Assembly: GCA_965230935.1 (NCBI GenBank)
Contig: OZ246400.1
Coordinates: forward strand, 438,359-502,358
Direction: 5' to 3'
Length of the DNA stretch: 64,000 nucleotides
Source: an uncultured Gammaproteobacteria bacterium
GTDB lineage: Bacteria > Patescibacteriota > Patescibacteriia > Magasanikbacterales > JBBTQS01
Positions 1 through 64,000 of this stretch are shown piece by piece (within the stretch, counting starts at the first letter, position 1; each line of letters opens with the position of its first letter). Position numbers and translations under genes: made by a program. Below the pieces are notes generated by a model, which saw only the letters and a list, made by a program, of their open reading frames with translations, was not told the origin of the DNA and searched no databases.

Positions 1-330
1 GTCCAGCCACCACCAGGCGTTGTACCCGATGACGTTGCGACGCCACCAGATGATCACTTCGGTTTCCGACTGGCGAAACCACGGGATGTTACCTTGGAGC
101 AGCTTCAAAACGCACAAAACTGCCAACGCCAGGCTGAGCACCAGGTACAGGCTGAGCGTCACCAGCAGGAAGCCGGAGAACACATCTGCGCCCTCAAGGT
201 GCAAGTAATGGCCTGCCCAAATCGGTGACACGACATGGAAAAACCCCAGCACCAATCCCACCAAACGCACTCCCAGCCACGGAATCGGCCGGTACTGCTG
301 CAGCTTTGCAAGCTGATCTTTGCTCGTCAT
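1..330 (-). CDS. Partial CDS (N-terminal part; gene continues past window start): multi-TM membrane protein, high-GC (about 58-60%) unlike surroundings
   Basis: ATG at 330..328 (rc) preceded by AGGAGG 6 nt upstream; translation MTSKDQLAKLQQYRPIPWLGVRLVGLVLGFF... hydrophobic; open to window edge. The listed + strand ORFs 20..208 and 225..419 are antisense to it. Confidence 0.45.
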   Translation of the reverse strand, partial: MTSKDQLAKLQQYRPIPWLGVRLVGLVLGFFHVVSPIWAGHYLHLEGADVFSGFLLVTLSLYLVLSLALAVLCVLKLLQGNIPWFRQSETEVIIWWRRNVIGYNAWWWLD

Positions 331-444
331 ACCGGCCTCCTTTGGCTCAAGTAACGTCAATGAACATAGGCGCAAGCGCCCACACCAGAGAATCTGGTGT
401 ACAGGCTTTTGTACCATAGCATCAATATCCTGTCAACACAGGCT

Positions 445-472
445 TGACGAGCTGAGCACGACACGATATACT
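445..472 (+). promoter_or_regulatory. Sigma70-like promoter TTGACG-16nt-TATACT; predicted TSS lies only a few nt before the nrnA ATG (near-leaderless)
   Basis: TTGACG at 445..450, TATACT at 467..472, ATG at 481. Confidence 0.4.
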
Positions 473-480
473 ACATCGCT

Positions 481-1503
481 ATGCATAGACTAGCTGAAAA
501 AATTAATGAACACCTAGATACACGTGCCAAACACGTGTTGTTAGTGTCGCATCCTCGTCCTGATGGCGACACCTTGAGCGCGGCCTGCGCGTTTATGCAA
601 TATTTAAAGACGATCAACACGCAACATCTGCCGTTTTGTACTACGCCAATTTCAGCTGAATTTTTGTTTTTGCCAGAAGCGCACAAAGTAACATTTGATA
701 CAAATATTTTTGAAGAGCATGAATTTGACACGATTTGTGTGTTCGACACCGGTGACCTTAAATATGCTGGCATCGAAGAAATTTTAGAGAAACTTCCGTA
801 CAAGCCGGTAATCATCAATTTTGATCATCATCTGACCAACACCAACTATGGTGATTACAACTTTGTCATTCCCACGGCCGCCTCAACCACTGAAGTGCTC
901 TATACCTACTTCAATCACATCGGTGTTCATATTGATGAACCAACAGCAACGTGTTTGCTTACCGGCCTCATCACTGACACGGGCAACTTTTCAAACCAAG
1001 CAACCACCACTGAGAGTGTTGGGATTGCCGCAGATCTTCTACGTCGTGGCGCGCGGTTTGATACAATCTTAAATAAAACATTTCGCAATAAAAGTGTGCG
1101 CGGCTTGCACATTTGGGGAACTATGCTTTCCCGACTCACGCGCAACGAAGAACATGACATTAGCTATACCTACGTCACGCGCGAGGACTTGCGAGAAGCA
1201 CAAGTTGGTGATGAAGAAATTGACGGTCTGTCTAACTTTTTAAACTCCCTAGGAGAAGGGAAAGCAATTTTGGTTATGCGAGAGATGGAAGACGGAAGTG
1301 TCAAAGGAAGTATGCGAACCACACATGATGACGTTGATGTAAGTGCATGGGCAGTTAAACTTGGTGGAGGCGGACACAAGAAAGCCGCCGGTTTTACCAT
1401 TGCCAATGCGCGAATTGCCACTAGCGATGATGCATGGAATCTGTTTGCCCCGGCATTGACTGACACCACAACTAGCGAAAATGGACAAAGTGCGGTAGAG
1501 TAA
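481..1503 (+). CDS. nrnA: DHH/DHHA1 family phosphoesterase, NrnA-like bifunctional oligoribonuclease/pAp phosphatase
   Basis: [16 protein letters not shown] motif, C-terminal GGGGH (DHHA1) motif; 340 aa. Confidence 0.75.
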
Positions 1504-1516
1504 ATTTGTATCTATA

Positions 1517-2116
1517 TTGCATATGACAGAAACCAAATCACAACTCCTTATCCCAACAGTGATCGAAAAAACACACCATGGTGAGCGTGCATACGATATT
1601 TACTCACGACTACTTAAAGATCGAATCATCTTTTTAGGTACGGCAATTAACGACACCGTAGCGAACACCGTGATCGCGCAATTACTCTTCTTGGATTCGC
1701 AAGATAAAACCCAAGATATTAAACTCTATATCAATTCTCCCGGAGGATCGGTAACTTCTGGTATGGCAATCTATGACACCATGCAATATATTAAAGCCGA
1801 TGTCTCAACTATCTGTATTGGAATGGCAGCCAGCATGTCTGCAACGCTTTTGGCCGCTGGACATAAAGGCAAGCGGTTTATCCTGCCCAATGCTGAGGTG
1901 ATGATTCACCAGGTATTAGGGGGCGCAGAAGGACAAGCAAGTGATATTAAAATCCATGCTGAGCGAATTATTCGCATGAAAGAGCATTTGAACCAAATTT
2001 TGGCTGATTTGACCGGTCAGCAGCTTACTAAAGTGCAGCAAGACACTGACCGAGACAACTTTATGAGCGCTCAGGAGGCAGTGGACTACGGGCTGGTTGA
2101 TAGCATTATTTCTTAG
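1517..2116 (+). CDS. clpP: ATP-dependent Clp protease proteolytic subunit ClpP
   Basis: [19 protein letters not shown], catalytic Ser (GMAASM) and His (MIHQ) context; 199 aa (alternative start at 1523). Confidence 0.9.
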
Positions 2117-2146
2117 ATTTTTCCCTGATTTTGCGGTATTCTTGAC

Positions 2147-2169
2147 AAAAAAATACTACCATGGTAGTA
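2147..2169 (-). terminator. Hairpin (16-bp perfect palindrome TACTACCATGGTAGTA) followed on the minus strand by a U-run; possible terminator in the convergent clpP/VanW-like intergenic region
   Basis: a-run 2147..2153 then palindrome 2154..2169; also overlaps a TTGACA-17-TAGTAT promoter-like arrangement on the + strand. Confidence 0.3.
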
Positions 2170-2319
2170 TGTATCTTCGTAATGCCACTTGGTATCTGCG
2201 TCCACGACAAGCATGGAGATAAATTCTTGGGTGTTTATCTGGCTCCGGCTGGATCCCTCCAAAAATATGTCTTCTTGGGCGCAGGTACTTAGTGGTATTT
2301 TTATTCCTGTTGACGGCTG

Positions 2320-4374
2320 TTAGTCATCTGATTCATTGTCAGACTCAGCGGAATCGTCAGATGACTGATAGGCACTCGGCGGGTCAAGCAAGTCAATCAG
2401 CTCTTGATCAAGAAGTTTTTTTGCTTGTTCTTCTGCCTGGTCTTCTTCAGTAATACCCACAAAACAGATCTTTGGGAGCGGACGATACCGCGATTCATAC
2501 ACGGTCTCATCAAGAGTGCCATCAGCTTGCTCCACGGTGTAGGTAAAACTGGTTACTGCTCCTTGATACGCATGCTGACATTCACGAGTGCCTGGTGCTT
2601 GATCAGTAGTTTTGATCTCCTTTTCCGGTCCTGCCCCAATCCACTTATGGACGACCGGTGGCGTGTAATACCCTTTGCGCCCATCACTTGTCCCCCACAA
2701 AAAATATCGTAACTCACGATTCGGTACGTCAACTTCGGTAGTCATGAGCACATGGTTTGGGGTATCGTTTTTAAACTTAAAATCCAACACCGGATCATAA
2801 ATCGTCGCATCAGTTCCGGGATTACCGTTGGTGAGGTCATTATAATAACTCACTACTAATGAGTGATTGTGCCGCTCCACCACCTCCATACCAGAGTTCA
2901 TTGCCATGCGAAATGAGGTGGTTCCAATCTGACACAATCCTCCACCAACGCCCTTTTCAATCTTGTCTCCTTTGATAATGAGCTCCGGCACATATCCGTT
3001 CTCGCGAGTGATTGGACGAATAAGTGAGACCAATGAAAAAACATCTCCCGGAGCAATCAGTACGCCGTTAAGTTTGGTACTTGCATTTTTAATATTACTG
3101 ATTCGATCAGATGAGCTGCCGACAAATCGAGAAATCCCCGTACCAAGCAACTCTTGAATCCCGAGACTGTTAACATCAGCGGTCTTAATGTGTGGTTCGC
3201 TAACCTCATGCGCCAATGGCACAGCAACTTCAGCAACCCCCTCACCAATAGTGGCTATTGCGAGTCGTTGGTTCATAAATTCGATAACACTATCATAATC
3301 AACCGCGACACCATTGCGGCTTGGTTGAAACTGCTGTGCACGCGAACCATCAGCACTCACACTAAATTTTGCTTCTTGCGGGAGCACTTCAACCGTTGAT
3401 GCGATCGGTTCAAGATATGCTGTAAACTTCTCAGACTCTACACCAAAACGCACGGTATTATCCTCAAGTTTTTGAAACCCAATCCACTGTTTAACATCTT
3501 CTTCGGAAATATCCCATGAAAGTTCTTTACGGATAAAGATGCTATCTTTTTGTGGAATATATTGAATAGTGCTCGGGAACTGTAGTTTGGCTTGTGCATA
3601 CTGGTCCAGTACTTCGCGCGCATCTCGCGCGGTAATCTGCGGCCGGACGACAACGCGCGGCACCTCGATTGGCGCCATGACAAGTTGTTCTAATTGGTCT
3701 TTAGCCACCATAATCGCTGCACCATAATCAAACTCCTCACCAACCTGTTCTAAAACCATGGTTGGCATGTCCGGTGTACTGGTACTAAATACTATCCCGG
3801 CATTACGCATTGGTGTTTGGTATTGTCCAAGATTTACATCAAGCACATCTTCAAACTCCTCCTCAAGCACAATAGTGGACGCGCGTATATGCTTTGGCAC
3901 AAATCGAAGTCGAACTGCATCAACAGCATTTCGCATTGCGTTACCATGACGACCATACTCTAACGCGCGATCAATCGTATCTTCCACATCAATTGACGCA
4001 AAACTAAATGACTGGCCAAGCACCTGGGTATAGACAAGCGGCAATGTTACAAACTTACGATGAGTACCTTGATCATCTTCAAACAAGAACGTAAACCCTT
4101 CCTCAGCGAGCTGAGTATCTTTGCTTTCCAAAAAACTTTGCAACTCGTCCTGCGTTAATCCACCAACATGGTGCTCACCGACGTATACTCCAGGCAACAC
4201 GCGAGCAACACCCTCACTATCAGTAAACTGCGCAACATAGACAAACGGCGCACCTAACAATACCCCTAAGACGACAATGAGAACGGCGCCAGCCAAAAAA
4301 TATCGCCAATGGTTTTTGGGGAGCGTAATGACTTCTTCGATCTTTTCTTCTAAAAAATTTTGGGTGTCCGCCAT
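2320..4374 (-). CDS. VanW-domain protein with N-terminal TM anchor and acidic C-terminal tail
   Basis: N-terminal TM (YFLAGAVLIVVLGVLLGAPFVYV); C-terminal GGGLCQIGTTSFRMAMNSGMEVVERHNHS matches VanW-domain core; 684 aa. Confidence 0.5.
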   Translation of the reverse strand: MADTQNFLEEKIEEVITLPKNHWRYFLAGAVLIVVLGVLLGAPFVYVAQFTDSEGVARVLPGVYVGEHHVGGLTQDELQSFLESKDTQLAEEGFTFLFEDDQGTHRKFVTLPLVYTQVLGQSFSFASIDVEDTIDRALEYGRHGNAMRNAVDAVRLRFVPKHIRASTIVLEEEFEDVLDVNLGQYQTPMRNAGIVFSTSTPDMPTMVLEQVGEEFDYGAAIMVAKDQLEQLVMAPIEVPRVVVRPQITARDAREVLDQYAQAKLQFPSTIQYIPQKDSIFIRKELSWDISEEDVKQWIGFQKLEDNTVRFGVESEKFTAYLEPIASTVEVLPQEAKFSVSADGSRAQQFQPSRNGVAVDYDSVIEFMNQRLAIATIGEGVAEVAVPLAHEVSEPHIKTADVNSLGIQELLGTGISRFVGSSSDRISNIKNASTKLNGVLIAPGDVFSLVSLIRPITRENGYVPELIIKGDKIEKGVGGGLCQIGTTSFRMAMNSGMEVVERHNHSLVVSYYNDLTNGNPGTDATIYDPVLDFKFKNDTPNHVLMTTEVDVPNRELRYFLWGTSDGRKGYYTPPVVHKWIGAGPEKEIKTTDQAPGTRECQHAYQGAVTSFTYTVEQADGTLDETVYESRYRPLPKICFVGITEEDQAEEQAKKLLDQELIDLLDPPSAYQSSDDSAESDNESDD

Positions 4375-4376
4375 AG

Positions 4377-4805
4377 CTATTCATCAACTACTTCAATCGA
4401 GATTGCAGTCGTTGTTTTGGTCTTGGGAATGGTAATTGTGAGAATCCCGTCCTTCATCTTTGCCTTTGCTTTTTCTTTGTGCACCTCGACGGGCAAGATG
4501 ATACTTCGTGAAAATGCACCCCAATAACATTCTTGATAGAAATAATCTTCTGCGGAAAACTTTTGATCGCTATTGCGCGCACCACGGACAGTGAGCACAT
4601 CATGATCAATACTAATGTGAATATCTTCTACCCGTACTCCGGCAATAGCAGCAACGATCACCAAATCTTTTTTGGTCTGCGCCACATCAACCGCCAATTC
4701 GCCTTCTGGTCCAAAATAATCCCAACTAAAAGTATCTGGCGCCTGAGTTGACGCTGATTTTTTCGTACGCGCTTTTGCGCTTTTTCTCGTCAGAGCCTTT
4801 GGCAT
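4377..4805 (-). CDS. Hsp20/alpha-crystallin family small heat shock protein
   Basis: ELAVDVAQTKKDLVIVAAIAGVRVEDIHISIDHDVLTVRG ... DGILTITIPK typical ACD; start reassigned to MPKALTRK (ATG 4805..4803). Confidence 0.8.
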   Translation of the reverse strand: MPKALTRKSAKARTKKSASTQAPDTFSWDYFGPEGELAVDVAQTKKDLVIVAAIAGVRVEDIHISIDHDVLTVRGARNSDQKFSAEDYFYQECYWGAFSRSIILPVEVHKEKAKAKMKDGILTITIPKTKTTTAISIEVVDE

Positions 4806-4845
4806 ACGTAGTATTAGTATACGGTGAAATGATACGTACGTAAAG

Positions 4846-4876
4846 CAAAAACACCTCCATCCGGAGGTGTTTTTTA
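4846..4876 (-). terminator. Rho-independent terminator (ACACCTCC-ATCC-GGAGGTGT hairpin flanked by A-run and T-run, bidirectional in form) downstream of the small Cys-rich gene
   Basis: perfect 8-bp stem 4851..4858 / 4863..4870, T-run 4871..4875, A-run 4847..4850. Confidence 0.55.
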
Positions 4877-4889
4877 CAGACAAGACGGT

Positions 4890-5117
4890 TTATTTGCCAC
4901 CGCATGGGCATACGCCAGAACTTTTGCTCACTGCTAAAGTTAAACTAAAGAGAAACAACATTACTGAACTTGAAAACAACTCTTCCCCCATCATACCGAG
5001 AAATGTTGCATCAGACGCCACCCAATAGCCAATCATCGTGATAAATCCCAACAACAATGCGATAGATGAGAGCCAGCATTTAAGTGCGCCACAACTTCCT
5101 GAACAACTATTTTTCAT
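4890..5117 (-). CDS. Small (75 aa) two-TM membrane peptide with Cys clusters at both ends (CSGSCGALKC ... CPCGG)
   Basis: ATG at 5117 preceded by GGAGGTG SD (ORF-track GTG start 5126 rejected); followed by strong terminator. Confidence 0.45.
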   Translation of the reverse strand: MKNSCSGSCGALKCWLSSIALLLGFITMIGYWVASDATFLGMMGEELFSSSVMLFLFSLTLAVSKSSGVCPCGGK

Positions 5118-5140
5118 ATCGGTCACCTCCTTTCAAAAAA

Positions 5141-6106
5141 TTAAAATACATTAAACAACTTTCCAAGGAAAATTCCATAAAACACCACCAACAACATTCC
5201 CTCGGGCTTAGTCACTTCCCCATCGTCAAGTACGATCCAATACAATGCGACAGTCCCCAACAAGAAAGCCATAAACAATGCGAAAATTTCTTGCCCAATG
5301 TACAACGTCCCAAATAGACCTGCGATTCCACCGCCAGCGAAAATGTTAAACACGTTTGAACCCAAAATATTTCCGGCAAGTAACTCGAATTTACCTTTGC
5401 GTGCCGTAACAACCGTAACCATAATTTCCGGCAGTGACGTACCAATCGCAACTGCAGAGGCAGCAAGCACGGCAGTGCCCAACCCTAAAAGATCAGCGAT
5501 ACTAATGACTGAGTTCACCAAGAGCTTTGAAGAAGCAATGATTCCGATAAGGTTTAATAGGATGATGAAAAAAATCTTGGGCAAATCTTTGCGATTTCCA
5601 CATGCCTTAGCAGGAATTTTGCGACCATTTACCGGAGCGCGTTTGTGGGCAATTGCACTGTAGGCAAAATAGGTTACCAAACCAAATACCAAAATAAGTG
5701 ATTCAAAAATGTTTATCTTCCCATCTGACGCCATAGCTCCCATGATAAGAAGTGCGGCAACGAAAATGGGAAAGTCTTTAAAAAATACTTTTTTGTCTGC
5801 GGTCACCAATTGCTTTGCAGCAAAGGAAGCAAAACCAAGCCCAAGTAAAATATTAGTAATAGCGCTTCCGAAAATGTCACTAATGACAATTTCACTTTCA
5901 TTACTGATTACTGCCATGATTGAGGTAAATAACTCTGGCAACGATGTCCCAACGGCCACAATAACTACACCGACCAAAAATGCCGGCATGCACAAAATTT
6001 TACCGGCGCGTTCTGCAAATTCAGTGAACCAATCCGCTGTCTTAATTAAGACATACATTGATACACTAAAAATAACGATGTTGATCACTAAGAGTTCTGT
6101 CGGCAT
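5141..6106 (-). CDS. CaCA family Na+/Ca2+ exchanger (YrbG-like), paralog 1
   Basis: two internal repeats each with GTSLPE(L/I) alpha-repeat motif; about 10 TM; 321 aa. Confidence 0.7.
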   Translation of the reverse strand: MPTELLVINIVIFSVSMYVLIKTADWFTEFAERAGKILCMPAFLVGVVIVAVGTSLPELFTSIMAVISNESEIVISDIFGSAITNILLGLGFASFAAKQLVTADKKVFFKDFPIFVAALLIMGAMASDGKINIFESLILVFGLVTYFAYSAIAHKRAPVNGRKIPAKACGNRKDLPKIFFIILLNLIGIIASSKLLVNSVISIADLLGLGTAVLAASAVAIGTSLPEIMVTVVTARKGKFELLAGNILGSNVFNIFAGGGIAGLFGTLYIGQEIFALFMAFLLGTVALYWIVLDDGEVTKPEGMLLVVFYGIFLGKLFNVF

Positions 6107-6112
6107 AGATAA

Positions 6113-7075
6113 TTAAAACAACTCGAACAATTTACCAATGAACACAACGTATACGAGTACCAAAAATCCTCCTTCAGCACGAGTAATTTTTCCATCTTTG
6201 AGAATCACCCAATAGAGGAAGTTTACGGCAATTAAGAATGGCAACAAAATCCACAATAGTCCGGGTTCAATAGTCACTGTGCCGATCAAACCAGAAATTG
6301 CGGCAACACCTACAATATTGAACACGTTTGAACCAATAATGTTTCCGGCCAATAACTCAAACTTACCTTTACGAGCCGCAGACGCCGCGACCATAATTTC
6401 GGGAAGTGACGTACCAAGCGCAATGATCGATGCAGCAAGTGCTGCAGTACCAAGGTTCAGTAGTTCAGCAATATTAATTACCGAGTCAACAACATACTTT
6501 GATGCAAGAAATACCCCGACCAAACTCAATAAGGTAAAAAAGATGGTACTGGCCCATGGTTTTTTCCCAGCAGCGATGGGTTTTTTCTTTTTGAGTTTGG
6601 TTGGTGCCTCTTCAGCTTCTTTGTGTGTATGAGCGCTGGCGAAAAAGTACAAAATCAACCCGATAATCAAAATAAGAGACTCAATGCGATTGAGACTTCC
6701 GTCAAGCAACATGAACGTGAACATCAAGATTGCCGCAACAAATACCGGGAAGTCCAAAAAGAAAATGTCGACTTTTGTGGTAATGATTTTTTTCGCAACA
6801 ATTGCTGAGATTCCAAGACCAAGCAAGATATTGGTGATATCAGATCCAAATACGTTACCAAGCACAATCGCACCTTCACCGGAAAGCACGGCTAAAATGG
6901 ATGTCGCAAGCTCTGGGAGCGAGGTGCCAATCGCAATAATAACAACACCGACCAAAAAAGCCGGCATTTTAAGCATGAGACCTAAACGCTCTGCGTATTC
7001 AGTAAACCAATCTGCACTTTTAACCAAAAAGTACGTGGCGATAACAAATACAACGATCCAAGTAATAAGGGTCAT
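6113..7075 (-). CDS. CaCA family Na+/Ca2+ exchanger, paralog 2 (tandem duplicate)
   Basis: GTSLPELATS and GTSLPEIMVA motifs; start moved to MTLITWIVVF (7075) to align with paralog 1 N-terminus. Confidence 0.65.
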   Translation of the reverse strand: MTLITWIVVFVIATYFLVKSADWFTEYAERLGLMLKMPAFLVGVVIIAIGTSLPELATSILAVLSGEGAIVLGNVFGSDITNILLGLGISAIVAKKIITTKVDIFFLDFPVFVAAILMFTFMLLDGSLNRIESLILIIGLILYFFASAHTHKEAEEAPTKLKKKKPIAAGKKPWASTIFFTLLSLVGVFLASKYVVDSVINIAELLNLGTAALAASIIALGTSLPEIMVAASAARKGKFELLAGNIIGSNVFNIVGVAAISGLIGTVTIEPGLLWILLPFLIAVNFLYWVILKDGKITRAEGGFLVLVYVVFIGKLFELF

Positions 7076-7129
7076 ATGAACTGTAAAAAGTATATCATAT
7101 TGTTGACAAACAGCCCACATTGGAGTAGG

Positions 7130-7290
7130 CTACACGTTACCGAACACGGCCTCTTGCCGTGGGGTGTGACGCGCCGGCAGGCGTGAAGGAGGAGAAGCCA
7201 TGGGCACCCCCCATGACGAGCATGCGCAGGAGCGCATCGCTCACAACTGCGGTTTGACCGTAGTCACGACGGCGTACCAGCGCGGTCTTT
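7130..7290 (+). other. Short high-GC patch carrying a strong SD (GAAGGAGGAG) plus ATG (7200) and about 29 high-GC codons that then run into host-like AT-rich DNA; likely remnant 5' end of an acquired gene
   Basis: local GC clearly above flanks; ORF 7200..7400 begins MGTPHDEHAQERIAHNCGLTVVTTAYQRG in GC-rich DNA then continues in AT-rich sequence. Confidence 0.3.
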
Positions 7291-7316
7291 GCATTTTAAG
7301 CATGATTCTGTATGAT
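7289..7316 (+). promoter_or_regulatory. Sigma70-like promoter TTGCAT-16-TATGAT upstream of 7348 gene
   Basis: hexamers at 7289..7294 and 7311..7316. Confidence 0.35.
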
Positions 7317-7347
7317 AGTTGCGTAATCTCCTTAGGTTATTTTTGTT

Positions 7348-7791
7348 ATGAAACACGAATGCTCTACCATTTTGATTCATTGTATGGATTTTCGATTTGA
7401 ACCGGCGATTCACGAATTTATCAAAAAAGAAAATTTATTTTGTGACGCAGATATTGTTGCGGTCGCCGGTGCATCTAAAAATCTTGTCGATGGCGAAAAT
7501 GACGCTGAAAAAGGATATATCATGAAACAAATCGGATTATCTGACAAACTGCACCACATCCGACGAGTAATTTTGATGAACCACATGGACTGCGGTGGAT
7601 ATGGTGGTCATGGGGCATTTGAGTCTCTTGATGCCGAACGCGAAAAACACGCAACCGATATGGCTACTGCTGCAAAAGTGGTTCAGCAGACCCACCCTGA
7701 CCTCGCTGTCGAGCAAGTTCTTGCGCATATTGATGATGATGGCAAAGTCACGTTTGAGAAAATCGCAATACGTGAGGTTACGGCAACGTAA
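7348..7791 (+). CDS. Small protein with beta-carbonic-anhydrase-like metal-site motifs (CxDxR ... HxxCG)
   Basis: HCMDFR (Cys/Asp/Arg) and HMDCGGYGG (His/Cys) with beta-CA-like spacing; only 147 aa so assignment tentative. Confidence 0.35.
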   Translation: MKHECSTILIHCMDFRFEPAIHEFIKKENLFCDADIVAVAGASKNLVDGENDAEKGYIMKQIGLSDKLHHIRRVILMNHMDCGGYGGHGAFESLDAEREKHATDMATAAKVVQQTHPDLAVEQVLAHIDDDGKVTFEKIAIREVTAT

Positions 7792-7842
7792 TAGTAAAAA
7801 TTGACAAAGCAGCATAAAATCTCTACAATAGTGCTGCTAATC

Positions 7843-7914
7843 GCCGCCATCGTCTAGTGGTTAGGACATCAGGTTTTCATCCTGGGAACAGGGGTTCGAT
7901 TCCCCTTGGCGGTA
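7843..7914 (+). tRNA. tRNA-Glu (anticodon TTC)
   Basis: cloverleaf folds by hand: acceptor GCCGCCA/TGGCGGT, D-arm GTCT/GGAC, anticodon stem TCAGG/CCTGG with loop TTTTCAT, T-arm AGGGG-TTCGATT-CCCCT. Confidence 0.85.
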
Positions 7915-7916
7915 CA

Positions 7917-8945
7917 ATGAACATTCTTGGCATTGAAACATCCTGTGATGACACATCCGTAGCACTTGTGTCGCGAGCACAAGATCATTTTGTGGTCCAC
8001 AAGATGATGACGGCATCACAGGTTGATATTCACAAACAATACGGGGGTGTGGTCCCGGAAATCGCCGGACGTGAACATGCAAATAATATTGTTCCCGTAC
8101 TACGCGAGGTGCTGGATCATGCGACCCAACATGATCTTGCACTTGATGCAATTGCCGTAACTGCCGGACCAGGTCTTATCACCAGTTTGGTAGTTGGTGT
8201 TGAAACCGCAAAAGGATTGTCACTTGGATGGGATATCCCTATCGTGCGCACAAACCATATTGAAGGACATATCTACTCTGCGCTCCTCGGCGAACACGCA
8301 CCAGCCGATATTCCCTTTCCAGCTATTGCGCTTGTGGTCTCTGGTGGTCATACCGAGATCATCTTAATGAAAGACCATGGTGTCTATGAGCTCATTGGAA
8401 AAACTCGTGATGATGCAGCGGGTGAGTGTTTTGATAAAGTTGGCAAACTTCTTGGCTTTAGTTATCCTGGCGGGCCGCAAATCTCCCAGGCCGCTGTACA
8501 AGGAAATGGCCAAGCAATCTCCCTTCCACGCCCAATGATCAAAGATGATAATTATGAATTTAGTTTTGCCGGCCTTAAAACTGCTGCGCGTTACCATCTT
8601 GAAAAGAATCCAATTGAGAACGAGAGTCAAAAACATGATTTCTGTGCCAGTTTTGAACAAGCGATTGTTGATGTTCTTGTCGCAAAAACCATCCGAGCTG
8701 CAATACAATATAACGCAGCTGCCATCCTGCTTTCTGGTGGCGTCAGTGCGAATGGTCTTTTACGCGACACACTTTCTCAAGCGACACAAGAACTTCCTCA
8801 CACCCAAATCCTCATCCCGGAAATGAAATACACTACTGACAACGCGGCCATGATTGCCGCAGCAGGATATTTTCATGCAAGCAAAAAAGAGTTTTCCTCA
8901 TGGGAAAACCTCTCTGCTGATCCAGCATGGGAGCTGGTGAACTAG
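7917..8945 (+). CDS. tsaD: tRNA N6-adenosine threonylcarbamoyltransferase TsaD (Kae1/Gcp)
   Basis: MNILGIETSCDDTSVALV N-terminus; start reassigned to ATG 7917 (listed ORF 7857 overlaps tRNA-Glu). Confidence 0.85.
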   Translation: MNILGIETSCDDTSVALVSRAQDHFVVHKMMTASQVDIHKQYGGVVPEIAGREHANNIVPVLREVLDHATQHDLALDAIAVTAGPGLITSLVVGVETAKGLSLGWDIPIVRTNHIEGHIYSALLGEHAPADIPFPAIALVVSGGHTEIILMKDHGVYELIGKTRDDAAGECFDKVGKLLGFSYPGGPQISQAAVQGNGQAISLPRPMIKDDNYEFSFAGLKTAARYHLEKNPIENESQKHDFCASFEQAIVDVLVAKTIRAAIQYNAAAILLSGGVSANGLLRDTLSQATQELPHTQILIPEMKYTTDNAAMIAAAGYFHASKKEFSSWENLSADPAWELVN

Positions 8946-8947
8946 TG

Positions 8948-11900
8948 TTACGCCGGCGCTACTTGAGCATCTTGCAAAATCTGTTGCACTTGTTGTTGCA
9001 CATTGTCATTCCAATCAATGTGCATATTTGATACCACTTTTTTACCCCCCATTTCAAAAATCACCTGGTGCTCTCCCGGATTATTTTCAAACAGTTGTTT
9101 TAATGCGTCGCGCGTGCTCATTGGCAACCCACGCGGAATTGCAATGATCGCCTGTTGCTGATCTGCTGTTTGCGCCCACGCCGGACGCACCCCTCTTCCT
9201 AACCCAAGCACCCCCTGGATCTCTCCTATTGTTTCATCAGAAAGCACATATCCCTTATCAACAAAAACCTTGTTATCTCCTGCCTCTTTCCCTTTGCGCC
9301 CAACCACAACCACCATTTGATCTTCTTGCCAAATATGTTCTTTGCCTTCATACGCACCTGGAAATACCAACAATTCTGTTGTGCCGGTCAAATCCTGCAC
9401 ATTGACAAAGGCCATGACTTTCCCTTTTTTGGTAATCTTCTTTTTAAGAAAACTCACAATACCACCAATCGTTACCCATCCTCCTGGTTCGACCTGCTCA
9501 ACAGTTTCACTAGGACTGGCAATCCCCTCAAGAACATCTGCATACTTTTTATACGGATGACCTGACAAATACAAACCAATTAACTCCTTTTCCCATGCAA
9601 GCCGTTCATCTTCAGTAGCAGCTGGTGAATCTTGCATCGGTACTTTGGTACCAATATCCATTCCTGCCGAAGCAAACAGACTGTCCTGATTACTCGCACT
9701 ACTCTGCTGGAGCTCTTTTGAAAATGAGATAATATTTTCAATGTTGTGAAGCAACTTTCCTCGATCGCCAAATTGCTCCATTGCACCTACGCGAATCAAT
9801 CCATCAAGTGATCGCTTGTTTAAATCTTTGTGTTGTACCCGTTCCAAAAAATCCTCAAGCGAGGCAAACTTGCCGCCTTCCTTCCGCTTGGCAATGATAA
9901 CATCACAAATATTTTCTCCAACATTTTTGATTGCTGCTAATCCAAATCGAATACGCATCGGTTCGCCATCCTTACCTGTTGATACCACGGTAAACTTTTT
10001 AAACGACTCGTTAATATCTGGTGGCAACACTTCAATACCAATTCGATTACACCCGGCAACAATGGCGGCGACTTTATCACTATCTCCACTTTCAGCAGTC
10101 AACACCGAACTCATGTAACACACCGGATAGTGTGCTTTCATGTACGCGGTTTGATATGCCACAATGGCATAACTTGCCGCATGAGCTTTGTTAAATCCAT
10201 ACAAGGCGAAGGGTTCCATGAGCTTCCAAATCTCTGCGATTTTGTCTCGGTCTAACTTACCAAACTCTTTGCACCCATCAAAGAATTTTATCTTTTGTTT
10301 TGCCATTTCTTCTGGAATTTTCTTTCCCATTGCTTTGCGAAGCTTATCTGCTTCAAGCCAGGAATACCCGGCCAGCTTCATAGCCGTAGACATGACATCA
10401 TCTTGATATACCATCACACCAAACGATTTATCCATAACATCTTCAAGGCGTGGTTCTGGATAGGTGACTGGCTTACGGTCATGTTTACGTTCAATATATT
10501 CTGGAATTGAATCCATAGGTCCCGGACGAAACAGTGCCACCATGGCCATGATGTCAAAAATGGTTGACGGCTGAAGCTCTTTAAGATATCGCGTCATTCC
10601 AGATCCAGAAAGTTGAAACACCCCCATGGTCTCCCCGCGCGCAAGCATTTCAAACGTCTTCTGATCATCAAGGGGTAAGGTAAAAATATCAATCTTCTCT
10701 CCATGGACTTGCTCAACCAATGCAACCGAGTTTCCTAAAATCGACAAGTTACGAATTCCCAAAAAATCCATTTTGACCAGTCCAGCATCTTCAACTGATT
10801 TCATCTCGTACTGCGTAGTGATCTTCTCTCCACCGGATTCTTTTTGCACGGGGGTATAGTCAGTGAGTGGGGTTGGTGAAATCACTACCCCGGCAGCATG
10901 CACTGAACAATGCCGCGCATTCCCTTCAATCTTTTGCGCGATGTCTAAAAGTTTTTGCACTTCTTCGTTGCTTTTGTAGAGCTTCTTCAAATCTGGGGCC
11001 TCATTAAGGGCTTTTTCAATAGTCATGGGCATCCCTTGAGCACCTTGCGGAATCACTTTTGCTACTTGATCACAAAACGTGTACGACATGCCAAGTGCAC
11101 GACCAGCATCACGCACTGATGCACGGGCAGCCATAGTTCCAAATGTTACAATCTGTGCCACATGATCTTTACCATATTTGTTGGTCACATATTCAATCAC
11201 TTCATCACGACGATCATCAGCAAAGTCAGTATCAATATCTGGCGCACTTGGCCGCTGGGGATTTAAAAATCGCTCAAAGGGAAGTTTGAAAAATAGCGGA
11301 TCCACTGTGGTGATGTTAAGTGCATACGAAACCAAAGAACCGGCTGCAGAGCCACGAGTAGTTTCAACGATGCCACGTTCTCGCGCCCATTGTACATAAT
11401 CAGCAACTGACAAAAAGTAGGTTGAATATCCTTTATCCTTGATGATTTTTAATTCGTAATCAATGCGCTCTTCAACTTCATCAGTCACTTCCATGAGATT
11501 AGGAATGCGTGCATAGGTTTGCTCGCGTAACATTTCATCTGCAGTTTTCCCTGGCTCAATATCGACCGGGGGGAAATGCCATACCCCAAGTGGGATCTCG
11601 ACATTGCACGCATCAACGATCTTTTGGGTGTTCTCTAATGCTTGAGGTAAATGTTCAAAGCGACTCTCGATTTCTTGCTCAGTGCATAATGAGCGATCAA
11701 CATGCACCATACTAAATCGATTGGAGTCGTTAATCTTACGCCCTGTCTTGATGCAGCTCACAATATCCTGTGCTTGTGCATCATCAGGATCAAGATAATG
11801 CACATCACGGGTGGCAACAATTGGCACATCAAGCTCAGCACCAAGTTCGGCCAACAGATTATTCATGCGCACCTGCCCATCAATTTCTGGATGATCTTGT

Positions 11901-12424
11901 AATTCAAGATACAAATTTCCTTTGCCAAAAATTGATTCGTATTCCTGGATCTCACGCTTCCACACCTCCCGATCATCAGTACTATTGATGACCTGGGGGA
12001 TGATTCCGGCCATACATCCAGATAAGGCAATCAGATTATGTGCATGTTCGCGCAAAATTGTTTTGTCCACACGCGGACGATAATAAAATCCATCAACCTG
12101 GGCGATGGAGATGAGTTTCATGAGACTTTTGTATCCTTCAAAATCTTTTGCGAGCAGCACTACATGATGAACCTTTTGATCAATTTTAGGATCGCGCGAC
12201 TCAATTCCATTTGGGGCAACAAACAATTCAGCGCCCACAATCGGCTTGATTCCTTCTGCTTGGCATGTTTTGACAAACTTAATCATGCCATACAGCGCTG
12301 AATAATCAGTGAGTGCTAGTGCTGAGAATCCTCGCTGTTTTGCGGTCTTCACTAGCGGCTTAATCTGGGGCAAGCCATCTAAGAGTGAGAAATGCGAGTG
12401 AACATGTAAGTGAGTAAACGCCAT
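8948..12424 (-). CDS. dnaE: DNA polymerase III alpha subunit DnaE
   Basis: PHP N-terminus HLHVHSHFSLLDG, polymerase core, OB-fold tail; 1158 aa. Confidence 0.9.
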   Translation of the reverse strand: MAFTHLHVHSHFSLLDGLPQIKPLVKTAKQRGFSALALTDYSALYGMIKFVKTCQAEGIKPIVGAELFVAPNGIESRDPKIDQKVHHVVLLAKDFEGYKSLMKLISIAQVDGFYYRPRVDKTILREHAHNLIALSGCMAGIIPQVINSTDDREVWKREIQEYESIFGKGNLYLELQDHPEIDGQVRMNNLLAELGAELDVPIVATRDVHYLDPDDAQAQDIVSCIKTGRKINDSNRFSMVHVDRSLCTEQEIESRFEHLPQALENTQKIVDACNVEIPLGVWHFPPVDIEPGKTADEMLREQTYARIPNLMEVTDEVEERIDYELKIIKDKGYSTYFLSVADYVQWARERGIVETTRGSAAGSLVSYALNITTVDPLFFKLPFERFLNPQRPSAPDIDTDFADDRRDEVIEYVTNKYGKDHVAQIVTFGTMAARASVRDAGRALGMSYTFCDQVAKVIPQGAQGMPMTIEKALNEAPDLKKLYKSNEEVQKLLDIAQKIEGNARHCSVHAAGVVISPTPLTDYTPVQKESGGEKITTQYEMKSVEDAGLVKMDFLGIRNLSILGNSVALVEQVHGEKIDIFTLPLDDQKTFEMLARGETMGVFQLSGSGMTRYLKELQPSTIFDIMAMVALFRPGPMDSIPEYIERKHDRKPVTYPEPRLEDVMDKSFGVMVYQDDVMSTAMKLAGYSWLEADKLRKAMGKKIPEEMAKQKIKFFDGCKEFGKLDRDKIAEIWKLMEPFALYGFNKAHAASYAIVAYQTAYMKAHYPVCYMSSVLTAESGDSDKVAAIVAGCNRIGIEVLPPDINESFKKFTVVSTGKDGEPMRIRFGLAAIKNVGENICDVIIAKRKEGGKFASLEDFLERVQHKDLNKRSLDGLIRVGAMEQFGDRGKLLHNIENIISFSKELQQSSASNQDSLFASAGMDIGTKVPMQDSPAATEDERLAWEKELIGLYLSGHPYKKYADVLEGIASPSETVEQVEPGGWVTIGGIVSFLKKKITKKGKVMAFVNVQDLTGTTELLVFPGAYEGKEHIWQEDQMVVVVGRKGKEAGDNKVFVDKGYVLSDETIGEIQGVLGLGRGVRPAWAQTADQQQAIIAIPRGLPMSTRDALKQLFENNPGEHQVIFEMGGKKVVSNMHIDWNDNVQQQVQQILQDAQVAPA

Positions 12425-12522
12425 AGTACCCCCAGCTTACCACTGGTTGACATGCAGTGCAAAATGGTGTATTTTGGGGCCACCATGCGGCAAACCAAAG
12501 ACCAAAGAGGAGGGCTACACGC

Positions 12523-13506
12523 ATGAATGATCAACAAGGGTGGTATGCACGGGCGCTACCTCCCTCGTACGTGGAAGGCGGAGGCAGGCTCATTAGAGTA
12601 TGCAGCGACGGATCCCATATGCGTCTTTGCGTGATCTACGTTGCGCACCATCCCAGCGGCATGCCGGGCAAGATCACGCCGGCGGTCTTCACCGCTGAGC
12701 TGGGGGAGGCGCCGAGCGATTTGGCAAGGCAAGTGCGTGCGCTCTACAAGAGCCTTGGGGGAAACCCGAAGGTGTTGGGCGAACATTTCCTGAGCCGGCT
12801 CGCGTCGGAGCTGGAATTCGAACGCTTGTGCGAAGACGTACGAACCCGGCAAATCCCCATGGGCGCGACGCCTGAGGGAGCTGTGGTACACAAGTTCGAT
12901 GAGGATGACGTCGTCATCGACATCACGTTCGCACAAGAGGACGGCGAGGATCCACTCGACGACCGCCACCAAGAGACCGCTACGATTCCTGACGACATTC
13001 CCACCGCAACGCCAATGCGCGCGACGGTGACCCATGCTCGGATTGTCTCGGACTCGCACTATGTGGGACAGGTGGGCTGCCACGACTTTGGCGACATGGA
13101 CTTCCCGGTCGGGCTCGCTATGCTCGTCGAGGGACATCTGCGATCCGCCAGTCCGGGTGGGAAGGCAGTGCTCATGCTGATGAGCAACCAAGTCGGGTCA
13201 GCAGCCACGTACGCCGAGAAGTACCTGGGAGCGATCCCCAACGGGCCGGCTCTGGACGAGGTCACACTCTTCGTGAGTCACATCGACCCCGATGCCTGGG
13301 ACGAGCTCGAGAGGTTGTTGGCCAGCATGCGAGAATGCGGCTTCCCGCTGCAGATAAGCGCGCTGGGTCCAATGCCGGTGAGCAAGCCTGAGGAACGCAC
13401 AACGCCGACGCGCGAGCCGACGCCCAAACCTCAGGATGAGCCGAAGGATACGAGACCGACGTCCTCCGTTGGCTTCATGTGGCAGGGCAACCACAACATT
13501 CAATAA
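12523..13506 (+). CDS. High-GC (about 62%) hypothetical protein, likely horizontally acquired
   Basis: ATG 12523 with GAGGAGG SD 8 nt upstream (listed GTG start 12457 less likely); GC-rich codon usage contrasts with flanking dnaE/pheT; no recognisable domain. Confidence 0.5.
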   Translation: MNDQQGWYARALPPSYVEGGGRLIRVCSDGSHMRLCVIYVAHHPSGMPGKITPAVFTAELGEAPSDLARQVRALYKSLGGNPKVLGEHFLSRLASELEFERLCEDVRTRQIPMGATPEGAVVHKFDEDDVVIDITFAQEDGEDPLDDRHQETATIPDDIPTATPMRATVTHARIVSDSHYVGQVGCHDFGDMDFPVGLAMLVEGHLRSASPGGKAVLMLMSNQVGSAATYAEKYLGAIPNGPALDEVTLFVSHIDPDAWDELERLLASMRECGFPLQISALGPMPVSKPEERTTPTREPTPKPQDEPKDTRPTSSVGFMWQGNHNIQ

Positions 13507-13567
13507 CACAACACCACAACGCAACCCCTCCTTACCAGGAGCGGGTTTTGCAATTACCGCTGTTTCT

Positions 13568-13620
13568 AAAAAAATATAAATAAAGCGGCCGGGCTGTGCC
13601 CGGCCGCAGATAATCTTTTC
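13568..13620. terminator. Bidirectional terminator: GCGGCCGGG-CTGTG-CCCGGCCGC hairpin flanked by A-rich and T-rich runs between convergent genes
   Basis: perfect 9-bp GC stem 13585..13593 / 13599..13607. Confidence 0.55.
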
Positions 13621-13641
13621 TTAAATCACCACCAACACCCA

Positions 13642-13995
13642 CTACTTTTTCTTCTTTACTGTCTTGCGCTTAGTCGCTGTCCGGCGCCGTGCCGTACGCT
13701 TCTTTGGTTTTTCTTCTTCCTCATCCTCATCATCTAATCCAAACTTTGCGCCAACAAATTTGCCAACGTGCTTTGAAAGAAAGCTCATACCACCGGAAAC
13801 AAAATCAATTTTCTCTCGGATAAAATCTAACGCCGAAGCAATGGCATGAATCTTATCGCGAATCTCCTGAATAATCTCGTTCGCGTTTTTAAACATCATG
13901 GCCAAATAATAAATCATCCAGCACAAAAAGATCGTGAGCCACAATACAGAAAAGGCAATCACGATGTACAAAATATCTTTACTTGATTCAAGCAT
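13642..13995 (-). CDS. Small membrane protein (N-terminal TM, coiled-coil, acidic then basic C-terminal tail)
   Basis: YIVIAFSVLWLTIFLCWMIYYL TM; DDEDEEEEKPKKRTARRRTATKRKTVKKKK tail; 117 aa. Confidence 0.5.
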   Translation of the reverse strand: MLESSKDILYIVIAFSVLWLTIFLCWMIYYLAMMFKNANEIIQEIRDKIHAIASALDFIREKIDFVSGGMSFLSKHVGKFVGAKFGLDDEDEEEEKPKKRTARRRTATKRKTVKKKK

Positions 13996-14031
13996 ACCTC
14001 CTTAAATAAATACGAGAACAGTATAACACAC

Positions 14032-16470
14032 TTATGTGCGCAGTGTAATCTTGTGTTTTTGTGTAAGCGTTTTGATTAGCGCCCCATACACCACATCAAC
14101 CTCAGATGCGGTGAGTGTGCGCTCTGGATGTGAAAATTCCAAATGAAAAGCCAAGCTCTTCATGTGTTTGCCTACTGATTTCCCCCGATACACATCAAAG
14201 AGCTCAACATGAGTCAAAAGTGGATCAACACCGACAATGTCGTTCTTAATCCAATCAAATCGAATGTGATCAGGAACAATAAATGCGAGATCACGTTTCA
14301 CTGATGGGAATTTTTGCAGTGGTGTATAGGAAGTCTTTGGTGTGCGCAACTGTGCCAAACGCGTCAAATCCATACTAAAGAATCCGACACGCGATTCAAG
14401 ATCAAACGCAGCCATGTATGCCGGATGCAACTCTGAAATATCTGCAATGCGCTCTTTGCCATGATACACGGTCAATGTACGGCTTGGATGCATCCAATTG
14501 GTTTGGTGTTCATGTGGTTCAACTCGGTATTTAACCCCAAGTGCATCGAGCATACCAAGCGCTGCAGCTTTTGCCGCAAACACCGGTGTCGAATCTGTCT
14601 TACTACTAACAAGTCCAACAACATGATATGGCTGATATGGCAACAACGTCTTAGCATCTGGCCGCGCCTGGTCACCTTTTTCCTCTTTCAAGAATACTTT
14701 TGCAAACTCGCACAACCGCACTTCGGAAAATCCATTAAGATTCTTACTCATCTGATACAACACGTTTGGTACTAGATGACGACGAACATGGGTCTGCTCG
14801 CTGGAAAGCGGGTTTGCAATTTTGATATATTCTTTTTCGTCCAAATCTAATTTATGAAGTGTGTCCTCACTCATGAATGAGTACGACTGCGTCTCAGCAA
14901 ATCCAAATCGATCAACTAACACATTACGCGCACGAGTAATTACTTCACGCTCCGAATTGGCCTCTGGAGGGGTAATCACCATAACCGGCAAATCCTCTGC
15001 AATCTTGTCATAACCATAAACCCGCCCAACCTCTTCGACCAAATCTTCTGGAAACTCGATGTCTCCGGTTGCACGCCAACTTGGGACATCAACCACGAGG
15101 TGATCTTTTTTATTTTGCACACCAAAACCAAGTCGCTGCAAAATACTCATCACCTCTTTTACTGGAATTTCAATACCTAATTTCGCAGTTAGAAATGATA
15201 TATCAAGAGTGATTGGCTGAGTTATTGCAATCTTTTTCCAATCACCATCATCAGCCGTGTTGCTGATCACCGTAGCCTTTGGCATCAATTGTTGAATCAG
15301 CTCAATACACCGTGCCATGGCCACCTCGACCATGTTTGGATCAAGGGCTTTTTCAAATCGAGATGATGCGTCAGTACGTAAGTCCAGTGCCTGAGCAGTT
15401 CGACGAACAGCAAGCGGCTCAAAGTTTGCTGCTTCAAGTACAATTGTCTTAGTTTGACCATTAATTCCAGACTCCTCTCCTCCTTTAACCCCTGCAATCG
15501 CGATTGCTCGTTTCGTATCTGCGATCACACACATGGCATCACTCAACGCAATCTCCTCACGCCCGAGCGGCACAAACTTTTCATTTTTTTTCGCTCGACG
15601 CACAATAATCTCTGGCGTAGTTAATAGGTTGAGGTCAAACGCATGCATAGGTTGACCGAGTTCGAGCATGACGTAGTTGGTAATGTCAACAATATTGTTG
15701 ATTGCACGAACGCCTGCGGCTCGCAAACGTGCTTGCATCCACATTGGCGAAGGCGCAACATTCACCCCATCAACCACCACCCCCATATACCGACGACATA
15801 GCTCCTTTGCCTCAACACGTACTGTGAGATTCATCTTCTTTCCAGGAGTAATTTTGATGTGGGGATATGGTGTAAGTGGCGTGTTGTAAATCGCTGCAAT
15901 CTCTCGCGCTACACCATAATGACTCCATGCATCTGGTCGATTGGTAATCCCCTTATTATCAACATCAAGCGTGATATCGTCTAACAACAAGGCTTTGGCA
16001 AGTGACGTGCCAGGTTTTGCATCAATATCTGACAAATCCATGATCTCACGCTCTGCCTCATGACCAGTTGCCAGACCAATTTCTTCTGCGGCACAAATCA
16101 TGCCTTGTGAAATCACCCCGCGAATTTTGGTGTCTTTGAGTTCTATCAAATCCCCTTCTCCGTGCCAGCACACTTTTGCCCCTGCTTTGCCGAGTGCCAC
16201 TTTCATTCCCTCTCGCAGATTACTCCCTCCACACACAATGGTGTACTCTTTTTTCCCATCCGCTACTTTGGCAACTTGCAACTTGTCAGCATCAGGATGT
16301 TTTTCAAGTTTGGTCAACTCACCGACAACAATATGATCGTACCCCGTTGACCAATCATGATGCCCTTCCAGCTCAAAACTATGCATAGTTAACGCATCCT
16401 GCAACTTTGCCGGAGTTACTCCTTTAGGGAGTTTCACAAAATCTTGTACCCAATTTACTGAGATGTCCAT
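14032..16470 (-). CDS. pheT: Phenylalanine--tRNA ligase beta subunit
   Basis: 812 aa, tRNA-binding N-domain, B3/4 and B5 regions, immediately downstream of pheS. Confidence 0.9.
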   Translation of the reverse strand: MDISVNWVQDFVKLPKGVTPAKLQDALTMHSFELEGHHDWSTGYDHIVVGELTKLEKHPDADKLQVAKVADGKKEYTIVCGGSNLREGMKVALGKAGAKVCWHGEGDLIELKDTKIRGVISQGMICAAEEIGLATGHEAEREIMDLSDIDAKPGTSLAKALLLDDITLDVDNKGITNRPDAWSHYGVAREIAAIYNTPLTPYPHIKITPGKKMNLTVRVEAKELCRRYMGVVVDGVNVAPSPMWMQARLRAAGVRAINNIVDITNYVMLELGQPMHAFDLNLLTTPEIIVRRAKKNEKFVPLGREEIALSDAMCVIADTKRAIAIAGVKGGEESGINGQTKTIVLEAANFEPLAVRRTAQALDLRTDASSRFEKALDPNMVEVAMARCIELIQQLMPKATVISNTADDGDWKKIAITQPITLDISFLTAKLGIEIPVKEVMSILQRLGFGVQNKKDHLVVDVPSWRATGDIEFPEDLVEEVGRVYGYDKIAEDLPVMVITPPEANSEREVITRARNVLVDRFGFAETQSYSFMSEDTLHKLDLDEKEYIKIANPLSSEQTHVRRHLVPNVLYQMSKNLNGFSEVRLCEFAKVFLKEEKGDQARPDAKTLLPYQPYHVVGLVSSKTDSTPVFAAKAAALGMLDALGVKYRVEPHEHQTNWMHPSRTLTVYHGKERIADISELHPAYMAAFDLESRVGFFSMDLTRLAQLRTPKTSYTPLQKFPSVKRDLAFIVPDHIRFDWIKNDIVGVDPLLTHVELFDVYRGKSVGKHMKSLAFHLEFSHPERTLTASEVDVVYGALIKTLTQKHKITLRT

Positions 16471-16471
16471 A

Positions 16472-17500
16472 TTAAAACTGCTTCAAAAACCGCAAATCTC
16501 CGCTCATCAAATGACGAATATCCTCAATACCATACCGCATCATTACCAAACGGGTGAGTCCAAATGCATAGGCAACTCCTTGCCACTTTGCCGGATCAAG
16601 ATCAGCAGCACGCATCACATTCGGATGAATAAGTCCGGCACCCATCATCTCAATCCACCCGCTATATTTACATACCGCACACCCCTTGGCAGCACAAACC
16701 AAACACGCCATATCAAGCTCGACGGATGGTTCGGTAAATGGGAAATAACTTGGTCGCAATCGTACGGTCACCTCTTTATTAAAAAGACGTTGCAACGTGT
16801 GTTTAATAATCCCCTTCAAGTGCCCCATTGAGATGTGCTTATCAACAATCAATGCTTCGTACTGGAAAAACGTATGTTCATGCGATGCATCTGTTGCCTC
16901 GTTTCGAAAGTTCTTTCCTGCATAGGCAACGCGCACTGGTGCACCATATTGCCGCATCAACCGCACCTGCATATTTGACGGGTGTGATCGCATCACCCAA
17001 TCGTGCTTCCCGTCAATATAAAACGTATCCTGCATGTCACGCGCCGGGTGCGACGGCGGGATGTTGAGCGCTTCAAAGTTGTAATAATCAGATTCCAGCT
17101 CTGGCCCATCAATCACGACAAATCCCATGAGCTGGGCAATTTCTTCCATGGTCTCTTGCACTAACGTGTTGGGGTGCTTATGTCCTTGTTGTGCGCCGGA
17201 CAGCACCGGCTCAGTCACATCAACCCACTCACTATCTTTAATATGATCCCACTTCTTACGCTCAAACTCACGCGTTTTGTAGTCAATTGCTTTTTCAATC
17301 GCATCCTTTACCGAATTAAAAGATTTACCATATGACTTTTTTTGTCCCTCGCTCATCTCCTTAAGCCCGGCACGCATTTGCGCAAGCTCACCTTTGCGAC
17401 CTAAAAATTGCACGCGTAGTTTTTCAAGCGCTTCAAGATTTGCCACATGCTCGATTGCCTTGTGGGATTCTTTTTTAATTTTTTCAAGTTCGCTTTTCAT
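16472..17500 (-). CDS. pheS: Phenylalanine--tRNA ligase alpha subunit
   Basis: class II core motifs (FRNE, FTEPSVE, GAGL); 342 aa. Confidence 0.9.
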   Translation of the reverse strand: MKSELEKIKKESHKAIEHVANLEALEKLRVQFLGRKGELAQMRAGLKEMSEGQKKSYGKSFNSVKDAIEKAIDYKTREFERKKWDHIKDSEWVDVTEPVLSGAQQGHKHPNTLVQETMEEIAQLMGFVVIDGPELESDYYNFEALNIPPSHPARDMQDTFYIDGKHDWVMRSHPSNMQVRLMRQYGAPVRVAYAGKNFRNEATDASHEHTFFQYEALIVDKHISMGHLKGIIKHTLQRLFNKEVTVRLRPSYFPFTEPSVELDMACLVCAAKGCAVCKYSGWIEMMGAGLIHPNVMRAADLDPAKWQGVAYAFGLTRLVMMRYGIEDIRHLMSGDLRFLKQF

Positions 17501-17504
17501 GTAA

Positions 17505-18590
17505 TTAGTTTACCAGACGAACAATGTCACGATAGGTCACTAGAATAATCAATCCGATCAATAGAACAAACCCTATCATGTGCACGATGCCCTCGATCTG
17601 CGCACGCACCGGTTTACCGCCACGAATCTTTTCAATCAGCACAAACAAGATGCGACCGCCGTCGAGTGCTGGGATTGGCAAAATATTGATAATCGCCAAA
17701 TTAACTGACAGAAATGCCATAAATTGCAGCAATGCTACAAACCCGAGTTGGGCAACTTCTCCGGTGATTACAGCAATGCCAACTGGTCCGGCAACTGCCT
17801 CGCCCACTGACTCACCAGCGATCATCCGTCGAATCAATCCACCAAGGCCTTCGAAAATCCCAGTGGTCATGTTCCACACTTCGGTCACTCCTTTGTATAG
17901 TGCCACATGAACTGGATACGACACAACCCCGGTTTCATCAACTATTATCCCAAAACCAACTTGATCAGTATCTGGGATTGGCATGGCATTAATCGTGTAG
18001 TTAACAAACATCCCGTCACGTTCAACTACAAGTTTGCGAGCCTTATCAGGGTCTTGAGCCGCCACTTCATGAAGCTGAGCAACCCCAACGTTCCCCTCCA
18101 CTCCTTCGAGCTCGATGAGCAGATCACCCGCTTCAATCCCAACAGCACTCGCGGCACCTCCCTCAACCACCATCACCACTTCAGATTGATGATTGGTAAC
18201 CGTAGCACTCGGGTCAACCGGGCCAGTAATACGACGCTGCACACCAGCACCCATCACAATCTGCATTAACACAACGGCGACCAGAATATTCATAATCACC
18301 CCGGCAGCCAAGATTAATACGCGCTTGCTCGCTGATTTGTGTCCAAAACTATCCTCATCTACTGCCTGCTCGCCATTCTCTCCTTTGATTTTGACAAATC
18401 CGCCAAAGGGCAACCAGTTGAGCGAATATAATGTCTTGCCTTTTTGTACACCAAAAATTCGCGGTGGAAATCCAAACCCAAACTCATCCACTTGGCAGCC
18501 AAAGTACCGCGCGACAATAAAATGCCCAAATTCATGGGCAAGCACCAACAGTGCCAAAATCACGATAAAAATGATAATGGTCGTTACCAT
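17505..18590 (-). CDS. rseP: RIP metalloprotease RseP (site-2 protease, M50) with PDZ domain
   Basis: HEFGHF (HExxH) in first TM, PDZ region, LDGG motif; 361 aa. Confidence 0.8.
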   Translation of the reverse strand: MVTTIIIFIVILALLVLAHEFGHFIVARYFGCQVDEFGFGFPPRIFGVQKGKTLYSLNWLPFGGFVKIKGENGEQAVDEDSFGHKSASKRVLILAAGVIMNILVAVVLMQIVMGAGVQRRITGPVDPSATVTNHQSEVVMVVEGGAASAVGIEAGDLLIELEGVEGNVGVAQLHEVAAQDPDKARKLVVERDGMFVNYTINAMPIPDTDQVGFGIIVDETGVVSYPVHVALYKGVTEVWNMTTGIFEGLGGLIRRMIAGESVGEAVAGPVGIAVITGEVAQLGFVALLQFMAFLSVNLAIINILPIPALDGGRILFVLIEKIRGGKPVRAQIEGIVHMIGFVLLIGLIILVTYRDIVRLVN

Positions 18591-18728
18591 AGTGAGGATA
18601 TTGTACCGCTAATCGTTGGCTGGGGCAATGGTTGTGTGCGCATACGTATTAAATCCTGTTTCTTGACAAAACCACTAATTTAAATTAAAAAGGAGCTTAC
18701 CGGCAATCACGCCGAGGAGGAGGATTCC

Positions 18729-19385
18729 ATGTCACACCGACTGTTATTTGGGGGCACAGCTTTGCTGGCTTTGGTGCTCTTTGGCCCCATCATGTTCTTC
18801 TACGTGGTAGAGGAAAACCCGGAAGCTAAGGTCACCACCTTCAGTGAGGGCCGTGAGCGCACCGATCCGATGCTCTGGAGCGCAGCGATCTGCGCCAACA
18901 CCGGCGGGACCGAGCTGTTGGTGAAGTTCCATCGCAACACCGACTACCCCGAGGCCACACTGCTTCCGGACCCGAAGATCCCTGAGGGGTGGGTGTGCGG
19001 CATGTACCAGAGCCCTTGGCCGGTTGCTGGGGTGGACAAGGAGCTGCTGATCGTTGAGGATCCGCCCAAGGACTTTGCCGGGCTTCTGGTGTGTCCGGAC
19101 ATGGTTCCCAGCCGGGACGATGGTGTTGGGGTGCACCAGACAATGTGCACCGCGCTGACGCGGCAAAGCAACCGACAGGGCGACCTGCACTACGAGCTGT
19201 ACTTCCTGGCCGAAGATCCGGAGCGTGAGGGTCCTCAGCCGCCTATCGTGCGTATCAAGTGCCACGATGTACGCGAGCGTGAGCGTGCTGCAGCACAAGC
19301 AGCGCAAGCGATGACCGGCGACACGCCATCGGAGAGAGACTTGAAGGATCAAGACAACGAACCGGACGAGAGTTCGGTACCGTGA
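18729..19385 (+). CDS. High-GC hypothetical TM-anchored secreted protein (island gene 1 of 2)
   Basis: GAGGAGGAGGA SD upstream; N-terminal TM LLFGGTALLALVLFGPIMFFYVV; GC-rich codons; 218 aa. Confidence 0.5.
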   Translation: MSHRLLFGGTALLALVLFGPIMFFYVVEENPEAKVTTFSEGRERTDPMLWSAAICANTGGTELLVKFHRNTDYPEATLLPDPKIPEGWVCGMYQSPWPVAGVDKELLIVEDPPKDFAGLLVCPDMVPSRDDGVGVHQTMCTALTRQSNRQGDLHYELYFLAEDPEREGPQPPIVRIKCHDVRERERAAAQAAQAMTGDTPSERDLKDQDNEPDESSVP

Positions 19386-19531
19386 TGATCCCACCCGGCA
19401 TGCCGCCGATGAATGATGAGGAGCTCCGCGAGTACCGTGAGACCATGGCAAAATGGGCGCCGCGAGTAGTACTCTTCAACACAGCACTACTACTCATCGG
19501 ATTATGTCTCTGGTACCTCTTCGAGGGGTAA
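19385..19531 (+). CDS. High-GC 48-aa single-TM peptide overlapping upstream stop by 1 nt (TGATG), translationally coupled (not in ORF track because under 60 aa)
   Basis: MIPPGMPPMNDEELREYRETMAKWAPRVVLFNTALLLIGLCLWYLFEG; followed by CA-rich tract and terminator. Confidence 0.35.
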   Translation: MIPPGMPPMNDEELREYRETMAKWAPRVVLFNTALLLIGLCLWYLFEG

Positions 19532-19563
19532 CCTCTCCCACCAACAAACACACAACCAGAAAA

Positions 19564-19606
19564 GCCGCCTGACGATCACTGTGATCGCACACCGACGGCT
19601 TTTTTG
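19564..19606 (+). terminator. Rho-independent terminator ending the high-GC two-gene cassette
   Basis: GCCGCC...GATCACTGTGATC...GACGGC hairpin followed by TTTTTT (19600..19606). Confidence 0.5.
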
Positions 19607-19615
19607 AATCTACCC

Positions 19616-20926
19616 TTATAATTTCGCTACCAACTTTTTAAATAGATCTCCTCGCGCAAATTCATTAATTCGCGGTAACCACGTCAGACCAGGTGAGAGC
19701 AATACCACATCACCTTTGCGCGCCAATCGTGAAGCCAGCAATACCGCCTCTTGTAGATCAACCACTTCAATGCCTTTTGCAAGTTGTCCATTTGCATTTC
19801 CAGGCAACACAATAATCTCTTTTGCTTGACGTTTCATTACCCGTCGCAGCTCAAATAAATCAGAACCTTTAGAATTACCGCCACTAATATGAATGATACG
19901 TCCCTTTGGGAAACTCATCAGCCCGGCGATCGCTCCTTCGGGTGATGTTGCGGTCGAATCATTGTACCACTGCACACCCCGCAACGTTCGAATAAGCTCT
20001 AAGCGATACGGCACCCCAGAGAATCCTTTAACTCCTTTGATAATCGCGGTGTTATTCACTCCATATGCTTGTGCTGCAAGCACCGCCCCCATAATATTTG
20101 CCTCGTTGTGCTGTCCTAATAGTTGGGACGCACGTAGAAATTTGGCAAACCGCTTCGTGTCTCGCTTTGGCGAAAATGGTTGCAACGTGCCCTTGCCGAC
20201 TTTAGCGTGCTTGCGCACCACAGGATCATCTTTATTGATAATTGCCACATCGCCCTCTTGCTGATACGCGAACACTTTTTGCTTATCAGCGATATACTCT
20301 TTCATCCCTTTGTATTTGTTGAGGTGATCAGGATACAAATTAGTCCATACACCGATGTGCGGCGACTTGCGCAAACCGGAAAAGTTATGCAACAAAAAAC
20401 TGGACAACTCGAGCACTACCGGAGTTCCAGACTTAAGTGCGTTTAAAAACGTGAGTGGTGAAACACCGACATTCCCCCCAATCTTGGCGTTTGGATTATG
20501 TTGTAATAGCATTTGATGAATCAGATGCGTTGTGGTCGTCTTTCCGCGCGTACCGGTCACACCAATGACATGCTCCACACCATACAAGCGCAAAAACAAC
20601 GTTACGTCATTATCAACTCGAATCTTGTGCTTGCGAGCCAACGCCAGATATGGACTACTTGCCGGAACATCCGGATTACGTACCACTAAATCGGTTTTGA
20701 TAAAATCCGCTTCTCGATGTCCACCAAGACGATATACAATGTTTGAAAACTTGGCCAAAGATTTGAGTGGTTTTTTAAGCTCATCGCGCGTCTTCATATC
20801 GGTCACAATCAACTTTTTGCACCGAGGTGCTAAAAACTTTGCCGCACTCATCCCACTGCCTTTAGCAAAACTACCAAGCCCCATGAGGGTTATTGTTTTT
20901 CCTACAAATGACTCGGTGTATTTCAT
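19616..20926 (-). CDS. murD: Mur ligase, most like UDP-N-acetylmuramoylalanine--D-glutamate ligase MurD
   Basis: N-terminal LMGLGSFAKGSGMSAAKFL Rossmann-like, GVTGTRGKTTTT P-loop; start reassigned to MKYTESFVGK (20926). Confidence 0.55.
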   Translation of the reverse strand: MKYTESFVGKTITLMGLGSFAKGSGMSAAKFLAPRCKKLIVTDMKTRDELKKPLKSLAKFSNIVYRLGGHREADFIKTDLVVRNPDVPASSPYLALARKHKIRVDNDVTLFLRLYGVEHVIGVTGTRGKTTTTHLIHQMLLQHNPNAKIGGNVGVSPLTFLNALKSGTPVVLELSSFLLHNFSGLRKSPHIGVWTNLYPDHLNKYKGMKEYIADKQKVFAYQQEGDVAIINKDDPVVRKHAKVGKGTLQPFSPKRDTKRFAKFLRASQLLGQHNEANIMGAVLAAQAYGVNNTAIIKGVKGFSGVPYRLELIRTLRGVQWYNDSTATSPEGAIAGLMSFPKGRIIHISGGNSKGSDLFELRRVMKRQAKEIIVLPGNANGQLAKGIEVVDLQEAVLLASRLARKGDVVLLSPGLTWLPRINEFARGDLFKKLVAKL

Positions 20927-20927
20927 A

Positions 20928-22307
20928 TTATTTAGTAATGACCTGCACAAGCTCATCAAATAATTGTTGGACCACTTCTTGACTCTCCCCCTCCACATTC
21001 ACGCGTAACTTTGGCTCGGTATTTGAACCGCGGATATTACACCACACATCACCAAAATCAAAACTTACCCCATCAAGGGTGTCTGGTTCACCGCGATCTT
21101 TGAAGTGATCCACTATTGTCGCAAGTGACTCTGCAACATCTTTGACCACAAAATTATGTTCTCCAGAATGCGCATACTTGGCAAAGGGTGCGACAAGTTC
21201 TGCAAGTGATTTGCCAGTTCGTGCCATCTCTTCCATCACCAAGAGCACAACAGTGGTGATTGAATCAAACACCCCGTAGTCAAAGGCAAAAAAGAAATGA
21301 CCACTGTTTTCTCCACCAAACACACCATCACTTTCAATAATCTTTTCCTTAAAAAAGGAATGGCCAACACGAGTTAATACTGCTGCCCCACCAGCCTGCT
21401 CAATAACATCTTTCGTGATCTTTCCAGGACGCACATCATAGATAACCGCCGTGCCAGGATATTTGCGCAACATGATTTGTGCCAACAAGGTTCGCAACAA
21501 CACACCGGAAACCAATTCTCCTTCATGCGTCACCATAGTGATACGATCACCATCACCATCAAGTGCAAACCCAAAATCAGCGCCAATCGCTTTTACCTTC
21601 TGCTGTGTTGGCACGCAATTCTCTGGTTTAAATGGGTCGGCTTCATGCGCTGGAAAAGTCCCGTCAAGTTCCCAGTTCAATCGCACCAGCTCACAATTGA
21701 GCTGAGAGAAAATCGCATCCATGTCAGGCCCACCAGTGCTGTTTGCGGCATCGACCACAACTGTGAGTTCTGGATATGCAGACGCGCTCACATATGCAAA
21801 CACTGCTTCAGCTGCAGCTTGTGTCATCCCTTCTTTTGACTCAAGCGCACCCTCTGACCCAAATGCATCAGGCAACTTTCCACTCTTAACTAGATCCCGC
21901 AAATTCTGAATGCCACTATCACCACTCACCGGGATACCACGCTCACGCACAATCTTCATGCCACTATACTCCTTGGGATTGTGTGATGCACTTACAATAA
22001 TTCCACCATCATATCCGCCGTCTGCCACCGCATAATAAAACGTCGGCGTTGAGGTCAGCCCAATATCAACCACATTGACACCTTGCTCGCGAAACCCGCG
22101 AATTACGGCATCGGCGATCATGGGTGAGCTCAATCGCATATCACGTGCCACTACTAAGGTAATGCCAGTGGTTTTTTCCAACTCTTTCCCGCGCATATGC
22201 GCAAACCAACGCGCCGTAGCATAGGCGCGTTCTTCATTTAAGTCAGTCGGATAAATACCCCGAATATCGTAGGCTTTAAAAATGTGATCTGGAAAACTCA
22301 TAACCAT
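20928..22307 (-). CDS. Phosphomannomutase/phosphoglucomutase (alpha-D-phosphohexomutase family)
   Basis: FKAYDIRGIYP N-motif, active-site SASHNP, GDGDR; start reassigned to MVMSFPD (22307). Confidence 0.75.
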   Translation of the reverse strand: MVMSFPDHIFKAYDIRGIYPTDLNEERAYATARWFAHMRGKELEKTTGITLVVARDMRLSSPMIADAVIRGFREQGVNVVDIGLTSTPTFYYAVADGGYDGGIIVSASHNPKEYSGMKIVRERGIPVSGDSGIQNLRDLVKSGKLPDAFGSEGALESKEGMTQAAAEAVFAYVSASAYPELTVVVDAANSTGGPDMDAIFSQLNCELVRLNWELDGTFPAHEADPFKPENCVPTQQKVKAIGADFGFALDGDGDRITMVTHEGELVSGVLLRTLLAQIMLRKYPGTAVIYDVRPGKITKDVIEQAGGAAVLTRVGHSFFKEKIIESDGVFGGENSGHFFFAFDYGVFDSITTVVLLVMEEMARTGKSLAELVAPFAKYAHSGEHNFVVKDVAESLATIVDHFKDRGEPDTLDGVSFDFGDVWCNIRGSNTEPKLRVNVEGESQEVVQQLFDELVQVITK

Positions 22308-22380
22308 TGACAAAGGCCTTGATTCAGGCCATACTTTAGCTACACCATACGCTATTTTGGCGTAGTAATCAAACATTTCT

Positions 22381-22953
22381 ATGGGAACTCTTGCCTGGAT
22401 TATTCTGGCAGTTGTCGTGCTCATTATCCTTTGGATCATTGGCGCATACAACAGCTTGATTCGACTTAAAAATCGCACAGACGAAGCATGGTCTGACATC
22501 GACGTGCAACTCAAACGTCGCTATGATCTGATTCCTAACCTGATTGAGGCAGTAAAGGGCGCAACCAAGCACGAAGCGCAAACACTTCAAAAAGTTACCG
22601 AAGCTCGTACTGCGGCTATGAGCGCACATGATGCTAAAGACGCATCGCTTGAAGACAAGCTCAAAGCAGAAAACATGTTGTCTTCAGCGCTCAAATCAAT
22701 TTTTGCACTTGCAGAAAACTACCCAGATCTCAAAGCAAACCAAAACTTTTTGCAACTGCAAGACGAACTTTCTGACACCGAGAATAAAATCCAAGCATCA
22801 CGCCGATTTTATAATGGAAACGTCCGTGACTTTAATACCAAAATCGAAACCTTCCCGAGCAATATGATTGCTGGCATGTTCGGCTTCAAAATTCGTGAAT
22901 TCTTTGAAGTTGCTGATGCTAAAGAACGTGAAAACGTAAAAGTCTCATTCTAA
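22381..22953 (+). CDS. LemA family protein
   Basis: N-terminal TM then IGAYNSLIRLKNRTDEAWSDIDVQLKRRYDLIPNL typical LemA; 190 aa. Confidence 0.75.
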   Translation: MGTLAWIILAVVVLIILWIIGAYNSLIRLKNRTDEAWSDIDVQLKRRYDLIPNLIEAVKGATKHEAQTLQKVTEARTAAMSAHDAKDASLEDKLKAENMLSSALKSIFALAENYPDLKANQNFLQLQDELSDTENKIQASRRFYNGNVRDFNTKIETFPSNMIAGMFGFKIREFFEVADAKERENVKVSF

Positions 22954-22965
22954 CCACTCCACGCC

Positions 22966-23862
22966 ATGTACGATCACATTGCGGTAAATAAACGCAAAAC
23001 CCGTATTTTAATTGCCATGTTTGTGGTGGTGGTACTTATGATTGGTGCTGCTGCCGGTATGGTGCAAGGTATGGATCCAGTTGCCACAATTGGTATTGCA
23101 GCAGCGTTTTCGATCGTCATGGCACTCGTTGGCTACTTTAAAGGCGACAAAGTGGCGCTTGCCAGCTCTCGCGCACGCAAAATCACCAAAGCGGACAATC
23201 CATATGTATATCGCATGGTTGAAAACCTTTGCATTACCGCCGGAATCAAAACCATTCCTGCGCTCTACATTATTAACGATCCGGCCATTAACGCGTTTGC
23301 CACTGGTCGCGACCCGGAGCACTCCTCAATTGCCGTGACAACCGGTGCGATTGAAAAACTAGAAAACGAAGAGTTAGAAGGGGTACTTGCTCATGAGTTG
23401 TCCCATGTACAAAACTACGACATCAGAATCATGACCATTGTCATTGTGTTGGTGGGCATGATCTCACTTATTGCCGACCTCTTTTTGCGCGGCATGATTT
23501 TTGGTGGTCGCGGACGAAGCAGTGACAGTCGCGGTGGCGGCATTCTGGCAGTCGTCGGCATTGTACTTATTGTACTCTCCCCAATCATCGCCAAACTGAT
23601 TCAAATGGCAGTCTCACGTAAACGGGAGTACTTAGCTGACGCAAGTGGATCACTGCTCACGCGGTATCCAGAAGGTTTGGCGCGGGCGCTTGAGAAAATC
23701 AAAGCACATAATCAACCGATGCGAGCAGCAAATCATGCTACGGCACACCTCTTTTTAGAATCCCCTTTTCGTCGCTCGCGAGGTGGTAAAGTCAAAACAT
23801 CCTGGTTTGATACGCACCCACCAATTGACGATCGTATTGCCAAACTCCGTAGCATGGCGTAA
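22966..23862 (+). CDS. htpX: Zinc metalloprotease HtpX (M48)
   Basis: HELSHV (HExxH), 4 TM topology; 298 aa. Confidence 0.8.
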   Translation: MYDHIAVNKRKTRILIAMFVVVVLMIGAAAGMVQGMDPVATIGIAAAFSIVMALVGYFKGDKVALASSRARKITKADNPYVYRMVENLCITAGIKTIPALYIINDPAINAFATGRDPEHSSIAVTTGAIEKLENEELEGVLAHELSHVQNYDIRIMTIVIVLVGMISLIADLFLRGMIFGGRGRSSDSRGGGILAVVGIVLIVLSPIIAKLIQMAVSRKREYLADASGSLLTRYPEGLARALEKIKAHNQPMRAANHATAHLFLESPFRRSRGGKVKTSWFDTHPPIDDRIAKLRSMA

Positions 23863-23874
23863 TATCCACTCTCT

Positions 23875-26352
23875 ATGGATTTAATTGATCGCATGAGTTC
23901 ACATCTTAAGGCATCGCTGAAACACGCGATTGTCTTAGCGACTCGCCAAGGATATTCAATTGTCTACCCTGAACATCTTTTACTTGGCCTACTCTCCCAA
24001 CGTGGATCAGTAGCCACAGAACTTTTGCGTAAGTATCAGTGCAACAAACGGGCACTCACCCAATACGCACTACGCCATCGCAAACACAAAAACCTGAAGC
24101 CCATTCCAGAACTTTCAAAAGAGTCGATTCAAAGTGTGGAGCGAAGCGTGATGATTGGTGCGCAATACGGCCACAATGCAATTGGTACTGAGCATGTGCT
24201 CCTCGCCATGATTGAAAGCAACACCAAAAGCATCCAACGAGCCATTGCTGCAACTAAGATAGAGCAACCACAAGAGCTTGCGGCCTATTTGCGCGTCATT
24301 CTTAAAAGCACAAGTAAGTTTCAGGAAATGCGCGGAGCGCTTGAACAACAACAAGATGGTAGTTCATCTTCGGAAAGTTCCCATACTCCAGCAGAACTTT
24401 CTGCACTTACCCACACCCAACCACACAGTAAAGTCCAGTTGCACAATTTTGTGCGAAACCTTACTGATCCTGAAGTCCAAAAAGCCATTGATCCGGTAAT
24501 TGGTCGAGAGGCAGAGATTGCGCGCTTGATTCATATTCTGTGCCGCAAAACCAAAAATAATCCTTTGCTCCTTGGCGACCCTGGTGTTGGAAAAACTGCA
24601 ATTGTTGAAGGGCTTGCCAAACGAATTGTGCATGGTGATGTGCCCCACCCACTTCGCAACAAGAAAATTCTTGCGTTAGATATGGGGCTGTTGATTGCCG
24701 GAACCATGTACCGCGGTGAGTTTGAATCACGACTCAAAGCTATTATTGATCAAATCAAACGCGATCCCAATACTATTGTTTTTATTGATGAAGTACACAT
24801 GATTGTTGGGGCCGGCGCAACTTCAGGATCACTTGACGCTGCAAACCTGCTCAAACCTGCTTTGGCTCGTGGCGAGCTCCGTTGTATTGGAGCAACCACC
24901 TATCCTGAATACAAAAAACACATTGAGCATGACAGTGCGCTTGACCGCCGGTTTGCGAAAATCATGGTTGAAGAGCCGACCATGGAGAAAACGCGCGCTA
25001 TTCTTGACGGCCTTAAACCAACATATGAACAGTACCATAACGTAACCATCAGTGATGACGCGCTTCGCGCAGCAATTGAAAGTGCAAAACGGTATCTCCC
25101 AGAATATCATTTTCCAGATAAAGCAATTGATCTATTGGATGAAGCTGCAGCAGCATTTCGTGCCTCAGCACCGCAACACCCCCTTGATGCTAAAATCATA
25201 CAAACTGAAGAGGCGCTACGTGCAATTGTCAGTGAAAAACACCAAGCAGTTCTTGCCGAGGACTTTGAGCGTGCCCTACGCGCAAAAGAGCATCAGCAAG
25301 CACTTGAGAGAACCCGTGAGCAACTGATCAATCGCCGAGAAAAACGTGGCCAAAGTAAGCACCAAATCACTGCTACTAACATTGCCCACGTGATCGCTCG
25401 GCGTATTGGCGCACCGGTGTCCTCAATTACCTTTACCGGTGAACATCGACTTACTGCTGTCACGGATCACATCAATTCGCGCATCGTTGGCCAATCACGT
25501 GCCAAAACTCACATCCATAATACCCTCACCAAAGGGCTTCTTGATCTACACACGCGCAAACGTCCGATGGCATCACTCCTCTTTGCCGGACCAAGTGGAA
25601 CTGGTAAAACCCATAGCGCTCATGTGATTGCCCAAGCATTGTATGGTGAACAAAACAATTGTGTGGTGATCAATATGGCAGACTTTAAAGAACCGCATGC
25701 TGTAGCTAAATTAATCGGCTCCCCTGCTGGATATGTGGGATATAAAGATGCCACCACCATTGCAGATACGATCAAACGCCAACCATTTAGTGTCTTACTT
25801 TTTGACGAGGTCGACAAAGCACATACTGACATGCGCAATATCTTACTGCAGATGCTCGACACTGGCGTGCTTACTGATGCGAGCGGCCGCGCAATTGATG
25901 TAACCAACAACACCGTCATTATGACCACCACTGCTGGGAGTACGCATCTTGCTGGTGGGAACATTGGATTTGGTTCTCCTGATACAAAAAATACAAACGC
26001 GCGGCTTCGGCGCACCCTTGAAGAACGCTTTGGAAAAGAATTTTGCAATCGTGTTGATACGCTGGTGCTGTTTGACTCACTTTCCCAGACCGACCTCGAA
26101 CACATTGCGAAACGAGAGCTCACCCAATATCTGAAAAAAATTACAAAACGAGGAGTTGATTTGCGTATTGACGACTCAATCGCAAAATGGATCGCTCGCA
26201 CTGCCAAAGACTCGCCACAAATGGGTAGAACAGTGTATACTATTATCGAGACAAAGATCCTTCCAGTGATCACATCGCATGTGATTGCAGGGAATGCAAG
26301 CGCGCCACATATTCTTCGTCGCGTTGGTAACCAGATCAAGCTCTCAGCATAA
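23875..26352 (+). CDS. clpC: Clp/Hsp100 AAA+ ATPase, ClpC-type (Clp_N repeats, two AAA modules, UVR-like linker)
   Basis: GDPGVGKTAIVEGLA (D1 Walker A), GPSGTGKTHSAHVIAQAL (D2 Walker A), EDFERALRAKEHQ UVR-like; 825 aa. Confidence 0.7.
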   Translation: MDLIDRMSSHLKASLKHAIVLATRQGYSIVYPEHLLLGLLSQRGSVATELLRKYQCNKRALTQYALRHRKHKNLKPIPELSKESIQSVERSVMIGAQYGHNAIGTEHVLLAMIESNTKSIQRAIAATKIEQPQELAAYLRVILKSTSKFQEMRGALEQQQDGSSSSESSHTPAELSALTHTQPHSKVQLHNFVRNLTDPEVQKAIDPVIGREAEIARLIHILCRKTKNNPLLLGDPGVGKTAIVEGLAKRIVHGDVPHPLRNKKILALDMGLLIAGTMYRGEFESRLKAIIDQIKRDPNTIVFIDEVHMIVGAGATSGSLDAANLLKPALARGELRCIGATTYPEYKKHIEHDSALDRRFAKIMVEEPTMEKTRAILDGLKPTYEQYHNVTISDDALRAAIESAKRYLPEYHFPDKAIDLLDEAAAAFRASAPQHPLDAKIIQTEEALRAIVSEKHQAVLAEDFERALRAKEHQQALERTREQLINRREKRGQSKHQITATNIAHVIARRIGAPVSSITFTGEHRLTAVTDHINSRIVGQSRAKTHIHNTLTKGLLDLHTRKRPMASLLFAGPSGTGKTHSAHVIAQALYGEQNNCVVINMADFKEPHAVAKLIGSPAGYVGYKDATTIADTIKRQPFSVLLFDEVDKAHTDMRNILLQMLDTGVLTDASGRAIDVTNNTVIMTTTAGSTHLAGGNIGFGSPDTKNTNARLRRTLEERFGKEFCNRVDTLVLFDSLSQTDLEHIAKRELTQYLKKITKRGVDLRIDDSIAKWIARTAKDSPQMGRTVYTIIETKILPVITSHVIAGNASAPHILRRVGNQIKLSA

Positions 26353-26372
26353 TTTGTCTTGACATAGACACT

Positions 26373-27611
26373 ATGGACAAACGAAAATTGTTTGGCCTTA
26401 TTGGACTTATCGTTGGTTCAATAGGTATTGCTATTGCGATTTATTTCGTATTTTTTAAATCAGACACGCCCGAACCTACTCCAATCACTGATGAAACCGG
26501 AACCATCACTGGGTTTATCACTGCTGATGGTGAGCGCGTCCCGGTTGGCCCTGATGGCGAACCAATTATCACTCCGGACGCATTTCCTGAATCAGAAGCA
26601 CGGCCGCCATCGGCAGTTGCGGACGGTGGCCCAACAGCAACCCAAATCCTTGTTCCATCAGATGCACGCGATCTTAAATTCAACCCAAACGCAAAATCCC
26701 TACAATACTACGATCCCATCACCGGACTATTCCACCGCATTGGTGCTGATGGCGAAATTACCACACTCAACGACACGCCACTGGTAAATGCACGGGATGT
26801 TGCCTGGGCCAATGGAACTGACAAAGCAATCGTTGAATTTCCTGATGGGGCAAATGTGTTTTATGATTTTAAAACCCAGGAACAACGCACCTTACCAAGT
26901 CACTGGACTGAGTTTGAATTTTCTCCACAAGACGAAAGTATTGCCGCGAAAAAACTTGGCTTCTCCCCGGAGAACCGTCATTTGATTATTGCGAACCCGG
27001 ACGGGACGGCAGAACGCGCGGTTACCTTTCTTGGAAAGAACGCTCACAAACTTGATGTATCATGGTCACCGAATGATCAAGTGATCGGGTTTGCCCACAC
27101 CGGACGCAAACTTGGTCTTGGTCGCGAAGAAGTACTGCTGGTTGGTAAACATAACGAAAACTTTCCATCCTTAATTGTTGAAGGGCTTAAATTTCAACCA
27201 AAATGGTCTACCAAAGGTGATGCATTACTCTACAGCTCAATTAGTAGCAATAACGATCTGCAACCAGAATTATGGTTGGTCAATGCAGATACTGACAGTG
27301 TTGGCGAACAACGCATTCCACTTGGACTCACCACTTGGGCAGATAAATGTACCTTTAGTAATAATGAGAACATCTACTGTGCCGTACCAAATCCAGATCG
27401 ACTCCCATTTGGCATTGGATTTCGTCCAGACATGGCCAACAATACCGACGATACGATTTACCAAATCAACTTGAATACCGGAACAACCTCCATCGTCGGC
27501 AAACCGGATAAAAGTGTAACTGTTGATAGTTTGGTTGTTTCTGATGACAACTCGTTGCTGTACTTTACCGAGAAAAATACCGGCACCTTACACCAAATGA
27601 TCCTCAAGTAA
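26373..27611 (+). CDS. TM-anchored PD40/TolB-like beta-propeller repeat protein (paralog 1)
   Basis: N-terminal TM; repeated xxSWSPNDQ / FSPQDESIA / PDG motifs typical of PD40 blades; 412 aa. Confidence 0.5.
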   Translation: MDKRKLFGLIGLIVGSIGIAIAIYFVFFKSDTPEPTPITDETGTITGFITADGERVPVGPDGEPIITPDAFPESEARPPSAVADGGPTATQILVPSDARDLKFNPNAKSLQYYDPITGLFHRIGADGEITTLNDTPLVNARDVAWANGTDKAIVEFPDGANVFYDFKTQEQRTLPSHWTEFEFSPQDESIAAKKLGFSPENRHLIIANPDGTAERAVTFLGKNAHKLDVSWSPNDQVIGFAHTGRKLGLGREEVLLVGKHNENFPSLIVEGLKFQPKWSTKGDALLYSSISSNNDLQPELWLVNADTDSVGEQRIPLGLTTWADKCTFSNNENIYCAVPNPDRLPFGIGFRPDMANNTDDTIYQINLNTGTTSIVGKPDKSVTVDSLVVSDDNSLLYFTEKNTGTLHQMILK

Positions 27612-27612
27612 T

Positions 27613-28257
27613 ATGCAACGGCAAGAGACAGTTATTCTGTTGGTGGGAGGACTTGCAATCATTGCTATTTTCGCTTGGGGACTCTTGGCGCTCTATCAAC
27701 CAACGCCAGAAAAAACTCCGGTCACCTATCGCAGTGGCGCACCCGAAGTCTTTGCGGACGATCCATTCTTAGGGCCGGCTGATGCCAAAACAACAGTCGT
27801 TATGTACAGTGATGTTGGCTGCCTTGCTTGTGCGCGACAACTCGATATTATCGAAGATCTTCACAAGAGACTACCAGAGGTAAAGTTCGTCTGGAAAGAT
27901 CTCCCTGATCGGGGCATCATTATCCCAGAATATATGCAAGCCCATGTTGCAGCGCGATGTGCCCATGGGTATGGTAAGTTTTGGGAATACGCCCGTGAAT
28001 TGTTGATCAATCGCAATACCTTGATTGAATTTGATCATATTGGATTTGCCGGCACACTTGGGATTCCTTCAGTGCCATTTAGCCAATGTATGGGATCAGA
28101 CGCTGCAGCGCAAAGTGTAACCGCGAGTCTGCAACAAGGACGAGAGTTTGGCGTCTTCTCTACTCCGTATCTATTTGTAAACGAACGTCGCATTGATGGG
28201 GTTATTCCAATCAATCGACTCTTCCAAATTATTTTTGAAGCGAATGCGCGCTCATAA
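27613..28257 (+). CDS. DsbA/BdbD-like thiol:disulfide oxidoreductase, membrane-anchored
   Basis: TTVVMYSDVGCLACARQ (CxxC in thioredoxin context), N-terminal TM; 214 aa. Confidence 0.65.
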   Translation: MQRQETVILLVGGLAIIAIFAWGLLALYQPTPEKTPVTYRSGAPEVFADDPFLGPADAKTTVVMYSDVGCLACARQLDIIEDLHKRLPEVKFVWKDLPDRGIIIPEYMQAHVAARCAHGYGKFWEYARELLINRNTLIEFDHIGFAGTLGIPSVPFSQCMGSDAAAQSVTASLQQGREFGVFSTPYLFVNERRIDGVIPINRLFQIIFEANARS

Positions 28258-28261
28258 GAAT

Positions 28262-29863
28262 ATGAAAAGTAACAGTCTTTCAGCTCGAACATACTCAATC
28301 ACCCCACTTGGCATAGTGCTCCTGGCAAGCACGGTACTGAGCCTAGCGATTGTACCTTCACACGCCCAAGCACAATCAGATGGTGAACTCACCAAAACCG
28401 GAAAACAAACCGAGGCGATTACCAAACAAAAACAAGAGCTCAAACCAATACAGCCAAACCTAAACATCGACATTCCGGATCTACGCTTTACTGATCCTAG
28501 CACCTTGAGCGCCAAGATCAAAAACGGCGCCAAAGGATTTAGTATCCCGTTTCTTGGTGAATATATTTCTGGAATCTACACTTATGGCGTGGGGATCATT
28601 TCGATTTTAGGAATGATCGCACTAGTCGTTGGTGGAATTATGTACGCTGCCGCTGCTGGAAATAGCGAGCGCGTTGAGTTGGCAAAAAGTATCATTACTA
28701 ATTCATTTATTGGTATTGGTATTGCTGCCGGGAGCTACTTGTTACTGTATATTATTGATCCCAATCTCGTGGAGCTTAAAAACGTGGGAATTACTGTCGT
28801 TGAAAAAGAAGAGTTTGATTATGATACCGAAGAAATGGAACAACTTTCAGCTGATAGTCCGGTAACTGCTGCGGATAAAGTTGAAAACCCTACCGGGACA
28901 GACCATGGTTCTGCTGCATCTGCAGGTACCACTACCGGCACCACTGAATTTGTAACAAAAATAGTTCCATATTATGGAAAAACAGTTGAAGCGTGGACAA
29001 GTAGGTCAAAAAGCAAGACCATGACTGTCAATATCCCTAGCGCAATACCAGAATTTCTCCCAGCTGATCCTAGTGATTCTGCTTTACCAGCAGGATTTAC
29101 CAGTGTGAATCAGTTTAACAATAAAATGGCCATGATTGGGTACACCTTTGGTGATACGTCACTGAGTGCCAAAACATTTTGTAATCTCAAGGCAGCGAAT
29201 AAATCAACAAATTTTTCTGCAAGCGCATTTGCTGATTCCAAATATTTTGGCGCACTTGATTGCGCTGGAAACTACGGACCACGAAGTTCGATCAACTATC
29301 TTGTGCTTCACAATGCCGGTGCCAGTGCTTTCACCACAACCAAAAACTGGCGCCAAGGTAGTATTGGAAGATACAAAAAGAAAAAAGATGGAACCTGGTA
29401 TTATTGGAGAAAGCCGATCGCATCACACTTTTTTATCGAGGCAAGTGGCAAAACCTACCAACTTGCAGATACCAAACTCCACCTTCGGCACTGTTGTGGG
29501 AAAAATAAAACCTCTGTAGGTGTTGACTTACAACCCAACATTTACAAAGTAAAAGGTGGACCCAAAGGAATCAAAGGCAAAAAATTCAACTGGTACAAGC
29601 AAAGTGCCTACAACAAAATCAAAAAAATCGCTGACCTGGTTGGGGTTCCAATGACTAATGACACCATTATTTCTCATTGTGGTGAGTCTCCTGGACGACG
29701 CGTTGATCCAAATTATTTCTCCTGGGAAGCCATTGGCCTAAACACGAATCACGCAAAACATAAATGTACTTGGAGCGCACAAAAAGTGAACATCGCCAAA
29801 CAAGTCAAAGCAGAAGTTGGTGATGCCAAGTTTGAAGAAATGTGTCCTAAGTGTCCAATCTAA
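28262..29863 (+). CDS. Secreted peptidoglycan hydrolase: signal peptide, central 2-helix membrane-hairpin module, Ser/Thr-rich linker, C-terminal N-acetylmuramoyl-L-alanine amidase (Amidase_2/PGRP-like) domain
   Basis: signal MKSNSLSARTYSITPLGIVLLASTVLSLAIVPSHAQA; hairpin LNIDIPDLRFT...AAAGN...IIDP; amidase motifs LVLHNAG, SHFFIEASGKTYQLAD, SHCGESPGRRVDP. Confidence 0.6.
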   Translation: MKSNSLSARTYSITPLGIVLLASTVLSLAIVPSHAQAQSDGELTKTGKQTEAITKQKQELKPIQPNLNIDIPDLRFTDPSTLSAKIKNGAKGFSIPFLGEYISGIYTYGVGIISILGMIALVVGGIMYAAAAGNSERVELAKSIITNSFIGIGIAAGSYLLLYIIDPNLVELKNVGITVVEKEEFDYDTEEMEQLSADSPVTAADKVENPTGTDHGSAASAGTTTGTTEFVTKIVPYYGKTVEAWTSRSKSKTMTVNIPSAIPEFLPADPSDSALPAGFTSVNQFNNKMAMIGYTFGDTSLSAKTFCNLKAANKSTNFSASAFADSKYFGALDCAGNYGPRSSINYLVLHNAGASAFTTTKNWRQGSIGRYKKKKDGTWYYWRKPIASHFFIEASGKTYQLADTKLHLRHCCGKNKTSVGVDLQPNIYKVKGGPKGIKGKKFNWYKQSAYNKIKKIADLVGVPMTNDTIISHCGESPGRRVDPNYFSWEAIGLNTNHAKHKCTWSAQKVNIAKQVKAEVGDAKFEEMCPKCPI

Positions 29864-32538
29864 CTATGTTTCTTCGTTCCTTTTTGATAATCAGTAGCAT
29901 CTTTATCTCGGGCATGGGATTATTTGTGTTTCCTACCACCACTTCTGCTGATCCAGCAACTCCTAAAATAACCAGTCAAGCACAGCATGACGGCTCAACT
30001 GTCTATAACTATACGTCGACCTGCGACAATGCCGATGCACTTATGACCAGTGCAAAAAACTCCGGTGGGGCGAAAAATTGGCTCAAGGCAAATTCAAAAT
30101 TCAAAGACGAGTACATCACCTCCAAACGTGGGATTATTGTTTCAGACGGTGTTTCCAACATTGATCGAATTTACATCTGGTGGCATGGCATTGATGGCTG
30201 GAACAACAGCCCGGAAAAAATGTGTAATGGTACAGTCTCATTGTGTAAGCATGCCAAAACCATTAAAGACGCCGGAGTTAATGCGGCAATCTTGACTCCC
30301 ATTACCGTCAATGCTGGATCAGGTTCTCAAGTACTCAAGCAACCGGAGATCGATTGTTTTATCAATGAGGCGCGAGAAATTTTGAAAAATGAAATCAACG
30401 TGACCGGTGGTGATAGCGCACCAATTCTCGTAAGCGGACATAGTGGTGGTGGTGAGTTTGTTATGGGGTACTCAAAACTGTACCCTACTTCGCAGGCGCT
30501 CTTTTTTGATGCCTGCTATGGCAATACCTGCAAAAAGACAGCGGCACTATCCAATGTATCTCACGCTTCCTTCTATGCCCGACCGGGAGGAAAAGAAGCA
30601 AAAGGTTCAAAAAAAGGATATGACGAAGCACCGGACAAAACCAAATTTGCTACGCTGAAAAGTGGAGTGAGTCACTATGGTGTGGTGAAATATTGTTTTG
30701 CCGAACATGTGGTAGGTGGGCTTTGTGAAAACAGGGTGAAAGAGGAAAAAATGTTAGGGGTCGATCCATCTGGCAATCCTGTTGGATCAGGGCCTGCATC
30801 TGATCCAGGGACACCACCGCCGCCCACCGAAGGGTGTGTCTGTACCGGTGAAGCATCGATTGCACCGGCACACGTTGCATTGCTCGCAGTCGCAGGGAAA
30901 GAAGTGGAGATAGAAAAAGGATGTACTGACGAGTTGCACGGCAACTACTCCAACGGGGCTTGTTCAAGTATCAACTTTCAAATATCAGCACTGAGCAACA
31001 CCCAATGTGCGCAAAAAAGTGCTGCCATTGCTCCAACAGTGATCTCGAAATACATTGGTGCCGATGCTTCTCAAGCACTTCAAGATGCCACAACAATCTC
31101 AACATCATGCACCTGGTCACCAGTACCAGGTGGAGCAGGGAGTGCAGGTGCAGGCACTTCAGGAGCAAGCGGCACCGGCTCAGGTGGGGCAACACTTGTC
31201 GAAGCTTCTGAACCAGCAAAACCACTCGCAATCGCACCTCAGCTAAACATTGATATTCCCGGTCTTGAGTTCACTGAAGTGAAAGGTCTGGCCGGGGGAA
31301 GCACAGTGAATGTTCCGTTTATTGGTCAATATGTTGTTGGAATATATGAATATGCAATTGGGGTAATCACGATCATTGCATTGGTTGTTGTTATTATTGC
31401 CGGTGCCCGATATACCCTGGCCGCAGGAAATGCCGCAGCTGTCAAGCAAGCCAAAGAAATGGTTGGTGGTGCAGTAGTTGGTGTGCTTATTGCATTTGGT
31501 TCATACAGTATTTTAGCGATTATTGATCCGGGAACACTTCGGTATGATCCGCTCGGTGTTCAAGTGGTCGAGCGTATTGAGATCGAATTTCCTGACGATG
31601 ATTTGCCAGAGGAGTATGCAGCTCTTGCAGAGAAAGATGTACAAGAAAAAATACAAGCAGTGGCACTCGGTGAGATACCTCCACAAAAAGGAACCTTTGC
31701 ACAAAAAAAATTCTATGACAAATGTGGCGATCCGGCCACGATGATTGCAATTGCCGATAAATTTTTGGCGCAACCACTCTGCCAAGGGCCATGTCACTGC
31801 GCACCAACCATTCAACGGTGGCTTATTCAAAGTGGATGTGATCCTGCTGCACTTAAGGGTGCCGGACTGGTACGAAAAATGAAAGGACTATTGTATGCCA
31901 TGACTCATCCTGACGGAAGTCCAATGTATGTTGAGCGTTCAGGAGATGATACCGCGAATCTCAGCCCAGGAGATATCTTGTTTATTAAAAATGGCCATGT
32001 CGGCATGTACTATGGAGATGGATATACTGTTGACTCCGGTACAGGTCGGCAAAATCAAAAAACCTGTTTTTCAGATGGGTGCCCACGAAAAATTTGGGAT
32101 TCATACGGCACATCCAAATGCACCTCTTGCGGATTGATCAAAAAACATACTCCAGCAGATTGGTATTGGGCACGGGGTCAACTACAAAAAGATCTTACCA
32201 GTGGAAATGTCACCAATAACATCTGTTACAAAATCTGGCACGGTACTGCTACCACAGCCGAACGAAAAGTTATCGGGGAAAAAGTACAACAGAAAGCCGA
32301 CAAAACCTCATACGCGAAAACAAAGGCAAAATATCAAGCACTTGCCACAACACTCCTAACCGGTGGCACACTTACCCAAGCAGATAAAAAAACCGCACTC
32401 AAGTTTGCACCGAGCTATTGTACCAGTTGTGTCGGCAACCAATGTATCGCAAAAAACAAATGGAAAGGCCGACCAAAGGGAAGCAAAAAATATGGCTATG
32501 ACACCTATGCAGACTACCAACCACCATCAGGAACGTAA
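29851..32538 (+). CDS. Secreted multi-domain hydrolase: N-terminal alpha/beta-hydrolase (esterase/lipase-like GHSGGG) domain, Gly/Ala/Ser linker, same 2-helix membrane-hairpin module, C-terminal CHAP/NlpC-P60-like cysteine peptidase
   Basis: signal peptide; WWHGIDGW + VSGHSGGG; hairpin LNIDIPGLEFT...LAAGN...IIDP (about 50% identical to neighbour); CHCAPTIQ ... GDILFIKNGHVGMYYGDG (Cys/His CHAP-like). Confidence 0.55.
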   Translation: MSNLTMFLRSFLIISSIFISGMGLFVFPTTTSADPATPKITSQAQHDGSTVYNYTSTCDNADALMTSAKNSGGAKNWLKANSKFKDEYITSKRGIIVSDGVSNIDRIYIWWHGIDGWNNSPEKMCNGTVSLCKHAKTIKDAGVNAAILTPITVNAGSGSQVLKQPEIDCFINEAREILKNEINVTGGDSAPILVSGHSGGGEFVMGYSKLYPTSQALFFDACYGNTCKKTAALSNVSHASFYARPGGKEAKGSKKGYDEAPDKTKFATLKSGVSHYGVVKYCFAEHVVGGLCENRVKEEKMLGVDPSGNPVGSGPASDPGTPPPPTEGCVCTGEASIAPAHVALLAVAGKEVEIEKGCTDELHGNYSNGACSSINFQISALSNTQCAQKSAAIAPTVISKYIGADASQALQDATTISTSCTWSPVPGGAGSAGAGTSGASGTGSGGATLVEASEPAKPLAIAPQLNIDIPGLEFTEVKGLAGGSTVNVPFIGQYVVGIYEYAIGVITIIALVVVIIAGARYTLAAGNAAAVKQAKEMVGGAVVGVLIAFGSYSILAIIDPGTLRYDPLGVQVVERIEIEFPDDDLPEEYAALAEKDVQEKIQAVALGEIPPQKGTFAQKKFYDKCGDPATMIAIADKFLAQPLCQGPCHCAPTIQRWLIQSGCDPAALKGAGLVRKMKGLLYAMTHPDGSPMYVERSGDDTANLSPGDILFIKNGHVGMYYGDGYTVDSGTGRQNQKTCFSDGCPRKIWDSYGTSKCTSCGLIKKHTPADWYWARGQLQKDLTSGNVTNNICYKIWHGTATTAERKVIGEKVQQKADKTSYAKTKAKYQALATTLLTGGTLTQADKKTALKFAPSYCTSCVGNQCIAKNKWKGRPKGSKKYGYDTYADYQPPSGT

Positions 32539-33586
32539 TTGGTTTAGCTCCATCGTAGCGTTTGTGGTGGTAATACTCTTTGGACTTTTTATTTTGTATT
32601 TTTACCTAAACATTACCCCACCAGGACCAACGACCCATCAACCTATCGCATTGGTTTCAAGCACAATCAACAGCGTAAAGTTTAATCCGGTTCATCGCAC
32701 CATCACCTATCGTGATACTGATGGTTTTCACCTGCTTGATATTCAACAAAAGAAGATGGGAGAATTGCCAATGCCTTTTTCGATCGACCCTGATGCAGAA
32801 TACATTTTTTCTCCAAACTACCACTTTGCTGCAGTAGTTGATAGTTCTCGTGATCTGTATCTGCGCGATCTGACCAATGGAGAACAGATGTGGTTGGGTA
32901 GCCAACCGACCAGTATTGACTGGGCAGTTGATGAATCCACATTACTTTATGCGCTTTTGGAAGAATCAGAAGATGATGAGGACACCACCGCCATAGAGTA
33001 TGTCCATGTGTTTGATACTGAAACACAAGAGGATACATTACTGCGAGAACTGCTTGTACGTGATGATGAATCAGTATCACTTGGCTACTCAGAGCGACCT
33101 AATCATATTATCTATTCTTCTGATGATGGAGATTTTGGGTATAGCTATTTCGAAGTCAATCTGAACGAACCCGATGATGAAGACGTCTATCTTGATGATC
33201 TCAACATCTATTCACTCAGTTACTCACCATCAAATCGTTATCTTATTTACCTTCCATTTACATTCGAACTCGATGAATCATACCGCATCAAAGATTTTAA
33301 AACCGGAGAGGAAAAAGAAGTCCCATTTGAATTTGAAGGGTATGATTGTACGTGGGACACTCGTGAAGAAAACATGTACTGTGTGGATTATTCTGATCCA
33401 AATAACCCTTTACTCCCGATTCAGCACTATAACTTACCGGCCGGCACATCTACGACAATCGCTCACCTGAATGCTGAAGATTACACTACCAATGGAGTAA
33501 TGATCAACGATGATCAGGAGCTCTTTTTCATGAATCTCAACGACAACAGACTCTACGGTATGCAACTCTCAGGTGTGGTAAGATAG
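32492..33586 (+). CDS. TM-anchored PD40-like beta-propeller repeat protein (paralog 2)
   Basis: same architecture as 26373 gene (TM then SIDPDAEYIFSPNYHF / SLSYSPSNRYLIY blades); start chosen at ATG 32492 with AAGGGAAG SD (listed 32363 start overlaps upstream gene by 175 nt). Confidence 0.45.
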   Translation: MAMTPMQTTNHHQERNWFSSIVAFVVVILFGLFILYFYLNITPPGPTTHQPIALVSSTINSVKFNPVHRTITYRDTDGFHLLDIQQKKMGELPMPFSIDPDAEYIFSPNYHFAAVVDSSRDLYLRDLTNGEQMWLGSQPTSIDWAVDESTLLYALLEESEDDEDTTAIEYVHVFDTETQEDTLLRELLVRDDESVSLGYSERPNHIIYSSDDGDFGYSYFEVNLNEPDDEDVYLDDLNIYSLSYSPSNRYLIYLPFTFELDESYRIKDFKTGEEKEVPFEFEGYDCTWDTREENMYCVDYSDPNNPLLPIQHYNLPAGTSTTIAHLNAEDYTTNGVMINDDQELFFMNLNDNRLYGMQLSGVVR

Positions 33587-33610
33587 GACAACCATCCTAA
33601 ATACAATCAC

Positions 33611-34933
33611 ATGCCAAAACCAAAACTCATATTTTCGTGCTCATATTGCGACGCACAATTTCCTAAATGGATTGGGCGCTGCGAACAATGCGGTAAGTGG
33701 GGCACCATCAATAGTACACCCACTCCCCCGCCAGCATCGAGCCCGTTACCAACCACAGCTACTGTAGCTGCTAAAAAACCAACCAGCCTTACTACGGTGA
33801 CAGACACACATGTCGAACGTATCAGCAGCGGACATACGCAAATTGATGAAGTGCTTGGTGGTGGTTTTGTCGCTGGATCATTAACGCTGCTGGGTGGCGA
33901 TCCGGGAGTTGGTAAATCAACCTTAGCTCTAGCAATCAGTGCGCATATACCCAACTCACTCTATATTTCCGCAGAAGAATCACTTGCACAAATCAGTCTG
34001 CGGGCAAAACGACTCGGAGTCACTACATTATCACTCCTCCACGAGACACAGTGTGAGACACTTGTCGCAACCATTGCCAAAGAACAACCACCATTGGCGA
34101 TTATTGATTCTATTCAAACAATTTCGTCACGTGCTGCCAGTGGCGAGGTTGGGAGTGTTTCGCAAATTAAAGCATGCACTGCGCAAATTCTTGAGATAGC
34201 AAAGCGTACCGGTGTTGCCGTACTCCTGATTGGTCATGTGACCAAAGATGGTGCCGTAGCAGGACCAAAAACATTAGAACATTTGGTTGATACCGTACTG
34301 TACCTCGAAGGTGATGAGCAGCGTGATGTTCGTATTTTGCGCAGTACCAAACACCGATTCGGAGCAACTGACACCATTGGTATTTTTGCCATGCAAGAAA
34401 ACGGTTTACAGCCGATACTCAATCCTACCGCTGCATTTTTACCAGATCAACGAGCACACACTCCAGGTGTTGTGTTAAGTGTCACCATGGATGGTAAACA
34501 ACCACTGGTAATTGAGGTACAAGCACTTACTACCAAAACCACATTTGGGTACCCCCAACGACGAGTCAGTGGCTGCGATCTCAATCGATTGCAAGTACTC
34601 TTGGCTGTACTCATTGAACGAGCCAAGCTTCCGCTTGCTCAATATGACGTGCACGTCAATATTGTTGGTGGAATCACGGTAAAAGAACCAGCGGTTGATC
34701 TAGCGATTGCACTTGCGATTATCAGCAGCCTCAAAAATATCGCGCTACCACGTGACACCGTAGCATTTGGAGAAGTTGGATTGGGTGGCGAAATTCGACC
34801 AATACGATATCTGGAAAAACGAATTGCAGAATCAACAAAAATGGGATTTGGAACTATCTTTTCTCCTCAACACTCCCTCCCTGCAAAAACTACTCAGCTG
34901 CTCACCATTACGGACGCATTGAATCATCTCTAA
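33611..34933 (+). CDS. radA: DNA repair protein RadA (Sms)
   Basis: N-terminal zinc finger CSYCDAQFPKWIGRCEQCGKW, GDPGVGKST Walker A, KNRFG, Lon-like C-domain; 440 aa. Confidence 0.9.
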   Translation: MPKPKLIFSCSYCDAQFPKWIGRCEQCGKWGTINSTPTPPPASSPLPTTATVAAKKPTSLTTVTDTHVERISSGHTQIDEVLGGGFVAGSLTLLGGDPGVGKSTLALAISAHIPNSLYISAEESLAQISLRAKRLGVTTLSLLHETQCETLVATIAKEQPPLAIIDSIQTISSRAASGEVGSVSQIKACTAQILEIAKRTGVAVLLIGHVTKDGAVAGPKTLEHLVDTVLYLEGDEQRDVRILRSTKHRFGATDTIGIFAMQENGLQPILNPTAAFLPDQRAHTPGVVLSVTMDGKQPLVIEVQALTTKTTFGYPQRRVSGCDLNRLQVLLAVLIERAKLPLAQYDVHVNIVGGITVKEPAVDLAIALAIISSLKNIALPRDTVAFGEVGLGGEIRPIRYLEKRIAESTKMGFGTIFSPQHSLPAKTTQLLTITDALNHL

Positions 34934-34994
34934 AATCAAAACGACCCGACTGTTTGTCGAGCCATCCTGGTTGTGTTGTGTAATGTAGTGCGGC

Positions 34995-35294
34995 TTACCG
35001 CGTGCGGGCGCGGGTGCCGGACTTGATTCCCTGACCAGCGTGAAGCGTGTCGGTCAGGTTGTACCCGGCGAGCTGTGGGAACCGATCGGTGTACTGCTTG
35101 GCCACCAGAGTACGGCGCTCCAGTGGAGCCCGACGCACCTGCGAGCGTGCCAGCAGAGCCGCGGCCTTGACTCGGCCGTTGTCGATCTCGCGCCTGATGG
35201 CGCCACCCATGGCAATCACGGTCTGTGTATTGCCACCGACACGCTGCTCACGGGTGAGCCGCTCGTCTACCGGTAGTGGGATACGTGCTCCCAT
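34995..35294 (-). CDS. High-GC small basic protein B (100 aa) of a two-gene overlapping cassette
   Basis: MGARIPLPVDERLTREQRVGG...; ATG overlaps upstream stop (TGATG); downstream CA-rich tract ACACAACACAACCAGG + hairpin + T-run. Confidence 0.4.
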   Translation of the reverse strand: MGARIPLPVDERLTREQRVGGNTQTVIAMGGAIRREIDNGRVKAAALLARSQVRRAPLERRTLVAKQYTDRFPQLAGYNLTDTLHAGQGIKSGTRARTR

Positions 35295-35551
35295 CAGATC
35301 TTCCCCCTCATGCGTCGACGCCCAGCGCGACCGGCCTGTACTGGTGCCGGCGGCGCCATGCGCTGCAGGTGCCGCTCCAGCCGATCGGCCTCGCGATCGT
35401 TGCCGCACGCCCGAAGCCGCTCGATCACCGCGTTCCCCGAGACACGCTCGGTACGCAGCGACATCGCCGAAGGGAGCGATCGTGGCGCCTCCCCATGTGC
35501 CGCGCCTCCAGCAACTGGACCGCGGCTATGCCCAATGGATTCTTCACCCAT
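35294..35551 (-). CDS. High-GC small protein A (85 aa) of two-gene cassette; possible TA/regulatory pair (unassigned)
   Basis: ATG 35551 with GAGGAG SD 9 nt upstream; MGEESIGHSRGPVAGG...RLERHLQRM; GC-rich. Confidence 0.4.
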   Translation of the reverse strand: MGEESIGHSRGPVAGGAAHGEAPRSLPSAMSLRTERVSGNAVIERLRACGNDREADRLERHLQRMAPPAPVQAGRAGRRRMRGKI

Positions 35552-35671
35552 GGTTGTTTCTCTCCTCTTACTCTTTTTGATGTAAAGACTTCATGTCTAA
35601 ACGAAAACAGCGAGCGTTCCTCATGTAACCCGCTGGAAAAAGTATACTAATATTATAAAAAAAGTCAAGTA

Positions 35672-37744
35672 TCACTCCAAATGAATATTAACGTGGATAT
35701 TGCCAAAGTGTGTTGTACCCATGCGCCCTAAATCCCAGCCAGAAGCATGCATTTTTTGAGCAATCTCTTGAGTAAGTTCAAGTAATACCATATCTGAAAG
35801 CCGCGCAATGGTAAATTGCAAAAAACCACTTTGCGCCTTGCCATATACCTCCCCAGGACCACGCGTTGCTAAATCATGTTGAGCAAGCGCAAATCCATCC
35901 AAGGTTTGTTCAAAAAAACTCAATCGCTCAAGTGCGGCAGCCTGCGCAGCATCTGCATCTACAAAACAATACGATTGATGTTCTCCTCTGCCAACACGTC
36001 CGCGAAACTGATGGAGTTGCGCTAAACCAAACCGATGCGCGTCCTCAATAACCATTACGGTTGCATTTGGAATATCAACTCCCACTTCAATAACTGAGGT
36101 TGAAACTAACATGTCTGTTTCCCCAGAAGCAAACGTGTCCATGATTTGTTGCTTCTGATCACTTTTCATTTTCCCATGCAACATTACCACACGATACTGG
36201 GCAAATTCTTGCTGGAGCTTTTCAAATTCAGCAGTTACTGATTTTACCTCTAGTGAATCTGATTCATCAATCAGCGGACAAATCACAAATGCTTGTCGTC
36301 CGGTATTAAGTTGTTTGCGAATAAACTGATATGCTTTGGTACGATTCTTTTGGGTAAGTATGCGAGTAATAATTGGTTTGCGTCCAGCTGGCAATGTGCC
36401 AATAACTGACACTTCAAGATCACCGTACAGCAAAAGAGCAAAAGATCGTGGGATTGGCGTAGCAGTTAATGACAAAAAGTGAGGTGTTACGCCTAAACTT
36501 TTCTGCAGGAGTGCTTGCCGTTGATTCACCCCAAATCGATGCTGCTCATCAACAATGGTTAACGCCACCTCTGGCATCACGACGTCTGGTTGGAGCACGG
36601 CGTGGGTTCCGATCACAATATCGACTTTACCTTGTGCAATAGCTTTTTTTAGTGATGCCTTGGTACGTTTATGATCTGTTGTGCCGTCGTAGCAATATGC
36701 ATGCGCACTACTTAAGAAAGCGACGGAGACCGGAAATGAGGCAAACAATTTTTGAAACGAGACATAGTGTTGTCGTGCAAGCACTTCGGTTGGCGCCATT
36801 ACCATGACCCGCTTTTCATTGGTAATGGCATGCCAACTTGCCAGCGCTGCAACAACGGTTTTCCCAGAACCAACATCACCTTGGACCAGTCGCCGCATGG
36901 GAGCGGACTCCTGCATTTGCTGGATGATTTTCCAGGCTGTTTTTTTCTGATCCGCGGTAAGAGTAAAAGGAAGTGCATCAACAAATGCCTTAATCCTTGA
37001 CTCATCAAATGCAAGTGGAATGGCTTTTGCCGATTGATAGGTCTGTGCATTGATAATTGACGAAAAGAGAATGGGAAACAACTCTTCAAAACCAAGACGT
37101 CGCCGCGCCGCTTCAAGTTCTGATTGATCCTTTGGAAAATGAATCGTACGCAGCGCGTCTTGTAATGAGATAAGTTTGTGCTGAGTACGAATGTGCCCAG
37201 GCAACCAATCATCAATTTGGTCGATTGCTGATAATGATTGTGTTACTAAATATCGGAGGTGTTTAACAGTCACCCCAGCAGTGGTTGAATAAACCGGAAC
37301 CAGACGGCCAGTATGAGCACCTGTTTTTCCAGGCTGCATCTTTTCGTATTGGGGAGCGCTAAAGAGTAGACCGATAGAATCTTCTCTCACCTTTCCGGCA
37401 ACGGCAATCGCATCTCCTTGAGTAATACTGCGGCTTAAGTACGGCTGGTTAAACCAAAAGATTCGTATACTTCCGGTATCATCCTCAAGTAATGCCTCGG
37501 TGACACTCTTACGAGATCGCCAGCCGCGTCGATTTTGGATCATCATCACCTTACCAGTGACGGTCACCACTTGGTCCTGTTTCAGAGTATCGATCGAAAC
37601 CGTGTTTTGAAAATCATCGTAGCGATACGGTAAATAATAGATAAGGTCTTCAACCGTATGCAAACCCAAATATCCCAAGCGTTTGACCAAGGTTTTACCT
37701 ACAGTTTTAAGTTCTCCAACCGGAGTATCAAGACGAATACTCAT
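35672..37744 (-). CDS. recG: ATP-dependent DNA helicase RecG
   Basis: wedge/OB N-domain, GDVGSGKT Walker A, DEQH box, TATPIPR, QLHQFRGRVGRG; 690 aa. Confidence 0.9.
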   Translation of the reverse strand: MSIRLDTPVGELKTVGKTLVKRLGYLGLHTVEDLIYYLPYRYDDFQNTVSIDTLKQDQVVTVTGKVMMIQNRRGWRSRKSVTEALLEDDTGSIRIFWFNQPYLSRSITQGDAIAVAGKVREDSIGLLFSAPQYEKMQPGKTGAHTGRLVPVYSTTAGVTVKHLRYLVTQSLSAIDQIDDWLPGHIRTQHKLISLQDALRTIHFPKDQSELEAARRRLGFEELFPILFSSIINAQTYQSAKAIPLAFDESRIKAFVDALPFTLTADQKKTAWKIIQQMQESAPMRRLVQGDVGSGKTVVAALASWHAITNEKRVMVMAPTEVLARQHYVSFQKLFASFPVSVAFLSSAHAYCYDGTTDHKRTKASLKKAIAQGKVDIVIGTHAVLQPDVVMPEVALTIVDEQHRFGVNQRQALLQKSLGVTPHFLSLTATPIPRSFALLLYGDLEVSVIGTLPAGRKPIITRILTQKNRTKAYQFIRKQLNTGRQAFVICPLIDESDSLEVKSVTAEFEKLQQEFAQYRVVMLHGKMKSDQKQQIMDTFASGETDMLVSTSVIEVGVDIPNATVMVIEDAHRFGLAQLHQFRGRVGRGEHQSYCFVDADAAQAAALERLSFFEQTLDGFALAQHDLATRGPGEVYGKAQSGFLQFTIARLSDMVLLELTQEIAQKMHASGWDLGRMGTTHFGNIHVNIHLE

Positions 37745-37776
37745 AGTGAGGGTATTGTAGCATAGCCAGTATATTC

Positions 37777-37805
37777 ATTGACAAGAACGTGTCTGTCTCC
37801 TATAC
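37777..37805 (+). promoter_or_regulatory. Sigma70-like promoter TTGACA-17-TATACT driving tRNA-Arg
   Basis: TTGACA 37777..37782, TATACT 37800..37805, tRNA starts 37818. Confidence 0.45.
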
Positions 37806-37817
37806 TATTGCTGCATT

Positions 37818-37889
37818 GCTCTCGTCGTTCAACGGATAGGACGCCAGTTTGCGGAACTGGTAATGTAGGTTCGATTCCTGCCGAGAGCA
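37818..37889 (+). tRNA. tRNA-Arg (anticodon GCG by manual fold)
   Basis: acceptor GCTCTCG/CGAGAGC, anticodon stem CCAGT/ACTGG loop TTGCGGA, T-arm GTAGG-TTCGATT-CCTGC, discriminator A. Confidence 0.7.
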
Positions 37890-37896
37890 CATCATA

Positions 37897-38028
37897 AAAA
37901 TACTCATTAAGATACGTTCGTCCCGCCAGCGCGAGACTTCACTATGCATTCGGCAAATCGCTGCACTTCGTGCAGACCATGCCGATTTGTCTCATGAATA
38001 TCTTAATGAGTATTTTTTATTCCGTAAT
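37897..38028 (+). ncRNA. Structured RNA-like element: 19-bp perfect terminal inverted repeat (AAAAATACTCATTAAGATA / TATCTTAATGAGTATTTTT) enclosing nested stems including CTGCAC-UUCG-GUGCAG tetraloop hairpin, followed by U-run; function unknown (tRNA 3' trailer/terminator, sRNA, or MITE-like)
   Basis: inverted repeats 37897..37915 and 38008..38028; inner GGCAAATCG/CGATTTGTC and GAGAC/GTCTC pairings; UUCG loop only on + strand. Confidence 0.35.
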
Positions 38029-38043
38029 AAGCTCTTCGAGACG

Positions 38044-38553
38044 CTAAATACGTAGCCACTGGCCAAAACGATCTGAAAATGGCATTTTTTGCTCTTCTGG
38101 GTCGTGCTCAATATAAAACGCAAGTAACGCACGAACATCATCTATTCCCTCACGAGCCATTGGCACGGCAATACGAGGACGTACGACATTGGTAAAATCA
38201 ACATACACAATCGCATCCTCCGGATGCGTCACGATCCAAAATCGCTCAATGTTTTGAAATGGAAAAAAGGTATCCTCAAGAACCAACCCTTTATTACTAA
38301 CGCCAAAAAACACCTGACGTGGTTCTTTAACTTCATGAAACGCAACAATAATAGCAACAAAAATAGTTACCACCGCAAAAAAGTAATTTTGATCAGCAAG
38401 CGCATAAATCAACAACGCCAATACCAGCAATCCTGCACCAATATACCACCACCGATTACGATCATGTTTATGAAATTCAGGAATCTGCCATCCGGCCAAC
38501 ATGTCATCCTCTGCAACCCCTTTGGGGAGGATAATCTCTATTTGGTCTGCCAT
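38044..38553 (-). CDS. Hypothetical membrane protein (2 TM then soluble domain)
   Basis: start reassigned to MADQIEIILPKG (38553) because listed N-extension overlaps upstream gene; WWYIGAGLLVLALLIYALADQNYFFAVVTIFVAIIVAF TMs. Confidence 0.45.
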   Translation of the reverse strand: MADQIEIILPKGVAEDDMLAGWQIPEFHKHDRNRWWYIGAGLLVLALLIYALADQNYFFAVVTIFVAIIVAFHEVKEPRQVFFGVSNKGLVLEDTFFPFQNIERFWIVTHPEDAIVYVDFTNVVRPRIAVPMAREGIDDVRALLAFYIEHDPEEQKMPFSDRFGQWLRI

Positions 38554-38647
38554 ATGCTTATAGTATACCATTGCTGATACGGCACAACAATATACAACGA
38601 ACAAACCCAGCCTACCGGCCGGGTTTGTGATTGTATGAAACTTTTTT

Positions 38648-39208
38648 CTATGAACTCGCTGCCCTGGACTCAAAAAATAATTTTGCCTGAACAAATGCCG
38701 CCACCACTTGGATAGAAAACATCAAAAGAAATAACGTGGTAAACCCCCATTGATTAACAATAAATGTTCCGATGAACACTGCGAATCCTACCACAATCAT
38801 TGTCCCACCATTATCCAGACCCCATTGTAAGCCTGCGTTATCCTTCTGGATGTACTGAGCATACAACGCATTTAATGGTGCTGAAAGACATGCAACTGCT
38901 AATGCAAAAAGGATTTGAAGTAAAAATAACTGCCAAGGATTCTGTATCACCAAATACCCTAAACTCCCAAGTGCATAAAGAAGATACCCAATCACAGTAA
39001 TCAATTCCTTATTAAGACTGTCAGAGATTTTTCCAATGACTATCATTAAGACACCTGCCGCCAAACTAAACACGGCTGTGGTGTATCCAATGTCTAAAAT
39101 ACTCCCCCCTATTTGTTCTACAAAAACTGCGTAAAAAGGCCCGATGAGATTCCCACCAAGATTTGCAATCAAACCTGCCAAAAGCAGTATCTTATATTCT
39201 CTTCTCAT
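38648..39208 (-). CDS. 6-TM protein resembling one half of an MFS transporter (possible truncated/half transporter)
   Basis: 186 aa, six hydrophobic helices with MFS-like short loops; no partner half nearby. Confidence 0.4.
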   Translation of the reverse strand: MRREYKILLLAGLIANLGGNLIGPFYAVFVEQIGGSILDIGYTTAVFSLAAGVLMIVIGKISDSLNKELITVIGYLLYALGSLGYLVIQNPWQLFLLQILFALAVACLSAPLNALYAQYIQKDNAGLQWGLDNGGTMIVVGFAVFIGTFIVNQWGFTTLFLLMFSIQVVAAFVQAKLFFESRAASS

Positions 39209-39259
39209 ACTCTATACTTATACGAAGAGATGTGATTTAAACCTAATTTACATTACAAC

Positions 39260-39790
39260 TCAAGACTCCGAACCAAATATCATTTTGTACCCTTGAATAT
39301 ACATAAAACTTAACTGACCCAATAATTCCTGTTGCTTCATTGGCACATGAGAATATTGGCGCTCGTACTCCTCTTGCTTCGACAGAATATAACTATTTAA
39401 TTTCTCAAATGCTTCCGCTTGTTCAGGACTAACTCGATCCATGGACGCCACCTCTCGTTTTTTACTGGAAAGCAGCATTCTAATTCTCTGTGTCATTGCT
39501 ATTTGCAACATGTCTCCAGTCGTAAACTCTAAACCCCGATGAGGAGATTCATCACCAAACTGTTCAACAGGGGTATCCTCTATACGAGTTAACCCATCCT
39601 CCAACAATGCAATCAACACCGCTTCCTTGGGGACACCTCTCCTCTCATGTGCTTCTGCATCGTCTCGCACTAAAGAATTGGAACTCTCTACTAATATTTC
39701 ATTACAACATTCCCTCCTATTACCCACAAGATTCCCATGCTGACAATATCCCTCTCCCATCCCGGGCTTTCTTTCTAGTTTGTCATTCAT
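39260..39790 (-). CDS. Hypothetical cytoplasmic protein
   Basis: 176 aa, no recognisable motif; Cys pair near N-terminus (CQHGNLVGNRRECC). Confidence 0.45.
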   Translation of the reverse strand: MNDKLERKPGMGEGYCQHGNLVGNRRECCNEILVESSNSLVRDDAEAHERRGVPKEAVLIALLEDGLTRIEDTPVEQFGDESPHRGLEFTTGDMLQIAMTQRIRMLLSSKKREVASMDRVSPEQAEAFEKLNSYILSKQEEYERQYSHVPMKQQELLGQLSFMYIQGYKMIFGSES

Positions 39791-39845
39791 AAGTCATAAA
39801 GTGAACTTTGCTCTCCAATATTATAGATAGTACACCCTTTCTTCA

Positions 39846-39872
39846 GAAAAAACCACCTCTCGGTGGTTTTCT
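39846..39872. terminator. Bidirectional terminator AACCACC-TCTC-GGTGGTT flanked by A6 and T-run, ends the tRNA-Ser transcript
   Basis: perfect 7-bp stem, A-run 39846..39851, T-run 39869..39872. Confidence 0.55.
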
Positions 39873-39897
39873 TATTTATATAATCATACAAGTTTTG

Positions 39898-39983
39898 CGG
39901 AGAGGGAGGGATTCGAACCCTCGAGGGCTATTAACCCTGCCGGTTTTCAAGACCGGTGCATTCAACCGCTCTGCCACCTCTCC
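39898..39983 (-). tRNA. tRNA-Ser (anticodon TGA), long variable arm
   Basis: rc reads GGAGAGGTGGCAGAGCGGTTGAATGCACCGGTCTTGAAAACCGGC...GGTTCGAATCCCTCCCTCTCCG. Confidence 0.8.
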
Positions 39984-40006
39984 GTGTTTTTTGTTATTCA
40001 ATTGTG

Positions 40007-40097
40007 CGGAGAGGGGGGGATTCGAACCCCCGATACGGCAAAATAACCGTATAACGGATTAGCAATCCGCCGCTTTCAACCGCTCAGCCACCTCTCC
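40007..40097 (-). tRNA. tRNA-Ser (anticodon GCT), long variable arm
   Basis: rc reads GGAGAGGTGGCTGAGCGGTTGAAAGCGGCGGATTGCTAATCCGTT...GGGGGTTCGAATCCCCCCCTCTCCG. Confidence 0.8.
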
Positions 40098-40180
40098 ATT
40101 GATTCTGCAGGAAGGTGGTGCGCTCGCCTCGCGCTTTCAGCGCTTGCTCACGGTCAGCCACCTCTCCATTGATTTCAAAA
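40098..40180 (-). repeat. Direct duplication of the tRNA-Ser(GCT) 5' end plus 9 nt of upstream flank (AATCAATGGAGAGGTGGCTGA), forming a tRNA-like long hairpin in the transcript leader
   Basis: 40085..40106 vs 40155..40176 near-identical; intervening sequence pairs GGAGAGGTGG with CCACCTTCC and has inner GCGC hairpins. Confidence 0.5.
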
Positions 40181-40189
40181 TGCGTGTGT

Positions 40190-40218
40190 AGTGTATGTGA
40201 TTTTATCCTTATTGTCAA
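40190..40218 (-). promoter_or_regulatory. Sigma70-like promoter TTGACA-17-TACACT for the tRNA-Ser cluster
   Basis: rc hexamers at 40218..40213 and 40195..40190. Confidence 0.4.
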
Positions 40219-40221
40219 CAA

Positions 40222-40845
40222 TTATCCACGCGCCAGCGCCACATACCAAATCTGCTTTGTCCCAGCCCCAACAAGGGCTTGGGCGCATGCCTGGATTGTA
40301 GCTCCGGTAGTGATGACATCATCCACAAGCACAACTTTTTCTGGAGCGATCCCTCGACACACAAACGCCTCATGCACATTACCCAACCGCGCGGATCGAG
40401 AAAGTTGCGCTTGAGCTTTTGTGTGTCGAGTCCGAAACAACACATCGGTCCTTACCTCCAATTGAGTTACCTCTCCCACTGCATGTGCTACAATTTCTGC
40501 TTGATTAAAATCACGCACCACATATCGTTTTGCATGCAATGGAACCGGCACTACCGCAGGACGCAAGGCATTAATCTCTTGCGTCACCACTTCTCCCAAT
40601 GCATGACCAAGTCGACGTGCAATAGATTCAATAAACCCGAACTTAATCTCATGAATCGCCCGGCGCACTATCGGGTGTGCATGTGTAGCATACGTCAACA
40701 TACGCGCATCAACTTGCACATCTCGCACCTGTACCACACACGCATTACAAATACCACTTCCCTCTTGGTTACACCCAACACAAAAAAGTGGAAAAAGTGA
40801 ATCCAAAACTATATTCTTGAATTGTGCGATGATTCCTAAGCGCAC
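40222..40845 (-). CDS. comF: ComF family protein (ComFC-type phosphoribosyltransferase, competence)
   Basis: N-terminal CxxC...CxxC zinc finger (CVGCNQEGSGICNAC), PRTase motif VLVDDVITTGAT; start overlaps upstream gene stop by 1 nt. Confidence 0.7.
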   Translation of the reverse strand: MRLGIIAQFKNIVLDSLFPLFCVGCNQEGSGICNACVVQVRDVQVDARMLTYATHAHPIVRRAIHEIKFGFIESIARRLGHALGEVVTQEINALRPAVVPVPLHAKRYVVRDFNQAEIVAHAVGEVTQLEVRTDVLFRTRHTKAQAQLSRSARLGNVHEAFVCRGIAPEKVVLVDDVITTGATIQACAQALVGAGTKQIWYVALARG

Positions 40846-41528
40846 TACAGTACCCCTTCTTCACCCCAATCAACACGATTCACCAACCAATCATCTCCTG
40901 ATTTAAGTACACTTACCTCGGCTCGTTGATATACCGTATCACTTTGTCCGAGCGCTGTTTTTTCTTTTTGGGTAGTAACCACAATCAGTGCTGATTCAGC
41001 ATCCAAGTCCAATACCTCTGATGAAAGTGGATTTACTTTAATCGAGAGCGTCTGATCACTTGGAGTCCCACCACTCGCCACAACACCTTTTGCCCAATTG
41101 CGCATATCAACCGTCATCAGTGGATACAAGGCTTTCAAATTTGTATAATTACTATCTGCAGAATAACTTCCCATACGCTCCACAAATGATTCAGCAAACT
41201 TTCCTAAGCTAATCTGCAACTCTTCATCAGTGCTCAAATCCACAGGATCACTGGACAACGTCGGTGTAGTATTATTTTCAGCAATCTCCTCAACTAGCTC
41301 TTCAGTAGTGACGTCAGATTCCAACGTTCGTACTCCAACCTCTGCTGCTTCTATATCAGTGCTGGTATCAAACGCTGATCGATCCGGTTGCTCTGGTGTA
41401 ACCGTGACATCAGTTTCCGGTGGCGCACTCTCAGGACTTGAACTACTCAGCACACGCCATAATTGCATCCCAACCAAAATCACGACGATAAGCACTATTA
41501 CCCCAATTGCTATTTTTTTTGTTTGCAT
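40845..41528 (-). CDS. TM-anchored extracytoplasmic protein in T4SS-like operon (VirB8/TcpC-like position; unassigned)
   Basis: N-terminal TM IAIGVIVLIVVILVGM, Ser/Thr/acidic linker, globular C-domain; 227 aa. Confidence 0.35.
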   Translation of the reverse strand: MQTKKIAIGVIVLIVVILVGMQLWRVLSSSSPESAPPETDVTVTPEQPDRSAFDTSTDIEAAEVGVRTLESDVTTEELVEEIAENNTTPTLSSDPVDLSTDEELQISLGKFAESFVERMGSYSADSNYTNLKALYPLMTVDMRNWAKGVVASGGTPSDQTLSIKVNPLSSEVLDLDAESALIVVTTQKEKTALGQSDTVYQRAEVSVLKSGDDWLVNRVDWGEEGVL

Positions 41529-41540
41529 ATGTTTTTGTGA

Positions 41541-43430
41541 TTAAACTTCTCCACCTTCACCTTCTTGCGCTGCTTGGAGCTCTTTACGCGCCTCTTCAAT
41601 CTCAATCAGCTGACGTGGGTCAGTAGTAATAATTTGATCTTCAGTATACGAAGCGACGATTTTAATAGCCGCATGACGCGAACCGGCAAAAAAGATTCCT
41701 TCACCAACACCGCCCTCGAGCAACAAATACTTCTCCCCTTCAGTGAGCAAAAACGTCTTTTGCACCAAATCAATTGATGCCGGAGATTGTCGCAATAGCA
41801 ACTGGAGCTGCGAGTTCGTCACAATGGCTTGACCGTAGACCGAAGTCAAAAAGTCGTTTACATCCTGGGTAATGGTAGTCACGCCCAAGAAATACTTTCG
41901 AGCGCGCTTGGCCAGCGCGAAGATGAACTTGGCTGAATCTTCGTGTTGCATCAACCACCACGCCTCATCAATCACGAGAATACGTCGCTTTACCTCTGAT
42001 CGTACCACATTCCAAATAAAGTTAATAATGTTGTACACCGCGATTGGACGCAGTTCATCTTCCAGATCACGAACACTAAAAATCATCAATCCGTTATTAA
42101 TATCAACGGTTGTCGGTGAGTTGAGCAACCCGGAAAACGTACCGGTGGTATATTTTTCAAGTTTCGTAATCAAACTATCACTCCCTTCCATACCACTTAA
42201 GATATCGGCCAAATCTTGCATAATAGGAGGTTCAACTGTAGCAATATCTGCATCAGGAGTAATATCCTTTTTGGCATAGGTCTCAAGCAAGGCACGATCC
42301 AGCATAGAATCTTCCTCAGGAGTCAGATTCCCTAACATAATCCGCATCATGCCCTTAACCGTAATCACGGCACTACGAATAATATCTTCCATGTCAATTT
42401 GCTGCCCAACCGGACGTGGCAAATCAAACGGGTTAACTTTAGACTCCGAAGCAAGTGAGATATTAATGTACGTTCCACCAACTGCTTCTGCCAAATGCTT
42501 ATACTCCATCTCCGGATCAATAATGATCACATCAGTCCCAAGCATCAAACTCCGCAAAACCTCAAGCTTAATCGCATAACTTTTTCCAGCACCTGAAGTC
42601 GCAAATACGACTGAGTTTGCATTTTGCAATGAGAACCGATCAAACAAAATCAGACTGTTATTATGGCGGTTAATCCCGTACAAAATTCCATTCTCTGAGG
42701 TTAGCTCAGCTGAGATAAACGGAAATGATGCAGCAATTGGTGAGCTGTTCATATTAAAGGTCACCATCAACTCATCATTACCAAGTGGCAACGTTGAGTT
42801 AAATCCTTGCTCTGCTTGATAAAATACGCGCTTGGAATAAATCAACTTAGCACCAAACACATTTTCAACATCTCCGGAAATACGATCTAACTCATCCTTG
42901 CTCTTTGCATAAATCGTAATGTACAGCGCGAATTGGAAAAATTTTTCAATCCCTTGGGTGAGGGCATCACGCAATTGCTCGATATCGCGCAAAGCAGTCT
43001 CACGAATCGGATCGCGGGGCGCGCCCTTCTCAGCATCGGAGAGAATCTGCGCTTCCATAACACCGGATTGATTTTTGAGCTGTTTTAATACCACGGCAGT
43101 TTTCACCGGATAAAAGAACATGGCAATATCCAGTGTGTTGGAAAAATTAATAATCGGCGCAAACCACCCAACGGTAATATAGCGTGGATATGCCACCACA
43201 AACATGGTACGCACAAACGTATCCCCCAAGAGCACGTGCGAGGGGTTGATTTTCATGGCTGCCGGCGCAATCAAATCACGGATGTTCACCACCCCGGTAC
43301 GAAAGACCTTTTCCTCGGCCAACGTCCCCAAAGCCTCACGAGTATCTTTTGCGCGTTTTGATTCTTGTTTTTGTGCCTTGGCTTTCAGCCCTTCGGTCGC
43401 TTGTTTTTGTGAAATTGGTTTAAAGGCCAT
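41541..43430 (-). CDS. virB4: VirB4/TrbE/PrgJ-family type IV secretion ATPase
   Basis: Walker A FATSGAGKSY, DPEMEY, Walker B ILVIDEAWWL, GVTTITQ; 629 aa. Confidence 0.8.
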   Translation of the reverse strand: MAFKPISQKQATEGLKAKAQKQESKRAKDTREALGTLAEEKVFRTGVVNIRDLIAPAAMKINPSHVLLGDTFVRTMFVVAYPRYITVGWFAPIINFSNTLDIAMFFYPVKTAVVLKQLKNQSGVMEAQILSDAEKGAPRDPIRETALRDIEQLRDALTQGIEKFFQFALYITIYAKSKDELDRISGDVENVFGAKLIYSKRVFYQAEQGFNSTLPLGNDELMVTFNMNSSPIAASFPFISAELTSENGILYGINRHNNSLILFDRFSLQNANSVVFATSGAGKSYAIKLEVLRSLMLGTDVIIIDPEMEYKHLAEAVGGTYINISLASESKVNPFDLPRPVGQQIDMEDIIRSAVITVKGMMRIMLGNLTPEEDSMLDRALLETYAKKDITPDADIATVEPPIMQDLADILSGMEGSDSLITKLEKYTTGTFSGLLNSPTTVDINNGLMIFSVRDLEDELRPIAVYNIINFIWNVVRSEVKRRILVIDEAWWLMQHEDSAKFIFALAKRARKYFLGVTTITQDVNDFLTSVYGQAIVTNSQLQLLLRQSPASIDLVQKTFLLTEGEKYLLLEGGVGEGIFFAGSRHAAIKIVASYTEDQIITTDPRQLIEIEEARKELQAAQEGEGGEV

Positions 43431-43432
43431 AC

Positions 43433-44131
43433 CTATTGTTGGTCAAGTCGAATCTTACTTACCTCACCCATCTTTTCACTCATAAATACATCAGGATTGT
43501 ACACATTGTAATACAGCTCGATCAGGCTTTGGGTATCGAGGCGCGCAGTCTCCAAACTCATCCCACCCAGACCAGAGATTACTTTGCGCAATCGCATGTC
43601 GAGCTCTTCTTTTCGCTTGCGAAACTTTTCACTGCGCAACTTAAGGGTGAACGCTGGTTTTGCCGCTTCTTTGAGTCGGGTAAAGTATCCTTTACGCTTG
43701 TTGGACAACGGATCATACGGCACCACCACAAAAAATCGTTTACTCATAATCTCACCAAGATCAACCAGCTCTTTTACAAACGATCGGTAATCAGCGATTT
43801 GCATCTTGAGTAATTCATTGGGCTGCTCTTTTTCGGCTTCTGATAAACGATTCATGTACCCTTCAATGTTGAGTTTTCGTGATTGAATCACAATCTGCAA
43901 CGGAAAATCCAAACTATTTAAAAATCCAACATACGAGCTGATCAGTGCATTTTGCTCATCTTCTGATTTGAGCGAAAAGTTAACACTGGAAACCAACAAC
44001 ACCGCGCGCAGTGTTCCGTCTTTGAGTACCACAACATCATCTTTGATCTCAGCAATATCCAAAAACTTCTGCGTAGTAGTTTTAATTGTCTTCTTGGCCA
44101 ATTTTTTTGACTGCATACTATTGCTGATCAT
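43433..44131 (-). CDS. Hypothetical protein in T4SS-like operon (232 aa, soluble, Lys-rich)
   Basis: no motif recognised; tightly packed between VirB3-like and VirB4. Confidence 0.45.
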   Translation of the reverse strand: MISNSMQSKKLAKKTIKTTTQKFLDIAEIKDDVVVLKDGTLRAVLLVSSVNFSLKSEDEQNALISSYVGFLNSLDFPLQIVIQSRKLNIEGYMNRLSEAEKEQPNELLKMQIADYRSFVKELVDLGEIMSKRFFVVVPYDPLSNKRKGYFTRLKEAAKPAFTLKLRSEKFRKRKEELDMRLRKVISGLGGMSLETARLDTQSLIELYYNVYNPDVFMSEKMGEVSKIRLDQQ

Positions 44132-44573
44132 CAGGGCGATACACCCCGCCAGTGTTTACCACAAGTGATAAATCGGAAAGTCGACTCTTGCTTGCAGGCT
44201 TTTTTTCTACGATCTGCGCTCGCTGCGCCTGCAACTCTGCTTCGCGCTTTTCTTTTTTTGTTGGCTTTGGTGGTTGTATTGTATCATCTTTACCCTTCAT
44301 CCACACGCGGATTCCCGGCTTACGCATGGTTTGAAAAAAATTCAGGATAAAATAGTGAAACCGCTGACCGCGCACTTTGACAAACGCCAGGACAATGGCA
44401 AAAAAAATCAACGGAATTCCAGTGGTTAAAAACAGTGCAAAGTCAAAGAGTTTAAAAAAAATAAACTCAAACATACCAGCTACCAATAAAATCATAAACT
44501 GGCGGCCGGTGATAGGCCCGATAATCTTTGCTTCCTCATCAATAAATTGTGGAATCACAAATCGATCAGCCAT
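44118..44573 (-). CDS. Small 2-TM hairpin membrane protein, VirB3/PrgI-like by size, topology and position immediately upstream of VirB4
   Basis: FMILLVAGMFEFIFFKLFDFALFLTTGIPLIFFAIVLAFV hydrophobic hairpin; 151 aa. Confidence 0.4.
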   Translation of the reverse strand: MADRFVIPQFIDEEAKIIGPITGRQFMILLVAGMFEFIFFKLFDFALFLTTGIPLIFFAIVLAFVKVRGQRFHYFILNFFQTMRKPGIRVWMKGKDDTIQPPKPTKKEKREAELQAQRAQIVEKKPASKSRLSDLSLVVNTGGVYRPDDQQ

Positions 44574-44574
44574 A

Positions 44575-46284
44575 CTACCAACTCTCTAATACTTGGTTAC
44601 CGGCAATAATTTGAAACAACTCGTCATCATCAAGTACTTGTTTGCGCGCTTTTACCTGCTCTTTAACAAACTCGCCAATGGATTTGCGCTCTTGCAATGC
44701 CTCTACAATCATTTTCTCGTACAACTGATACGGCTCACTGCGACGCCACGCATAAATCGCTTGAATTTTATCAGGATAGGATTCTTCACCAATACGTGCG
44801 ATGGCAGACAGAATTTTTTCCATGCGAATCTCAGGCTGCGGCGAGCTGCGACGAAAATCGACCAACCGCAATTGCTCGATCTCTTGCACCGGTCCGGTGA
44901 GTGCCTGGCCGGCTGGACGCACATCAGTCATAGTCGGCTCTGGAGCTTGCGGTGCTTTTACCGGCACATCAGCTACTGCAGATGGTGGTGCCGTTTTTCC
45001 AGACACTGCGGCAACTTTTGGCGCTTGTAACCCACCGGAGATTGCGGCATTACCCCCCGGAATCTCAAAGTGTGGTGCCGTGCGCAATGTATCCTCATGT
45101 GTAGCACCGATTTCATGTTCGGGATTGAGATCTGGTTTGCGCTGTTCTGATTTCTTTTGCGTTTTCTTAGCTCTTCCTACGACTTTGGTAAATGTTGTAT
45201 CAGCAGTAGCCTGAGCTGCTTCTTTCTTTTTGGGCGCTGCCTCTTTCTTCTTTTGTACTAGAGCATCTGCTGTTTTATACTTGGCCATTGCCTCTTCAAC
45301 AATCTCTACAATTGCCATGGCAAGCTCAGCGCTCAACGCGGCTCCTCCTTGATCAGCGGCGCGCATAAGTGTCTCACTCAGGGCACGCGTATCACGTGCA
45401 CCGCCAACACGAGAGCTGATCACTGATCGAAGTGATTCAGGATCTACATCACGAATCGTATGATTAATCTCTGTGAGTATTTCATCAAGTAATTGAGTGC
45501 GTTGTGGTTGATGTGCTCCGGCGCCTGCTCCAAGCGTTTTGCGCATCGCGCGCTTTGCTTTTTTTACATCATGCGCAATTGCTTTTTCATCCTCTGACTT
45601 GCCCTTACGTCGTCGGCGTACGGTGACATTCGAGACATCAACAAGACCATCGCGCTTTGCCACACGCATACTATTGGTACCAGCAAACGCTTGTTTAATA
45701 GCAAGAGCTGCACTGTGCGCATCATCTTCTGAAAGTTGCAGCTTCTCTTGCAGTGTTTGCATAACCTGCTGTTCATTAAACGACGAGCGGCCTGCTTTGA
45801 CCACTTGTTGCGCTAATTCAATAAACGCGGCCTTGGTTCGTGGATTTTTCACTGATGGCGGGCAAAGCGATGCAATCTGTGCGGTCATCTGTGTATCGGA
45901 AAACGCTGGGATACTAAAATGCTTTCCGGTTGAGTCATACGTTTTGGTTGCTGCCTTTGCATCCCACTTGGCAACCTCTTTGTGTACCGGCCCTAAGTAA
46001 TCCCGTGCCGGGAAAAATAACCGCATACCAATTTCAGCTGCCAGTGGTGTTGTTTGCGCCACTGACTTTCCAAGCGCTTTAGCTAAGGTGCTTGGAAATT
46101 GCTTCAGTGATGTCTTACCCAAAAACACTTCAAGAACCGTGAGCAGCATTGCCCGTTGTTGCTCTGTTTTATCTAGTCCATAATGCGCGAAGAGTGACTC
46201 ATTAACTTGAGTCACTTCTACGCTACGCAAATATGCTTGAACATTTTGCGGGAGCTGCTTAAGTGTAGCAAACACAATCGGCAT
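44575..46284 (-). CDS. Hypothetical 569-aa soluble protein in T4SS-like operon (Ala/Lys-rich, no P-loop)
   Basis: no TM, no Walker motif; sits between VirB6-like and VirB3-like genes. Confidence 0.45.
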   Translation of the reverse strand: MPIVFATLKQLPQNVQAYLRSVEVTQVNESLFAHYGLDKTEQQRAMLLTVLEVFLGKTSLKQFPSTLAKALGKSVAQTTPLAAEIGMRLFFPARDYLGPVHKEVAKWDAKAATKTYDSTGKHFSIPAFSDTQMTAQIASLCPPSVKNPRTKAAFIELAQQVVKAGRSSFNEQQVMQTLQEKLQLSEDDAHSAALAIKQAFAGTNSMRVAKRDGLVDVSNVTVRRRRKGKSEDEKAIAHDVKKAKRAMRKTLGAGAGAHQPQRTQLLDEILTEINHTIRDVDPESLRSVISSRVGGARDTRALSETLMRAADQGGAALSAELAMAIVEIVEEAMAKYKTADALVQKKKEAAPKKKEAAQATADTTFTKVVGRAKKTQKKSEQRKPDLNPEHEIGATHEDTLRTAPHFEIPGGNAAISGGLQAPKVAAVSGKTAPPSAVADVPVKAPQAPEPTMTDVRPAGQALTGPVQEIEQLRLVDFRRSSPQPEIRMEKILSAIARIGEESYPDKIQAIYAWRRSEPYQLYEKMIVEALQERKSIGEFVKEQVKARKQVLDDDELFQIIAGNQVLESW

Positions 46285-46301
46285 ATAGATAGGATGTACG
46301 A

Positions 46302-49154
46302 TTACTCATCAAACTGAGCAAAACTTCCAGCACTTGGCGGCTCTGATGCTTTGAACTCTGCAACCACTTCCGGCTTACTCTTTTCAATTGCGCTGAGCAC
46401 TTGTTGCATGCTTACTCCTGCTTGTCCGGCATTGCCTTTACCAATGGCCTTGACCATTGCCTTTTGCAACACCTTCAATGCTTTGACCGTTCCAACACTA
46501 TCGCTAAATCCTTGTTGTGCTGTAGGTGAGCTATTGATTGCAGACATGGCAGCATCTCCTTGTCCAGCAGCGATCAACTTACCAAGATTTTCGCCCACAC
46601 TTGCGGCATCTGGTTTTGCTCCACCGACCGCCTTTTCAAATACGTCTTGGAAATCTTTTGGATTGGTGACATGGACACTGAGTACGCCACTTTTCTCCTT
46701 GTCATCTTTCTCTTCACCCTCTTCTTTGCCACCTGATGCTGGTTTTTCAGTCTTCGGTGCCGCCTTTGGTTCGGCCTTTGGCGCACCTTTCACACCTGCT
46801 GCTTCAGTTGGTTCAGCTGCTTCTTCTGGTTTTTTCCCTGGTTTGCGACGTGATCCTACCCCACTTGTTGGACGTTTTGCTTTGCCAGTAGGTGGCGCCT
46901 CTTCAGCTGCACCCTCCTCTGGTGCAGCAGCAGCCGCATCAGCTGGTGGTGGAGTTGGTTTTGGTCGACGACGAGCTCCTGATCCTACACCACTGGTTGG
47001 TCGTTTTGCTTTGCCAGCTGGCGGCTCAGTAGGCTCAGGTGGTTCTGGACGATCATGTGAGCCGGCATCAACATCTTGGTCTTGGCCAGGACGTTGGGTT
47101 GGAGCACCACCGCCACCGGCAGCTCCTCCACCGCCTGCGGCGCCTCCTCCTGCACCACCTGCGCCAGCTGCACCACCACCGGCAGCTCCGCCTCCTCCTG
47201 CACCACCTGCACCGCCGCCAGGACCTGGTGCCGGACGACCAGCAGCACTGCCATGGAATCGGGTGTTCCATGCGTCTCTTTCTGCTCTTGAGTCATCACC
47301 TTTGTTTCGTTTCATGTACTCTTTCTCCATAGCAGCAAAGTCAACAACCTTATCGTATGTATCATCATTTACACCAGGAGCAAGTTGATTCTGATGTGCA
47401 GGAGTTGATCCAGCAGGGAACTTGCGACCTGCCTCTGTCAAAAGTTCGGTATCATCAAAGTCAGTGTAGTCTTTTTGCTTATCAGCAACCGCCCCACGAA
47501 TCTCTTTACGCGCACCATCAGTCGGATTAGTGGTTCCGCGCTCTTGTACTTGTCGCTTGTTGTATGCCTCTTTAACATCTGACTGTTTCTCATCACCACT
47601 CTTAAAGAAGAAACCTCCAACTGTACCGAAATCTTTTGCACCTTTGCGCGCAGAATAAATCTGAGACCCGTCTTTTAAGAATGGAATTTGTGCTTTTCCT
47701 GATGCCACATCTTTTGATGCAGACTTCAAAAAGTTAACCCCTTTATTAACCGTATTCCCAACAGTCTGCTGAGTAAGCTGTTTAGTATAGCCATATCCTT
47801 TATCCACTCCAGCACGCGCATATCCGGCAATCTTCGCGGCAACAGTAGCCGCAGCCCCGCTCATCCCACCGGCATATTTAATTCCTCCAATGAGCACAAC
47901 ACTACTCACAATAAAGGCAGCCATGTTATTCCAGGTCGAAATCTCAGTATTCGTAATACTTGGTGTGTCTTTAAATGCTTTCCCTTCTCCACCAAGTGCA
48001 TCAACGACCACTTTTACGGAATCAGAATTCATCAAATCAAAAGCAGCCTCATTTTGCTGAACCGAAGTTAAGGCAAGCCAGACAAAAAATACCAAGATTG
48101 GACCAACCGTAATTTGTTTCACCAAATGATCTACCCACTTACTAAAGTATTGTCTAGTTGCAGGAAGCACGGCAAACAAAAATGCCAAAGGAGATAGAAT
48201 AATCAAAATCCAAATGCCAACAATTCGAAAAACAATCACCAGCAACAAGGTAAGCGCGATCGTCAACGCAAAAGTAGAAATAATTAACGTCAAGCTCAAC
48301 CCAATCCAGTTTTGAATAAAGTCATAACTTACAAACGACGCTGCGATTTGGGTGCCAATTTCTGCAAGTGCGCTCCCTGTTGCTTCACCTTCGGCCTTTC
48401 CAACAGTGTCCTGAACGGCAATAGCCGCTTGATCGATCAATGGTTTAAGCTTGAGCCAAGAATCAATACGCAATAAGTTAACAAAGTTTCTTCCTGCACT
48501 GTCATATAAGGCACTGGAGAATGTCAACATGACCACTTGTGCAGCATCAAGAAGTAGTCCAATAATGGTTCTACTGAAGTTCACCAAAAAGATTGCCAGG
48601 ATCAATCGTGGAATCAATTGTTGATATTGATATGAAGCAATCCGAAAGACCGTTGCAAAAGCGATCACCAACAATACCACCACAAAAAACATGTTTGCTA
48701 CATCCCGGATTGTTGCCCAACCGCTATTAACAAACTCATTATCCAAAAAGTTATTGTACTGGATCATCAAGATAAACGTATTCCATGACCAAATCAGCAC
48801 CCCATTTACCAATTGACTAAACGATTGAATAATAATGTCAAAAAGCAAAAAGAACACATAGAGCATGAAACCTTCGCCAGCCAAACCAACAGCACCTGAC
48901 GCCAAACCACCGAGCAATGCTGCTCCGGTCGCCCCTAAAAACTTTCCAATCTTGGCAACTTTTACCCCTTCAGAATAGTCAGCAACATCACTGTTGAGCA
49001 CCACTGATGTATCTGTTGCGGTGTATGGCACATTGACTGCGGCTTGTGCCTGCGCCATGCCAAGCGAACCAAACAATGAAGACAAGGTAAATACAAAAAG
49101 ACACGCGCCCACAATCGCTTTTCTTAATGAAAGATGTCTATATATGCTTTGCAT
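46302..49154 (-). CDS. Polytopic membrane protein, VirB6/PrgH/TcpH-like by topology and operon position, with long Gly/Ala- and Pro-rich low-complexity region and charged C-terminal domain
   Basis: signal peptide + at least 6 TM in first 450 aa; PAPGPGGGAGGAGGGGAAGGG... stretch; 950 aa. Confidence 0.45.
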   Translation of the reverse strand: MQSIYRHLSLRKAIVGACLFVFTLSSLFGSLGMAQAQAAVNVPYTATDTSVVLNSDVADYSEGVKVAKIGKFLGATGAALLGGLASGAVGLAGEGFMLYVFFLLFDIIIQSFSQLVNGVLIWSWNTFILMIQYNNFLDNEFVNSGWATIRDVANMFFVVVLLVIAFATVFRIASYQYQQLIPRLILAIFLVNFSRTIIGLLLDAAQVVMLTFSSALYDSAGRNFVNLLRIDSWLKLKPLIDQAAIAVQDTVGKAEGEATGSALAEIGTQIAASFVSYDFIQNWIGLSLTLIISTFALTIALTLLLVIVFRIVGIWILIILSPLAFLFAVLPATRQYFSKWVDHLVKQITVGPILVFFVWLALTSVQQNEAAFDLMNSDSVKVVVDALGGEGKAFKDTPSITNTEISTWNNMAAFIVSSVVLIGGIKYAGGMSGAAATVAAKIAGYARAGVDKGYGYTKQLTQQTVGNTVNKGVNFLKSASKDVASGKAQIPFLKDGSQIYSARKGAKDFGTVGGFFFKSGDEKQSDVKEAYNKRQVQERGTTNPTDGARKEIRGAVADKQKDYTDFDDTELLTEAGRKFPAGSTPAHQNQLAPGVNDDTYDKVVDFAAMEKEYMKRNKGDDSRAERDAWNTRFHGSAAGRPAPGPGGGAGGAGGGGAAGGGAAGAGGAGGGAAGGGGAAGGGGAPTQRPGQDQDVDAGSHDRPEPPEPTEPPAGKAKRPTSGVGSGARRRPKPTPPPADAAAAAPEEGAAEEAPPTGKAKRPTSGVGSRRKPGKKPEEAAEPTEAAGVKGAPKAEPKAAPKTEKPASGGKEEGEEKDDKEKSGVLSVHVTNPKDFQDVFEKAVGGAKPDAASVGENLGKLIAAGQGDAAMSAINSSPTAQQGFSDSVGTVKALKVLQKAMVKAIGKGNAGQAGVSMQQVLSAIEKSKPEVVAEFKASEPPSAGSFAQFDE
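47040..47260. repeat. GC-rich low-complexity tandem-like repeats (GGn/GCn codons) encoding Gly/Ala/Pro tract inside VirB6-like gene
   Basis: ccaccgcc / gcaccacc / ggagc iterations; generates long spurious antisense ORF 46351..47388. Confidence 0.5.
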
Positions 49155-49206
49155 ATACTCTGCAAAGAGTATACCATTTTTTATTAACGATGCCCACGTA
49201 TTTTTG

Positions 49207-49248
49207 TGTAAAAAAAGAAGAACCCCACAATCGTGATGATCGTGGGGG
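49207..49248 (-). terminator. Terminator for SPFH-like gene: CA-rich tract then CCCCAC...GTGGGG hairpin then U-run (minus strand)
   Basis: rc reads ...CACAACAACGGGGACCCCCACGATCATCACGATTGTGGGGTTCTTCTTTTTTT. Confidence 0.45.
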
Positions 49249-49290
49249 TCCCCGTTGTTGTGACTCGGCGAAGAAGCGTTCGAAGAGTGG

Positions 49291-50226
49291 CTAGCTCCTC
49301 TTTTTCTTCTTGCGTGAGCCGCCGCCCTTGCCCCGGAACGCCGCCATGAGCTTCATGCGGTTCTCCAGCGAGATGTCGGCCCACTTCTCGTCGGTCATCA
49401 TCTCGGCGAAGGCTTTGAAGTCGGCCATCTTCTCCGGCGTCATGTCCCCCACGTGAGCCGGAGTGGTGGAGCGAGGCTTCGCGGTCTGCTTGTGCTCGGT
49501 CTGCACCGCCACCACGCGAAACCCGCAGGTCTTGGGCAGTGGATCACGGCCGTCCACCACACCCGGATCCGGGTCGCTGGTGTTGCAGCCACTGACCACG
49601 GCGGCCTTGAGCGTGTCGTCCATGGCCTGGAGCTCGTCCAGCGTCGGCTTCTTGTCCAGACCGTCGATGAACCGCTTGAGCTCGAACGCCGCCTTACGCC
49701 AGGCCGCGTCCACGATGGCCGCCTTGCCGTTGTCGCCCTTCTTGACGTCGGCGTGGTTCATCAGGTACTTGGCGCACTGCGCCATGGCCGGACCATCACC
49801 TGTGTTGAGCCGCACGCTGAACTTGATCGCCGCCGTAACGTTGGACCCGTCGTGCGCCACGTACTTGATGTGCGCCAGGCAGGCGAACATCCAGTTGTTG
49901 GGACACACGAAGGTCTGGTGACGCAACATCGCGCCGCCAGGCACGAAGTGCTTGCCCCGACCACCGGTGTTGCTCTGGAACGGCCGCACCAGGTCGCCAT
50001 CGCTGTCCACCGCGATCCCCATCTTGCCCGACGGGATGATGAACTCGGACTTGAAGTAGTAGCTGATCGCCAGGATGATCCCGAAGATCGCAATGCCGTA
50101 CCCGGGGACGTCCGGGCTGATCCAGCCCTTCCAGGCGCCAAGCACTGCTGCGATCGCCGTCACGACGAACGCGGTGAAGTAGCTGCGCCAGTCCCATCCC
50201 TCTTTCTTGCTCAAGATGCTCTGCAT
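49291..50226 (-). CDS. High-GC membrane protein with SPFH/band-7-like core (tentative), 2 N-terminal TM, basic tail
   Basis: IIPSGKMGIAVDSDGDLVRPFQSNTGGRGKHFVPGGAMLRHQ...AAIKFSVRLNTGDGPAMAQ resembles SPFH beta-rich core; GKGGGSRKKKKRS tail; 311 aa. Confidence 0.35.
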   Translation of the reverse strand: MQSILSKKEGWDWRSYFTAFVVTAIAAVLGAWKGWISPDVPGYGIAIFGIILAISYYFKSEFIIPSGKMGIAVDSDGDLVRPFQSNTGGRGKHFVPGGAMLRHQTFVCPNNWMFACLAHIKYVAHDGSNVTAAIKFSVRLNTGDGPAMAQCAKYLMNHADVKKGDNGKAAIVDAAWRKAAFELKRFIDGLDKKPTLDELQAMDDTLKAAVVSGCNTSDPDPGVVDGRDPLPKTCGFRVVAVQTEHKQTAKPRSTTPAHVGDMTPEKMADFKAFAEMMTDEKWADISLENRMKLMAAFRGKGGGSRKKKKRS

Positions 50227-50682
50227 CTTATCCTCCCTCTGTGTGTGGTGTGTAGTGAATCTTCTTCGCCGATCTGCATTGTTTAAAGAGCTGCTTCTGC
50301 AGCAAACAATGAAGTTTGTCGCTTCTGCAACCGTATATCATATCATAATTTGGTGTTTTTGTCAATATTAATTTAGCTAAAATAAGATAAAATCCTAAAA
50401 TAAGTCACAAACTATGCACAGAAAAGCCTTTGTTTGCTGGGTTTTCTATTGACAGAGGGGTACTGTTTTGCTACTGTAAAAGTGACTAAATGTGTCAAAT
50501 AGTTCTTTGTAAAAAGTTGCAAAATCGCACCGGAATGAGGAGTGCAAGCTCATCACTCTAGCGCGATTTTGCAACCAAGAGGGAAAGCCAACCACTTGTA
50601 GTCGTTCTGCTGGAGGTCCCGGGTGGGGCCTGCGACAGGAGTTGCGCCAGGCCACACTCAGACCTATCGGGGGAAAGAAACG

Positions 50683-51531
50683 ATGAAGACCAGGACCCTT
50701 TCGACCATGGCCGTGCTGGCGGCTCTGGTGCTCGCGGGCTGCGCCGCTGAGGCGCCGACCGACGGCAACATGACGCCGGACCAGCAGATCGACCAAAAGA
50801 CGTTCACCGTGGAGGTGGTCGTCGAGCACGCCCAGAATCGTGTGGGCAACGCCGAGGTCACGGCGATGACGCACGGCGCGGTGGCGTACACCGACCACAA
50901 CGGGGTGGCGACGTTCGACAGTCTGCCGGCCGGGCCGGAGACGTTCAAGGTGGACGCGCCGACCATCGAGAAGCCGCTGTACGTGGACGTGAACGTGGGC
51001 GAGGACGACGCGCCGATCACGACCGAGACCGTCACGATCGACCCGGCCGACGCCACCGACACGCCGACGCCGAGTGACGACACCTCGCCCATCGCCGGGC
51101 TGGATCCGGAGCTGGACGAGTACGTCAAGATCGGGTGGGCCACGTGGCTGAGCTTCGACGCCGAAGGCGCGCAAATGGCCGGCGGTGGGCCGAACGACTG
51201 GTACGAGATCGGGTACAACGCCAAGCAGGGCGCGTACAAGATCTACGACCAGGGTCATCCGTTCAGCACCAACTACATCGACACGATCGCCTGCTTCGTG
51301 GAGGTCAAGTCGGACTGCGGTGCTGAGGCGTGCCTGTCGTGCGAGGACCTGATGGTCGGCAACAAGGGGTTCTACTACTCCACCATCGGCACGGTGAGCG
51401 AGAACGGCCACAAGTTCGAGTTTAGCTCAACCAAGACCACGGGAAGTGGGACCGATCCGGTCGGAACAGACGTGTTCACCCTGGAGACCGACCCGGACGG
51501 GAACTACTTCGAGGGCTACGGCGACGAGTAG
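50683..51531 (+). CDS. High-GC secreted lipoprotein A (lipobox LAGC) with N-terminal Thr/Asp/Pro-rich region and 141-aa C-terminal 4-Cys domain shared with lipoprotein B
   Basis: MKTRTLSTMAVLAALVLAGCAAEA; start reassigned to ATG 50683. Confidence 0.5.
   Translation: MKTRTLSTMAVLAALVLAGCAAEAPTDGNMTPDQQIDQKTFTVEVVVEHAQNRVGNAEVTAMTHGAVAYTDHNGVATFDSLPAGPETFKVDAPTIEKPLYVDVNVGEDDAPITTETVTIDPADATDTPTPSDDTSPIAGLDPELDEYVKIGWATWLSFDAEGAQMAGGGPNDWYEIGYNAKQGAYKIYDQGHPFSTNYIDTIACFVEVKSDCGAEACLSCEDLMVGNKGFYYSTIGTVSENGHKFEFSSTKTTGSGTDPVGTDVFTLETDPDGNYFEGYGDE
51101..51525 (+). repeat. Direct repeat copy 1 (425 bp, identical to 51866..52290), encodes shared C-terminal domain
   Basis: read base-by-base against copy 2; identical protein-level ORFs also appear in all overlapping frames of the ORF track. 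Confidence 0.85.
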
Positions 51532-51585
51532 TCCCTGAAGACCTGGCCTGGTCAACTCCCTCACACAACTAACACACAACAAGAA

Positions 51586-51619
51586 AACCCCCAGCAGACT
51601 GCTGCGGGTGTTCTTTTTT
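51586..51619 (+). terminator. Rho-independent terminator CAGCAG-A-CTGCTG + T9 after lipoprotein A (preceded by CA-rich ACACAAC tract)
   Basis: perfect palindrome 51591..51603, T-run 51611..51619. Confidence 0.55.
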
Positions 51620-51628
51620 TAGTAAACT

Positions 51629-51657
51629 ATTGCATTTACAATCGCTTTTATCTACAA
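51629..51657 (+). promoter_or_regulatory. Sigma70-like promoter TTGCAT-17-TACAAT for lipoprotein B (AT-rich segment inside high-GC island)
   Basis: hexamers 51629..51634 and 51652..51657; AAGGAGG SD before ATG 51691. Confidence 0.4.
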
Positions 51658-51690
51658 TCACCTAAGGCACAGGCAAAGGAGGAAACAGCC

Positions 51691-52299
51691 ATGCCATACC
51701 GATATGCGATGGGCTTCGTGCTCATGATGCTCTTGAGCACCTGCGCAGACACGACGTCCAATGAGGATGGGCGTCCTCATGGACTGACCTCTGATCCCGG
51801 CCTGTTTACGAACGAAGACGCCCGACCATGGTCACCCAGCCTCACCGGCAATCCGATTGATGGCATGGATCCGGAGCTGGACGAGTACGTCAAGATCGGG
51901 TGGGCCACGTGGCTGAGCTTCGACGCCGAAGGCGCGCAAATGGCCGGCGGTGGGCCGAACGACTGGTACGAGATCGGGTACAACGCCAAGCAGGGCGCGT
52001 ACAAGATCTACGACCAGGGTCATCCGTTCAGCACCAACTACATCGACACGATCGCCTGCTTCGTGGAGGTCAAGTCGGACTGCGGTGCTGAGGCGTGCCT
52101 GTCGTGCGAGGACCTGATGGTCGGCAACAAGGGGTTCTACTACTCCACCATCGGCACGGTGAGCGAGAACGGCCACAAGTTCGAGTTTAGCTCAACCAAG
52201 ACCACGGGAAGTGGGACCGATCCGGTCGGAACAGACGTGTTCACCCTGGAGACCGACCCGGACGGGAACTACTTCGAGGGCTACGGCGACAACCAGTAG
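51691..52299 (+). CDS. High-GC secreted lipoprotein B (LLSTC lipobox-like) with the same 141-aa C-terminal 4-Cys domain
   Basis: MPYRYAMGFVLMMLLSTCADTT; perfect AAGGAGG SD; 202 aa. Confidence 0.5.
   Translation: MPYRYAMGFVLMMLLSTCADTTSNEDGRPHGLTSDPGLFTNEDARPWSPSLTGNPIDGMDPELDEYVKIGWATWLSFDAEGAQMAGGGPNDWYEIGYNAKQGAYKIYDQGHPFSTNYIDTIACFVEVKSDCGAEACLSCEDLMVGNKGFYYSTIGTVSENGHKFEFSSTKTTGSGTDPVGTDVFTLETDPDGNYFEGYGDNQ
51866..52290 (+). repeat. Direct repeat copy 2 (425 bp identical to 51101..51525); downstream about 80 bp also about 90% similar including terminator
   Basis: see copy 1. Confidence 0.85.
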
Positions 52300-52403
52300 T
52301 CCTTGAAGGCCTGGCCTGGTCAACTCCCTCACACAACCCAACACACAACAAGAAAACCCCAGCGAACTGCTGAGGGATTTCTTTTTTGTAAAGAGTTTTA
52401 TGA

Positions 52404-55400
52404 TTACTTTTCTTCTTTGACAATAATCAACCCTTCAAAATGCGCTGATGCATAATTAAAGTTTTTTGGATCTTTACAATCACCCTTATCTGGGTTGGCT
52501 GCAACTTCTTGCCATGCACCTGTTGATCCATTATGGGAAATACCAGACTGATTCCATTCCATATCAGATCCAGCACCCTTGGCATTACACCAATTCCAAT
52601 TATCCATAATCTGCACTCTTGGCCGAAAAGCGCAATACCTGTCTCCCGTCAAAAAGCCATACTTCTCCGGTTCAAATGCAATCGGTGTTTGAGAACCATC
52701 AGGATTCTCAATATAAGGCACATCCCCAGATCCAACCACGTACAATCCATCATTCTGATCATCTACCAAGCCGGTATTAGACGTACCAGCACCTTCTCCA
52801 GCACAATCACCAAATGAGTAATAATGGATAAACTGATAAAATCCATCAGAACATGCATCAGGATGTGCACCAAATTTATCACCCTCATCAGAACAACTTG
52901 GCACACGGTTTTTATATTTACCGGCAAATCGATCTACATCCGCGTATATGATATTACCATTTTCTTCATAGTCACTATTCCACTTCACTGCCATCTCAGT
53001 AATTGGCATTTGGTTATCAGCAACATCAGCATAAAACTCTACACTTGCCACCATGGACGAACCATTGGAAACAATAAAGCCTTTTTCCTGCCCATTCACT
53101 CCCACTGCCTTGTCATCGCCCTTTTGACATCCTGACGCAGTACAAATCACAGCATTCACACGTGGCGGATGAATAGGCGTCTTTGGACCACCTTGTCCTA
53201 TCGCCTCATTGCTAATGCCGTGGTTTAAGAATCCATTTTCATTTGAAACAATCTTTCGTGCCAAAAATGGATCAACAACACTTGATGGATTGGTCTGTAC
53301 ATACTTATTATCCTGCCATGTCCAGACGTTGTATACCCGCGCAAAAATGTTTTGTAGCATTTGTCGTGCATCTGCCTTTTCGATCGTACCTGATTCTGGT
53401 GCATCATCATTTGTAGGACCAAGTTTATCAAGATCAACGCGACCAATATGCACATCTGTATTGGCATCACCTAGTGGGATCCCCATACACACACCGGAGT
53501 CAACAATAAGCATACCGTCCATGGTCTCAAGAGTCTTTGGTGGACACTGCTCTTGTGAGTTACAAAATGCACCATGATGCTCTCCACCAATACACATACT
53601 TGCACGACAACTATCCCGATCTTGCACAAAGGCCATTGTTCTTTTATCCCCATCTACAAACATGGAGTTATCTATATTATGCGTATAGTTATTCTGACAA
53701 GATAATGGAGACCCGGCATTCAAATACTCAAGTCCTGCACCTTGAATCACCTCGGTCGAATCAGTTGCCACATACCATGGTACGGCATACTCGAGTGATG
53801 ATAATGCCGGATGTGGTGTTGTCTGCACGAGTTGCGGCGGACCACTTTCACTTAAATCTTTAATTGGTGGCGAGGTTGCATGTGCTGAACCAAATGGCAA
53901 AAAGTCCTGATCAAAGGAATACGATGGTCCAAATGCACCAACATCCAAAACCGCAGGTGGGCCAAGCCAAAACGTAGAATATGAATTTACTCGATCAGTC
54001 CATGCAAGATTAGTCTTGTTGTCACTATCTGTACTCAGTGGCGCCTCAGGGTCATACACCTGTGCCACCTCAGTACAATACTCACGCAGATAGAAAATTA
54101 CCGCAAAGTTTACATTAGCATCTCCATTACCAGCATCACACATACGGTGCTCAATTGCAGTAAGTTTTCCGGTGTTGGCATCAAACACTACATCCACTAA
54201 CATGCGATGCCAATCAGGATCACCGGTTGGACAGAATCCTTTTCCTACATTGGCATGTGCATTTGGATGCATCTTAGTCTTGAGTATTGTCTCATCCATG
54301 GTAAATACATAATCGTTTTCCCAGAACCAACGCAATCGGATTGTTTTGTCTTCTTCCCAATCCCACTCATCACCGTCTGGGATTAAGTCGGCATCATCCA
54401 CTACCACCATCTGACTCATCCAACGTCCTGGTGCTACAGGACCACTTCCTTCTTCATGTACCCCATTAAATCGCCCATCAGTGAATATTGCCATTGGGGT
54501 GTCAGTTGGTAGATAGTCATGAGAGCTTCCTCCTCTGGCAACACGAGATTCCGGATCGATATAAATCTCTACTCGCTCAACATCTTCAAATCGCAAATTC
54601 GCATCATCCAGAATCCCACTATAATATGTAGGATGATCTTCATCATCAGCATGGACGCGTGAGTAACAATCAGTTCCACAAGCACCAAGATTAAATTTAC
54701 GCGGCAATCCACCTGGCGATCCCCAGCCTAGGTGATTCACCACCATCTTATACGATGCCGAGTTCAAATAAGGTCGATTCCCTGCATTTTTGTATTCCGG
54801 ATTTGAGGTTTTTACATGTGTTTCATAAACAAGCTCTCCCCCGTAGTCATCCTTGGCATCAAAAACAGATCCCGCAACATACGTAAAGTCATTCCAATCC
54901 CGATGCGCCCCTGCACGCCAGGCATTACCACTGGACTCTACACAATAATATTGCCCACCCTGACCTACCGGCAACTGATACCCTGCCTCATCATATTGGT
55001 TAAAGATATCACTACTCCCCGAAAGTAAGGTTGCCGGATACCACGTCTGACACGCATGAGTAAATTGATTGGCATTAACTGATGTCGACAAATCCTCTTC
55101 TAAACAATACCCTTGTGCACCAAATACCTTTTGTGTGCTCTTCAGATACCGACAGGTGCCGTGTTCGCGATCTGAATCATGTTCAAATCCACCCCGATCA
55201 TCAGTACAATCAGACTTGTGATCACATGCTTGGCCATCACGGGATTGCTCATCCGGACTAAATCCACCGCTACAGACCCCAACAGGTAACACGCCGGTCA
55301 AATCGTAATATCGCGGCGCACTATTTTTAGCACCAAATGACGCCTTTTGATAGGCACAGGCATTACACGCTTGCAGATTACCGTTAGCATCGAACTTCTG

Positions 55401-58400
55401 GCAAGTGTTTACATTTTGATGAGAAGTAAACTTTTCAATCGCGTCCCCGGCCTGGGAGTATGACACCACCACCGATGGTGGGAATGGACTATCTTCTTCT
55501 GGATACATGCGACAACTTTGCGCCACCAAATCCTCTGCCTCTGCATTGATTCCAATGACACATCGTCCAGAATAACAATACCCATTTACCGGAAGATTTG
55601 GCTGCCCATCAAGGGGTAAGTTATACGAACAGGCAGTACCATCACTTTGTCCGGCACAACTTCCACTCGCACCAAGATTTGCAGCATTTTTATGACGGAA
55701 TCCCATGGAGACCTCATTCTTCAGTGCATCAACAACCACCGGCTCGAGATCTGCAGCTTGAAACTTATTAAAGATGGAGTACCCACTATAATCAGCTGCT
55801 GCCCATGACGTGTCGCGACCGGTGTAGAGTGCTTTGGTCAAAATTTGATTATAGGTATCATTTTTCTTCTCCACCCATCGAGTACACTCGCCTGATGTTT
55901 GATCACCTTTCCATTCTGCACACACACCAACATTGGTACACACATCTCGTTCTTCTCCTGCACGATTGTCCCACGCTTTAAATGATGACTTACATGAGAG
56001 CCACTCACTACACACACGATCACGGTTAACCTTCAAGATAATGTTACTGTTGTTCACTCCACATTTTGTTCGTGACTTAAACAAGATACGCTCCAACACT
56101 CCCTCAAGCTCATAAAAGTTGTCCGGTAAAGTGTCTTGAGTTGCAGCATCAAGATAATCTCGACAAAGTTGTGCAGTCGCATTGTACGCTTGTAACCCTG
56201 TTACCTGCTCTGCCCCATCAAAGACAGCTTTATACCCTGCTTGTGCTTCACAAAAATCAACAACCCCGGACTTTACACTCTCAGTACACCGAACACCAAA
56301 GGTCACCTCATCTCCAGCTCCTCCAATCAAATCTCCGACTGCGGTTGGAGTAAAGGTTTCTACTGTGGTCACTTTCACCTCAGTTAATTTTTCCCAACAC
56401 GCTTGAAATTTAGGCTCACAGTTACTATCTGCTACCCATACAAAATCATTAATATCGATCGCTCCTGGAGCATATTGTTTCACCTGCGGACACCCACCAG
56501 ACAAATCAAGATATTCTGCACATTCAATCGGTGTTCCATTAAACGTTGCACCCAAATCTGATGATGCAAGTGGTTCGTGCGGTTGTGGGGCTACCGGATT
56601 ACCGTTATTCTGCGCTGATGCGGCATAGGTCATTTGCGTACTCCACTTTTTCGTGAGATTCGCGGTATCATCAAACAGCACACATCCGTCTTCAAGACTC
56701 ACTTGTCCGGCACAACTGGTGGCATCTAATGCTTCATCATTTAAGAAGTAGTATGGCTTACCAAGAGGCATGCTGTCACTGACATCATTACGGTCAACAA
56801 AGGCGGTACAGCCACCATAAATAGACTTACATTCACCTACCGTACCATCATAGAGCGCATCACCATTTTTCCAAATACCAAACACATTGCCCGCTTCAAC
56901 ATACCCGTCATAACACGGCTCCGGCTGACCAGAATCAGTCACTGATTTAAACCATCCATCGCGAGTCGTACCATCTGGCATGACCACTTTTTCTTGATAG
57001 GTACATCGGTTTGGCCCAGGATCTTTAAAGTAGAAAGTTTGTGTTTGGTTTGAATATGAATCACATCCATTTTCAAACACCTTACACATCTGCGTTACAT
57101 ATTGATCTGGCAAATTATTCAAATATATTGTGTCAACACTACCATTTGCCTTAGTTTCACCAAACGCCTGACACCCTTTTTGCTCGGCCACACACGCAAA
57201 CTCAGGATTATTGACTACATAAATTGCTTGATCTTCAGGAACCACAACGTCATCCTCCGGATTACTGGTGTTGGTTTGCGGATCAATACCGTCATTGAAG
57301 ACCTGGGAACTTACCGATGCGGAGTTTTGCGTATTAATAAACGCCTGACATCCCACCACTTCTTCACGACATACCCGATTAAACCCGGTCAAGAACTGTT
57401 GCTCACCAAGTTCAGTGCTATATTGCTGACAACCAAGCGCCACACCAGGTAAGTTATCATTTGGGTTACTATCACATGCTACCGGCGTATTCCAAGAATC
57501 TTTAATCAAATAATGTACGCCATTTGCCTCTTTCACAAACAACTTATCAATAAAGTACGTTGGCTCGCCCCCACCAACAGCATTCAAGAGCATCCGCCCG
57601 GTCACCACCTGAGTATTATCAACGGTGATTGGGCCAACGGTGTACTGTCGCCATACGGCATCAAGACTTGCTGAATGTGCACCACTGCTGCCTGAGATTA
57701 CTTGACCGGCCTTGTCTTCGAGCTCTAGATCGAATGACACACCGCTGGCACCTTTACCCCAGAAGGTAATGGTATAGGCATTTGCATGTTGCAATACAAA
57801 CCGAGGGGACACAATACCGGTTGCTCCGCCTTCTAACGCATGATCTCCCACAGTCACCGCCTCAGTTGAAAGTGATGCATTTTCCCAATCAATAACGCCG
57901 GCACCACCTTCAAAATCAACTTCATAGATAATGTTTCCTGATGCTGATGCTGCACCGGTATATTCTCGACAAAGATTCTCTCCAGCATCACACTTGTGAC
58001 TCATAGATGGAAGTGCTTTGTACAAACATGCACCGTCAAGCGAGACAGTTCCTCCGGTCTCAGTACATACATCCGCTGCAATTGCTTCGTTTCGACGAAG
58101 TGGTGCACATGAATCAGAAACAATAATCAACTGGGAAATAAATCGATAATACGCATCACCTTCACTGCCAAACAATTCACGACAATCCGGATTGTAGTTT
58201 GGATCAGTATCGCGATTTGCATAAATCGTCGCATTACAGGTTGAAGCAAACTCTGCTAACACCGCAGCGTCATCAGTAAGATATTTTGGCGCATCGGCGT
58301 CCAGTACAAAATCAAAGGACTTGAGCTGGAATCCAACGGTATCAGATCCCTCCCAGGTGTAGAACAGATCATGACCATCCGGACCAACATCAGCCGGTTT

Positions 58401-60782
58401 TACACAGTGTTGTAAATCAGTATAGTACTCAACCTTCTCTCCTCCACTCTCTGCTGAGTCTAAATTCGTAAAACTAGTACACCCAACTGACTCTGCAGCG
58501 CAGGCTACAGCAGTCTCAGGAATAAAGTAATCAATCTCCTCAAGCGGATGGAGAGATGATGCGCTTTGGGCAAATTGCGCATACCCAACACACTCCGCAT
58601 CACAGACATTATTTTGTGATGCAATTGCCGGGACGTCAGGATCGCCATTTGCCGGGGTATACATAGAACATCCCACATCAGCTAAGGTACACAATTGTGC
58701 ATAATCCCCACACTCAAATGGATCAGTGAGTGGATCGCCGGTACATCCAAGATAGTCCGGCGGAATACGCAAATAATTAATGTTGTCCCCTAGCCCCTGT
58801 TGTAAGGCAGTACACCCGGCAGCAGCCTCACTACACGTCCCCACATCTTTATTAAAGAAAATTTGCTTGCCGGCAGTATCCCAACTACCAGACTCAACTT
58901 GATCAGTAAAGTACCCGCGACAACCAACATTTGCCTCAGTACAATACTCATTATTGATGGTACTTGCCAAGTACGATACATTGGCACCGGAGCGAGCCGT
59001 TAAATTGGTACATGATTCATAGTATGCCGGACAACTATTTCCTTTGAAATCCCACGCATTTTTCTCTCGCAAACAATATCCCCATGCACCAACGCACTCG
59101 CCATTTTCATTGGTAACCACACAGGTCGGATCATCAACACAGGCTTCTTGTCTAACAGCCCCGCGATCTGATTGCAATACCGGCCCATATACTTTGGCGC
59201 GACATTGCATCAGAGGAGCAATCAACAACCAATCCGGATCAATCAAGTGACAATATGGATGATTATCATCAGCTACTCCGTCCGGGAAACTTGAGTCGTC
59301 ATAATTACAATCATCAAAACCATCGACGACTGTCTGGAGTGAGACTCCAGCGATTGGCGCCTCAAGTGCTGCGATTTCCCACCCAATTGGCAAAATACGT
59401 GCGCGACGAAGTTTTACTAAATTACTATAACAATACGCCTCGGACCAACAAGAGTTCTGGGAATTTTGCGCAGAATTTGGCGGGAGGAGCAGCCAATCGC
59501 CGTGAATCAAATCTTGTTCTATTGCTTGGGCAACCGTCATTGCTGACTGACTCAAATCAGCTCGAATGGCCTGGGCAAATTTTTCATCAATTGTACAGTT
59601 ATTCTGTTGTGGAAATTCGTCAGGACACGCCAAAAACTCAGTTACAATATCAACACTATTTACACTTTTAACTTCAGCCGTATAAATGTCTGCATACGTT
59701 GCTTCAAATGCTTGCTTTCCTGCTGACGGTTGTGAAAACTGATTAAATGCCAAAGATGATGCTGCAGGAGCTGCTGGAACTGGAGTCTGTCCTTTGGTAA
59801 ACCACTGCTCAATCAACTTATCAGCCAATGTACTTAAAAATGTCCCGGCAATTGAGGCAACAATCCCTTCACCACTGGCGACAAATGCATTAAAGGTGTC
59901 ATTCTGACGCTCATTAGCCGCTTTTGGACCGGAGATCGATGCGGTTTCTTCAACTGATGCCGCTGGTGTCACCACTCGTTCGGAAACTTGATCAGTCACT
60001 GGCTTAAATGAATTGCTTGCCCGTCGTGTAAGTTCTGCTTCTTTTTGCGCATTGAGCACATCAAGCTGTGCTTGGAATTGTGTAAAGTTAGAAAGACTCA
60101 AGTCATTGGAAAGCGGATCAAATGCTTTTTTGTACTCTGCCAAAAAGACACTTGGCTCGTTTTCTTCTGCAAAGGTCTCCCAATTATCGATAATGTCACG
60201 AAAATCACATCGTTGTTGTAACTTGGTTTCACTTGGAGTACCAAAACCACTACCACCTCCCCCACCTAAAATATTCCCCACTTCAAAACCACTAAACAGT
60301 GCCGCTGGAATACCATAAAGCAGATACGGCGCATCCGGAGAACATAGACTTAATCGCCGTGTTGAACCATCTGAAAACTCACCCAAAAAACTATCTCCGA
60401 TTGACTCGACCGCTTCACCTGCTGCACCATAGGCAGCATTTTCCAAATACTCACCCCAATCTACTTCAAACGCCAATGGTGTTTGTCCCCACTCACCAGT
60501 AGCAATATAGGTTGCGGTATCAGCAGCCAACTTATTTCCATATTGTGATGCTAAGTTGACCAGTGCAACCGTTCCGGCTTGCAATAAGAATTCAGCAATG
60601 TTTGTGACTACTCGTTCCCAAATATTGTTTCCTACGGTGATTCCCTCAAGCACCGGCGCGGTAACTGCAAATTGCGCATGTGCTGGTTGTGCCGGAACCA
60701 TGCCCATCACGGTGAGTGCAACCGCAAAAACACCAAGCAGTGTTTTCTTTATCCATGACGATTGTGAACGTGGTGTATGCAT
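52404..60782 (-). CDS. Giant (2792 aa) secreted cysteine-rich cell-surface protein (adhesin/pilus-like candidate) of the T4SS-like operon
   Basis: signal peptide MHTPRSQSSWIKKTLLGVFAVALTVMGMVPAQPAHAQ; very high Cys content throughout; single uninterrupted ORF. Confidence 0.55.
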   Translation of the reverse strand: MHTPRSQSSWIKKTLLGVFAVALTVMGMVPAQPAHAQFAVTAPVLEGITVGNNIWERVVTNIAEFLLQAGTVALVNLASQYGNKLAADTATYIATGEWGQTPLAFEVDWGEYLENAAYGAAGEAVESIGDSFLGEFSDGSTRRLSLCSPDAPYLLYGIPAALFSGFEVGNILGGGGGSGFGTPSETKLQQRCDFRDIIDNWETFAEENEPSVFLAEYKKAFDPLSNDLSLSNFTQFQAQLDVLNAQKEAELTRRASNSFKPVTDQVSERVVTPAASVEETASISGPKAANERQNDTFNAFVASGEGIVASIAGTFLSTLADKLIEQWFTKGQTPVPAAPAASSLAFNQFSQPSAGKQAFEATYADIYTAEVKSVNSVDIVTEFLACPDEFPQQNNCTIDEKFAQAIRADLSQSAMTVAQAIEQDLIHGDWLLLPPNSAQNSQNSCWSEAYCYSNLVKLRRARILPIGWEIAALEAPIAGVSLQTVVDGFDDCNYDDSSFPDGVADDNHPYCHLIDPDWLLIAPLMQCRAKVYGPVLQSDRGAVRQEACVDDPTCVVTNENGECVGAWGYCLREKNAWDFKGNSCPAYYESCTNLTARSGANVSYLASTINNEYCTEANVGCRGYFTDQVESGSWDTAGKQIFFNKDVGTCSEAAAGCTALQQGLGDNINYLRIPPDYLGCTGDPLTDPFECGDYAQLCTLADVGCSMYTPANGDPDVPAIASQNNVCDAECVGYAQFAQSASSLHPLEEIDYFIPETAVACAAESVGCTSFTNLDSAESGGEKVEYYTDLQHCVKPADVGPDGHDLFYTWEGSDTVGFQLKSFDFVLDADAPKYLTDDAAVLAEFASTCNATIYANRDTDPNYNPDCRELFGSEGDAYYRFISQLIIVSDSCAPLRRNEAIAADVCTETGGTVSLDGACLYKALPSMSHKCDAGENLCREYTGAASASGNIIYEVDFEGGAGVIDWENASLSTEAVTVGDHALEGGATGIVSPRFVLQHANAYTITFWGKGASGVSFDLELEDKAGQVISGSSGAHSASLDAVWRQYTVGPITVDNTQVVTGRMLLNAVGGGEPTYFIDKLFVKEANGVHYLIKDSWNTPVACDSNPNDNLPGVALGCQQYSTELGEQQFLTGFNRVCREEVVGCQAFINTQNSASVSSQVFNDGIDPQTNTSNPEDDVVVPEDQAIYVVNNPEFACVAEQKGCQAFGETKANGSVDTIYLNNLPDQYVTQMCKVFENGCDSYSNQTQTFYFKDPGPNRCTYQEKVVMPDGTTRDGWFKSVTDSGQPEPCYDGYVEAGNVFGIWKNGDALYDGTVGECKSIYGGCTAFVDRNDVSDSMPLGKPYYFLNDEALDATSCAGQVSLEDGCVLFDDTANLTKKWSTQMTYAASAQNNGNPVAPQPHEPLASSDLGATFNGTPIECAEYLDLSGGCPQVKQYAPGAIDINDFVWVADSNCEPKFQACWEKLTEVKVTTVETFTPTAVGDLIGGAGDEVTFGVRCTESVKSGVVDFCEAQAGYKAVFDGAEQVTGLQAYNATAQLCRDYLDAATQDTLPDNFYELEGVLERILFKSRTKCGVNNSNIILKVNRDRVCSEWLSCKSSFKAWDNRAGEERDVCTNVGVCAEWKGDQTSGECTRWVEKKNDTYNQILTKALYTGRDTSWAAADYSGYSIFNKFQAADLEPVVVDALKNEVSMGFRHKNAANLGASGSCAGQSDGTACSYNLPLDGQPNLPVNGYCYSGRCVIGINAEAEDLVAQSCRMYPEEDSPFPPSVVVSYSQAGDAIEKFTSHQNVNTCQKFDANGNLQACNACAYQKASFGAKNSAPRYYDLTGVLPVGVCSGGFSPDEQSRDGQACDHKSDCTDDRGGFEHDSDREHGTCRYLKSTQKVFGAQGYCLEEDLSTSVNANQFTHACQTWYPATLLSGSSDIFNQYDEAGYQLPVGQGGQYYCVESSGNAWRAGAHRDWNDFTYVAGSVFDAKDDYGGELVYETHVKTSNPEYKNAGNRPYLNSASYKMVVNHLGWGSPGGLPRKFNLGACGTDCYSRVHADDEDHPTYYSGILDDANLRFEDVERVEIYIDPESRVARGGSSHDYLPTDTPMAIFTDGRFNGVHEEGSGPVAPGRWMSQMVVVDDADLIPDGDEWDWEEDKTIRLRWFWENDYVFTMDETILKTKMHPNAHANVGKGFCPTGDPDWHRMLVDVVFDANTGKLTAIEHRMCDAGNGDANVNFAVIFYLREYCTEVAQVYDPEAPLSTDSDNKTNLAWTDRVNSYSTFWLGPPAVLDVGAFGPSYSFDQDFLPFGSAHATSPPIKDLSESGPPQLVQTTPHPALSSLEYAVPWYVATDSTEVIQGAGLEYLNAGSPLSCQNNYTHNIDNSMFVDGDKRTMAFVQDRDSCRASMCIGGEHHGAFCNSQEQCPPKTLETMDGMLIVDSGVCMGIPLGDANTDVHIGRVDLDKLGPTNDDAPESGTIEKADARQMLQNIFARVYNVWTWQDNKYVQTNPSSVVDPFLARKIVSNENGFLNHGISNEAIGQGGPKTPIHPPRVNAVICTASGCQKGDDKAVGVNGQEKGFIVSNGSSMVASVEFYADVADNQMPITEMAVKWNSDYEENGNIIYADVDRFAGKYKNRVPSCSDEGDKFGAHPDACSDGFYQFIHYYSFGDCAGEGAGTSNTGLVDDQNDGLYVVGSGDVPYIENPDGSQTPIAFEPEKYGFLTGDRYCAFRPRVQIMDNWNWCNAKGAGSDMEWNQSGISHNGSTGAWQEVAANPDKGDCKDPKNFNYASAHFEGLIIVKEEK

Positions 60783-60785
60783 AGC

Positions 60786-61523
60786 TTACTGTGACTGGAG
60801 TACTGCTTGTTGAAGCAATTGAAATACCTCTTCATCTGAAAGAGCGGCGACCTCTGCTGGATCCATACCTGATTCAACTAAAATCTTACGAACATCAGCA
60901 ATGGTCTGCGTGCTATCTTGCCCGGCGATCGAACCACTCACCAAACCGCCAGGGCTCGCTGTTGGACTCTCGGCAATCGTCTCGTTGTACAACTCAAGCA
61001 GTTGCGCATCATCAACACTATCTAGAATCTCATCACTGACGCCAGCATCGCGAAGCGCGGCGCGAAGCCCAAGTACATCCACACCAGCAGCACTCTCACT
61101 CACTGATGACTCAGGAGCATACGCATCTGCTTCGGCACTGGGCAAAAACCCGAAACAGGTTTCGCCCTTTGGACAGTTTGGATTTTCTCCGTCAGCAATC
61201 TCTTTGGCATCGCTCTCTCCATCTGAATCTGAGTCCGTAAGATAGGGACTGGTCTTATACAAATTGATCTCATCAAAATCTGATAGCCCATCCTTATCGG
61301 TGTCCTCGGCTTTGAGAATTGCTTCGATCTCATCGGCTTCAAGTCGGGACAAATCAAACTCTGCTGATGATGGCGTAGCTGGTTCTTGCGGGCCATAAAA
61401 AATTCGAGACTTGATTTGAGAAAATCCTAAAAAGAGCGCAGAGATACCAAACAACGCGAGCACCATCGCGCTTATTCTCTCATATCGCGATAACCGCCCA
61501 ATTGCTGAGCGAAATTCTTGCAT
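60786..61523 (-). CDS. TM-anchored acidic protein with thrombospondin-type-3-like Ca-binding repeats (DTDKDGLSDFDE, DSDSDGESD), first gene of operon
   Basis: N-terminal TM ISAMVLALFGISALFLGF; DxDxDG motifs; stop 4 nt before giant gene start. Confidence 0.45.
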   Translation of the reverse strand: MQEFRSAIGRLSRYERISAMVLALFGISALFLGFSQIKSRIFYGPQEPATPSSAEFDLSRLEADEIEAILKAEDTDKDGLSDFDEINLYKTSPYLTDSDSDGESDAKEIADGENPNCPKGETCFGFLPSAEADAYAPESSVSESAAGVDVLGLRAALRDAGVSDEILDSVDDAQLLELYNETIAESPTASPGGLVSGSIAGQDSTQTIADVRKILVESGMDPAEVAALSDEEVFQLLQQAVLQSQ

Positions 61524-61534
61524 GAGCGTTGTGG

Positions 61535-62347
61535 TTAGTGCGCTAAGTATACCACAATTTTACACCAATCTGCGAGGGAAAGTTCTTGTGGACGAATTGA
61601 GAAGATGAGACCGGCGTTTTCAAATGCCGCTTCAAGTGTTTTTCTGGGGGCAACACCGGCTTTTGCGAGTGTGCTAAGGAGCTGCTTTCGCTTATGTAAA
61701 AATCCAATTTTTGCCAGTTGATGAACCGCAGCAAATTCCTTTTGATCAATAGGATTACATTCAAGCGCAAGTACTTTGGAATCAATTTCCGGCTGTGGCC
61801 AAAACGACTGTGGGGTGCTGGTCAGTACGGCAGTGAGTTTCCCAAGCATTTGCATGGTGATTGCTAACAGATTCATCTGAGGCGGATGGGCAAGCATGCG
61901 GTCGGCCACTTCTTTTTGTACCATGAGTACTGCGCGAGTAGGTCGTGGGCCGCGTTGCAAAAAATGTTCAATCAATGGAGAGGTAATGTTGTATGGGAGA
62001 TTGCCCACCAAGATATATTGATCGGGAATGTGTTTGGCAATATCAAAACGAAGTGCATCTTGATTGTGCAAAACAAAATTCTGGTGCCCTTCTACTGTAT
62101 CGCTAAGGTACTGCGCTAACTTTCGATCTTTCTCAATCGCAATCACCGTGGCGCCACTGGCGATAAGTACACCGGTCAAGGCGCCAAATCCCGGACCAAT
62201 CTCAACCACGGTATCCTTAGCAGAAATCTGTGCAGCATCTACAATCGCCTGCACTACACGATCATCAACTAAAAAATTCTGGCCCATCTTTTTGGTCGGC
62301 CGCACACCATATTGCTCACTTAATGCTTTGACCTCGCTGGACTTCAT
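61535..62347 (-). CDS. rsmA: 16S rRNA (adenine1518/1519-N6)-dimethyltransferase RsmA/KsgA
   Basis: GQNFL, EIGPGFGALT, NLPYNI motifs; 270 aa. Confidence 0.85.
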   Translation of the reverse strand: MKSSEVKALSEQYGVRPTKKMGQNFLVDDRVVQAIVDAAQISAKDTVVEIGPGFGALTGVLIASGATVIAIEKDRKLAQYLSDTVEGHQNFVLHNQDALRFDIAKHIPDQYILVGNLPYNITSPLIEHFLQRGPRPTRAVLMVQKEVADRMLAHPPQMNLLAITMQMLGKLTAVLTSTPQSFWPQPEIDSKVLALECNPIDQKEFAAVHQLAKIGFLHKRKQLLSTLAKAGVAPRKTLEAAFENAGLIFSIRPQELSLADWCKIVVYLAH

Positions 62348-62934
62348 ACCACAACGCTCCCTTGCCGCAGAACATCAATCTTCTTATCTCGCACCCGCAC
62401 AATGGTGGTTGATGGGATCATCTCAAGTTCACCAGCATCAAGGTAGGCAGCAATCGCCACATCAGCAAACTGTCGCTGAACACCATCAATGGTGTAACAA
62501 CTTGGCTTGTTTGAAATGTTAGCGCTGGTGGAGATAATCGGCTTACCAAGTGCAGCGCATAGTGCTTGGGCAATTGGTGATCCAGATACCCGTAGCGCGA
62601 TAGAACCATCATCGGCAATCACATGCGGCGAGATGCCGGTACCTTTTTTGGCCGGCAATACCAATGTCAATGGACCTGGCCAATGTGCATCAATGATCTT
62701 TTGCGCTGACGCGCTGATATTAACAATTTGTTTTGCCATGGCAAGATTAGCGACAATAACCGGCAACGTAACTCCTTCTGATCGTTGTTTTGCGGCAAAA
62801 ACTTTTTGTACTGCTTCGTGATTAAACGCATTTGCTCCAAGACCATACGAGGTCTCGGTTGGATACACCACCAATTCCCCGGCACTCAAGTGCGCCGCAG
62901 CATTGACAATGTCTTGCTGTTGGATATCAGTCAT
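62344..62934 (-). CDS. tsaC: L-threonylcarbamoyladenylate synthase, YrdC/TsaC family
   Basis: VVYPTETSYGLGANAF YrdC signature; 196 aa; 4-nt overlap with rsmA. Confidence 0.75.
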   Translation of the reverse strand: MTDIQQQDIVNAAAHLSAGELVVYPTETSYGLGANAFNHEAVQKVFAAKQRSEGVTLPVIVANLAMAKQIVNISASAQKIIDAHWPGPLTLVLPAKKGTGISPHVIADDGSIALRVSGSPIAQALCAALGKPIISTSANISNKPSCYTIDGVQRQFADVAIAAYLDAGELEMIPSTTIVRVRDKKIDVLRQGSVVV

Positions 62935-62938
62935 AGGA

Positions 62939-64000
62939 TTATAAATTTGTATTTTTGTTTTCTTGTGCGGCTGTCCACTTCAGATAGTGTTCGACAAATT
63001 GATCAAGCTTTCCATCAAGTACCGCTTGTGTATCTGCAGTTTCATACTCTGTGCGGTGATCTTTAACGAGCTGATACGGATGCAGCACATACGAGCGCGC
63101 CTGATTCCCCCATTGGGCACTTTGATATTCGCCACGCAACATTTCTTTTTCTTCTTGAAGTTGTTGTTGTTGCAACTGGTGTAATCGCGAGCGCAAAATC
63201 TTCATTGCGGTTTCTTTATTCTGGGTTTGTGAACGTTCGTTTTGGCAGGTGACGGTAATCCCAGTGGGTTCATGAACAATGCGCACCGCTGAATAGGTAG
63301 TATTTACTGACTGACCACCATGCCCACCACTCATATACGTATCGATGCGTAAATCTTTTGGATCAATCTCTACCGTGGTGTGTTCTGTCAGCTCCGGAAG
63401 AACCTCGACCAATGCAAATGAGGTGTGGCGCATTTTTTCAGCGTCGAATGGAGAGATGCGTACCAGCCGATGCACTCCATGCTCACTTTTTAAATATCCA
63501 TACGCATAGTCCCCATGGACATGCACCACCACACTTTTAATTCCGGCTTCATTGCCCCGAGACTCAGAGATGATTTTCATTTTCCAGTCATGAGCCTCAA
63601 CATACCGACTATACATGCGCAGCAACATCTGCGCCCAATCTTGTGCCTCAGTTCCACCAGCTCCTGCATGAATCGCTACAATAGCATTGCTGCGATCATG
63701 TTCAGCGGAGAGGAGTACTTGAAATTCAAATTTTTCAAAACGCGTGACGATATCATGATACTGCTTTGCAACATCATCTTTGAGGGTATGCACATCGTCT
63801 TCTGAACTTTCGTTGATAAAGGCGATCAACGAGCCGACTTCTTCTTGAAGTGCGCTCCATTGACTTACCTCTTGGCTTAAACCGGCATGTTGTTGAGAGA
63901 CCTCTTGTGCTTCTTGGGCATTATCCCAAAACGTTGGTTCTTGCATTTGCACCTCAAGCGCATGCATATGTGCAGTCTTTTTTTCCACATCAATAATCTG
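62939..64000 (-). CDS. prfB: Peptide chain release factor 2 (partial; N-terminus and presumed programmed +1 frameshift site lie beyond window end)
   Basis: SPF tripeptide motif and GGQ (SGGHGGQSVNTT); reading frame stays open upstream of listed GTG start to position 64000. Confidence 0.8.
   Translation of the reverse strand, partial: QIIDVEKKTAHMHALEVQMQEPTFWDNAQEAQEVSQQHAGLSQEVSQWSALQEEVGSLIAFINESSEDDVHTLKDDVAKQYHDIVTRFEKFEFQVLLSAEHDRSNAIVAIHAGAGGTEAQDWAQMLLRMYSRYVEAHDWKMKIISESRGNEAGIKSVVVHVHGDYAYGYLKSEHGVHRLVRISPFDAEKMRHTSFALVEVLPELTEHTTVEIDPKDLRIDTYMSGGHGGQSVNTTYSAVRIVHEPTGITVTCQNERSQTQNKETAMKILRSRLHQLQQQQLQEEKEMLRGEYQSAQWGNQARSYVLHPYQLVKDHRTEYETADTQAVLDGKLDQFVEHYLKWTAAQENKNTNL

Follow-up and report, generated by a model that had tools for sequence, protein, structure and literature searches.

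Why two neighbouring wall hydrolases should carry the same two-helix membrane hairpin, and whether that hairpin serves only to hold them in the membrane, is the question raised by this locus. The window, that is, the whole 64-kb stretch of DNA that was analysed, contains the two adjacent, co-directional open reading frames recognised by the sequence-only reading, here called ProtA and ProtB, and the exact ProtA sequence is also present in public protein collections. The features of both are the following:

28262..29863, plus strand: ProtA, a 533-aa ORF with signal peptide, pilin module, acidic/Thr-Gly-rich linker and Amidase_2
28262..28372, plus strand: predicted Sec signal peptide of ProtA, aa 1-37, ending ...SHAQA before QS
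28445..28816, plus strand: putative pilin module of ProtA, aa 62-185, from sequence alignments and hhalign
28547..28756, plus strand: two-helix membrane hairpin of ProtA, aa 96-130 and 135-165
29285..29710, plus strand: Amidase_2 (N-acetylmuramoyl-L-alanine amidase) domain of ProtA, aa 342-483
29866..32538, plus strand: ProtB, 890 aa from ATG
29950..30825, plus strand: N-terminal extracytoplasmic domain of ProtB, with a GHSGG motif and many Cys
31231..31620, plus strand: putative pilin module of ProtB, aa 456-585 of the 890-aa protein
31330..31539, plus strand: two-helix membrane hairpin of ProtB, hydropathy segments 494-527 and 537-563 (895-aa numbering)
31648..32535, plus strand: Cys-rich NlpC/P60-like (papain-fold) C-terminal domain of ProtB, from alignment, profile search and a weak Pfam match

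The signal peptide of ProtA is predicted from a hydropathy segment at 11-36 and an A-x-A site, from which the cleavage site was deduced. ProtB has an alternative GTG start at 29851, which would give 895 aa and overlaps the ProtA stop, and its order is signal peptide, N-domain, Cys-rich segment, Gly/Ser/Ala linker, pilin module, acidic linker and NlpC/P60-like domain. A position of the module between extracellular domains, as had been described for the two proteins, thus fits ProtB but not ProtA, where hydropathy places its start about 25 residues after the signal peptide.

The only stretch in which the two proteins resemble each other by BLASTP is A63-208/B461-602 (147 aa, 35% identity, 62% positives, E 3e-29), which by MAFFT shows 37% identity over 146 aa and in its LNIDIP...IIDP core 42 of 101 identical positions (42%); the roughly 50% identity over about 130 aa first estimated comes down, when measured, to 35-42%. 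The motifs that had been named, LNIDIP-L-FT, PF-G-Y--GIY-Y, AAGN between the hydrophobic helices, and GSY--L-IIDP followed by an acidic stretch, are all found, and a 32-sequence alignment identifies them as positions conserved throughout the family. The local score of the core is 226, against 37.5 +/- 6.7 (maximum 67) for 500 composition-preserving shuffles, and because this corresponds to z = 28, the likeness is not that of generic transmembrane composition; such low complexity is excluded as its cause by the shuffles and by the persistence of the motifs on alignment. In ProtA the module consists of the N-terminal motif P-x-L-N-I-D-I-P-x-L-x-F-T, IPFLGEYI, the helical hairpin with the turn AGNS and a conserved loop Lys, IIDPNLV, and a junction strand; the two helices are joined by a four-residue turn (hydropathy; AlphaFold2 pLDDT >90).

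The tentative comparison of this hairpin with VirB2/TrbC-type pilins is upheld at the level of homology. ProtA matches PF18895 (T4SS_pilin) at 101-156, below the Pfam cut-off, and an NCBIfam pilin-like family at 99-164, while ProtB has no direct Pfam match to PF18895; the low score of the one and the lack of a match in the other count against reading the two proteins as modular pilins. However, PF18895 is matched by 88 of the 105 best module relatives (out of 20,924), with a best E of 9.8e-28, and in hhalign the module profile aligns over 65 columns with that of 30 free pilins, Patescibacteria proteins of 95-130 aa, many also matching PF04956 TrbC and some annotated ‘VirB2 component (pilin)’, at 98.4% probability and E 6e-15. 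An HMM made from 79 free pilins matches only ProtA and ProtB in the window (E 1e-14 and 6e-16), and a short-pilin HMM match in ProtB covers 491-560 (E 1.6e-15). The hairpin Gly, the loop Lys, a Tyr and a Pro are invariant or nearly so both in the fusions and in the free pilins, the Gly, Lys and Tyr positions of the Patescibacteria VirB2-like pilins (PF18895) agreeing with those of our proteins, from the same phylum, and a subfamily of about 123 aa shares with them the N-terminal motif and the C-terminal boundary. Judged by homology over the whole hairpin, what the two proteins share is an entire VirB2-like pilin domain of T4SS type, belonging to the PF18895 lineage.

The free pilins end at ...NP-x-L-V-x-L-x-F, exactly where the fusions run on into a conserved junction, followed by a common conserved 10-residue segment and then an acidic linker; as read from the alignments, the enzyme parts are joined on where a pilin naturally ends. 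Such a junction would also be expected of a pro-pilin with an enzymatic propeptide, in which a cut after ...NP-x-L-V-x-F-K would free a soluble hydrolase and a mature pilin for the T4SS, and the conserved segment and linker just past it would suit this, as would the lack of a separate free pilin near the T4SS of the window. This would extend the C-terminal processing of TrbC-type propilins, of which the trimming of RP4 TrbC is an established case. We nevertheless regard it as very improbable, since ProtB has about 430 residues between signal peptide and pilin and would need a second cleavage, and proteins with tandem modules would require several cuts.

As non-hydrophobic residues are kept in fusions and free pilins alike, together with the exact C-terminal boundary, the pilin hairpin seems to do more than anchor the protein. 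This bears on the serious rival to our interpretation, namely that the proteins are T4SS-independent, membrane-tethered housekeeping autolysins, in which the hairpin has been recruited to act as a general, possibly oligomerising tether, and which would serve the cell’s own growth and division with a beta-propeller protein and DsbA rather than a secretion machine. A single transmembrane helix would be enough as a tether, yet the entire mature pilin is retained, with its N-terminal motif, loop Lys and pilin-specific invariant residues.

As regards the enzymes, the Amidase_2 assignment of ProtA holds (Pfam 32.5 bits, above the gathering score of 26; weak AmpD/AmpDh2 matches), and its His/His/Asp zinc ligands lie in conserved alignment columns, so that ProtA is predicted to carry a zinc amidase with its ligands intact. 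The C-terminal domain of ProtB, formerly labelled CHAP, has no CHAP match in Pfam; it reaches 13.6 bits against NLPC_P60, below the cut-off of 23, all 27 PDB matches of its profile are NlpC/P60 enzymes (best E 0.0037), and the motifs C-x-G-P-C-H-C-A and G-H-V-G are invariant in the alignment. It is probably a divergent cysteine peptidase of the NlpC/P60-like type, its Cys and His being conserved. The label ‘esterase’ for the N-domain of ProtB finds no support, as searches of Pfam, NCBIfam, PDB and homologues returned no match, with the GHSGG motif as the sole point in its favour; the single-sequence model is too poor to use (pLDDT 36), and the domain is missing from the orthologue P0019 of a close relative.

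On these grounds our preferred reading, to which we give even odds, is that ProtA and ProtB are modular VirB2-type pilins by which wall hydrolases are positioned beside the T4SS conduit or on it. The signal peptide would be cleaved and the hairpin would insert N-out/C-out with its Lys-bearing turn in the cytoplasm, and therefore the Cys-rich enzyme modules would face the wall, where they would be oxidised by the co-transcribed DsbA; an extracytoplasmic location is suggested by the signal peptides, by the 8 and 27 Cys of ProtA and ProtB, none of which lies inside the hairpin, and by the conserved adjoining DsbA gene. The pilin part would bind to the pilin pool or conduit of the T4SS or assemble together with it, and the amidase and endopeptidase would open the peptidoglycan where the machine or pilus crosses the wall, in other words, a VirB1-like job built into a pilin, possibly with action on the host wall at the contact site. 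The role first proposed, in which the proteins serve the T4SS by remodelling the wall as VirB1 does or by attacking the wall of a host, is likewise a hypothesis. Against the modular-pilin reading, a 350-aa globular domain per subunit is hard to fit in a VirB2-type filament, and to our knowledge nobody has shown pilus formation by PF18895 proteins.

The link to a T4SS depends on the neighbouring genes:

26373..27611, plus strand: 412-aa membrane-anchored putative beta-propeller protein, upstream of DsbA, in conserved synteny
27613..28257, plus strand: DsbA-like thioredoxin-fold oxidoreductase (Pfam Thioredoxin_4), 5 nt upstream of ProtA
32492..33586, plus strand: 364-aa putative beta-propeller protein with a membrane anchor, downstream of ProtB, with a conserved counterpart in the close relative L014
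40845..49154, minus strand: T4SS-like operon, including a gene for a 227-aa protein (minus strand) and those below
41541-43430, minus strand: VirB4
43433-44131, minus strand: TrsD-like
44118-44573, minus strand: PrgI/VirB3-like
between PrgI/VirB3-like and VirB6/TrbL-like, minus strand: gene for a 569-aa protein
46302-49154, minus strand: VirB6/TrbL-like

The 412-aa protein has no Pfam match and only a weak TolB-propeller match. In L028 a beta-propeller gene adjoins an unrelated four-module SLT fusion. The T4SS operon lies 8.3 kb from the fusion genes on the opposite strand, with RadA, RecG and tRNAs between, and the 79-pilin HMM found no free pilin gene in the window, this operon included, although free pilins may exist elsewhere because the window covers 64 kb of a 931-kb genome. 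A T4SS is found within 10 kb in 4 of about 13 distinct loci (the window, L004, L009, L014/15), while in about 9 of the 13, some two thirds, there is no virB4 within 10 kb (L002/16, L003/17, L005/19, L020-22, L029-32). The latter, which like the distance and opposite strand of the window's operon speaks against a tie to the T4SS, is what housekeeping autolysins would lead one to expect, as is the cassette of propeller protein, DsbA (adjoining the fusions in nearly all related loci), fusion(s) and RadA, kept across loci amid envelope or housekeeping genes (MurD, GlmM-like PGM, LemA, M48 peptidase, ClpB), and likewise the propeller gene of L028. However, in L009 the gene right after the T4SS operon is a fusion, all on one strand (VirB6-PrgI-TrsD-VirB4-227aa-fusion-propeller-DsbA-fusion(SLT)-RadA), the T4SS of the window has no other pilin nearby, and the T4SS cluster of Southlakia epibionticum includes hydrolases of these folds among its essential genes. 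We consider the autolysin explanation possible, though less probable than a role at the T4SS.

At E<=1e-3 the module has relatives in 20,924 cluster representatives, and in 140 of the best 150 of these more than 120 aa lie C-terminal to the module, so that, as far as sequence can tell, the pilin-plus-hydrolase architecture is widespread in Patescibacteria. Among the best 105 the fused domains are VanY, M15, Amidase_2, SLT, C39_2, NlpC/P60, M23, 3D, glucosaminidase and GH18; this range, with VanY-type DD-carboxypeptidases included, looks like a full autolysin toolkit, with all the classical classes, and speaks for autolysins and against a T4SS-linked role. Some relatives have 2-4 tandem pilin modules, and at this syntenic site the enzyme module is swapped between genomes while the pilin module is kept. 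A rapid change of enzyme at a fixed locus would be expected of host-directed weapons, and raises the further idea of an enzyme-armed pilus or pilin-handled effectors, in which VirB4 would extract the hairpin and the fusion would be built into an extracellular pilus, either at the tip or at sparse positions over its length, digesting the host wall at the epibiont-host contact. The tandem modules and the complete pilin with enzymes attached at its termini are in keeping with this, the pilin termini lying on the filament exterior in solved F-family conjugative pili. Toxin domains on VgrG, PAAR or Hcp in type VI secretion, among them the peptidoglycan-degrading domain of VgrG-3 of Vibrio cholerae, offer an analogy, likewise a secretion-apparatus subunit fused to an enzyme, in another machine and fold, whose delivery is experimentally established, whereas that of ProtA and ProtB is hypothetical. 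Further points in favour are that S. epibionticum cannot grow as an epibiont without its T4SS (Wang 2023, PMC10633639) and that tubular structures are reported between OT8, a cultivated parasitic bacterium without nucleotide biosynthesis, and its host, which the authors suggest may be T4SS pili (bioRxiv 10.64898/2026.06.21.733656). Even so, an armed pilus seems unlikely, given the steric difficulty of polymerising subunits with 350-450-aa domains, the lack of an evident immunity-like gene beside the hydrolases, the oddity of VanY-type carboxypeptidases as weapons, and the partial genomic linkage to T4SS.

Returning to modular pilins at the conduit, the same parts occur unfused in the essential T4SS cluster of S. 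epibionticum, where short PF18895 pilins and lysozyme/Cys-peptidase and M15-fold proteins are encoded beside VirB4 (Wang 2023, PMC10633639 Tables S1 and S2). There SEML1_0006 (two lysozyme-like domains and a Cys peptidase) and SEML1_0007 (M15/DD-peptidase fold), both essential and adjoining VirB4, belong to fold classes like those in the pilin fusions, with no pilin domain reported for them (Table S2), and the pilins are separate genes, the essential array being SEML1_0014-0019 (Quinonero-Coronel 2025, Wang 2023). Patescibacteria pilins are free proteins of 95-160 aa, often in arrays of 2-11 genes, whereas ProtA and ProtB, whose genes fall within the +/-20-CDS virB4 neighbourhood used in the Patescibacteria pilin survey, are enzymes of 533 and 890 aa with the pilin embedded in them, encoded in a DsbA/beta-propeller cassette. 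The VirB1-type hydrolases of monoderms (PrgK of pCF10, TraG of pIP501, TcpG, CD419/TrsG profiles), with SLT, CHAP or NlpC/P60 domains, are also membrane-anchored and multi-modular, and are proposed wall openers for T4SS of the same MPF-FATA ancestry; they are, however, held by a plain TM anchor at the N-terminus, and their genes lie within the T4SS operon, while our proteins have a pilin-domain anchor, include an Amidase_2, and in the window lie outside the operon, and relative to them the anchoring is indeed unusual, as had been supposed. The same design principle is found in the bimodular type IV pilins PilB and PilC of Streptococcus sanguinis, where a globular module grafted on a pilin module is displayed by the filament, although those pilins are of a superfamily not related to T4SS VirB2, and adhesins, not wall hydrolases, are grafted on them.

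In the literature searched on the T4SS pilins of Patescibacteria we found no mention of pilin-hydrolase fusions. Their existence may show how the essential secretion machine of these bacteria gets through cell walls.

Two neighbouring genes of the window, coding for wall hydrolases here called ProtA and ProtB, share a two-helix stretch (the module) that is homologous to T4SS pilins, and in each protein this stretch is fused to enzyme domains.

28262-29863, + strand: ProtA, an ORF of 533 aa
29866-32538, + strand: ProtB, 890 aa counted from its ATG

An in-frame GTG at 29851 would make ProtB overlap the ProtA stop; the ATG is the start used by public gene calls, and identical copies of both proteins are present in public collections, on a 931-kb contig. 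They have one common stretch only, A63-208 against B461-602 (BLASTP: 35% identity, 62% positives, E 3e-29), for which a MAFFT alignment gives 37% identity over 146 aa, and within which the core from LNIDIP to IIDP is identical at 42 of 101 positions (42%). The local score of the pair is 226, against 37.5 ± 6.7 (maximum 67) in 500 shuffles that keep composition (z = 28), so the likeness is real and not one of low complexity; hydrophobic or transmembrane low complexity as its source is ruled out by this value and by the conserved polar and glycine positions. The sequence-only reading had set the identity of the module at about 50%, a figure that has to be lowered to 35-42%, while the shared stretch itself holds; with this and the corrections that follow, the observation was a real one.

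According to hydropathy, both N-termini are signal-peptide-like and each module is made up of two hydrophobic segments; the cysteines, 8 in ProtA and 27 in ProtB, are every one outside the hairpin. An AlphaFold2 model based on a 122-sequence alignment has helices at module residues 42-76 and 81-111, with pLDDT above 90 and a four-residue turn between them, the N-terminal motif region being of low confidence. The turn is short and polar and bears a lysine, nearly invariant in the loop, and hydropathy and model agree with the hairpin topology proposed initially. The signal peptide, the Cys-rich flanks and the DsbA suggest that both termini of the hairpin lie on the outer side.

As to the identity of the hairpin, single sequences give the following: against PF18895 (T4SS_pilin) ProtA reaches 22.3 bits (E 1.4e-4), below the gathering score of 26.6, ProtB has no match to this Pfam family at E<=1, and in NCBIfam the module weakly matches a "pilin-like conjugal transfer protein" of a Mycoplasma ICE. 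Among the 105 closest relatives, 88 match PF18895 at E<=1e-3 (best E 9.8e-28), and a profile of 32 modules recovers free proteins of 95-130 aa with PF18895 and often PF04956 (TrbC) too, some of them named "VirB2 component (pilin)" or "pilin", from Parcubacteria, Magasanikbacteria, Pacebacteria and Saccharibacteria. When the modules are compared profile to profile with 30 of these free, unfused pilins (hhalign), the probability is 98.4% (E 6e-15), and the 65 aligned columns span the entire hairpin; an HMM of 79 free pilins finds ProtA at 1.3e-14 and ProtB at 5.6e-16, and nothing else in the 64-kb window. As far as homology goes, the earlier suggestion of a VirB2/TrbC-like hairpin is borne out. 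Searching the PDB by Foldseek with the hairpin model returned generic helical hairpins (best E 0.9) with no pilin in the top 50, the fold being too small for such a search to be informative. A holin-like hairpin was rejected on the significant homology to pilins, and a scan of viral contigs with narrow patterns gave no module relatives, which leaves a phage holin/endolysin origin unsupported.

Free pilins of about 123 aa carry L-x-S-[IL]-P-[GN] right behind the signal peptide, the counterpart of LNIDIPGL here, and terminate at ...NP-x-L-V-x-L-x-F; since both this N-terminal motif and this C-terminal end are shared, the module corresponds to the entire mature pilin. Several glycines, the loop lysine, a tyrosine and the proline of NP are invariant or near-invariant in fusions and free pilins alike. 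The fusions also have a conserved junction behind the pilin, absent from free pilins, which reads NP-x-L-[VT]-x-[FL]-[KR]-x-[LI]-x-[IVL]-x-x-[VI]-[EKQ]-[RK] and is followed by an acidic linker:

28757-28816, + strand: junction of ProtA, aa 166-185

This junction may serve as a strand of the structure or be where processing occurs; that the fusion is a pro-pilin that gets cleaved strikes us as highly improbable. The pilin module of ProtA and ProtB may polymerise into a pilus or conduit, a property of which the literature found holds no demonstrated case among PF18895 proteins; among Gram-positives, a recent proposal casts PrgF of pCF10 as a VirB2-like pilus protein.

With respect to the enzymes, ProtA contains an Amidase_2 domain (PF01510, aa 342-483) at 32.5 bits, above the gathering score of 26. 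Its two histidines (LVLHNAG, ISHCGE) and aspartate (RRVDP) align with H17, H122 and C130 of T7 lysozyme, and these His/His/Asp zinc-ligand columns are conserved among ProtA relatives. AmpD and AmpDh2 are weak matches to ProtA; direct phmmer searches of the PDB with both proteins gave marginal AmpDh2 matches and noise only. The C-terminal region of ProtB had been read as CHAP-type, an assignment that has to be replaced, as CHAP (PF05257) is not matched at E<=1, and the domain appears instead to be NlpC/P60-like without being a filed member of that family: it scores 13.6 bits against PF00877 (gathering score 23), its C-x-G-P-C-H-C-A and G-H-V-G motifs are invariant in a 7-sequence alignment with relatives, and the 27 PDB chains that the profile of this alignment finds are NlpC/P60 enzymes without exception, at a weak best E of 0.0037. 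With the Amidase_2 columns kept and the Cys and His motifs of the second domain invariant, ProtA and ProtB both carry peptidoglycan-hydrolase domains with their catalytic residues.

The N-domain of ProtB (about 290 aa) has no match in Pfam, NCBIfam, the PDB or among homologues, its single-sequence AlphaFold2 model is unusable (pLDDT 36), and "esterase" is a putative label taken from the GHSGG motif alone. Full-length ProtB returned itself alone in a word-index homology search, in which the ProtA module as query returned nothing, not even itself; the relatives come instead from an exhaustive HMMER scan. One of them, P0019 (L014, 10001-11335), is a ProtB orthologue, 72% identical in the C-terminal region, that begins with the pilin module from residue 3 and is devoid of a signal peptide and of the entire 450-aa N-terminal region of ProtB. 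The N-terminal domain is thus lineage-specific, a recent addition in the lineage of the window, and this pilin must be able to translocate its N-tail when no signal peptide is present.

The HMMER scan, with a profile of only two sequences (the ProtA and ProtB modules) against 1.84 billion cluster representatives, found 20,924 module relatives at E<=1e-3 and 5,286 at E<=1e-10. In the best 150 representatives, a list that favours full-module matches and from which the overall fusion fraction among PF18895 proteins is not derivable, more than 120 aa lie C-terminal to the module in 140 cases and N-terminal to it in 52, and 12 have two to four tandem pilin modules. Such covalently concatenated pilins, followed by SLT or other domains, are seen in P0003, P0004, P0007, P0008 and P0009. 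The Pfam domains fused to the module in the best 105, with counts that overlap and are not mutually exclusive, are VanY (14), Amidase_2 (13), Peptidase_M15 (12), SLT (11), Peptidase_C39_2 (7), NlpC/P60 (4), M15_4 (4), 3D (4), M23 (2), GH18 (1), CHAP (1) and Glucosaminidase (1). The public names of the fusions, where given, reflect the enzyme alone, such as "D-alanyl-D-alanine carboxypeptidase family protein", and others are unnamed. On a 917-kb contig (L033, OZ173682.1) the module also occurs in a 134-aa 'free' protein, P0142, amid many short broken genes and near C39_2 and tRNA-synthetase fragments; P0142 is probably no free pilin but a pilin-peptidase fusion with a frameshift.

In the window, the two genes form part of a series in the order LemA, M48 peptidase, ClpB-like, 412-aa membrane protein, DsbA-like, ProtA, ProtB, 364-aa protein and RadA, all on the + strand with gaps of 1-24 nt or overlaps. 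The operon structure of the cassette is inferred from this 1-24-nt spacing only; a scan for promoters and terminators over 22-35.8 kb gave no excess with respect to shuffles. The other features of the stretch are:

26373-27611, + strand: 412-aa membrane protein with a weak TolB-propeller signal
32492-33586, + strand: 364-aa membrane protein, beta-propeller-like
40845-49154, - strand: T4SS-like operon with VirB4, TrsD-like, PrgI and VirB6/TrbL-like genes
46302-49154, - strand: the VirB6/TrbL-like protein
50623-51531 and 51691-52299: paralogous ORFs
51088-51387 and 51853-52152: direct repeat of 300 nt, 98% identity
52404-60782, - strand: giant ORF of 2,792 aa

The two putative propellers, both membrane-anchored, flank the DsbA-hydrolase cassette, and their mutual similarity is marginal (E 0.002). 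The VirB4 of the T4SS-like operon exceeds the NCBIfam cut-off of the CD1110 family, and no free pilin was detected in this operon, which is separated from ProtA and ProtB by 8.3 kb, with radA, recG and tRNAs in between, and is on the opposite strand. In its VirB6/TrbL-like protein the C-terminal half, several hundred residues long, is rich in Gly, Ala and Pro and of low complexity. The operon is adjoined by a GC-rich island (49.3-52.3 kb, about 57% against a background of about 45%) that contains the two paralogous ORFs, their C-terminal halves identical through the 300-nt repeat, and that may stem from a recent duplication or be of foreign origin; between it and rsmA/sua5-like genes lies the giant ORF, with no Pfam match.

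Thirty related loci (L002-L027, L029-L032) were gathered from genome and metagenome collections and by looking up single relatives; the search used a 5-sequence alignment and reached close relatives only, so this is a phylogenetically narrow sample. All the loci with a trustworthy taxon label are Patescibacteria MAGs. Several TPA records labelled 'uncultured Gammaproteobacteria' have the same gene order as these; the MAG records with that title (L003, L004, L008 and L010, from CAZVGV01, CAYZOG01, CAYWEE01 and CAYJLM01) show the Patescibacteria-type synteny of ClpB, propeller, DsbA, pilin fusion and RadA and a CPR-type VirB4, and their label is probably wrong. Nearly all loci with sufficient flank contain the propeller, DsbA, one to four pilin-fusion genes and RadA, usually with ClpB ahead. 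In the Patescibacteria loci (L002-L032) the upstream propeller accompanies the pilin-hydrolase genes almost universally, and it may regulate the hydrolases or act as their partner; in L028 a propeller gene also adjoins an unrelated four-module SLT fusion. The enzyme is exchanged from genome to genome at this syntenic site: Amidase_2 in the window, L014, L029 and L032, Peptidase_M15_4 in L002/3/4, M15/VanY in L007 and L031, SLT in L009, and in some fusions a catalytic module without a family match.

A virB4 operon was met within the flanks in four distinct arrangements only. In the window, L004 and L014/15 it is found downstream, at 5-9 kb and on the other strand; L009 has it directly upstream and on one strand with the fusion, the order being VirB6, 569-aa homologue, PrgI, TrsD, VirB4, 227-aa homologue, fusion, propeller, DsbA, fusion (SLT) and RadA. 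About nine other distinct loci have no virB4 within up to 10 kb. A hydrolase gene inside the T4SS operon, as expected of a VirB1-like hydrolase, is found in L009 only and not in the window.

How these fusions could operate can be outlined as follows: (i) the signal peptide would place the N-terminus of ProtA and ProtB outside; (ii) the two helices of the hairpin would bring the chain back to the outside; (iii) the Cys-rich enzyme modules would then face the wall and be oxidised by DsbA; (iv) the pilin-specific features that have been kept would let the fusion join the T4SS pilin pool or conduit; and (v) wall cleavage would thereby be focused where the T4SS machine crosses the peptidoglycan. 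To this T4SS-coupled reading of the fusions we give about an even chance; a T4SS function of ProtA and ProtB is plausible, if unproven. The main rival, less probable in our estimate and yet a serious one, takes the hairpin to be a co-opted tether for housekeeping autolysins, in accordance with the housekeeping and envelope genes around the fusions, the fact that most loci have no T4SS close by, and the autolysin-like range of fused enzymes. More doubtful still is a 'drill-pilus' reading, in which this pilin would double, in a large part of the Patescibacteria, as a handle for enzyme secretion and assembly: VirB4 would extract the fusions from the membrane, the T4SS pilus would present the hydrolases or set them free, and both own and host wall would be breached. 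Among T4SSs such a system would parallel the 'specialised' VgrG/PAAR effectors known from type VI secretion. The stronger version of the T4SS-coupled reading, that the fusion is carried out on the pilus and attacks the host wall, is a rather unlikely one.

A survey has reported VirB2-like pilins (PF18895, PF04956) from 1,948 Patescibacteria assemblies in which VirB4 is present as well, often in arrays of 2-11 genes; it counted any match that covers more than 50% of the HMM and lies no further than 20 CDS from virB4 on either side (PMC12102498). ProtA, which like ProtB is about 11-12 CDS from virB4, would be counted by such a survey, whose text makes no mention of pilin-enzyme fusions (PMC12102498), and the VirB2 calls in Table S3 of Quinonero-Coronel 2025 are given without protein lengths. 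Surveys that count PF18895 matches as 'pilins' probably take in fusions unnoticed. A full-text literature search, of incomplete coverage, found no paper describing such fusions, though they may have entries in domain-architecture databases.

The T4SS cluster of Southlakia epibionticum is essential and includes six short pilins (SEML1_0014-0019); beside VirB4 are SEML1_0006, with two lysozyme-like domains and a Cys peptidase, and SEML1_0007, with an M15/DD-peptidase fold, both essential (PMC10633639). There, pilins and wall hydrolases are separate genes of one T4SS cluster, whereas here they are single polypeptides, a contrast that amounts to a link of the Rosetta-stone type. The T4SS of Patescibacteria is essential for epibiotic life, its function being called completely unknown (PMC11665869, PMC10633639), and reviews regard the possible pilus of monoderm systems as an open, exciting question and the T4SS role as unknown (PMC12857230, PMC11665869).

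VirB2-like pilins are the feature that distinguishes the T4SSs of Patescibacteria from those of other monoderms, and through their covalent union with amidases, endopeptidases, carboxypeptidases and lytic transglycosylases the pilin is tied directly to the breaching of walls. As far as domain content can tell, a VirB2-type pilin appears to be the chassis of modular wall hydrolases that are widespread in Patescibacteria and, as far as searched, undescribed. It provides testable handles: localisation of the fusion, cleavage at the junction, specificity for self or host peptidoglycan, and dependence on VirB4. If the hydrolases were displayed on or released from the pilus, there would be a concrete mechanism for the essentiality of the T4SS in epibiosis; if the hairpin were only a tether, a secretion-system pilin would have been co-opted as the general anchor of a wall-remodelling toolkit across a major bacterial radiation.

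Follow-up and report, generated by a model that had tools for sequence, protein, structure and literature searches.

What occupies the gap between a tRNA-Arg gene and the convergent gene that faces it, where a perfect inverted repeat encloses further hairpins, is the question that this locus raises. We addressed it in a 64,000-nucleotide stretch of DNA (hereafter the window) and at homologous loci elsewhere in the CPR/Patescibacteria. These organisms account for a large part of bacterial diversity, most of it uncultured, and have tiny genomes, so that little junk DNA should be tolerated in them.

The tRNA-Arg locus and its hairpin

The element extends from 37896 to 38017 on the + strand, in the following setting.

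37778..37806, + strand: sigma-70-type promoter, TTGACA-17-TATACT (11 of 12 consensus matches)
37818..37890, + strand: tRNA-Arg gene, anticodon GCG, no encoded CCA (ARAGORN; Rfam tRNA model, 59.9 bits over 37818-37889)
37891..37895, + strand: spacer ATCAT, 5 nt, from tRNA-Arg to the outer stem
38044..38553, - strand: convergent membrane-protein gene, 169 aa (longest open reading frame extends to 38694)

The promoter drives tRNA-Arg and, by inference, the nested-hairpin element behind it; equivalent promoters likewise precede tRNA-Arg at three related loci (L009, L006 and L058). Since tRNA-Arg ends at 37890, the outer stem begins 5 nt 3' of it, and the corresponding spacer at L009 (CGATG) has the same length. 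On the other side, the stop codon of the membrane-protein gene lies 26 nt from the element. The encoded protein is 41% identical to an orthologue at L006, where the stop codon of the orthologous gene is only 2 nt from tRNA-Arg and the gap contains neither element, spacer nor hairpin. The parts of the window copy, named P for helices and J for junctions, are these.

37896..37914, + strand: P0, 5' arm, AAAAATACTCATTAAGATA (outer stem found in 12 of 12 family members)
37915..37919, + strand: junction J0/1, CGTTC (family consensus ...YC before P1)
37920..37937, + strand: P1 hairpin, GTCCCGC-CAGC-GCGAGAC (covaries in homologues)
37938..37951, + strand: junction J1/2, TTCACTATGCATTC
37952..37960, + strand: P2, 5' strand, GGCAAATCG (helix 3; 9 of 9 pairs changed on both sides)
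37961..37975, + strand: P3 hairpin, CTGCAC-TTC-GTGCAG, with a UUC triloop (helix 4; 5 of 5 pairs changed on both sides)
37976..37982, + strand: 7-nt bulge ACCATGC on the 3' side of P3 (family form ACC(A/G)(T/A)GC)
37983..37991, + strand: P2, 3' strand, CGATTTGTC
37992..37998, + strand: junction J2/0, TCATGAA
37999..38017, + strand: P0, 3' arm, TATCTTAATGAGTATTTTT (together with T38018 it ends in T6, 38013-38018)

The outer inverted repeat of 19 bp is perfect, as the first-pass annotation of this DNA had it; it encloses 84 nt and begins 5 nt behind tRNA-Arg(GCG). The repeat pair is unique in the 64 kb, where 0.01 matches would be expected by chance even allowing three mismatches. Of the inner stems that had been read from the single sequence, P2, with its one G-U pair, and CTGCAC/GTGCAG are supported by the comparative data. 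The loop closed by the latter had been called a UUCG tetraloop by counting its G twice and is a 3-nt UUC loop, and a supposed GAGAC/GTCTC stem is not supported: GAGAC belongs to P1, which in the window has seven pairs, including one C.A mismatch, around the loop C-CAGC-G. A and T predominate in the outer stem (4 G/C in 19). On the + strand it is flanked by A5 and U6, which on the - strand reads as the stem followed by U5, so that the U-run is not confined to the + strand as had been supposed.

One copy of an uncatalogued family

Comparison with other loci shows that the window hairpin, judged by its sequence and predicted fold, is one copy of an uncatalogued nested-hairpin family of ~110-150 nt that is scattered in CPR genomes. 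We found 12 homologous instances in eight CPR/Patescibacteria genomes or contigs, four of which hold two copies each. Eight seed sequences came from a pattern that required the conserved motifs, and covariance models added four further copies (L015:1242-1355, L033:7316-7430, L027:4092-4212 and L063:8692-8803). A pattern scan of metagenomes gave 38 matches, most of which were chance occurrences in GC-rich coding sequence (one protein gene recurring) and were discarded, and yielded six further distinct loci. A pattern scan of viral contigs gave a single match, again by chance in GC-rich coding sequence, and blastn against phages and plasmids gave no match to the element. The search for known RNA families that had been proposed at the outset turned up only tRNA: whether the 2-kb region, the isolated element or the whole window was scanned, no Rfam 15 family overlaps it at E <= 10, and at seven homologous loci there was no match at E <= 5-10, with only tRNA models nearby. 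Full-text literature searches for CPR repeats and RNA motifs turned up no description of such an element, and a broader search returned only general papers on REPs and MITEs.

No second copy was found within positions 1-64000 (exact and mismatch patterns, an inverted-repeat scan, and two covariance models, filters off). The same genome holds one ~132-243 nt past the right end of the window, between groEL and prfA (L063:8692-8803). This copy has diverged from that of the window to ~60% identity with its structure intact. Pairs of copies also occur in three other genomes or contigs, so that additional dispersed copies, which the first-pass annotation had taken as the sign of a MITE, do exist. 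At L015 the identity of the pair, 97%, extends to the outer stem, and the boundaries are sharp; the two copies are direct and bracket one flippase gene in a polysaccharide-synthesis locus. The pairs at L033 and L027 each consist of two diverged copies whose outer repeats differ from one another. Density is low throughout, at 1-2 copies per 20-85 kb in the stretches examined and two per ~84 kb in the genome of the window. At L009, whose RecG is 57% identical, a homologous element occupies the same site, 5 nt after tRNA-Arg(GCG), with a perfect 18-bp outer stem completely unlike that of the window in sequence; in more distant RecG-syntenic relatives (L058/L059 and L060) no element follows tRNA-Arg.

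Most copies lie within ~35 nt of the 3' end of a gene, and the gene ends that they adjoin are those of tRNA-Arg, groEL, rplL, rny, tgt, the flippase gene and an unnamed open reading frame. Nine of the 12 are in the sense orientation relative to the flanking genes and three are antisense; a tRNA gene precedes only two. No copy has a promoter of its own, and most family members have no U-run after the outer stem.

All 12 copies have a common architecture, in which P0 closes a three-way junction that carries the hairpin P1 and a stacked P2/P3 arm. P0 comprises 16-30 bp and is often perfect, and its sequence differs from locus to locus except in the near-identical L015 pair. What is conserved is P1, of the form GUC...C-CAGC-G...GAC, and the 7-nt bulge between P2 and P3, ACC(A/G)(U/A)GC: at least 11 of the 12 copies agree exactly in GTC..CCAGCG..GAC and in ACC.TGC, and covariation is seen in the middle pairs of P1. 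We note that because the seeds were picked with a motif pattern this invariance is partly one of ascertainment, and the independent test of it consists of the four model-found copies only. A further motif in J1/2, GCTAT/CTATGCA, is common to the window copy, its same-genome paralogue and the L009 copy.

Conservation of the fold

The stable structure that had been proposed for this region is borne out by folding against shuffled sequences (z = -7.2 on the + strand and -7.35 on the - strand), with the - strand folding slightly better. When the copies are folded singly, the same outer stem and P1 are predicted in every one, and the P2/P3 arm with its bulge is predicted in every one but that of the window, whose minimum-energy fold has an alternative pairing of P2. 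RNAalifold on a plain MAFFT alignment gives 29 pairs with compensatory changes in 22. In a model-fitted alignment of the 12 sequences both sides have changed in a compensatory manner in 26 of the 29 pairs, and 90.5% of cells pair, as compared with 61% in shuffles and 35-44% when the partners are slid; none of the covariation measures was reached by any of 500 shuffles. On the evidence of these alignments, the three-way-junction fold is kept by compensating mutations. Pairs of the G-U kind are nearly absent (5 G-U versus 11 A-C among 319 cells), and in all 11 copies tested it is the opposite strand that has the more stable fold.

Several aspects of this conservation are unusual. The loop, the bulge and the three-way-junction fold are constant across lineages whose RecG proteins are ~50-57% identical, the sequence of the outer stem has turned over wholly with its pairing still perfect, and old paralogues within a single genome retain an intact structure. 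Were the fold kept for the sake of the host, the family would add a new 3'-end or processing element to CPR gene expression; were it kept for mobility, reduced genomes would contain a new kind of mobile DNA that is defined by its structure.

What the element may be

We give roughly even chances to the reading that this is a structured intergenic repeat family of the REP/ERIC/MITE kind, the window copy of which is co-transcribed as the 3' trailer of tRNA-Arg. The tRNA-Arg promoter would then give rise to a single RNA containing tRNA and element, from which 3' processing would free the element as a stable, highly structured trailer; because the tRNA-Arg gene encodes no CCA, the 3' cut must follow the discriminator base. 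The 19-bp duplex between A5 and U6 would cap the transcript and keep tRNA transcription apart from the convergent membrane-protein gene, and in both directions would impede 3' exonucleases and read-through. Loop and bulge, which are invariant, would presumably serve as a docking site, either for a host RNA- or DNA-binding protein or for an enzyme that copies the element. For the family at large, the copies may act as 3'-end hairpins or factor-binding sites, or may be selfish DNA. Termination cannot be the general role of the family, given the AT-rich outer stem and the many copies that have no U-run, and we note that the genome of the window has ordinary short GC-rich terminators.

ERIC elements (~127 bp, Enterobacteriaceae) and Correia elements (104-157 bp, Neisseria) each form one long hairpin, are intergenic and often just 3' of genes, are co-transcribed, occur in either orientation and are conserved across species (PMC3184786). 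The CPR family is like them in size (~120-150 nt), in its long-hairpin fold, in its intergenic position near gene 3' ends and in its occurrence in both orientations. ERIC and Correia copies, however, have in common their conserved terminal repeats, which are inverted, and a duplicated TA target, whereas the outer stem of the CPR family varies at nearly every locus and no duplication was seen; moreover, copy number is low in the CPR family, and conservation centres on an asymmetric three-way-junction core and not on the ends. REPs and MITEs are found mainly 3' of coding regions; they undergo co-transcription, can change the stability of mRNA and may sit inside longer palindromes (PMC3733652, PMC3184786). 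REPs in particular are palindromic, are found between unidirectional or convergent genes and in some cases form dimers inside long host palindromes (Di Nocera et al. 2013, PMC3733652). The CPR family resembles REPs in being palindromic, in lying mostly 3' of coding regions and in forming plausible RNA hairpins, but its unit is 110-150 nt with two unlike hairpins and its copy number is far lower. REPs and REPINs are associated with RAYT transposase genes and occur in high copy number; no transposase was seen at any of the CPR loci examined.

Rickettsia palindromic elements (RPEs) are palindromic repeats of 100-150 bp in the reduced genome of a host-dependent bacterium, and they often insert in frame into genes. 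Both they and the CPR family are palindromic repeats of reduced genomes, but no CPR copy was seen inside a gene, and we found no sequence relationship between the two. RPE-4 and RPE-6 are mentioned in PMC3733652.

A selfish origin is the alternative that we take most seriously, although we consider it unlikely. The family would then be non-autonomous MITE- or REP-like DNA whose hairpins serve as a single-stranded-DNA or cruciform substrate for a transposase or recombinase whose gene lies elsewhere in the genome, and its structure would be conserved for mobilisation and not for use by the host. Stems that are almost purely Watson-Crick, folding of both strands and copies in both orientations are what such DNA would be expected to show, as are the sharply bounded L015 pair, the variable presence of the element at the orthologous tRNA-Arg site among relatives and its position next to gene ends, which is that of REPs and MITEs (PMC3733652, PMC3184786). 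The MITE-like nature suggested in the first-pass annotation is the nearest of its proposals: dispersed, non-coding, long-hairpin copies occur (12 in eight genomes or contigs, at low density; in the same genome, as the L015 pair and in two other genomes). However, no target-site duplication is found at the flanks of both L015 copies, the window copy or the L009 copy, and terminal repeats are shared only by the L015 pair and differ between the paralogues in the genome of the window, in L033 and in L027, although transposase-bound ends are normally conserved. Two copies in ~84 kb of the genome of the window is a low number, and no transposase lies near any copy in the loci examined. Old, diverged copies retain perfect stems, and structurally intact copies that are ~60% identical within one genome are not expected of a decaying selfish element. 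The subfamily motif that the window and L009 copies share at the same site also fits very long vertical inheritance.

Rather less probable is a genuine family of structured non-coding RNAs, with one gene or a few in each genome, which at this locus would be represented by a small RNA co-transcribed with tRNA-Arg and would recognise a specific protein, RNA or small molecule through the CAGC loop and the ACCAUGC bulge. It would account for the invariance of loop and bulge and the covariation of every helix, for the retention of the element at the tRNA-Arg site between the window and L009 lineages, and for the predominance of copies that are sense to the upstream gene, and the strong promoter and CCA-less tRNA would provide a route to make and release such an RNA. 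Nevertheless, there is a dedicated promoter at no copy, three of the 12 are antisense to their transcription units, downstream contexts are inconsistent, the presumed sense strand has no excess of G-U pairs, and the L015 copies that flank one gene resemble repeats and not genes. Small RNAs from tRNA 3' external transcribed spacers do exist, 3'ETS-leuZ of E. coli being an example, and the window element would be like it in being a tRNA 3' trailer released by tRNA processing; it differs in that only two CPR copies follow a tRNA and in that no base-pairing seed or target is evident. A tRNA-cotranscribed small RNA, as had been suggested from the window alone, therefore fits the window copy, with its strong promoter, its CCA-less tRNA and its counterpart at the same site in L009, but fails as a general description of the family.

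It seems more doubtful still that the family is a CPR-specific class of structured RNA (or single-stranded-DNA) module, in which the CAGC loop and the ACC(A/G)(U/A)GC bulge dock a dedicated partner. The shown strand could, for example, mimic the ACCA 3' end of a tRNA and engage the tRNA 3'-end machinery, or a UGGU bulge on the opposite strand could capture tRNA 3' ends in the manner of a T-box antiterminator. If this were so, there would be an undescribed regulatory or processing system behind highly expressed genes such as tRNA-Arg, groEL and rplL.

We regard as improbable that the element is an unusually long bidirectional intrinsic terminator of the tRNA-Arg and membrane-protein pair. It does lie in the convergent gap, in which a terminator scan found no other terminator-like site, and A5 before the stem and U6 after it provide a stem followed by a U-tract on both strands (U6 on +, U5 on -). 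A Rho-independent terminator, however, has a short GC-rich stem (~5-14 bp) and a small loop, whereas here an AT-rich 19-bp stem encloses an 84-nt 'loop', and the scan does not call the element; in the canonical terminator of the genome, behind tRNA-Ser, a GC stem of 5 bp leads into a T-run. Conservation and covariation of the 84 nt inside the stem hold in unrelated contexts, other family members have no U-runs, and the orthologous gap at L006 has neither spacer nor hairpin. The first-pass view that the structure is too elaborate for a simple tRNA terminator is thus upheld. Least credible of all is a site-specific recombination hairpin (att- or attC-like) marking a tRNA 3'-end integration site or cassette boundary, of which the first-pass annotation had suggested the att form. 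The element does adjoin a tRNA 3' end, two direct L015 copies bracket a single flippase gene, and sequence is less well conserved than structure, which is also true of attC sites. Against this, the 22-mer at the tRNA 3' end is unique in the window even with three mismatches and so is not duplicated, there is no integrase in the surrounding +/-10 kb, relatives with and without the element keep the order of the flanking genes, and inspection of the stem ends found no RYYYAAC/GTTRRRY cores.

A number of other candidates were rejected. A small open reading frame starting at the AUG of the bulge gives peptides that are not conserved between the window and L009. For hammerhead, twister and other self-cleaving ribozymes, there were no core motifs by inspection and no Rfam match. 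SRP RNA, 6S RNA and 5S rRNA are set aside by the absence of any model match, the occurrence of several copies per genome and the lack of promoters, which also speak against other single-copy housekeeping RNAs; a resemblance of CCAUGCCGA to 5S rRNA is absent from the other copies. The CGTC type of REP is described in PMC3733652 as a 20-40-bp unit in which an unpaired GTAG/CGTC head is followed by a stem of 8-9 bp whose first pairs are A/T, a loop of 4-5 nt and, as its tail, CCA. In the CPR family, the C that precedes P1 and the GTC of P1 together read CGTC, and CCA is present 3' of P3; the GTC of P1 is paired, however, the stem is of 7 bp and starts with G-C, and P1 has no tail after it.

Read on the opposite strand, P2/P3 resembles a T-box antiterminator in being a helix with a 7-nt 5'-side bulge, GCAUGGU. 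A T-box was rejected, as UGGN closes the bulge on its 3' side where a T-box would have it on the 5' side, Stem I, a specifier and a competing terminator are all missing, the copies are not upstream of aminoacyl-tRNA synthetase or amino-acid genes, and Rfam gave no T-box match. We also note that the UGGU of this bulge is complementary to the ACCA 3' end of tRNA, and that in one copy it reads CGGU.

A nested hairpin 3' of tRNA-Arg(GCG)

We find that the hairpin following tRNA-Arg is real and belongs to a new, low-copy, structure-conserved intergenic family in bacteria of the candidate phyla radiation (CPR). As the first-pass annotation had reported, a perfect 19-bp terminal inverted repeat, AAAAATACTCATTAAGATA/TATCTTAATGAGTATTTTT, directly follows the tRNA; it starts 5 nt from the tRNA 3' end (ARAGORN; Rfam tRNA model, 59.9 bits), has 84 nt between its arms, and is unique in the 64 kb, where chance would supply 0.01 matches even with 3 mismatches.

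The element and its neighbours (window coordinates)
35672-37744, - strand: recG, divergent from tRNA-Arg
37778-37806: strong sigma-70-type promoter TTGACA-17-TATACT, consensus 11/12, directly upstream of tRNA-Arg
37818-37890: tRNA-Arg(GCG)
37896-37914 / 37999-38017: P0, outer stem
37920-37937: P1, hairpin
37952-37960 / 37983-37991: P2, stem under P3
37961-37975: P3, hairpin
37976-37982: bulge
38044-38553, - strand: gene for a 169-aa membrane protein, convergent with tRNA-Arg; stop codon 26 nt from the element

Predicted folds of the 135-nt region are far more stable than those of shuffles on both the + strand (-47.2 kcal/mol, z = -7.2) and the - strand (-53.7 kcal/mol, z = -7.35). Some details of the fold first proposed are revised here. 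The UUCG tetraloop is in fact a triloop, CTGCAC-TTC-GTGCAG, one G having been counted twice; the GAGAC/GTCTC stem lacks support, GAGAC being the 3' strand of a covarying hairpin, GTCCCGC-CAGC-GCGAGAC; and the U-run is not peculiar to the + strand, since A5 and U6 flank the stem and give a stem followed by a U-run on either strand.

Family members and conserved structure

A metagenome scan with the pattern CGTC-NNN-CCAGCG-NN-AGAC...ACCATGC returned 38 loci, most of them chance matches within GC-rich coding sequence. The same architecture occurs at 6 distinct AT-rich loci (L014, L015, L025, L027=L050, L033=L044 and L045=L047), every one with a long outer inverted repeat of its own. A covariance model built on 8 seed sequences recovered the seeds at 73-103 bits. 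Model-found copies outside the pattern selection are L015:1242-1355 (88 bits) and L033:7316-7430 and L027:4092-4212, with the bulge variants ACCAAGC and ACCGTGC; L033 comes from Candidatus Harrisonbacteria, and the family therefore reaches across distant CPR lineages. A second covariance model added, at 57 bits and likewise outside the pattern selection, L063:8692-8803 in the window's own genome, about 132-243 nt past the right end of the window, between groEL and prfA. The outer stem (AAAATGCACCTGCAGACA/TGTCTGCGGGTGCATTTT, one G-U pair), P2 and P3 of this second, diverged copy differ from those of the window copy, and its bulge is ACCGTGC; the two have CGYTYGTCC.GCCAGCG and GCTATGCA in common. 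Neither the window, even with the filters of the covariance models off, nor a model scan of the 10 kb to its left yielded another copy.

We note some local arrangements. The copy after groEL sits inside an extra perfect 11-bp stem, GTCATTTCTTT/AAAGAAATGAC (L063:8667-8677 / 8815-8825), beyond its own outer stem. A single Wzx/MurJ-type flippase gene in a polysaccharide-synthesis locus is bracketed by two directly oriented copies of 97% identity, L015:1228-1369 and L015:2694-2835 (= L051:8340-8453 and 9806-9919), both ending in TAAAAAA. Two diverged copies, L027:4078-4226 (+) and 4250-4397 (-) (= L050), lie inverted and 50 nt apart in an 800-nt intergenic spacer, an arrangement that recalls the dimers of REPs or the clusters known as BIMEs.

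Consensus structure, 5' to 3' (J, junction)
P0: outer stem, 16-30 bp
J0/1: ends ...YC
P1: GUCnnnC-CAGC-GnnnGAC
J1/2: 11-17 nt
P2: 7-10 bp; its 5' strand leads straight into the stacked P3 hairpin
Bulge: 7 nt, ACC(A/G)(U/A)GC, on the 3' side
J2/0: followed by the second P0 strand

Single-sequence folds give the outer stem and P1 in every copy, and the P2/P3 arm with its bulge in all copies but the window's. RNAalifold on a plain MAFFT alignment finds 29 pairs, 22 with compensatory changes. When the 12 sequences are aligned to the model, the share of paired cells is 90.5%, whereas shuffles give 61.2 +/- 1.8% and slid partners 35-44%; both-sided changes occur at 26/29 pairs, and 0/500 shuffles matched any observed pairing measure. 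Being fitted to the model, this alignment is biased toward the structure; folding of single sequences and the MAFFT alignment are free of that bias. At least 11 of the 12 copies have identical GTC..CCAGCG..GAC and ACC.TGC motifs; invariance in the 8 seeds is partly due to pattern selection, and the 4 model-found copies provide the independent test.

Kinship, placement and possible role

REP/ERIC/MITE-type repeats lie mainly downstream of coding regions and are co-transcribed, and they may lie within longer palindromes and alter mRNA stability (PMC3184786; PMC3733652). The placement and orientation of the new family match this behaviour. We counted 9 copies in sense and 3 in antisense orientation relative to flanking genes. 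For most copies the distance to a gene end is about 35 nt or less (tRNA-Arg, groEL, rplL, rny (antisense), tgt, the flippase gene, an unnamed ORF); one copy separates divergent genes, and another follows a KH-domain gene at a distance of 318 nt. None of the elements has its own sigma-70-type promoter, the only two nearby being tRNA promoters.

Most likely, the element would be transcribed together with tRNA-Arg and freed as a trailer by tRNA 3' processing; it might then act as a stable 3' cap and as an insulator between two convergent transcription units, its invariant loop and bulge being available to a putative partner. The main rival to such a role is that the element is purely selfish mobile DNA, which would fit the near-absence of G-U pairs (5 G-U versus 11 A-C among 319 cells), the copies in both orientations and the one young duplicate. 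Against it, the paralogues are old yet structurally intact, copy number is low, target duplications are absent, and the element has been retained at the tRNA-Arg site. In 11/11 copies tested, RNA folding energy is lower for the opposite strand; the P2/P3 arm of that strand, with UGGU in its 7-nt bulge, is like a T-box antiterminator only in its topology.

The family is nearest in kind to ERIC/REP/MITE-like repeats, yet falls within none of their definitions. The earlier suggestion of a MITE-like element holds in part: this genome holds more than one copy and the kind is closest, but we reject a MITE by definition, there being neither target-site duplications nor, the 97%-identical L015 pair excepted, terminal repeats common to paralogues. 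A REP or CGTC-tagged REP is rejected against the definition in PMC3733652, namely units of 20-40 bp whose head is unpaired, whose 8-9-bp stem opens with A/T pairs and whose tail is CCA. A search of Rfam 15 returned no known family covering the element, and similarity to phages and plasmids was nil. A plain terminator is rejected: the canonical terminator of this genome, found after tRNA-Ser, consists of a 5-bp GC stem plus T-run, so the element, rightly called too elaborate for a simple tRNA terminator, is not the organism's ordinary type, and a U-run is missing in most family members. An att site, also proposed initially, is dismissed, as is an attC site, by an unduplicated tRNA 3' end, the absence of an integrase within +/-10 kb and conserved gene order. 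We regard the family as a well-supported new motif from a little-studied group.

The tRNA-Arg site in relatives

The window comes from a CPR/Patescibacteria metagenome contig; its exact RecG sequence is present on contigs of ENA ERZ930061 and on one of 931 kb, and the nearest relatives of this RecG are annotated Parcubacteria, Magasanikbacteria or Falkowbacteria. The relatives compared are the loci of the closest RecG matches, which are only 50-58% identical. In one, L009, tRNA-Arg(GCG) in the equivalent place is followed by a 5-nt spacer and the element (z = -11.4), whose perfect 18-bp outer stem, TCTATTTAGGCTACCTGT/ACAGGTAGCCTAAATAGA, is unrelated in sequence to the window's; the interior is clearly homologous, with CGYTCGTC...CCAGCG...AGAC, GCTAT, the apical hairpin, ACCATGC and CTCA..AAT in common. 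The element is absent from L006/L007, where the stop codon of a convergent gene, the orthologue of the window's membrane-protein gene (41% identity), lies 2 nt from the tRNA; from L004 and L060, where the tRNA is inverted; and from L058/L059, where a small unrelated hairpin follows it. By RecG identity two relatives, P0002 and P0003, group together (63.6%), and the window, L009 and this pair are roughly equidistant (56-58%). This distribution fits a single old gain with later loss, and also two independent gains at one site; the subfamily motifs common to the window and L009 copies favour their common descent.

The tRNA-Arg gene has no encoded CCA. Beside recG, the combination of anticodon GCG and no encoded CCA recurs in every RecG-syntenic CPR relative examined (L004, L006, L009, L058, L060); bacteria usually have ACG instead. 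Downstream of the L009 element, L009:2243-2557 is unusually GC-rich, with overlapping ORFs of 104 aa (+) and 80 aa (-), neither with a Pfam match. The first 14 nt of tRNA-Ser(GCU) plus 7 nt upstream (AATCAATGGAGAGGTGGCTGA) form a 21-nt direct repeat with a second unit 70 nt further upstream (about 40084-40104 and 40154-40174, - strand), which could be a remnant of duplication or integration. The window's other long inverted repeats, both unrelated to the element, lie at 50516-50575 (27-nt arms with 81% complementarity and 6 nt between them) and at 16776-16809, where TTATTAAAAAGACGTTGCAACGT forms an overlapping palindrome of 23 nt. Lastly, about 40200-48000 (1-7500 of L001) holds a type-IV-secretion-like cluster (PrgI, TraC-like, TraG/VirB4-type ATPase), after which come a gene for a phosphoribosyltransferase and two for tRNA-Ser; this whole gene order beside recG is kept in the window, L004, L006 and L060 CPR lineages.

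Follow-up and report, generated by a model that had tools for sequence, protein, structure and literature searches.

The window, meaning the whole 64-kb stretch of DNA that was analysed, carries on its minus strand nine open reading frames exactly where the original prediction had placed them, as one compact operon resembling a type IV secretion system (T4SS) and ending in comF. These genes, their neighbours, and a second module are as follows.

26373-33586, plus strand: second T4SS-associated module, outside the originally predicted region and 7-14 kb from the core (next five entries)
26373-27611, plus strand: TM-anchored 412-aa protein
27613-28257, plus strand: DsbA-like thioredoxin (Pfam Thioredoxin_4)
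28193-29863, plus strand: VirB2-like pilin domain fused to Amidase_2 (Pfam Amidase_2 and T4SS_pilin)
29851-32538, plus strand: second pilin-domain protein, 895 aa, 27 Cys
32363-33586, plus strand: TM-anchored 407-aa protein
33611-34933, plus strand: radA (Pfam)
35672-37744, minus strand: recG (Pfam)
39897-40097, minus strand: tRNA-Ser pair with GCT and TGA anticodons, adjoining comF on its downstream side
40222-40845, minus strand: ComF(C)-family protein, 207 aa (zinc ribbon and PRTase)
40845-41528, minus strand: VirB8-like bitopic protein by predicted fold, 227 aa (AlphaFold2 and Foldseek)
41541-43430, minus strand: VirB4-family ATPase, 629 aa, middle and C-terminal ATPase domains (NCBIfam, Pfam, PDB)
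43433-44131, minus strand: TrsD/TraC-like protein, 232 aa, free-standing homologue of the VirB4 N-terminal domain (NCBIfam, Pfam)
44118-44573, minus strand: PrgI/VirB3-like protein, 151 aa, two-TM hairpin (Pfam PrgI, TM segments)
44575-46284, minus strand: p569, lineage-specific cytoplasmic protein of 569 aa (no TM helix)
46302-49154, minus strand: extended VirB6-like polytopic membrane protein, 950 aa (TM segments, sub-threshold Pfam TrbL match, position)
49155-52403, no strand assigned: foreign GC-rich insert, 3.25 kb (59% GC, GC3, absent in relatives; next three entries)
49291-50226, minus strand: orphan 311-aa membrane protein
50683-51531, plus strand: orphan lipoprotein 1
51691-52299, plus strand: orphan lipoprotein 2
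52404-60782, minus strand: secreted Cys-rich giant, 2,792 aa (signal peptide, no membrane anchor)
60786-61523, minus strand: p245, 245 aa, N-terminal TM helix (aa 15-38) and acidic tail (motifs, TM)
61535-63988, minus strand: prfA, tsaC (Sua5/YrdC), and ksgA, tightly packed housekeeping genes immediately upstream of p245 and the giant

The seven genes from virB6 to comF (49154 down to 40222) are packed, with junctions of +17, +1, -14, +2, +12, and -1 nt, and p245 lies 3 nt upstream of the giant gene and 11 nt downstream of ksgA. The tiny gaps and overlaps originally described for the whole cluster hold from virB6 to comF and between p245 and the giant gene; they fail between the giant gene and virB6, which are separated by 3,249 nt, and the idea of a single compact nine-gene operon had to be given up, as the genes are split by a 3.25-kb foreign insert with opposite-strand genes and terminators. 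The order VirB6, VirB3, VirB4 of a T4SS-like cluster of Gram-positive (MPF-FATA) ancestry is supported. Across 80 related loci, from genomes named as Uhr-, Magasanik-, Falkow-, or Patescibacteria, the order giant, VirB6, p569, PrgI, TrsD, VirB4, VirB8-like is kept, and recurrence in that many related genomes lies far beyond chance. All T4SS genes have a GC3 of 0.31-0.47, the same as dnaE and pheST (native codon usage), and the prfA, tsaC, and ksgA flank gives the locus a chromosomal context.

The VirB4 call passes curated HMM thresholds, with 344.7 bits against NCBIfam conju_CD1110 (cutoff 325) over profile positions 185-729 of 752, 96.2 bits against Pfam P-loop_TraG (threshold 25.8), and 40.1 bits against AAA_10 (27.5), and the protein also matches the PDB entry 4ag5 (VirB4) with E 2e-48; the predicted Walker A and B motifs are readable in translation as ATSGAGKS and RILVIDEAWW. 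Patescibacteria hold more than 8,000 homologues of this ATPase; the best 120 listed are 71-82% identical, and those that are named among these 120 are all Patescibacteria, Uhrbacteria, or “bacterium.” The neighbouring 232-aa protein no longer deserves its earlier label of unknown, being TrsD/VirB4-N-domain-like: it matches NCBIfam VirB4_plasma at positions 88-278 (E 3.8e-11), TrsD (E 2.8e-8), and conju_CD1110 at positions 12-87, carries a precomputed assignment to Pfam PF26593 TraC-like, scores under the curated NCBIfam cutoffs, and is encoded in 78/80 loci at 50-66% identity. Two genes thus share the coding of VirB4, with the N-terminal domain, the part that contacts VirB3 and the membrane, supplied in trans as a free-standing homologue. 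The PrgI/VirB3 call passes as well, with 32.0 bits against a Pfam PrgI gathering threshold of 27 and TM segments at residues 25-49 and 50-70; its gene is found in 75/80 loci, and the trsD-like gene alone stands between prgI and virB4.

Upstream, the first 430 residues of the VirB6-like protein comprise a signal/TM helix and about six TM helices (about seven hydrophobic segments), and its C-terminal half is long, hydrophilic, and rich in Gly, Ala, Pro, and Lys. It scores 23.1 bits against Pfam TrbL (gathering threshold 25.9, E 7e-5), which is the sole recurrent Pfam family among 48 VirB6-like homologues (6/48 match, best 1.4e-5), and it has no match among PDB sequences; its N-terminal domain and the placement of its gene ahead of p569 and PrgI are both kept in 48/80 loci. 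Between VirB6 and PrgI, p569 consists of three all-helical modules (aa 130-205, 260-345, and 465-565) with disordered linkers between them, the C-terminal module being the conserved part.

For the 227-aa protein, the TM anchor of the original prediction stood and the lack of an identity did not, as the AlphaFold2 model compared by Foldseek gives a VirB8 fold. A TM helix at residues 4-28 leads through an acidic, disordered linker to a C-terminal NTF2-like domain (aa 100-221), most of which has a pLDDT above 90 in the model built from a 77-sequence alignment. The best PDB match is CagV (6iqt, E 1e-4, TMt 0.72), and VirB8 (2cc3), TrwG, PrgL (7aed), TcpC (3ub1), and DotI are also among the top matches, the VirB8-family matches ranging over E 1e-4 to 1e-3 and TMt 0.5-0.72; the NTF2-like fold also occurs in unrelated proteins, the CaMKII hub and ARC6 among them (Foldseek). 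The window protein has no VirB8 match in Pfam or NCBIfam HMMs, Pfam VirB8 matches two of 46 family members (E 0.008), and the family profile finds nothing significant in the PDB. The family is present in 67/80 loci, and on the strength of the predicted fold this conserved gene of 190-230 aa is assigned the putative VirB8 role.

The giant is secreted and Cys-rich as predicted: it has a signal peptide and contains 96 Cys, and the C-x6-C motif, in the form “..VGCxx[FY]”, occurs 13 times. It belongs to a large family of proteins of 2,500-3,800 aa whose genes precede virB6 in ABY1 genomes, and HMMER detects 1,238 representative clusters for it at E<=1e-3, of which 935 pass E<=1e-30; homologues lie upstream of virB6 in 13 loci, and a 2,536-aa giant beside VirB6 in one of them (L089) is colinear with it at 24-30% identity. 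No Pfam match, including a scan in 400-aa pieces, and no PDB match was found for it. The preceding p245 bears out the predicted Ca-binding-repeat anchor, with one TM helix and two DxDxDGxxDxxE motifs, DTDKDGLSDFDE and DSDSDGESDAKE, which resemble thrombospondin type 3 repeats and are putatively Ca-binding; it matches the NCBIfam MtsD/CglD repeats weakly (E 0.004-0.017), belongs to no Pfam or PHROG family, and forms a singleton cluster. In the second module, one pilin domain matches the other with 34% identity across 159 aa (E 3e-29), and T4SS_pilin is matched by 18 of 20 members of the pilin-hydrolase family (best 3e-10), whose C-terminal domains include VanY, M23, 3D, Amidase_2, and M15. In 19 loci this module, or the accompanying radA, comes next after VirB4 and the VirB8-like gene, in the same orientation.

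The insert between the giant gene and virB6 differs from its surroundings in GC3 (0.83-0.92 versus 0.31-0.48 in native genes) and is absent from all 80 related loci. Its two lipoproteins are paralogues in a tandem duplication whose period is about 765 nt, a promoter-like site lies at 50365-50337, and hairpin terminators lie at 52375-52357, 51604-51592, and 49247-49223; its genes have no relatives in viral, plasmid, and metagenome collections, Pfam, NCBIfam, or PHROGs. The junction of insert and virB6 is independently confirmed by a Logan contig, L081 (100% over 1,990 nt), and that of giant and insert (about 52300-52404) comes from this assembly alone. The insert is not part of the T4SS; it is recent, and only in this genome does it part the giant gene from the core operon. 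Orphan cassettes of extreme GC3 with native-looking promoters, of which one sits inside the T4SS locus, could stem from gene transfer by a partner of high GC.

At the other end of the core, the ComF protein shows a four-Cys zinc ribbon, C22xxC25...C33xxC36 (CVGC...CNAC), and the PRPP-loop motif VVLVDDVITTGATI of its PRTase domain, both read in translation. It matches TIGR00201 comF over its full length (E 7.4e-25, 88 bits, curated cutoff 233.55) and GntX (E 2e-23), with Pribosyltran (25.6 bits versus 26.3) and DZR_2 just under threshold. The 1-nt overlap of comF with the preceding stop is present as predicted, with a GTG start (TAGTG) in place of the predicted ATG and a Shine-Dalgarno-like AAGGGG upstream of it. 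The gene directly follows the VirB8-like gene in 50/71 informative loci, and this tight or overlapping junction is seen at VirB4 identities down to 67%; one inversion accounts for another 19/71 loci, where comF moved behind u412, neither partner was lost, and comF, recG, and radA are still within 10 kb of virB4. In most ABY1 genomes comF closes the core operon, and here it is very probably co-transcribed with the core. The tRNA-Ser pair, with its own promoter-like site (40218-40190) and terminator (39870-39849), marks the downstream end of the locus, and a partial duplicate of a tRNA 5' end lies beside comF. Beyond the tRNA genes, radA and recG (DNA repair/recombination) are syntenic with the T4SS and comF in 21-27 loci.

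Within the window of the 931-kb genome, the predicted absence of VirD4 and relaxase was confirmed for open reading frames of at least 120 aa, among which no ComEC domain was found either, and neither an integrase nor a replication gene was found in the 64 kb; the lone coupling-type match was a very weak one of TraD to VirB4 itself (E 0.07). Relaxase, coupling protein (T4CP), and ComEC were equally absent from the recurrent neighbour families of the 80 loci, 10 kb either side. With neither a relaxase nor a coupling protein linked to it, the locus is probably not a conjugation apparatus.

The gene cluster is a chromosomal, relaxase-free T4SS typical of ABY1, one class of the ultra-small Patescibacteria. 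The window comes from a Patescibacteria genome of this class. It matches a 931-kb contig at 100%, and its nearest VirB4 relatives are Patescibacteria proteins with TrsD adjacent; VirB4 is 67-82% identical to Patescibacteria homologues, and from this identity its place in the Patescibacteria clade is inferred. Taken as a whole, an ABY1 Patescibacteria T4SS locus, with components that are read and a mechanism that we infer, is the best explanation, with a probability of about 0.85. The locus is not new, contrary to the original prediction: the system, its MPF-FATA ancestry, the missing relaxase, and the ABY1 link with comF, recG, and radA are already published (PMC12102498; PMC10633639). Quinonero-Coronel et al. 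(2025, Microb Genom; PMC12102498) described a clade with TrsD, VirB3, VirB6, VirB8, and VirB2 content in which relaxase is absent, placed Patescibacteria VirB4s in a separate clade of the phylogeny, noted ksgA near virB4, and found comF, recG, and radA accompanying the T4SS in ABY1, with dnaA, dnaN, or rnpA beside it in other classes. A Saccharibacterium, Southlakia epibionticum, requires its T4SS genes (SEML1_0006-0019) to grow as an epibiont (Wang et al. 2023, Cell; PMC10633639); it belongs to the class Saccharimonadia and not ABY1. The field has been reviewed (PMC12857230). New here are the VirB8 assignment by predicted fold, the pilin-hydrolase and DsbA-like module, the giant family of more than 1,000 clusters, and the GC-rich cassettes.

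In the mechanism that we propose, VirB4/TrsD, docked by VirB3 at the cytoplasmic face, would power assembly of the pilin-domain proteins and would also move a macromolecule along a channel of VirB6 and VirB8 where the cell touches its host, while the hydrolase domains of the pilin fusions would open the cell wall and the disulfide-rich giant, oxidised by the DsbA-like enzyme, may serve as a surface adhesin or contact factor. Export or pilus-mediated manipulation of the host is a tentative choice of direction, somewhat short of even odds; an inward flow of host nucleic acid to ComF, RadA, and RecG is doubtful, and the remaining weight falls on other directions or substrates.

It is close to an even bet that comF is a syntenic passenger, kept in place by inherited order, a small compact genome, and a shared transcript and serving the ordinary ComEC pathway. 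Its linkage to the T4SS is limited to one class, with dnaA, dnaN, or rnpA adjoining the T4SS elsewhere (PMC12102498), a single inversion was enough to put it behind u412 in 19 loci, prfA, tsaC, and ksgA sit equally tight against p245 and the giant, and the ComF of Southlakia is dispensable where its T4SS is essential (PMC10633639). A passenger would nevertheless be less expected to hold a tight or overlapping junction in 50 loci as VirB4 identity falls to 67%, or to stay with recG and radA within 10 kb of virB4 despite the inversion.

Nucleic-acid import, in which the T4SS runs in reverse (as in Helicobacter pylori ComB or archaeal Ced), draws in DNA, or nucleic acid of the host where the two cells touch, and delivers single strands to co-translated ComF and on to RadA and RecG, is rather unlikely in our estimation. 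The 1-nt overlap of comF with the VirB8-like gene, their adjacency in 50/71 ABY1 loci with recG and radA adjoining (an association also reported in PMC12102498), and the lack of a T4CP or relaxase for export are consistent with it, as is the condition of Patescibacteria, which lack nucleotide synthesis and whose VirB4 a 2026 preprint ties to feeding on host RNA. VirB4 is also weakly similar to the DNA importer CedB (E 1e-10), but the 40.9 bits are far under the cutoff of 700. In Southlakia, moreover, ComEC, ComF, and DprA add no fitness and the T4SS is essential (PMC10633639), and competence needs ComEC and type IV pili (PMC10633639; PMC12857230); ABY1 genomes likewise have conventional type IV pilus and ComEC uptake, ComF's normal partner, the comF adjacency is ABY1-specific and broken by inversion in 19/71 loci with both partners kept, and the pilin-hydrolase and giant adhesin-like proteins suit cell contact better than uptake of free DNA. 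A role in DNA uptake or host interaction, as originally suggested, may by analogy be called reasonable; it is made weaker by that dispensability of ComF, ComEC, and DprA beside an essential T4SS and by the broken adjacency. The fuller version, in which the ABY1 T4SS and translationally coupled ComF form one machine, a conjugation channel run backwards that brings in the attached host's nucleic acid for ComF, RadA, and RecG to process, with p569 as an adaptor replacing the coupling protein at the channel base, is improbable.

Genes for tRNAs often serve as sites for integrating elements. An ordinary or decaying ICE with relaxase and coupling protein just outside the window would fit the tRNA-Ser genes and partial tRNA 5' duplicate adjoining comF and the conjugative-transposon family CD1110/CTn2 as the best-scoring curated VirB4 model, yet it is largely refuted and carries almost no weight, given that relaxase, T4CP, integrase, and replication gene are missing from the 64 kb and from the recurrent neighbours within 10 kb either side in 80 related loci, codon usage is native between prfA/tsaC/ksgA and recG/radA flanks, the published phylogeny puts these VirB4s in a separate Patescibacteria clade (PMC12102498), and the same position and order class-wide with a highly conserved VirB4 imply vertical inheritance. 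Native GC3, the lack of an integrase in the window, and the same locus in 80/80 related genomes speak against a conjugative element, plasmid or ICE.

The relaxase-free ABY1 T4SS adds no new kind of system. Few machines are known on which the epibiotic life of this vast and largely uncultivated bacterial radiation depends, the Patescibacteria T4SS being one of them, and the locus offers ABY1 handles for experiments: the operon-fused comF, the VirB8-like gene, the pilin-hydrolase fusions, the conserved giant disulfide-rich surface protein with its DsbA-like neighbour, and p569, an orphan cytoplasmic protein where a substrate receptor might sit.

Among known systems, archaeal Ced (CedA, CedA1, CedA2, and CedB) shares a VirB4/HerA-type ATPase that imports DNA without a relaxase, to which the weak CedB match corresponds, and differs in domain of life and envelope, with no CedA-like proteins at the present locus. 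H. pylori ComB (with ComEC and ComFC) is a T4SS that likewise lacks both relaxase and coupling protein, and its organism has ComF too; it is the precedent for a T4SS that imports DNA, the entering single strands being handled by ComFC. It is, however, a diderm VirB2-4 and VirB6-10 system that moves DNA across the outer membrane only, ComEC crossing the inner one, its genes are not in an operon with comFC, and no sequence-level relationship to the present locus was found beyond shared VirB families. MPF-FATA systems (pCF10 PrgH-PrgI-PrgJ-PrgK-PrgL, CTn2 CD1110, pGO1 TrsC-TrsD-TrsE) share the order VirB6, VirB3, VirB4, VirB8-like, CD1110 as best curated VirB4 match, a TrsD-like protein as in pGO1, the lack of an outer-membrane core, and, by the predicted fold, a VirB8-like protein resembling PrgL and TcpC. 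In contrast to them, the present locus is chromosomal and vertically inherited, has VirB4 split into two genes, lacks a relaxase, PcfC-like T4CP, oriT, and PrgB-type surface adhesin, and carries a hydrolase that is not of the PrgK/TrsG type and is fused to VirB2-like pilin domains, which the Gram-positive systems do not have. With the published Patescibacteria-clade T4SS (PMC12102498; PMC10633639) it shares a chromosomal location, VirB4 with adjacent TrsD-like protein, PrgI/VirB3, and VirB6, VirB2-like pilins and ksgA nearby, no linked relaxase or coupling protein, and the ABY1-specific comF, recG, and radA; to that system it adds a VirB8 gene by predicted fold, pilin domains fused to varied peptidoglycan hydrolases, a giant family upstream of virB6, p569 between VirB6 and VirB3, and a GC-rich insert.

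The analysis of the T4SS-like cluster confirmed that the original prediction had recognised a real T4SS locus, and all nine of the minus-strand ORFs it proposed are present at their predicted coordinates. Its claim of a single compact nine-gene operon fails: the seven genes from virB6 to comF are tightly packed (junctions of +17, +1, -14, +2, +12, and -1 nt), but the full set is not contiguous, a 3,249-nt insert parting virB6 from the gene for a 2,792-aa Cys-rich secreted protein (hereafter the giant). The genes for p245 (a 245-aa protein) and the giant are packed behind prfA-tsaC-ksgA as tightly as against each other. The start of comF does overlap the stop of the preceding gene (TAGTG), and this start is GTG, with AAGGGG ahead of it, rather than the ATG proposed.

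40222-40845, minus strand: comF, last of the seven packed genes
46302-49154, minus strand: virB6, first of the seven packed genes
50365-50337: promoter-like site of the insert, near-consensus (TTGACA-17-TATGAT)
52404-60782, minus strand: gene for the giant, 3 nt from the p245 gene
60786-61523, minus strand: gene for p245, 3 nt from the giant's gene

The VirB4 call for the 629-aa protein passed curated thresholds (conju_CD1110, 344.7 bits against 325; P-loop_TraG, 96 bits), with Walker A and Walker B motifs both present and a match (E 2e-48) to 4ag5, a solved VirB4 domain. This protein spans only positions 185-729 of the 752 in the conju_CD1110 model, and the 232-aa protein encoded just upstream matches VirB4_plasma at positions 88-278 (E 4e-11), TrsD (E 3e-8), and Pfam TraC-like; since the smaller gene matches the N-terminal part that the larger protein lacks, VirB4 is split in two here, as it is in TrsD/TrsE of pGO1. 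The 151-aa protein is PrgI/VirB3 (32 bits against 27, with a 2-TM hairpin), and ComF carries a 4-Cys ribbon and a PRTase loop, its TIGR00201 match (E 7e-25) lying under the curated cutoff. The polytopic 950-aa protein matches TrbL/VirB6 below threshold (23.1 against 25.9 bits), and TrbL is the sole Pfam family recurring among its 48 homologues; the family profile found nothing significant among PDB sequences. Its long C-terminal half (aa 450-950, window 46302-47800) is of low complexity, rich in Gly, Ala, Pro, Lys, and Glu, with a (G/A)n stretch ~50 residues long and a near-identical pair of 'GKAKRPTSGVGS' repeats, and is not conserved among relatives.

Sequence-level annotation of p227, the 227-aa protein, was negative in Pfam, NCBIfam, and a family profile against PDB sequences, Pfam VirB8 matched 2 of 46 family members weakly, and a direct homologue search returned only the protein itself. 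With an alternative query, for which the C-terminal domains of p227 and of p569 (the 569-aa protein) from related loci were fused and aligned, we recovered both families, which made structure predictions of both possible. The AlphaFold2 model of p227, built with 77 homologues, has a TM helix joined by a disordered acidic linker to an alpha+beta domain modelled with confidence, for which the best Foldseek matches in the PDB are the VirB8 proteins CagV, A. tumefaciens VirB8, TrwG, PrgL, TcpC, and DotI; judged by this predicted fold, p227 is a VirB8-like subunit. The cytoplasmic p569 is predicted to form three helical modules joined by disordered linkers; no library gave an informative match, and its family profile against PDB sequences was not significant. 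ORF clustering placed 89 members of its family across 70 loci, and the single gene that the window genome has between VirB6 and PrgI is an adjacent pair in many relatives, as in two related loci from other genomes:

L089, 9003-9983, and L090, 8979-9992: adjacent p569-family genes, also seen in ORF clustering

A second module of five genes lies on the plus strand of the window.

26373-33586, plus strand: second module, five genes
Within 26373-33586, plus strand: 412-aa protein, TM-anchored
Within 26373-33586, plus strand: DsbA-like thioredoxin
Within 26373-33586, plus strand: 556-aa protein combining an Amidase_2 domain with a T4SS_pilin-like 2-TM domain
Within 26373-33586, plus strand: 895-aa protein with 27 Cys and a pilin domain in common with the 556-aa protein
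Within 26373-33586, plus strand: 407-aa protein, TM-anchored

The two pilin domains are 34% identical over 159 aa (E 3e-29), and among 20 members of the family T4SS_pilin was matched in 18 (best 3e-10) and TrbC/VirB2 in 2, with C-terminal domains that vary between VanY, M23, 3D, Amidase_2, and M15. The family members are VirB2-like pilin domains fused to peptidoglycan hydrolases, which plausibly supply the VirB2 and VirB1 functions absent from the core operon; the proteins encoded at 28193-32538 amount to VirB2-VirB1 fusions. A GHSGGG serine-hydrolase-like motif and a weak NlpC/P60 match were noted in the 895-aa member as well.

Related loci with pilin-hydrolase fusions: L002, L010, L014, L029, L030, L045, L053, L057, L059, L063, L067, L072, L075, L077, L080

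The DsbA-like enzyme fits the Cys-rich nature of both the 895-aa protein and the giant, which has a signal peptide, 96 Cys, and 13 C-x6-C motifs. No known domain was found in the giant by Pfam (whole and as nine overlapping 400-aa pieces) or by phmmer against the PDB. With aa 800-1999 as the query, HMMER returned 1,238 clusters (935 at E<=1e-30) from 1.84 billion representatives, mostly of 2,500-3,800 aa, so the giant is a member of a large unannotated family and not a one-off. Matches to it lie upstream of virB6 in 13/80 related loci, a count bounded by the reach of the 10-kb flank, and two longer loci read giant (2,536 aa)-VirB6-p569 paralogues-PrgI-TraC-like-VirB4-193 aa-ComF, followed by convergent SUF genes. 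Five loci (L001, L002, L053, L057, and L076) have in its position a ~760-aa protein with a Peptidase_M23 domain and MopE-like Cys-rich metal-binding motifs.

VirB4 is matched exactly on a 931-kb contig. Its homologues number at least 8,000, the best 120 at 71-82% identity and the named ones among them from Patescibacteria or Uhrbacteria. A genome scan yielded 80 loci in Uhr-, Magasanik-, and Falkowbacteria-type genomes (VirB4 at 67-77% identity), in which tblastn and ORF clustering found TrsD in 78, PrgI in 75, the p569 family in 70, the VirB8-like family in 67, and VirB6 in 48 (about 51 by clustering). Recurrent neighbours are housekeeping families: MetK, SAH hydrolase, Der, LytR, an ABC transporter, and VanW. 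Three things are shown: which subunits are encoded, that inheritance is chromosomal and vertical, and how the operon is built.

The insert between the giant's stop and the virB6 start has 59% GC against 45% for the window, and carries three genes, one on the minus strand for a 311-aa membrane protein and two on the plus strand for paralogous lipoproteins, with GC3 of 0.83-0.92, compared with 0.31-0.48 for every native gene, T4SS genes included. Hairpin terminators follow the giant, each lipoprotein gene, and the 311-aa gene. The lipoprotein C-terminal domain and its terminator are duplicated in tandem (51088-51387 and 51853-52152, 98% identity, period ~765 nt), the probable reason for the breaks that short-read assemblies show at this place. 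Window 51067-49078 is matched exactly by a Logan contig that was assembled independently; the insert/virB6 junction is therefore real, which argues against an assembly chimera at that junction only. The insert genes were present in 0/80 related loci and had no relatives in viral contigs, plasmids, or PHROGs, and five metagenome matches were rejected as chance word matches in low-GC, Bacteroidota-like TonB-type receptors.

Islands of ~60% GC recur across this 45% GC genome, one of them inside the T4SS locus.

1-381: island at the window edge
12481-13561: island
18701-19501: island
34901-35621: island
49221-52381: island
34995-35551, minus strand: two overlapping GC-rich ORFs (85 aa and 137 aa) between radA and recG, with a TTGACT...TATAAT-like promoter ahead

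Their orphan ORFs have GC3 of 0.66-0.92; every one found in a 15-billion-protein collection is a singleton, and two lipoprotein sequences have no record there. Every one is preceded by a promoter-like site of the AT-rich TTGACA type together with a GGAGG ribosome-binding site, and is followed by a CA-rich stretch and a hairpin terminator. The layout of the 85-aa/137-aa pair resembles a toxin-antitoxin pair; no family or Rfam match was found for it, and a permissive Rfam search of the ORF-poor GC island at 34.7-35.9 kb was negative.

The link to comF was examined in the 71 of 80 loci whose sequence continues for 1.5 kb or more downstream of virB4. In 50 of these, comF lies on the same strand 545-1,105 nt past virB4, a distance that fits exactly one VirB8-like gene, with a small or overlapping VirB8-like/comF junction; in 19, a pilin/DsbA module gene or radA comes next and comF lies a few kb off behind another gene, u412; two match neither pattern. 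One inversion, with breakpoints p227|comF and u214|u412 (u214 being a further gene), interconverts both arrangements, and recG and radA go with the locus in either. Coupling to comF is therefore conserved yet dispensable in the class, and comF behind u412 was rejected as independent evidence of a comF-T4SS link, the single inversion accounting for it. That comF is a mere syntenic passenger, a matter judged independently of what the machine transports, has a little under an even chance. The inversion lies between the VirB8-like gene and u412, placing the pilin/DsbA/radA module directly behind the T4SS core; comF is thereby uncoupled naturally from the core operon, which is useful for comparative tests.

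Inverted loci: L012, L014, L021, L031, L038, L039, L045, L046, L051, L054, L063, L067, L069, L071, L072, L075, L077, L078, L080

Two further features were noted.

40120-40175: 21-nt copy of the tRNA-Ser(GCT) leader and 5' end (aatcaatGGAGAGGTGGCTGA), then a GC-rich spacer of 48 nt; downstream of comF and immediately ahead of the real tRNA gene
38044-39208, minus strand: 186-aa ORF matching the first half of the MFS_1 domain only, its 3' end overlapping the beginning of a downstream membrane ORF of 216 aa, itself conserved

The former could be what an insertion or excision at the tRNA left behind, and the latter may be a truncated or frameshifted transporter gene.

For function, we give export or host manipulation a probability of about 0.4. 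A VirB4/TrsD motor docked via VirB3 would energise a VirB6/VirB8 membrane channel and pilin-domain protein assembly, hydrolase domains would breach the cell wall at host contact, and the giant may serve as a disulfide-stabilised surface contact factor. In a Saccharibacterium, T4SS genes are essential for epibiotic growth (Wang et al. 2023, PMC10633639), and ComEC, ComF, and DprA are not, competence requiring ComEC (PMC10633639), a result restated in a 2025 review (PMC12857230). Nucleic-acid import, with strands passed to ComF, RadA, and RecG, appears rather unlikely. In ABY1, virB4 is co-located with comF, recG, and radA, which the authors of the published survey read as functional coordination (PMC12102498). 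The ABY1 type genus has a conventional T4P and ComEC uptake system (PMC11809585). No ComEC or integrase domain was found in any window ORF of at least 120 aa. Conjugation is very unlikely; as originally predicted, the window holds no relaxase or coupling domain in any ORF of at least 120 aa.

Overall, the locus belongs to an already described kind of system, and the original claim of novelty fails in part, a published system having been rediscovered together with the most interesting inference (PMC12102498). Useful increments are the VirB8 assignment, which rests on the structural model, the pilin-hydrolase/DsbA module, the giant protein family, the comF-uncoupling inversion, and the GC-rich orphan cassettes. 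In the published survey, VirB4 across Patescibacteria forms a monophyletic clade related to MPF-FATA (Quinonero-Coronel et al. 2025, PMC12102498), with TrsD as the commonest VirB4 partner and with VirB3, VirB6, VirB2-like pilins, and a few VirB8, almost all in ABY1, near virB4 (PMC12102498). Relaxases are almost absent from these systems, coupling proteins are seldom linked, and ksgA lies nearby (PMC12102498).
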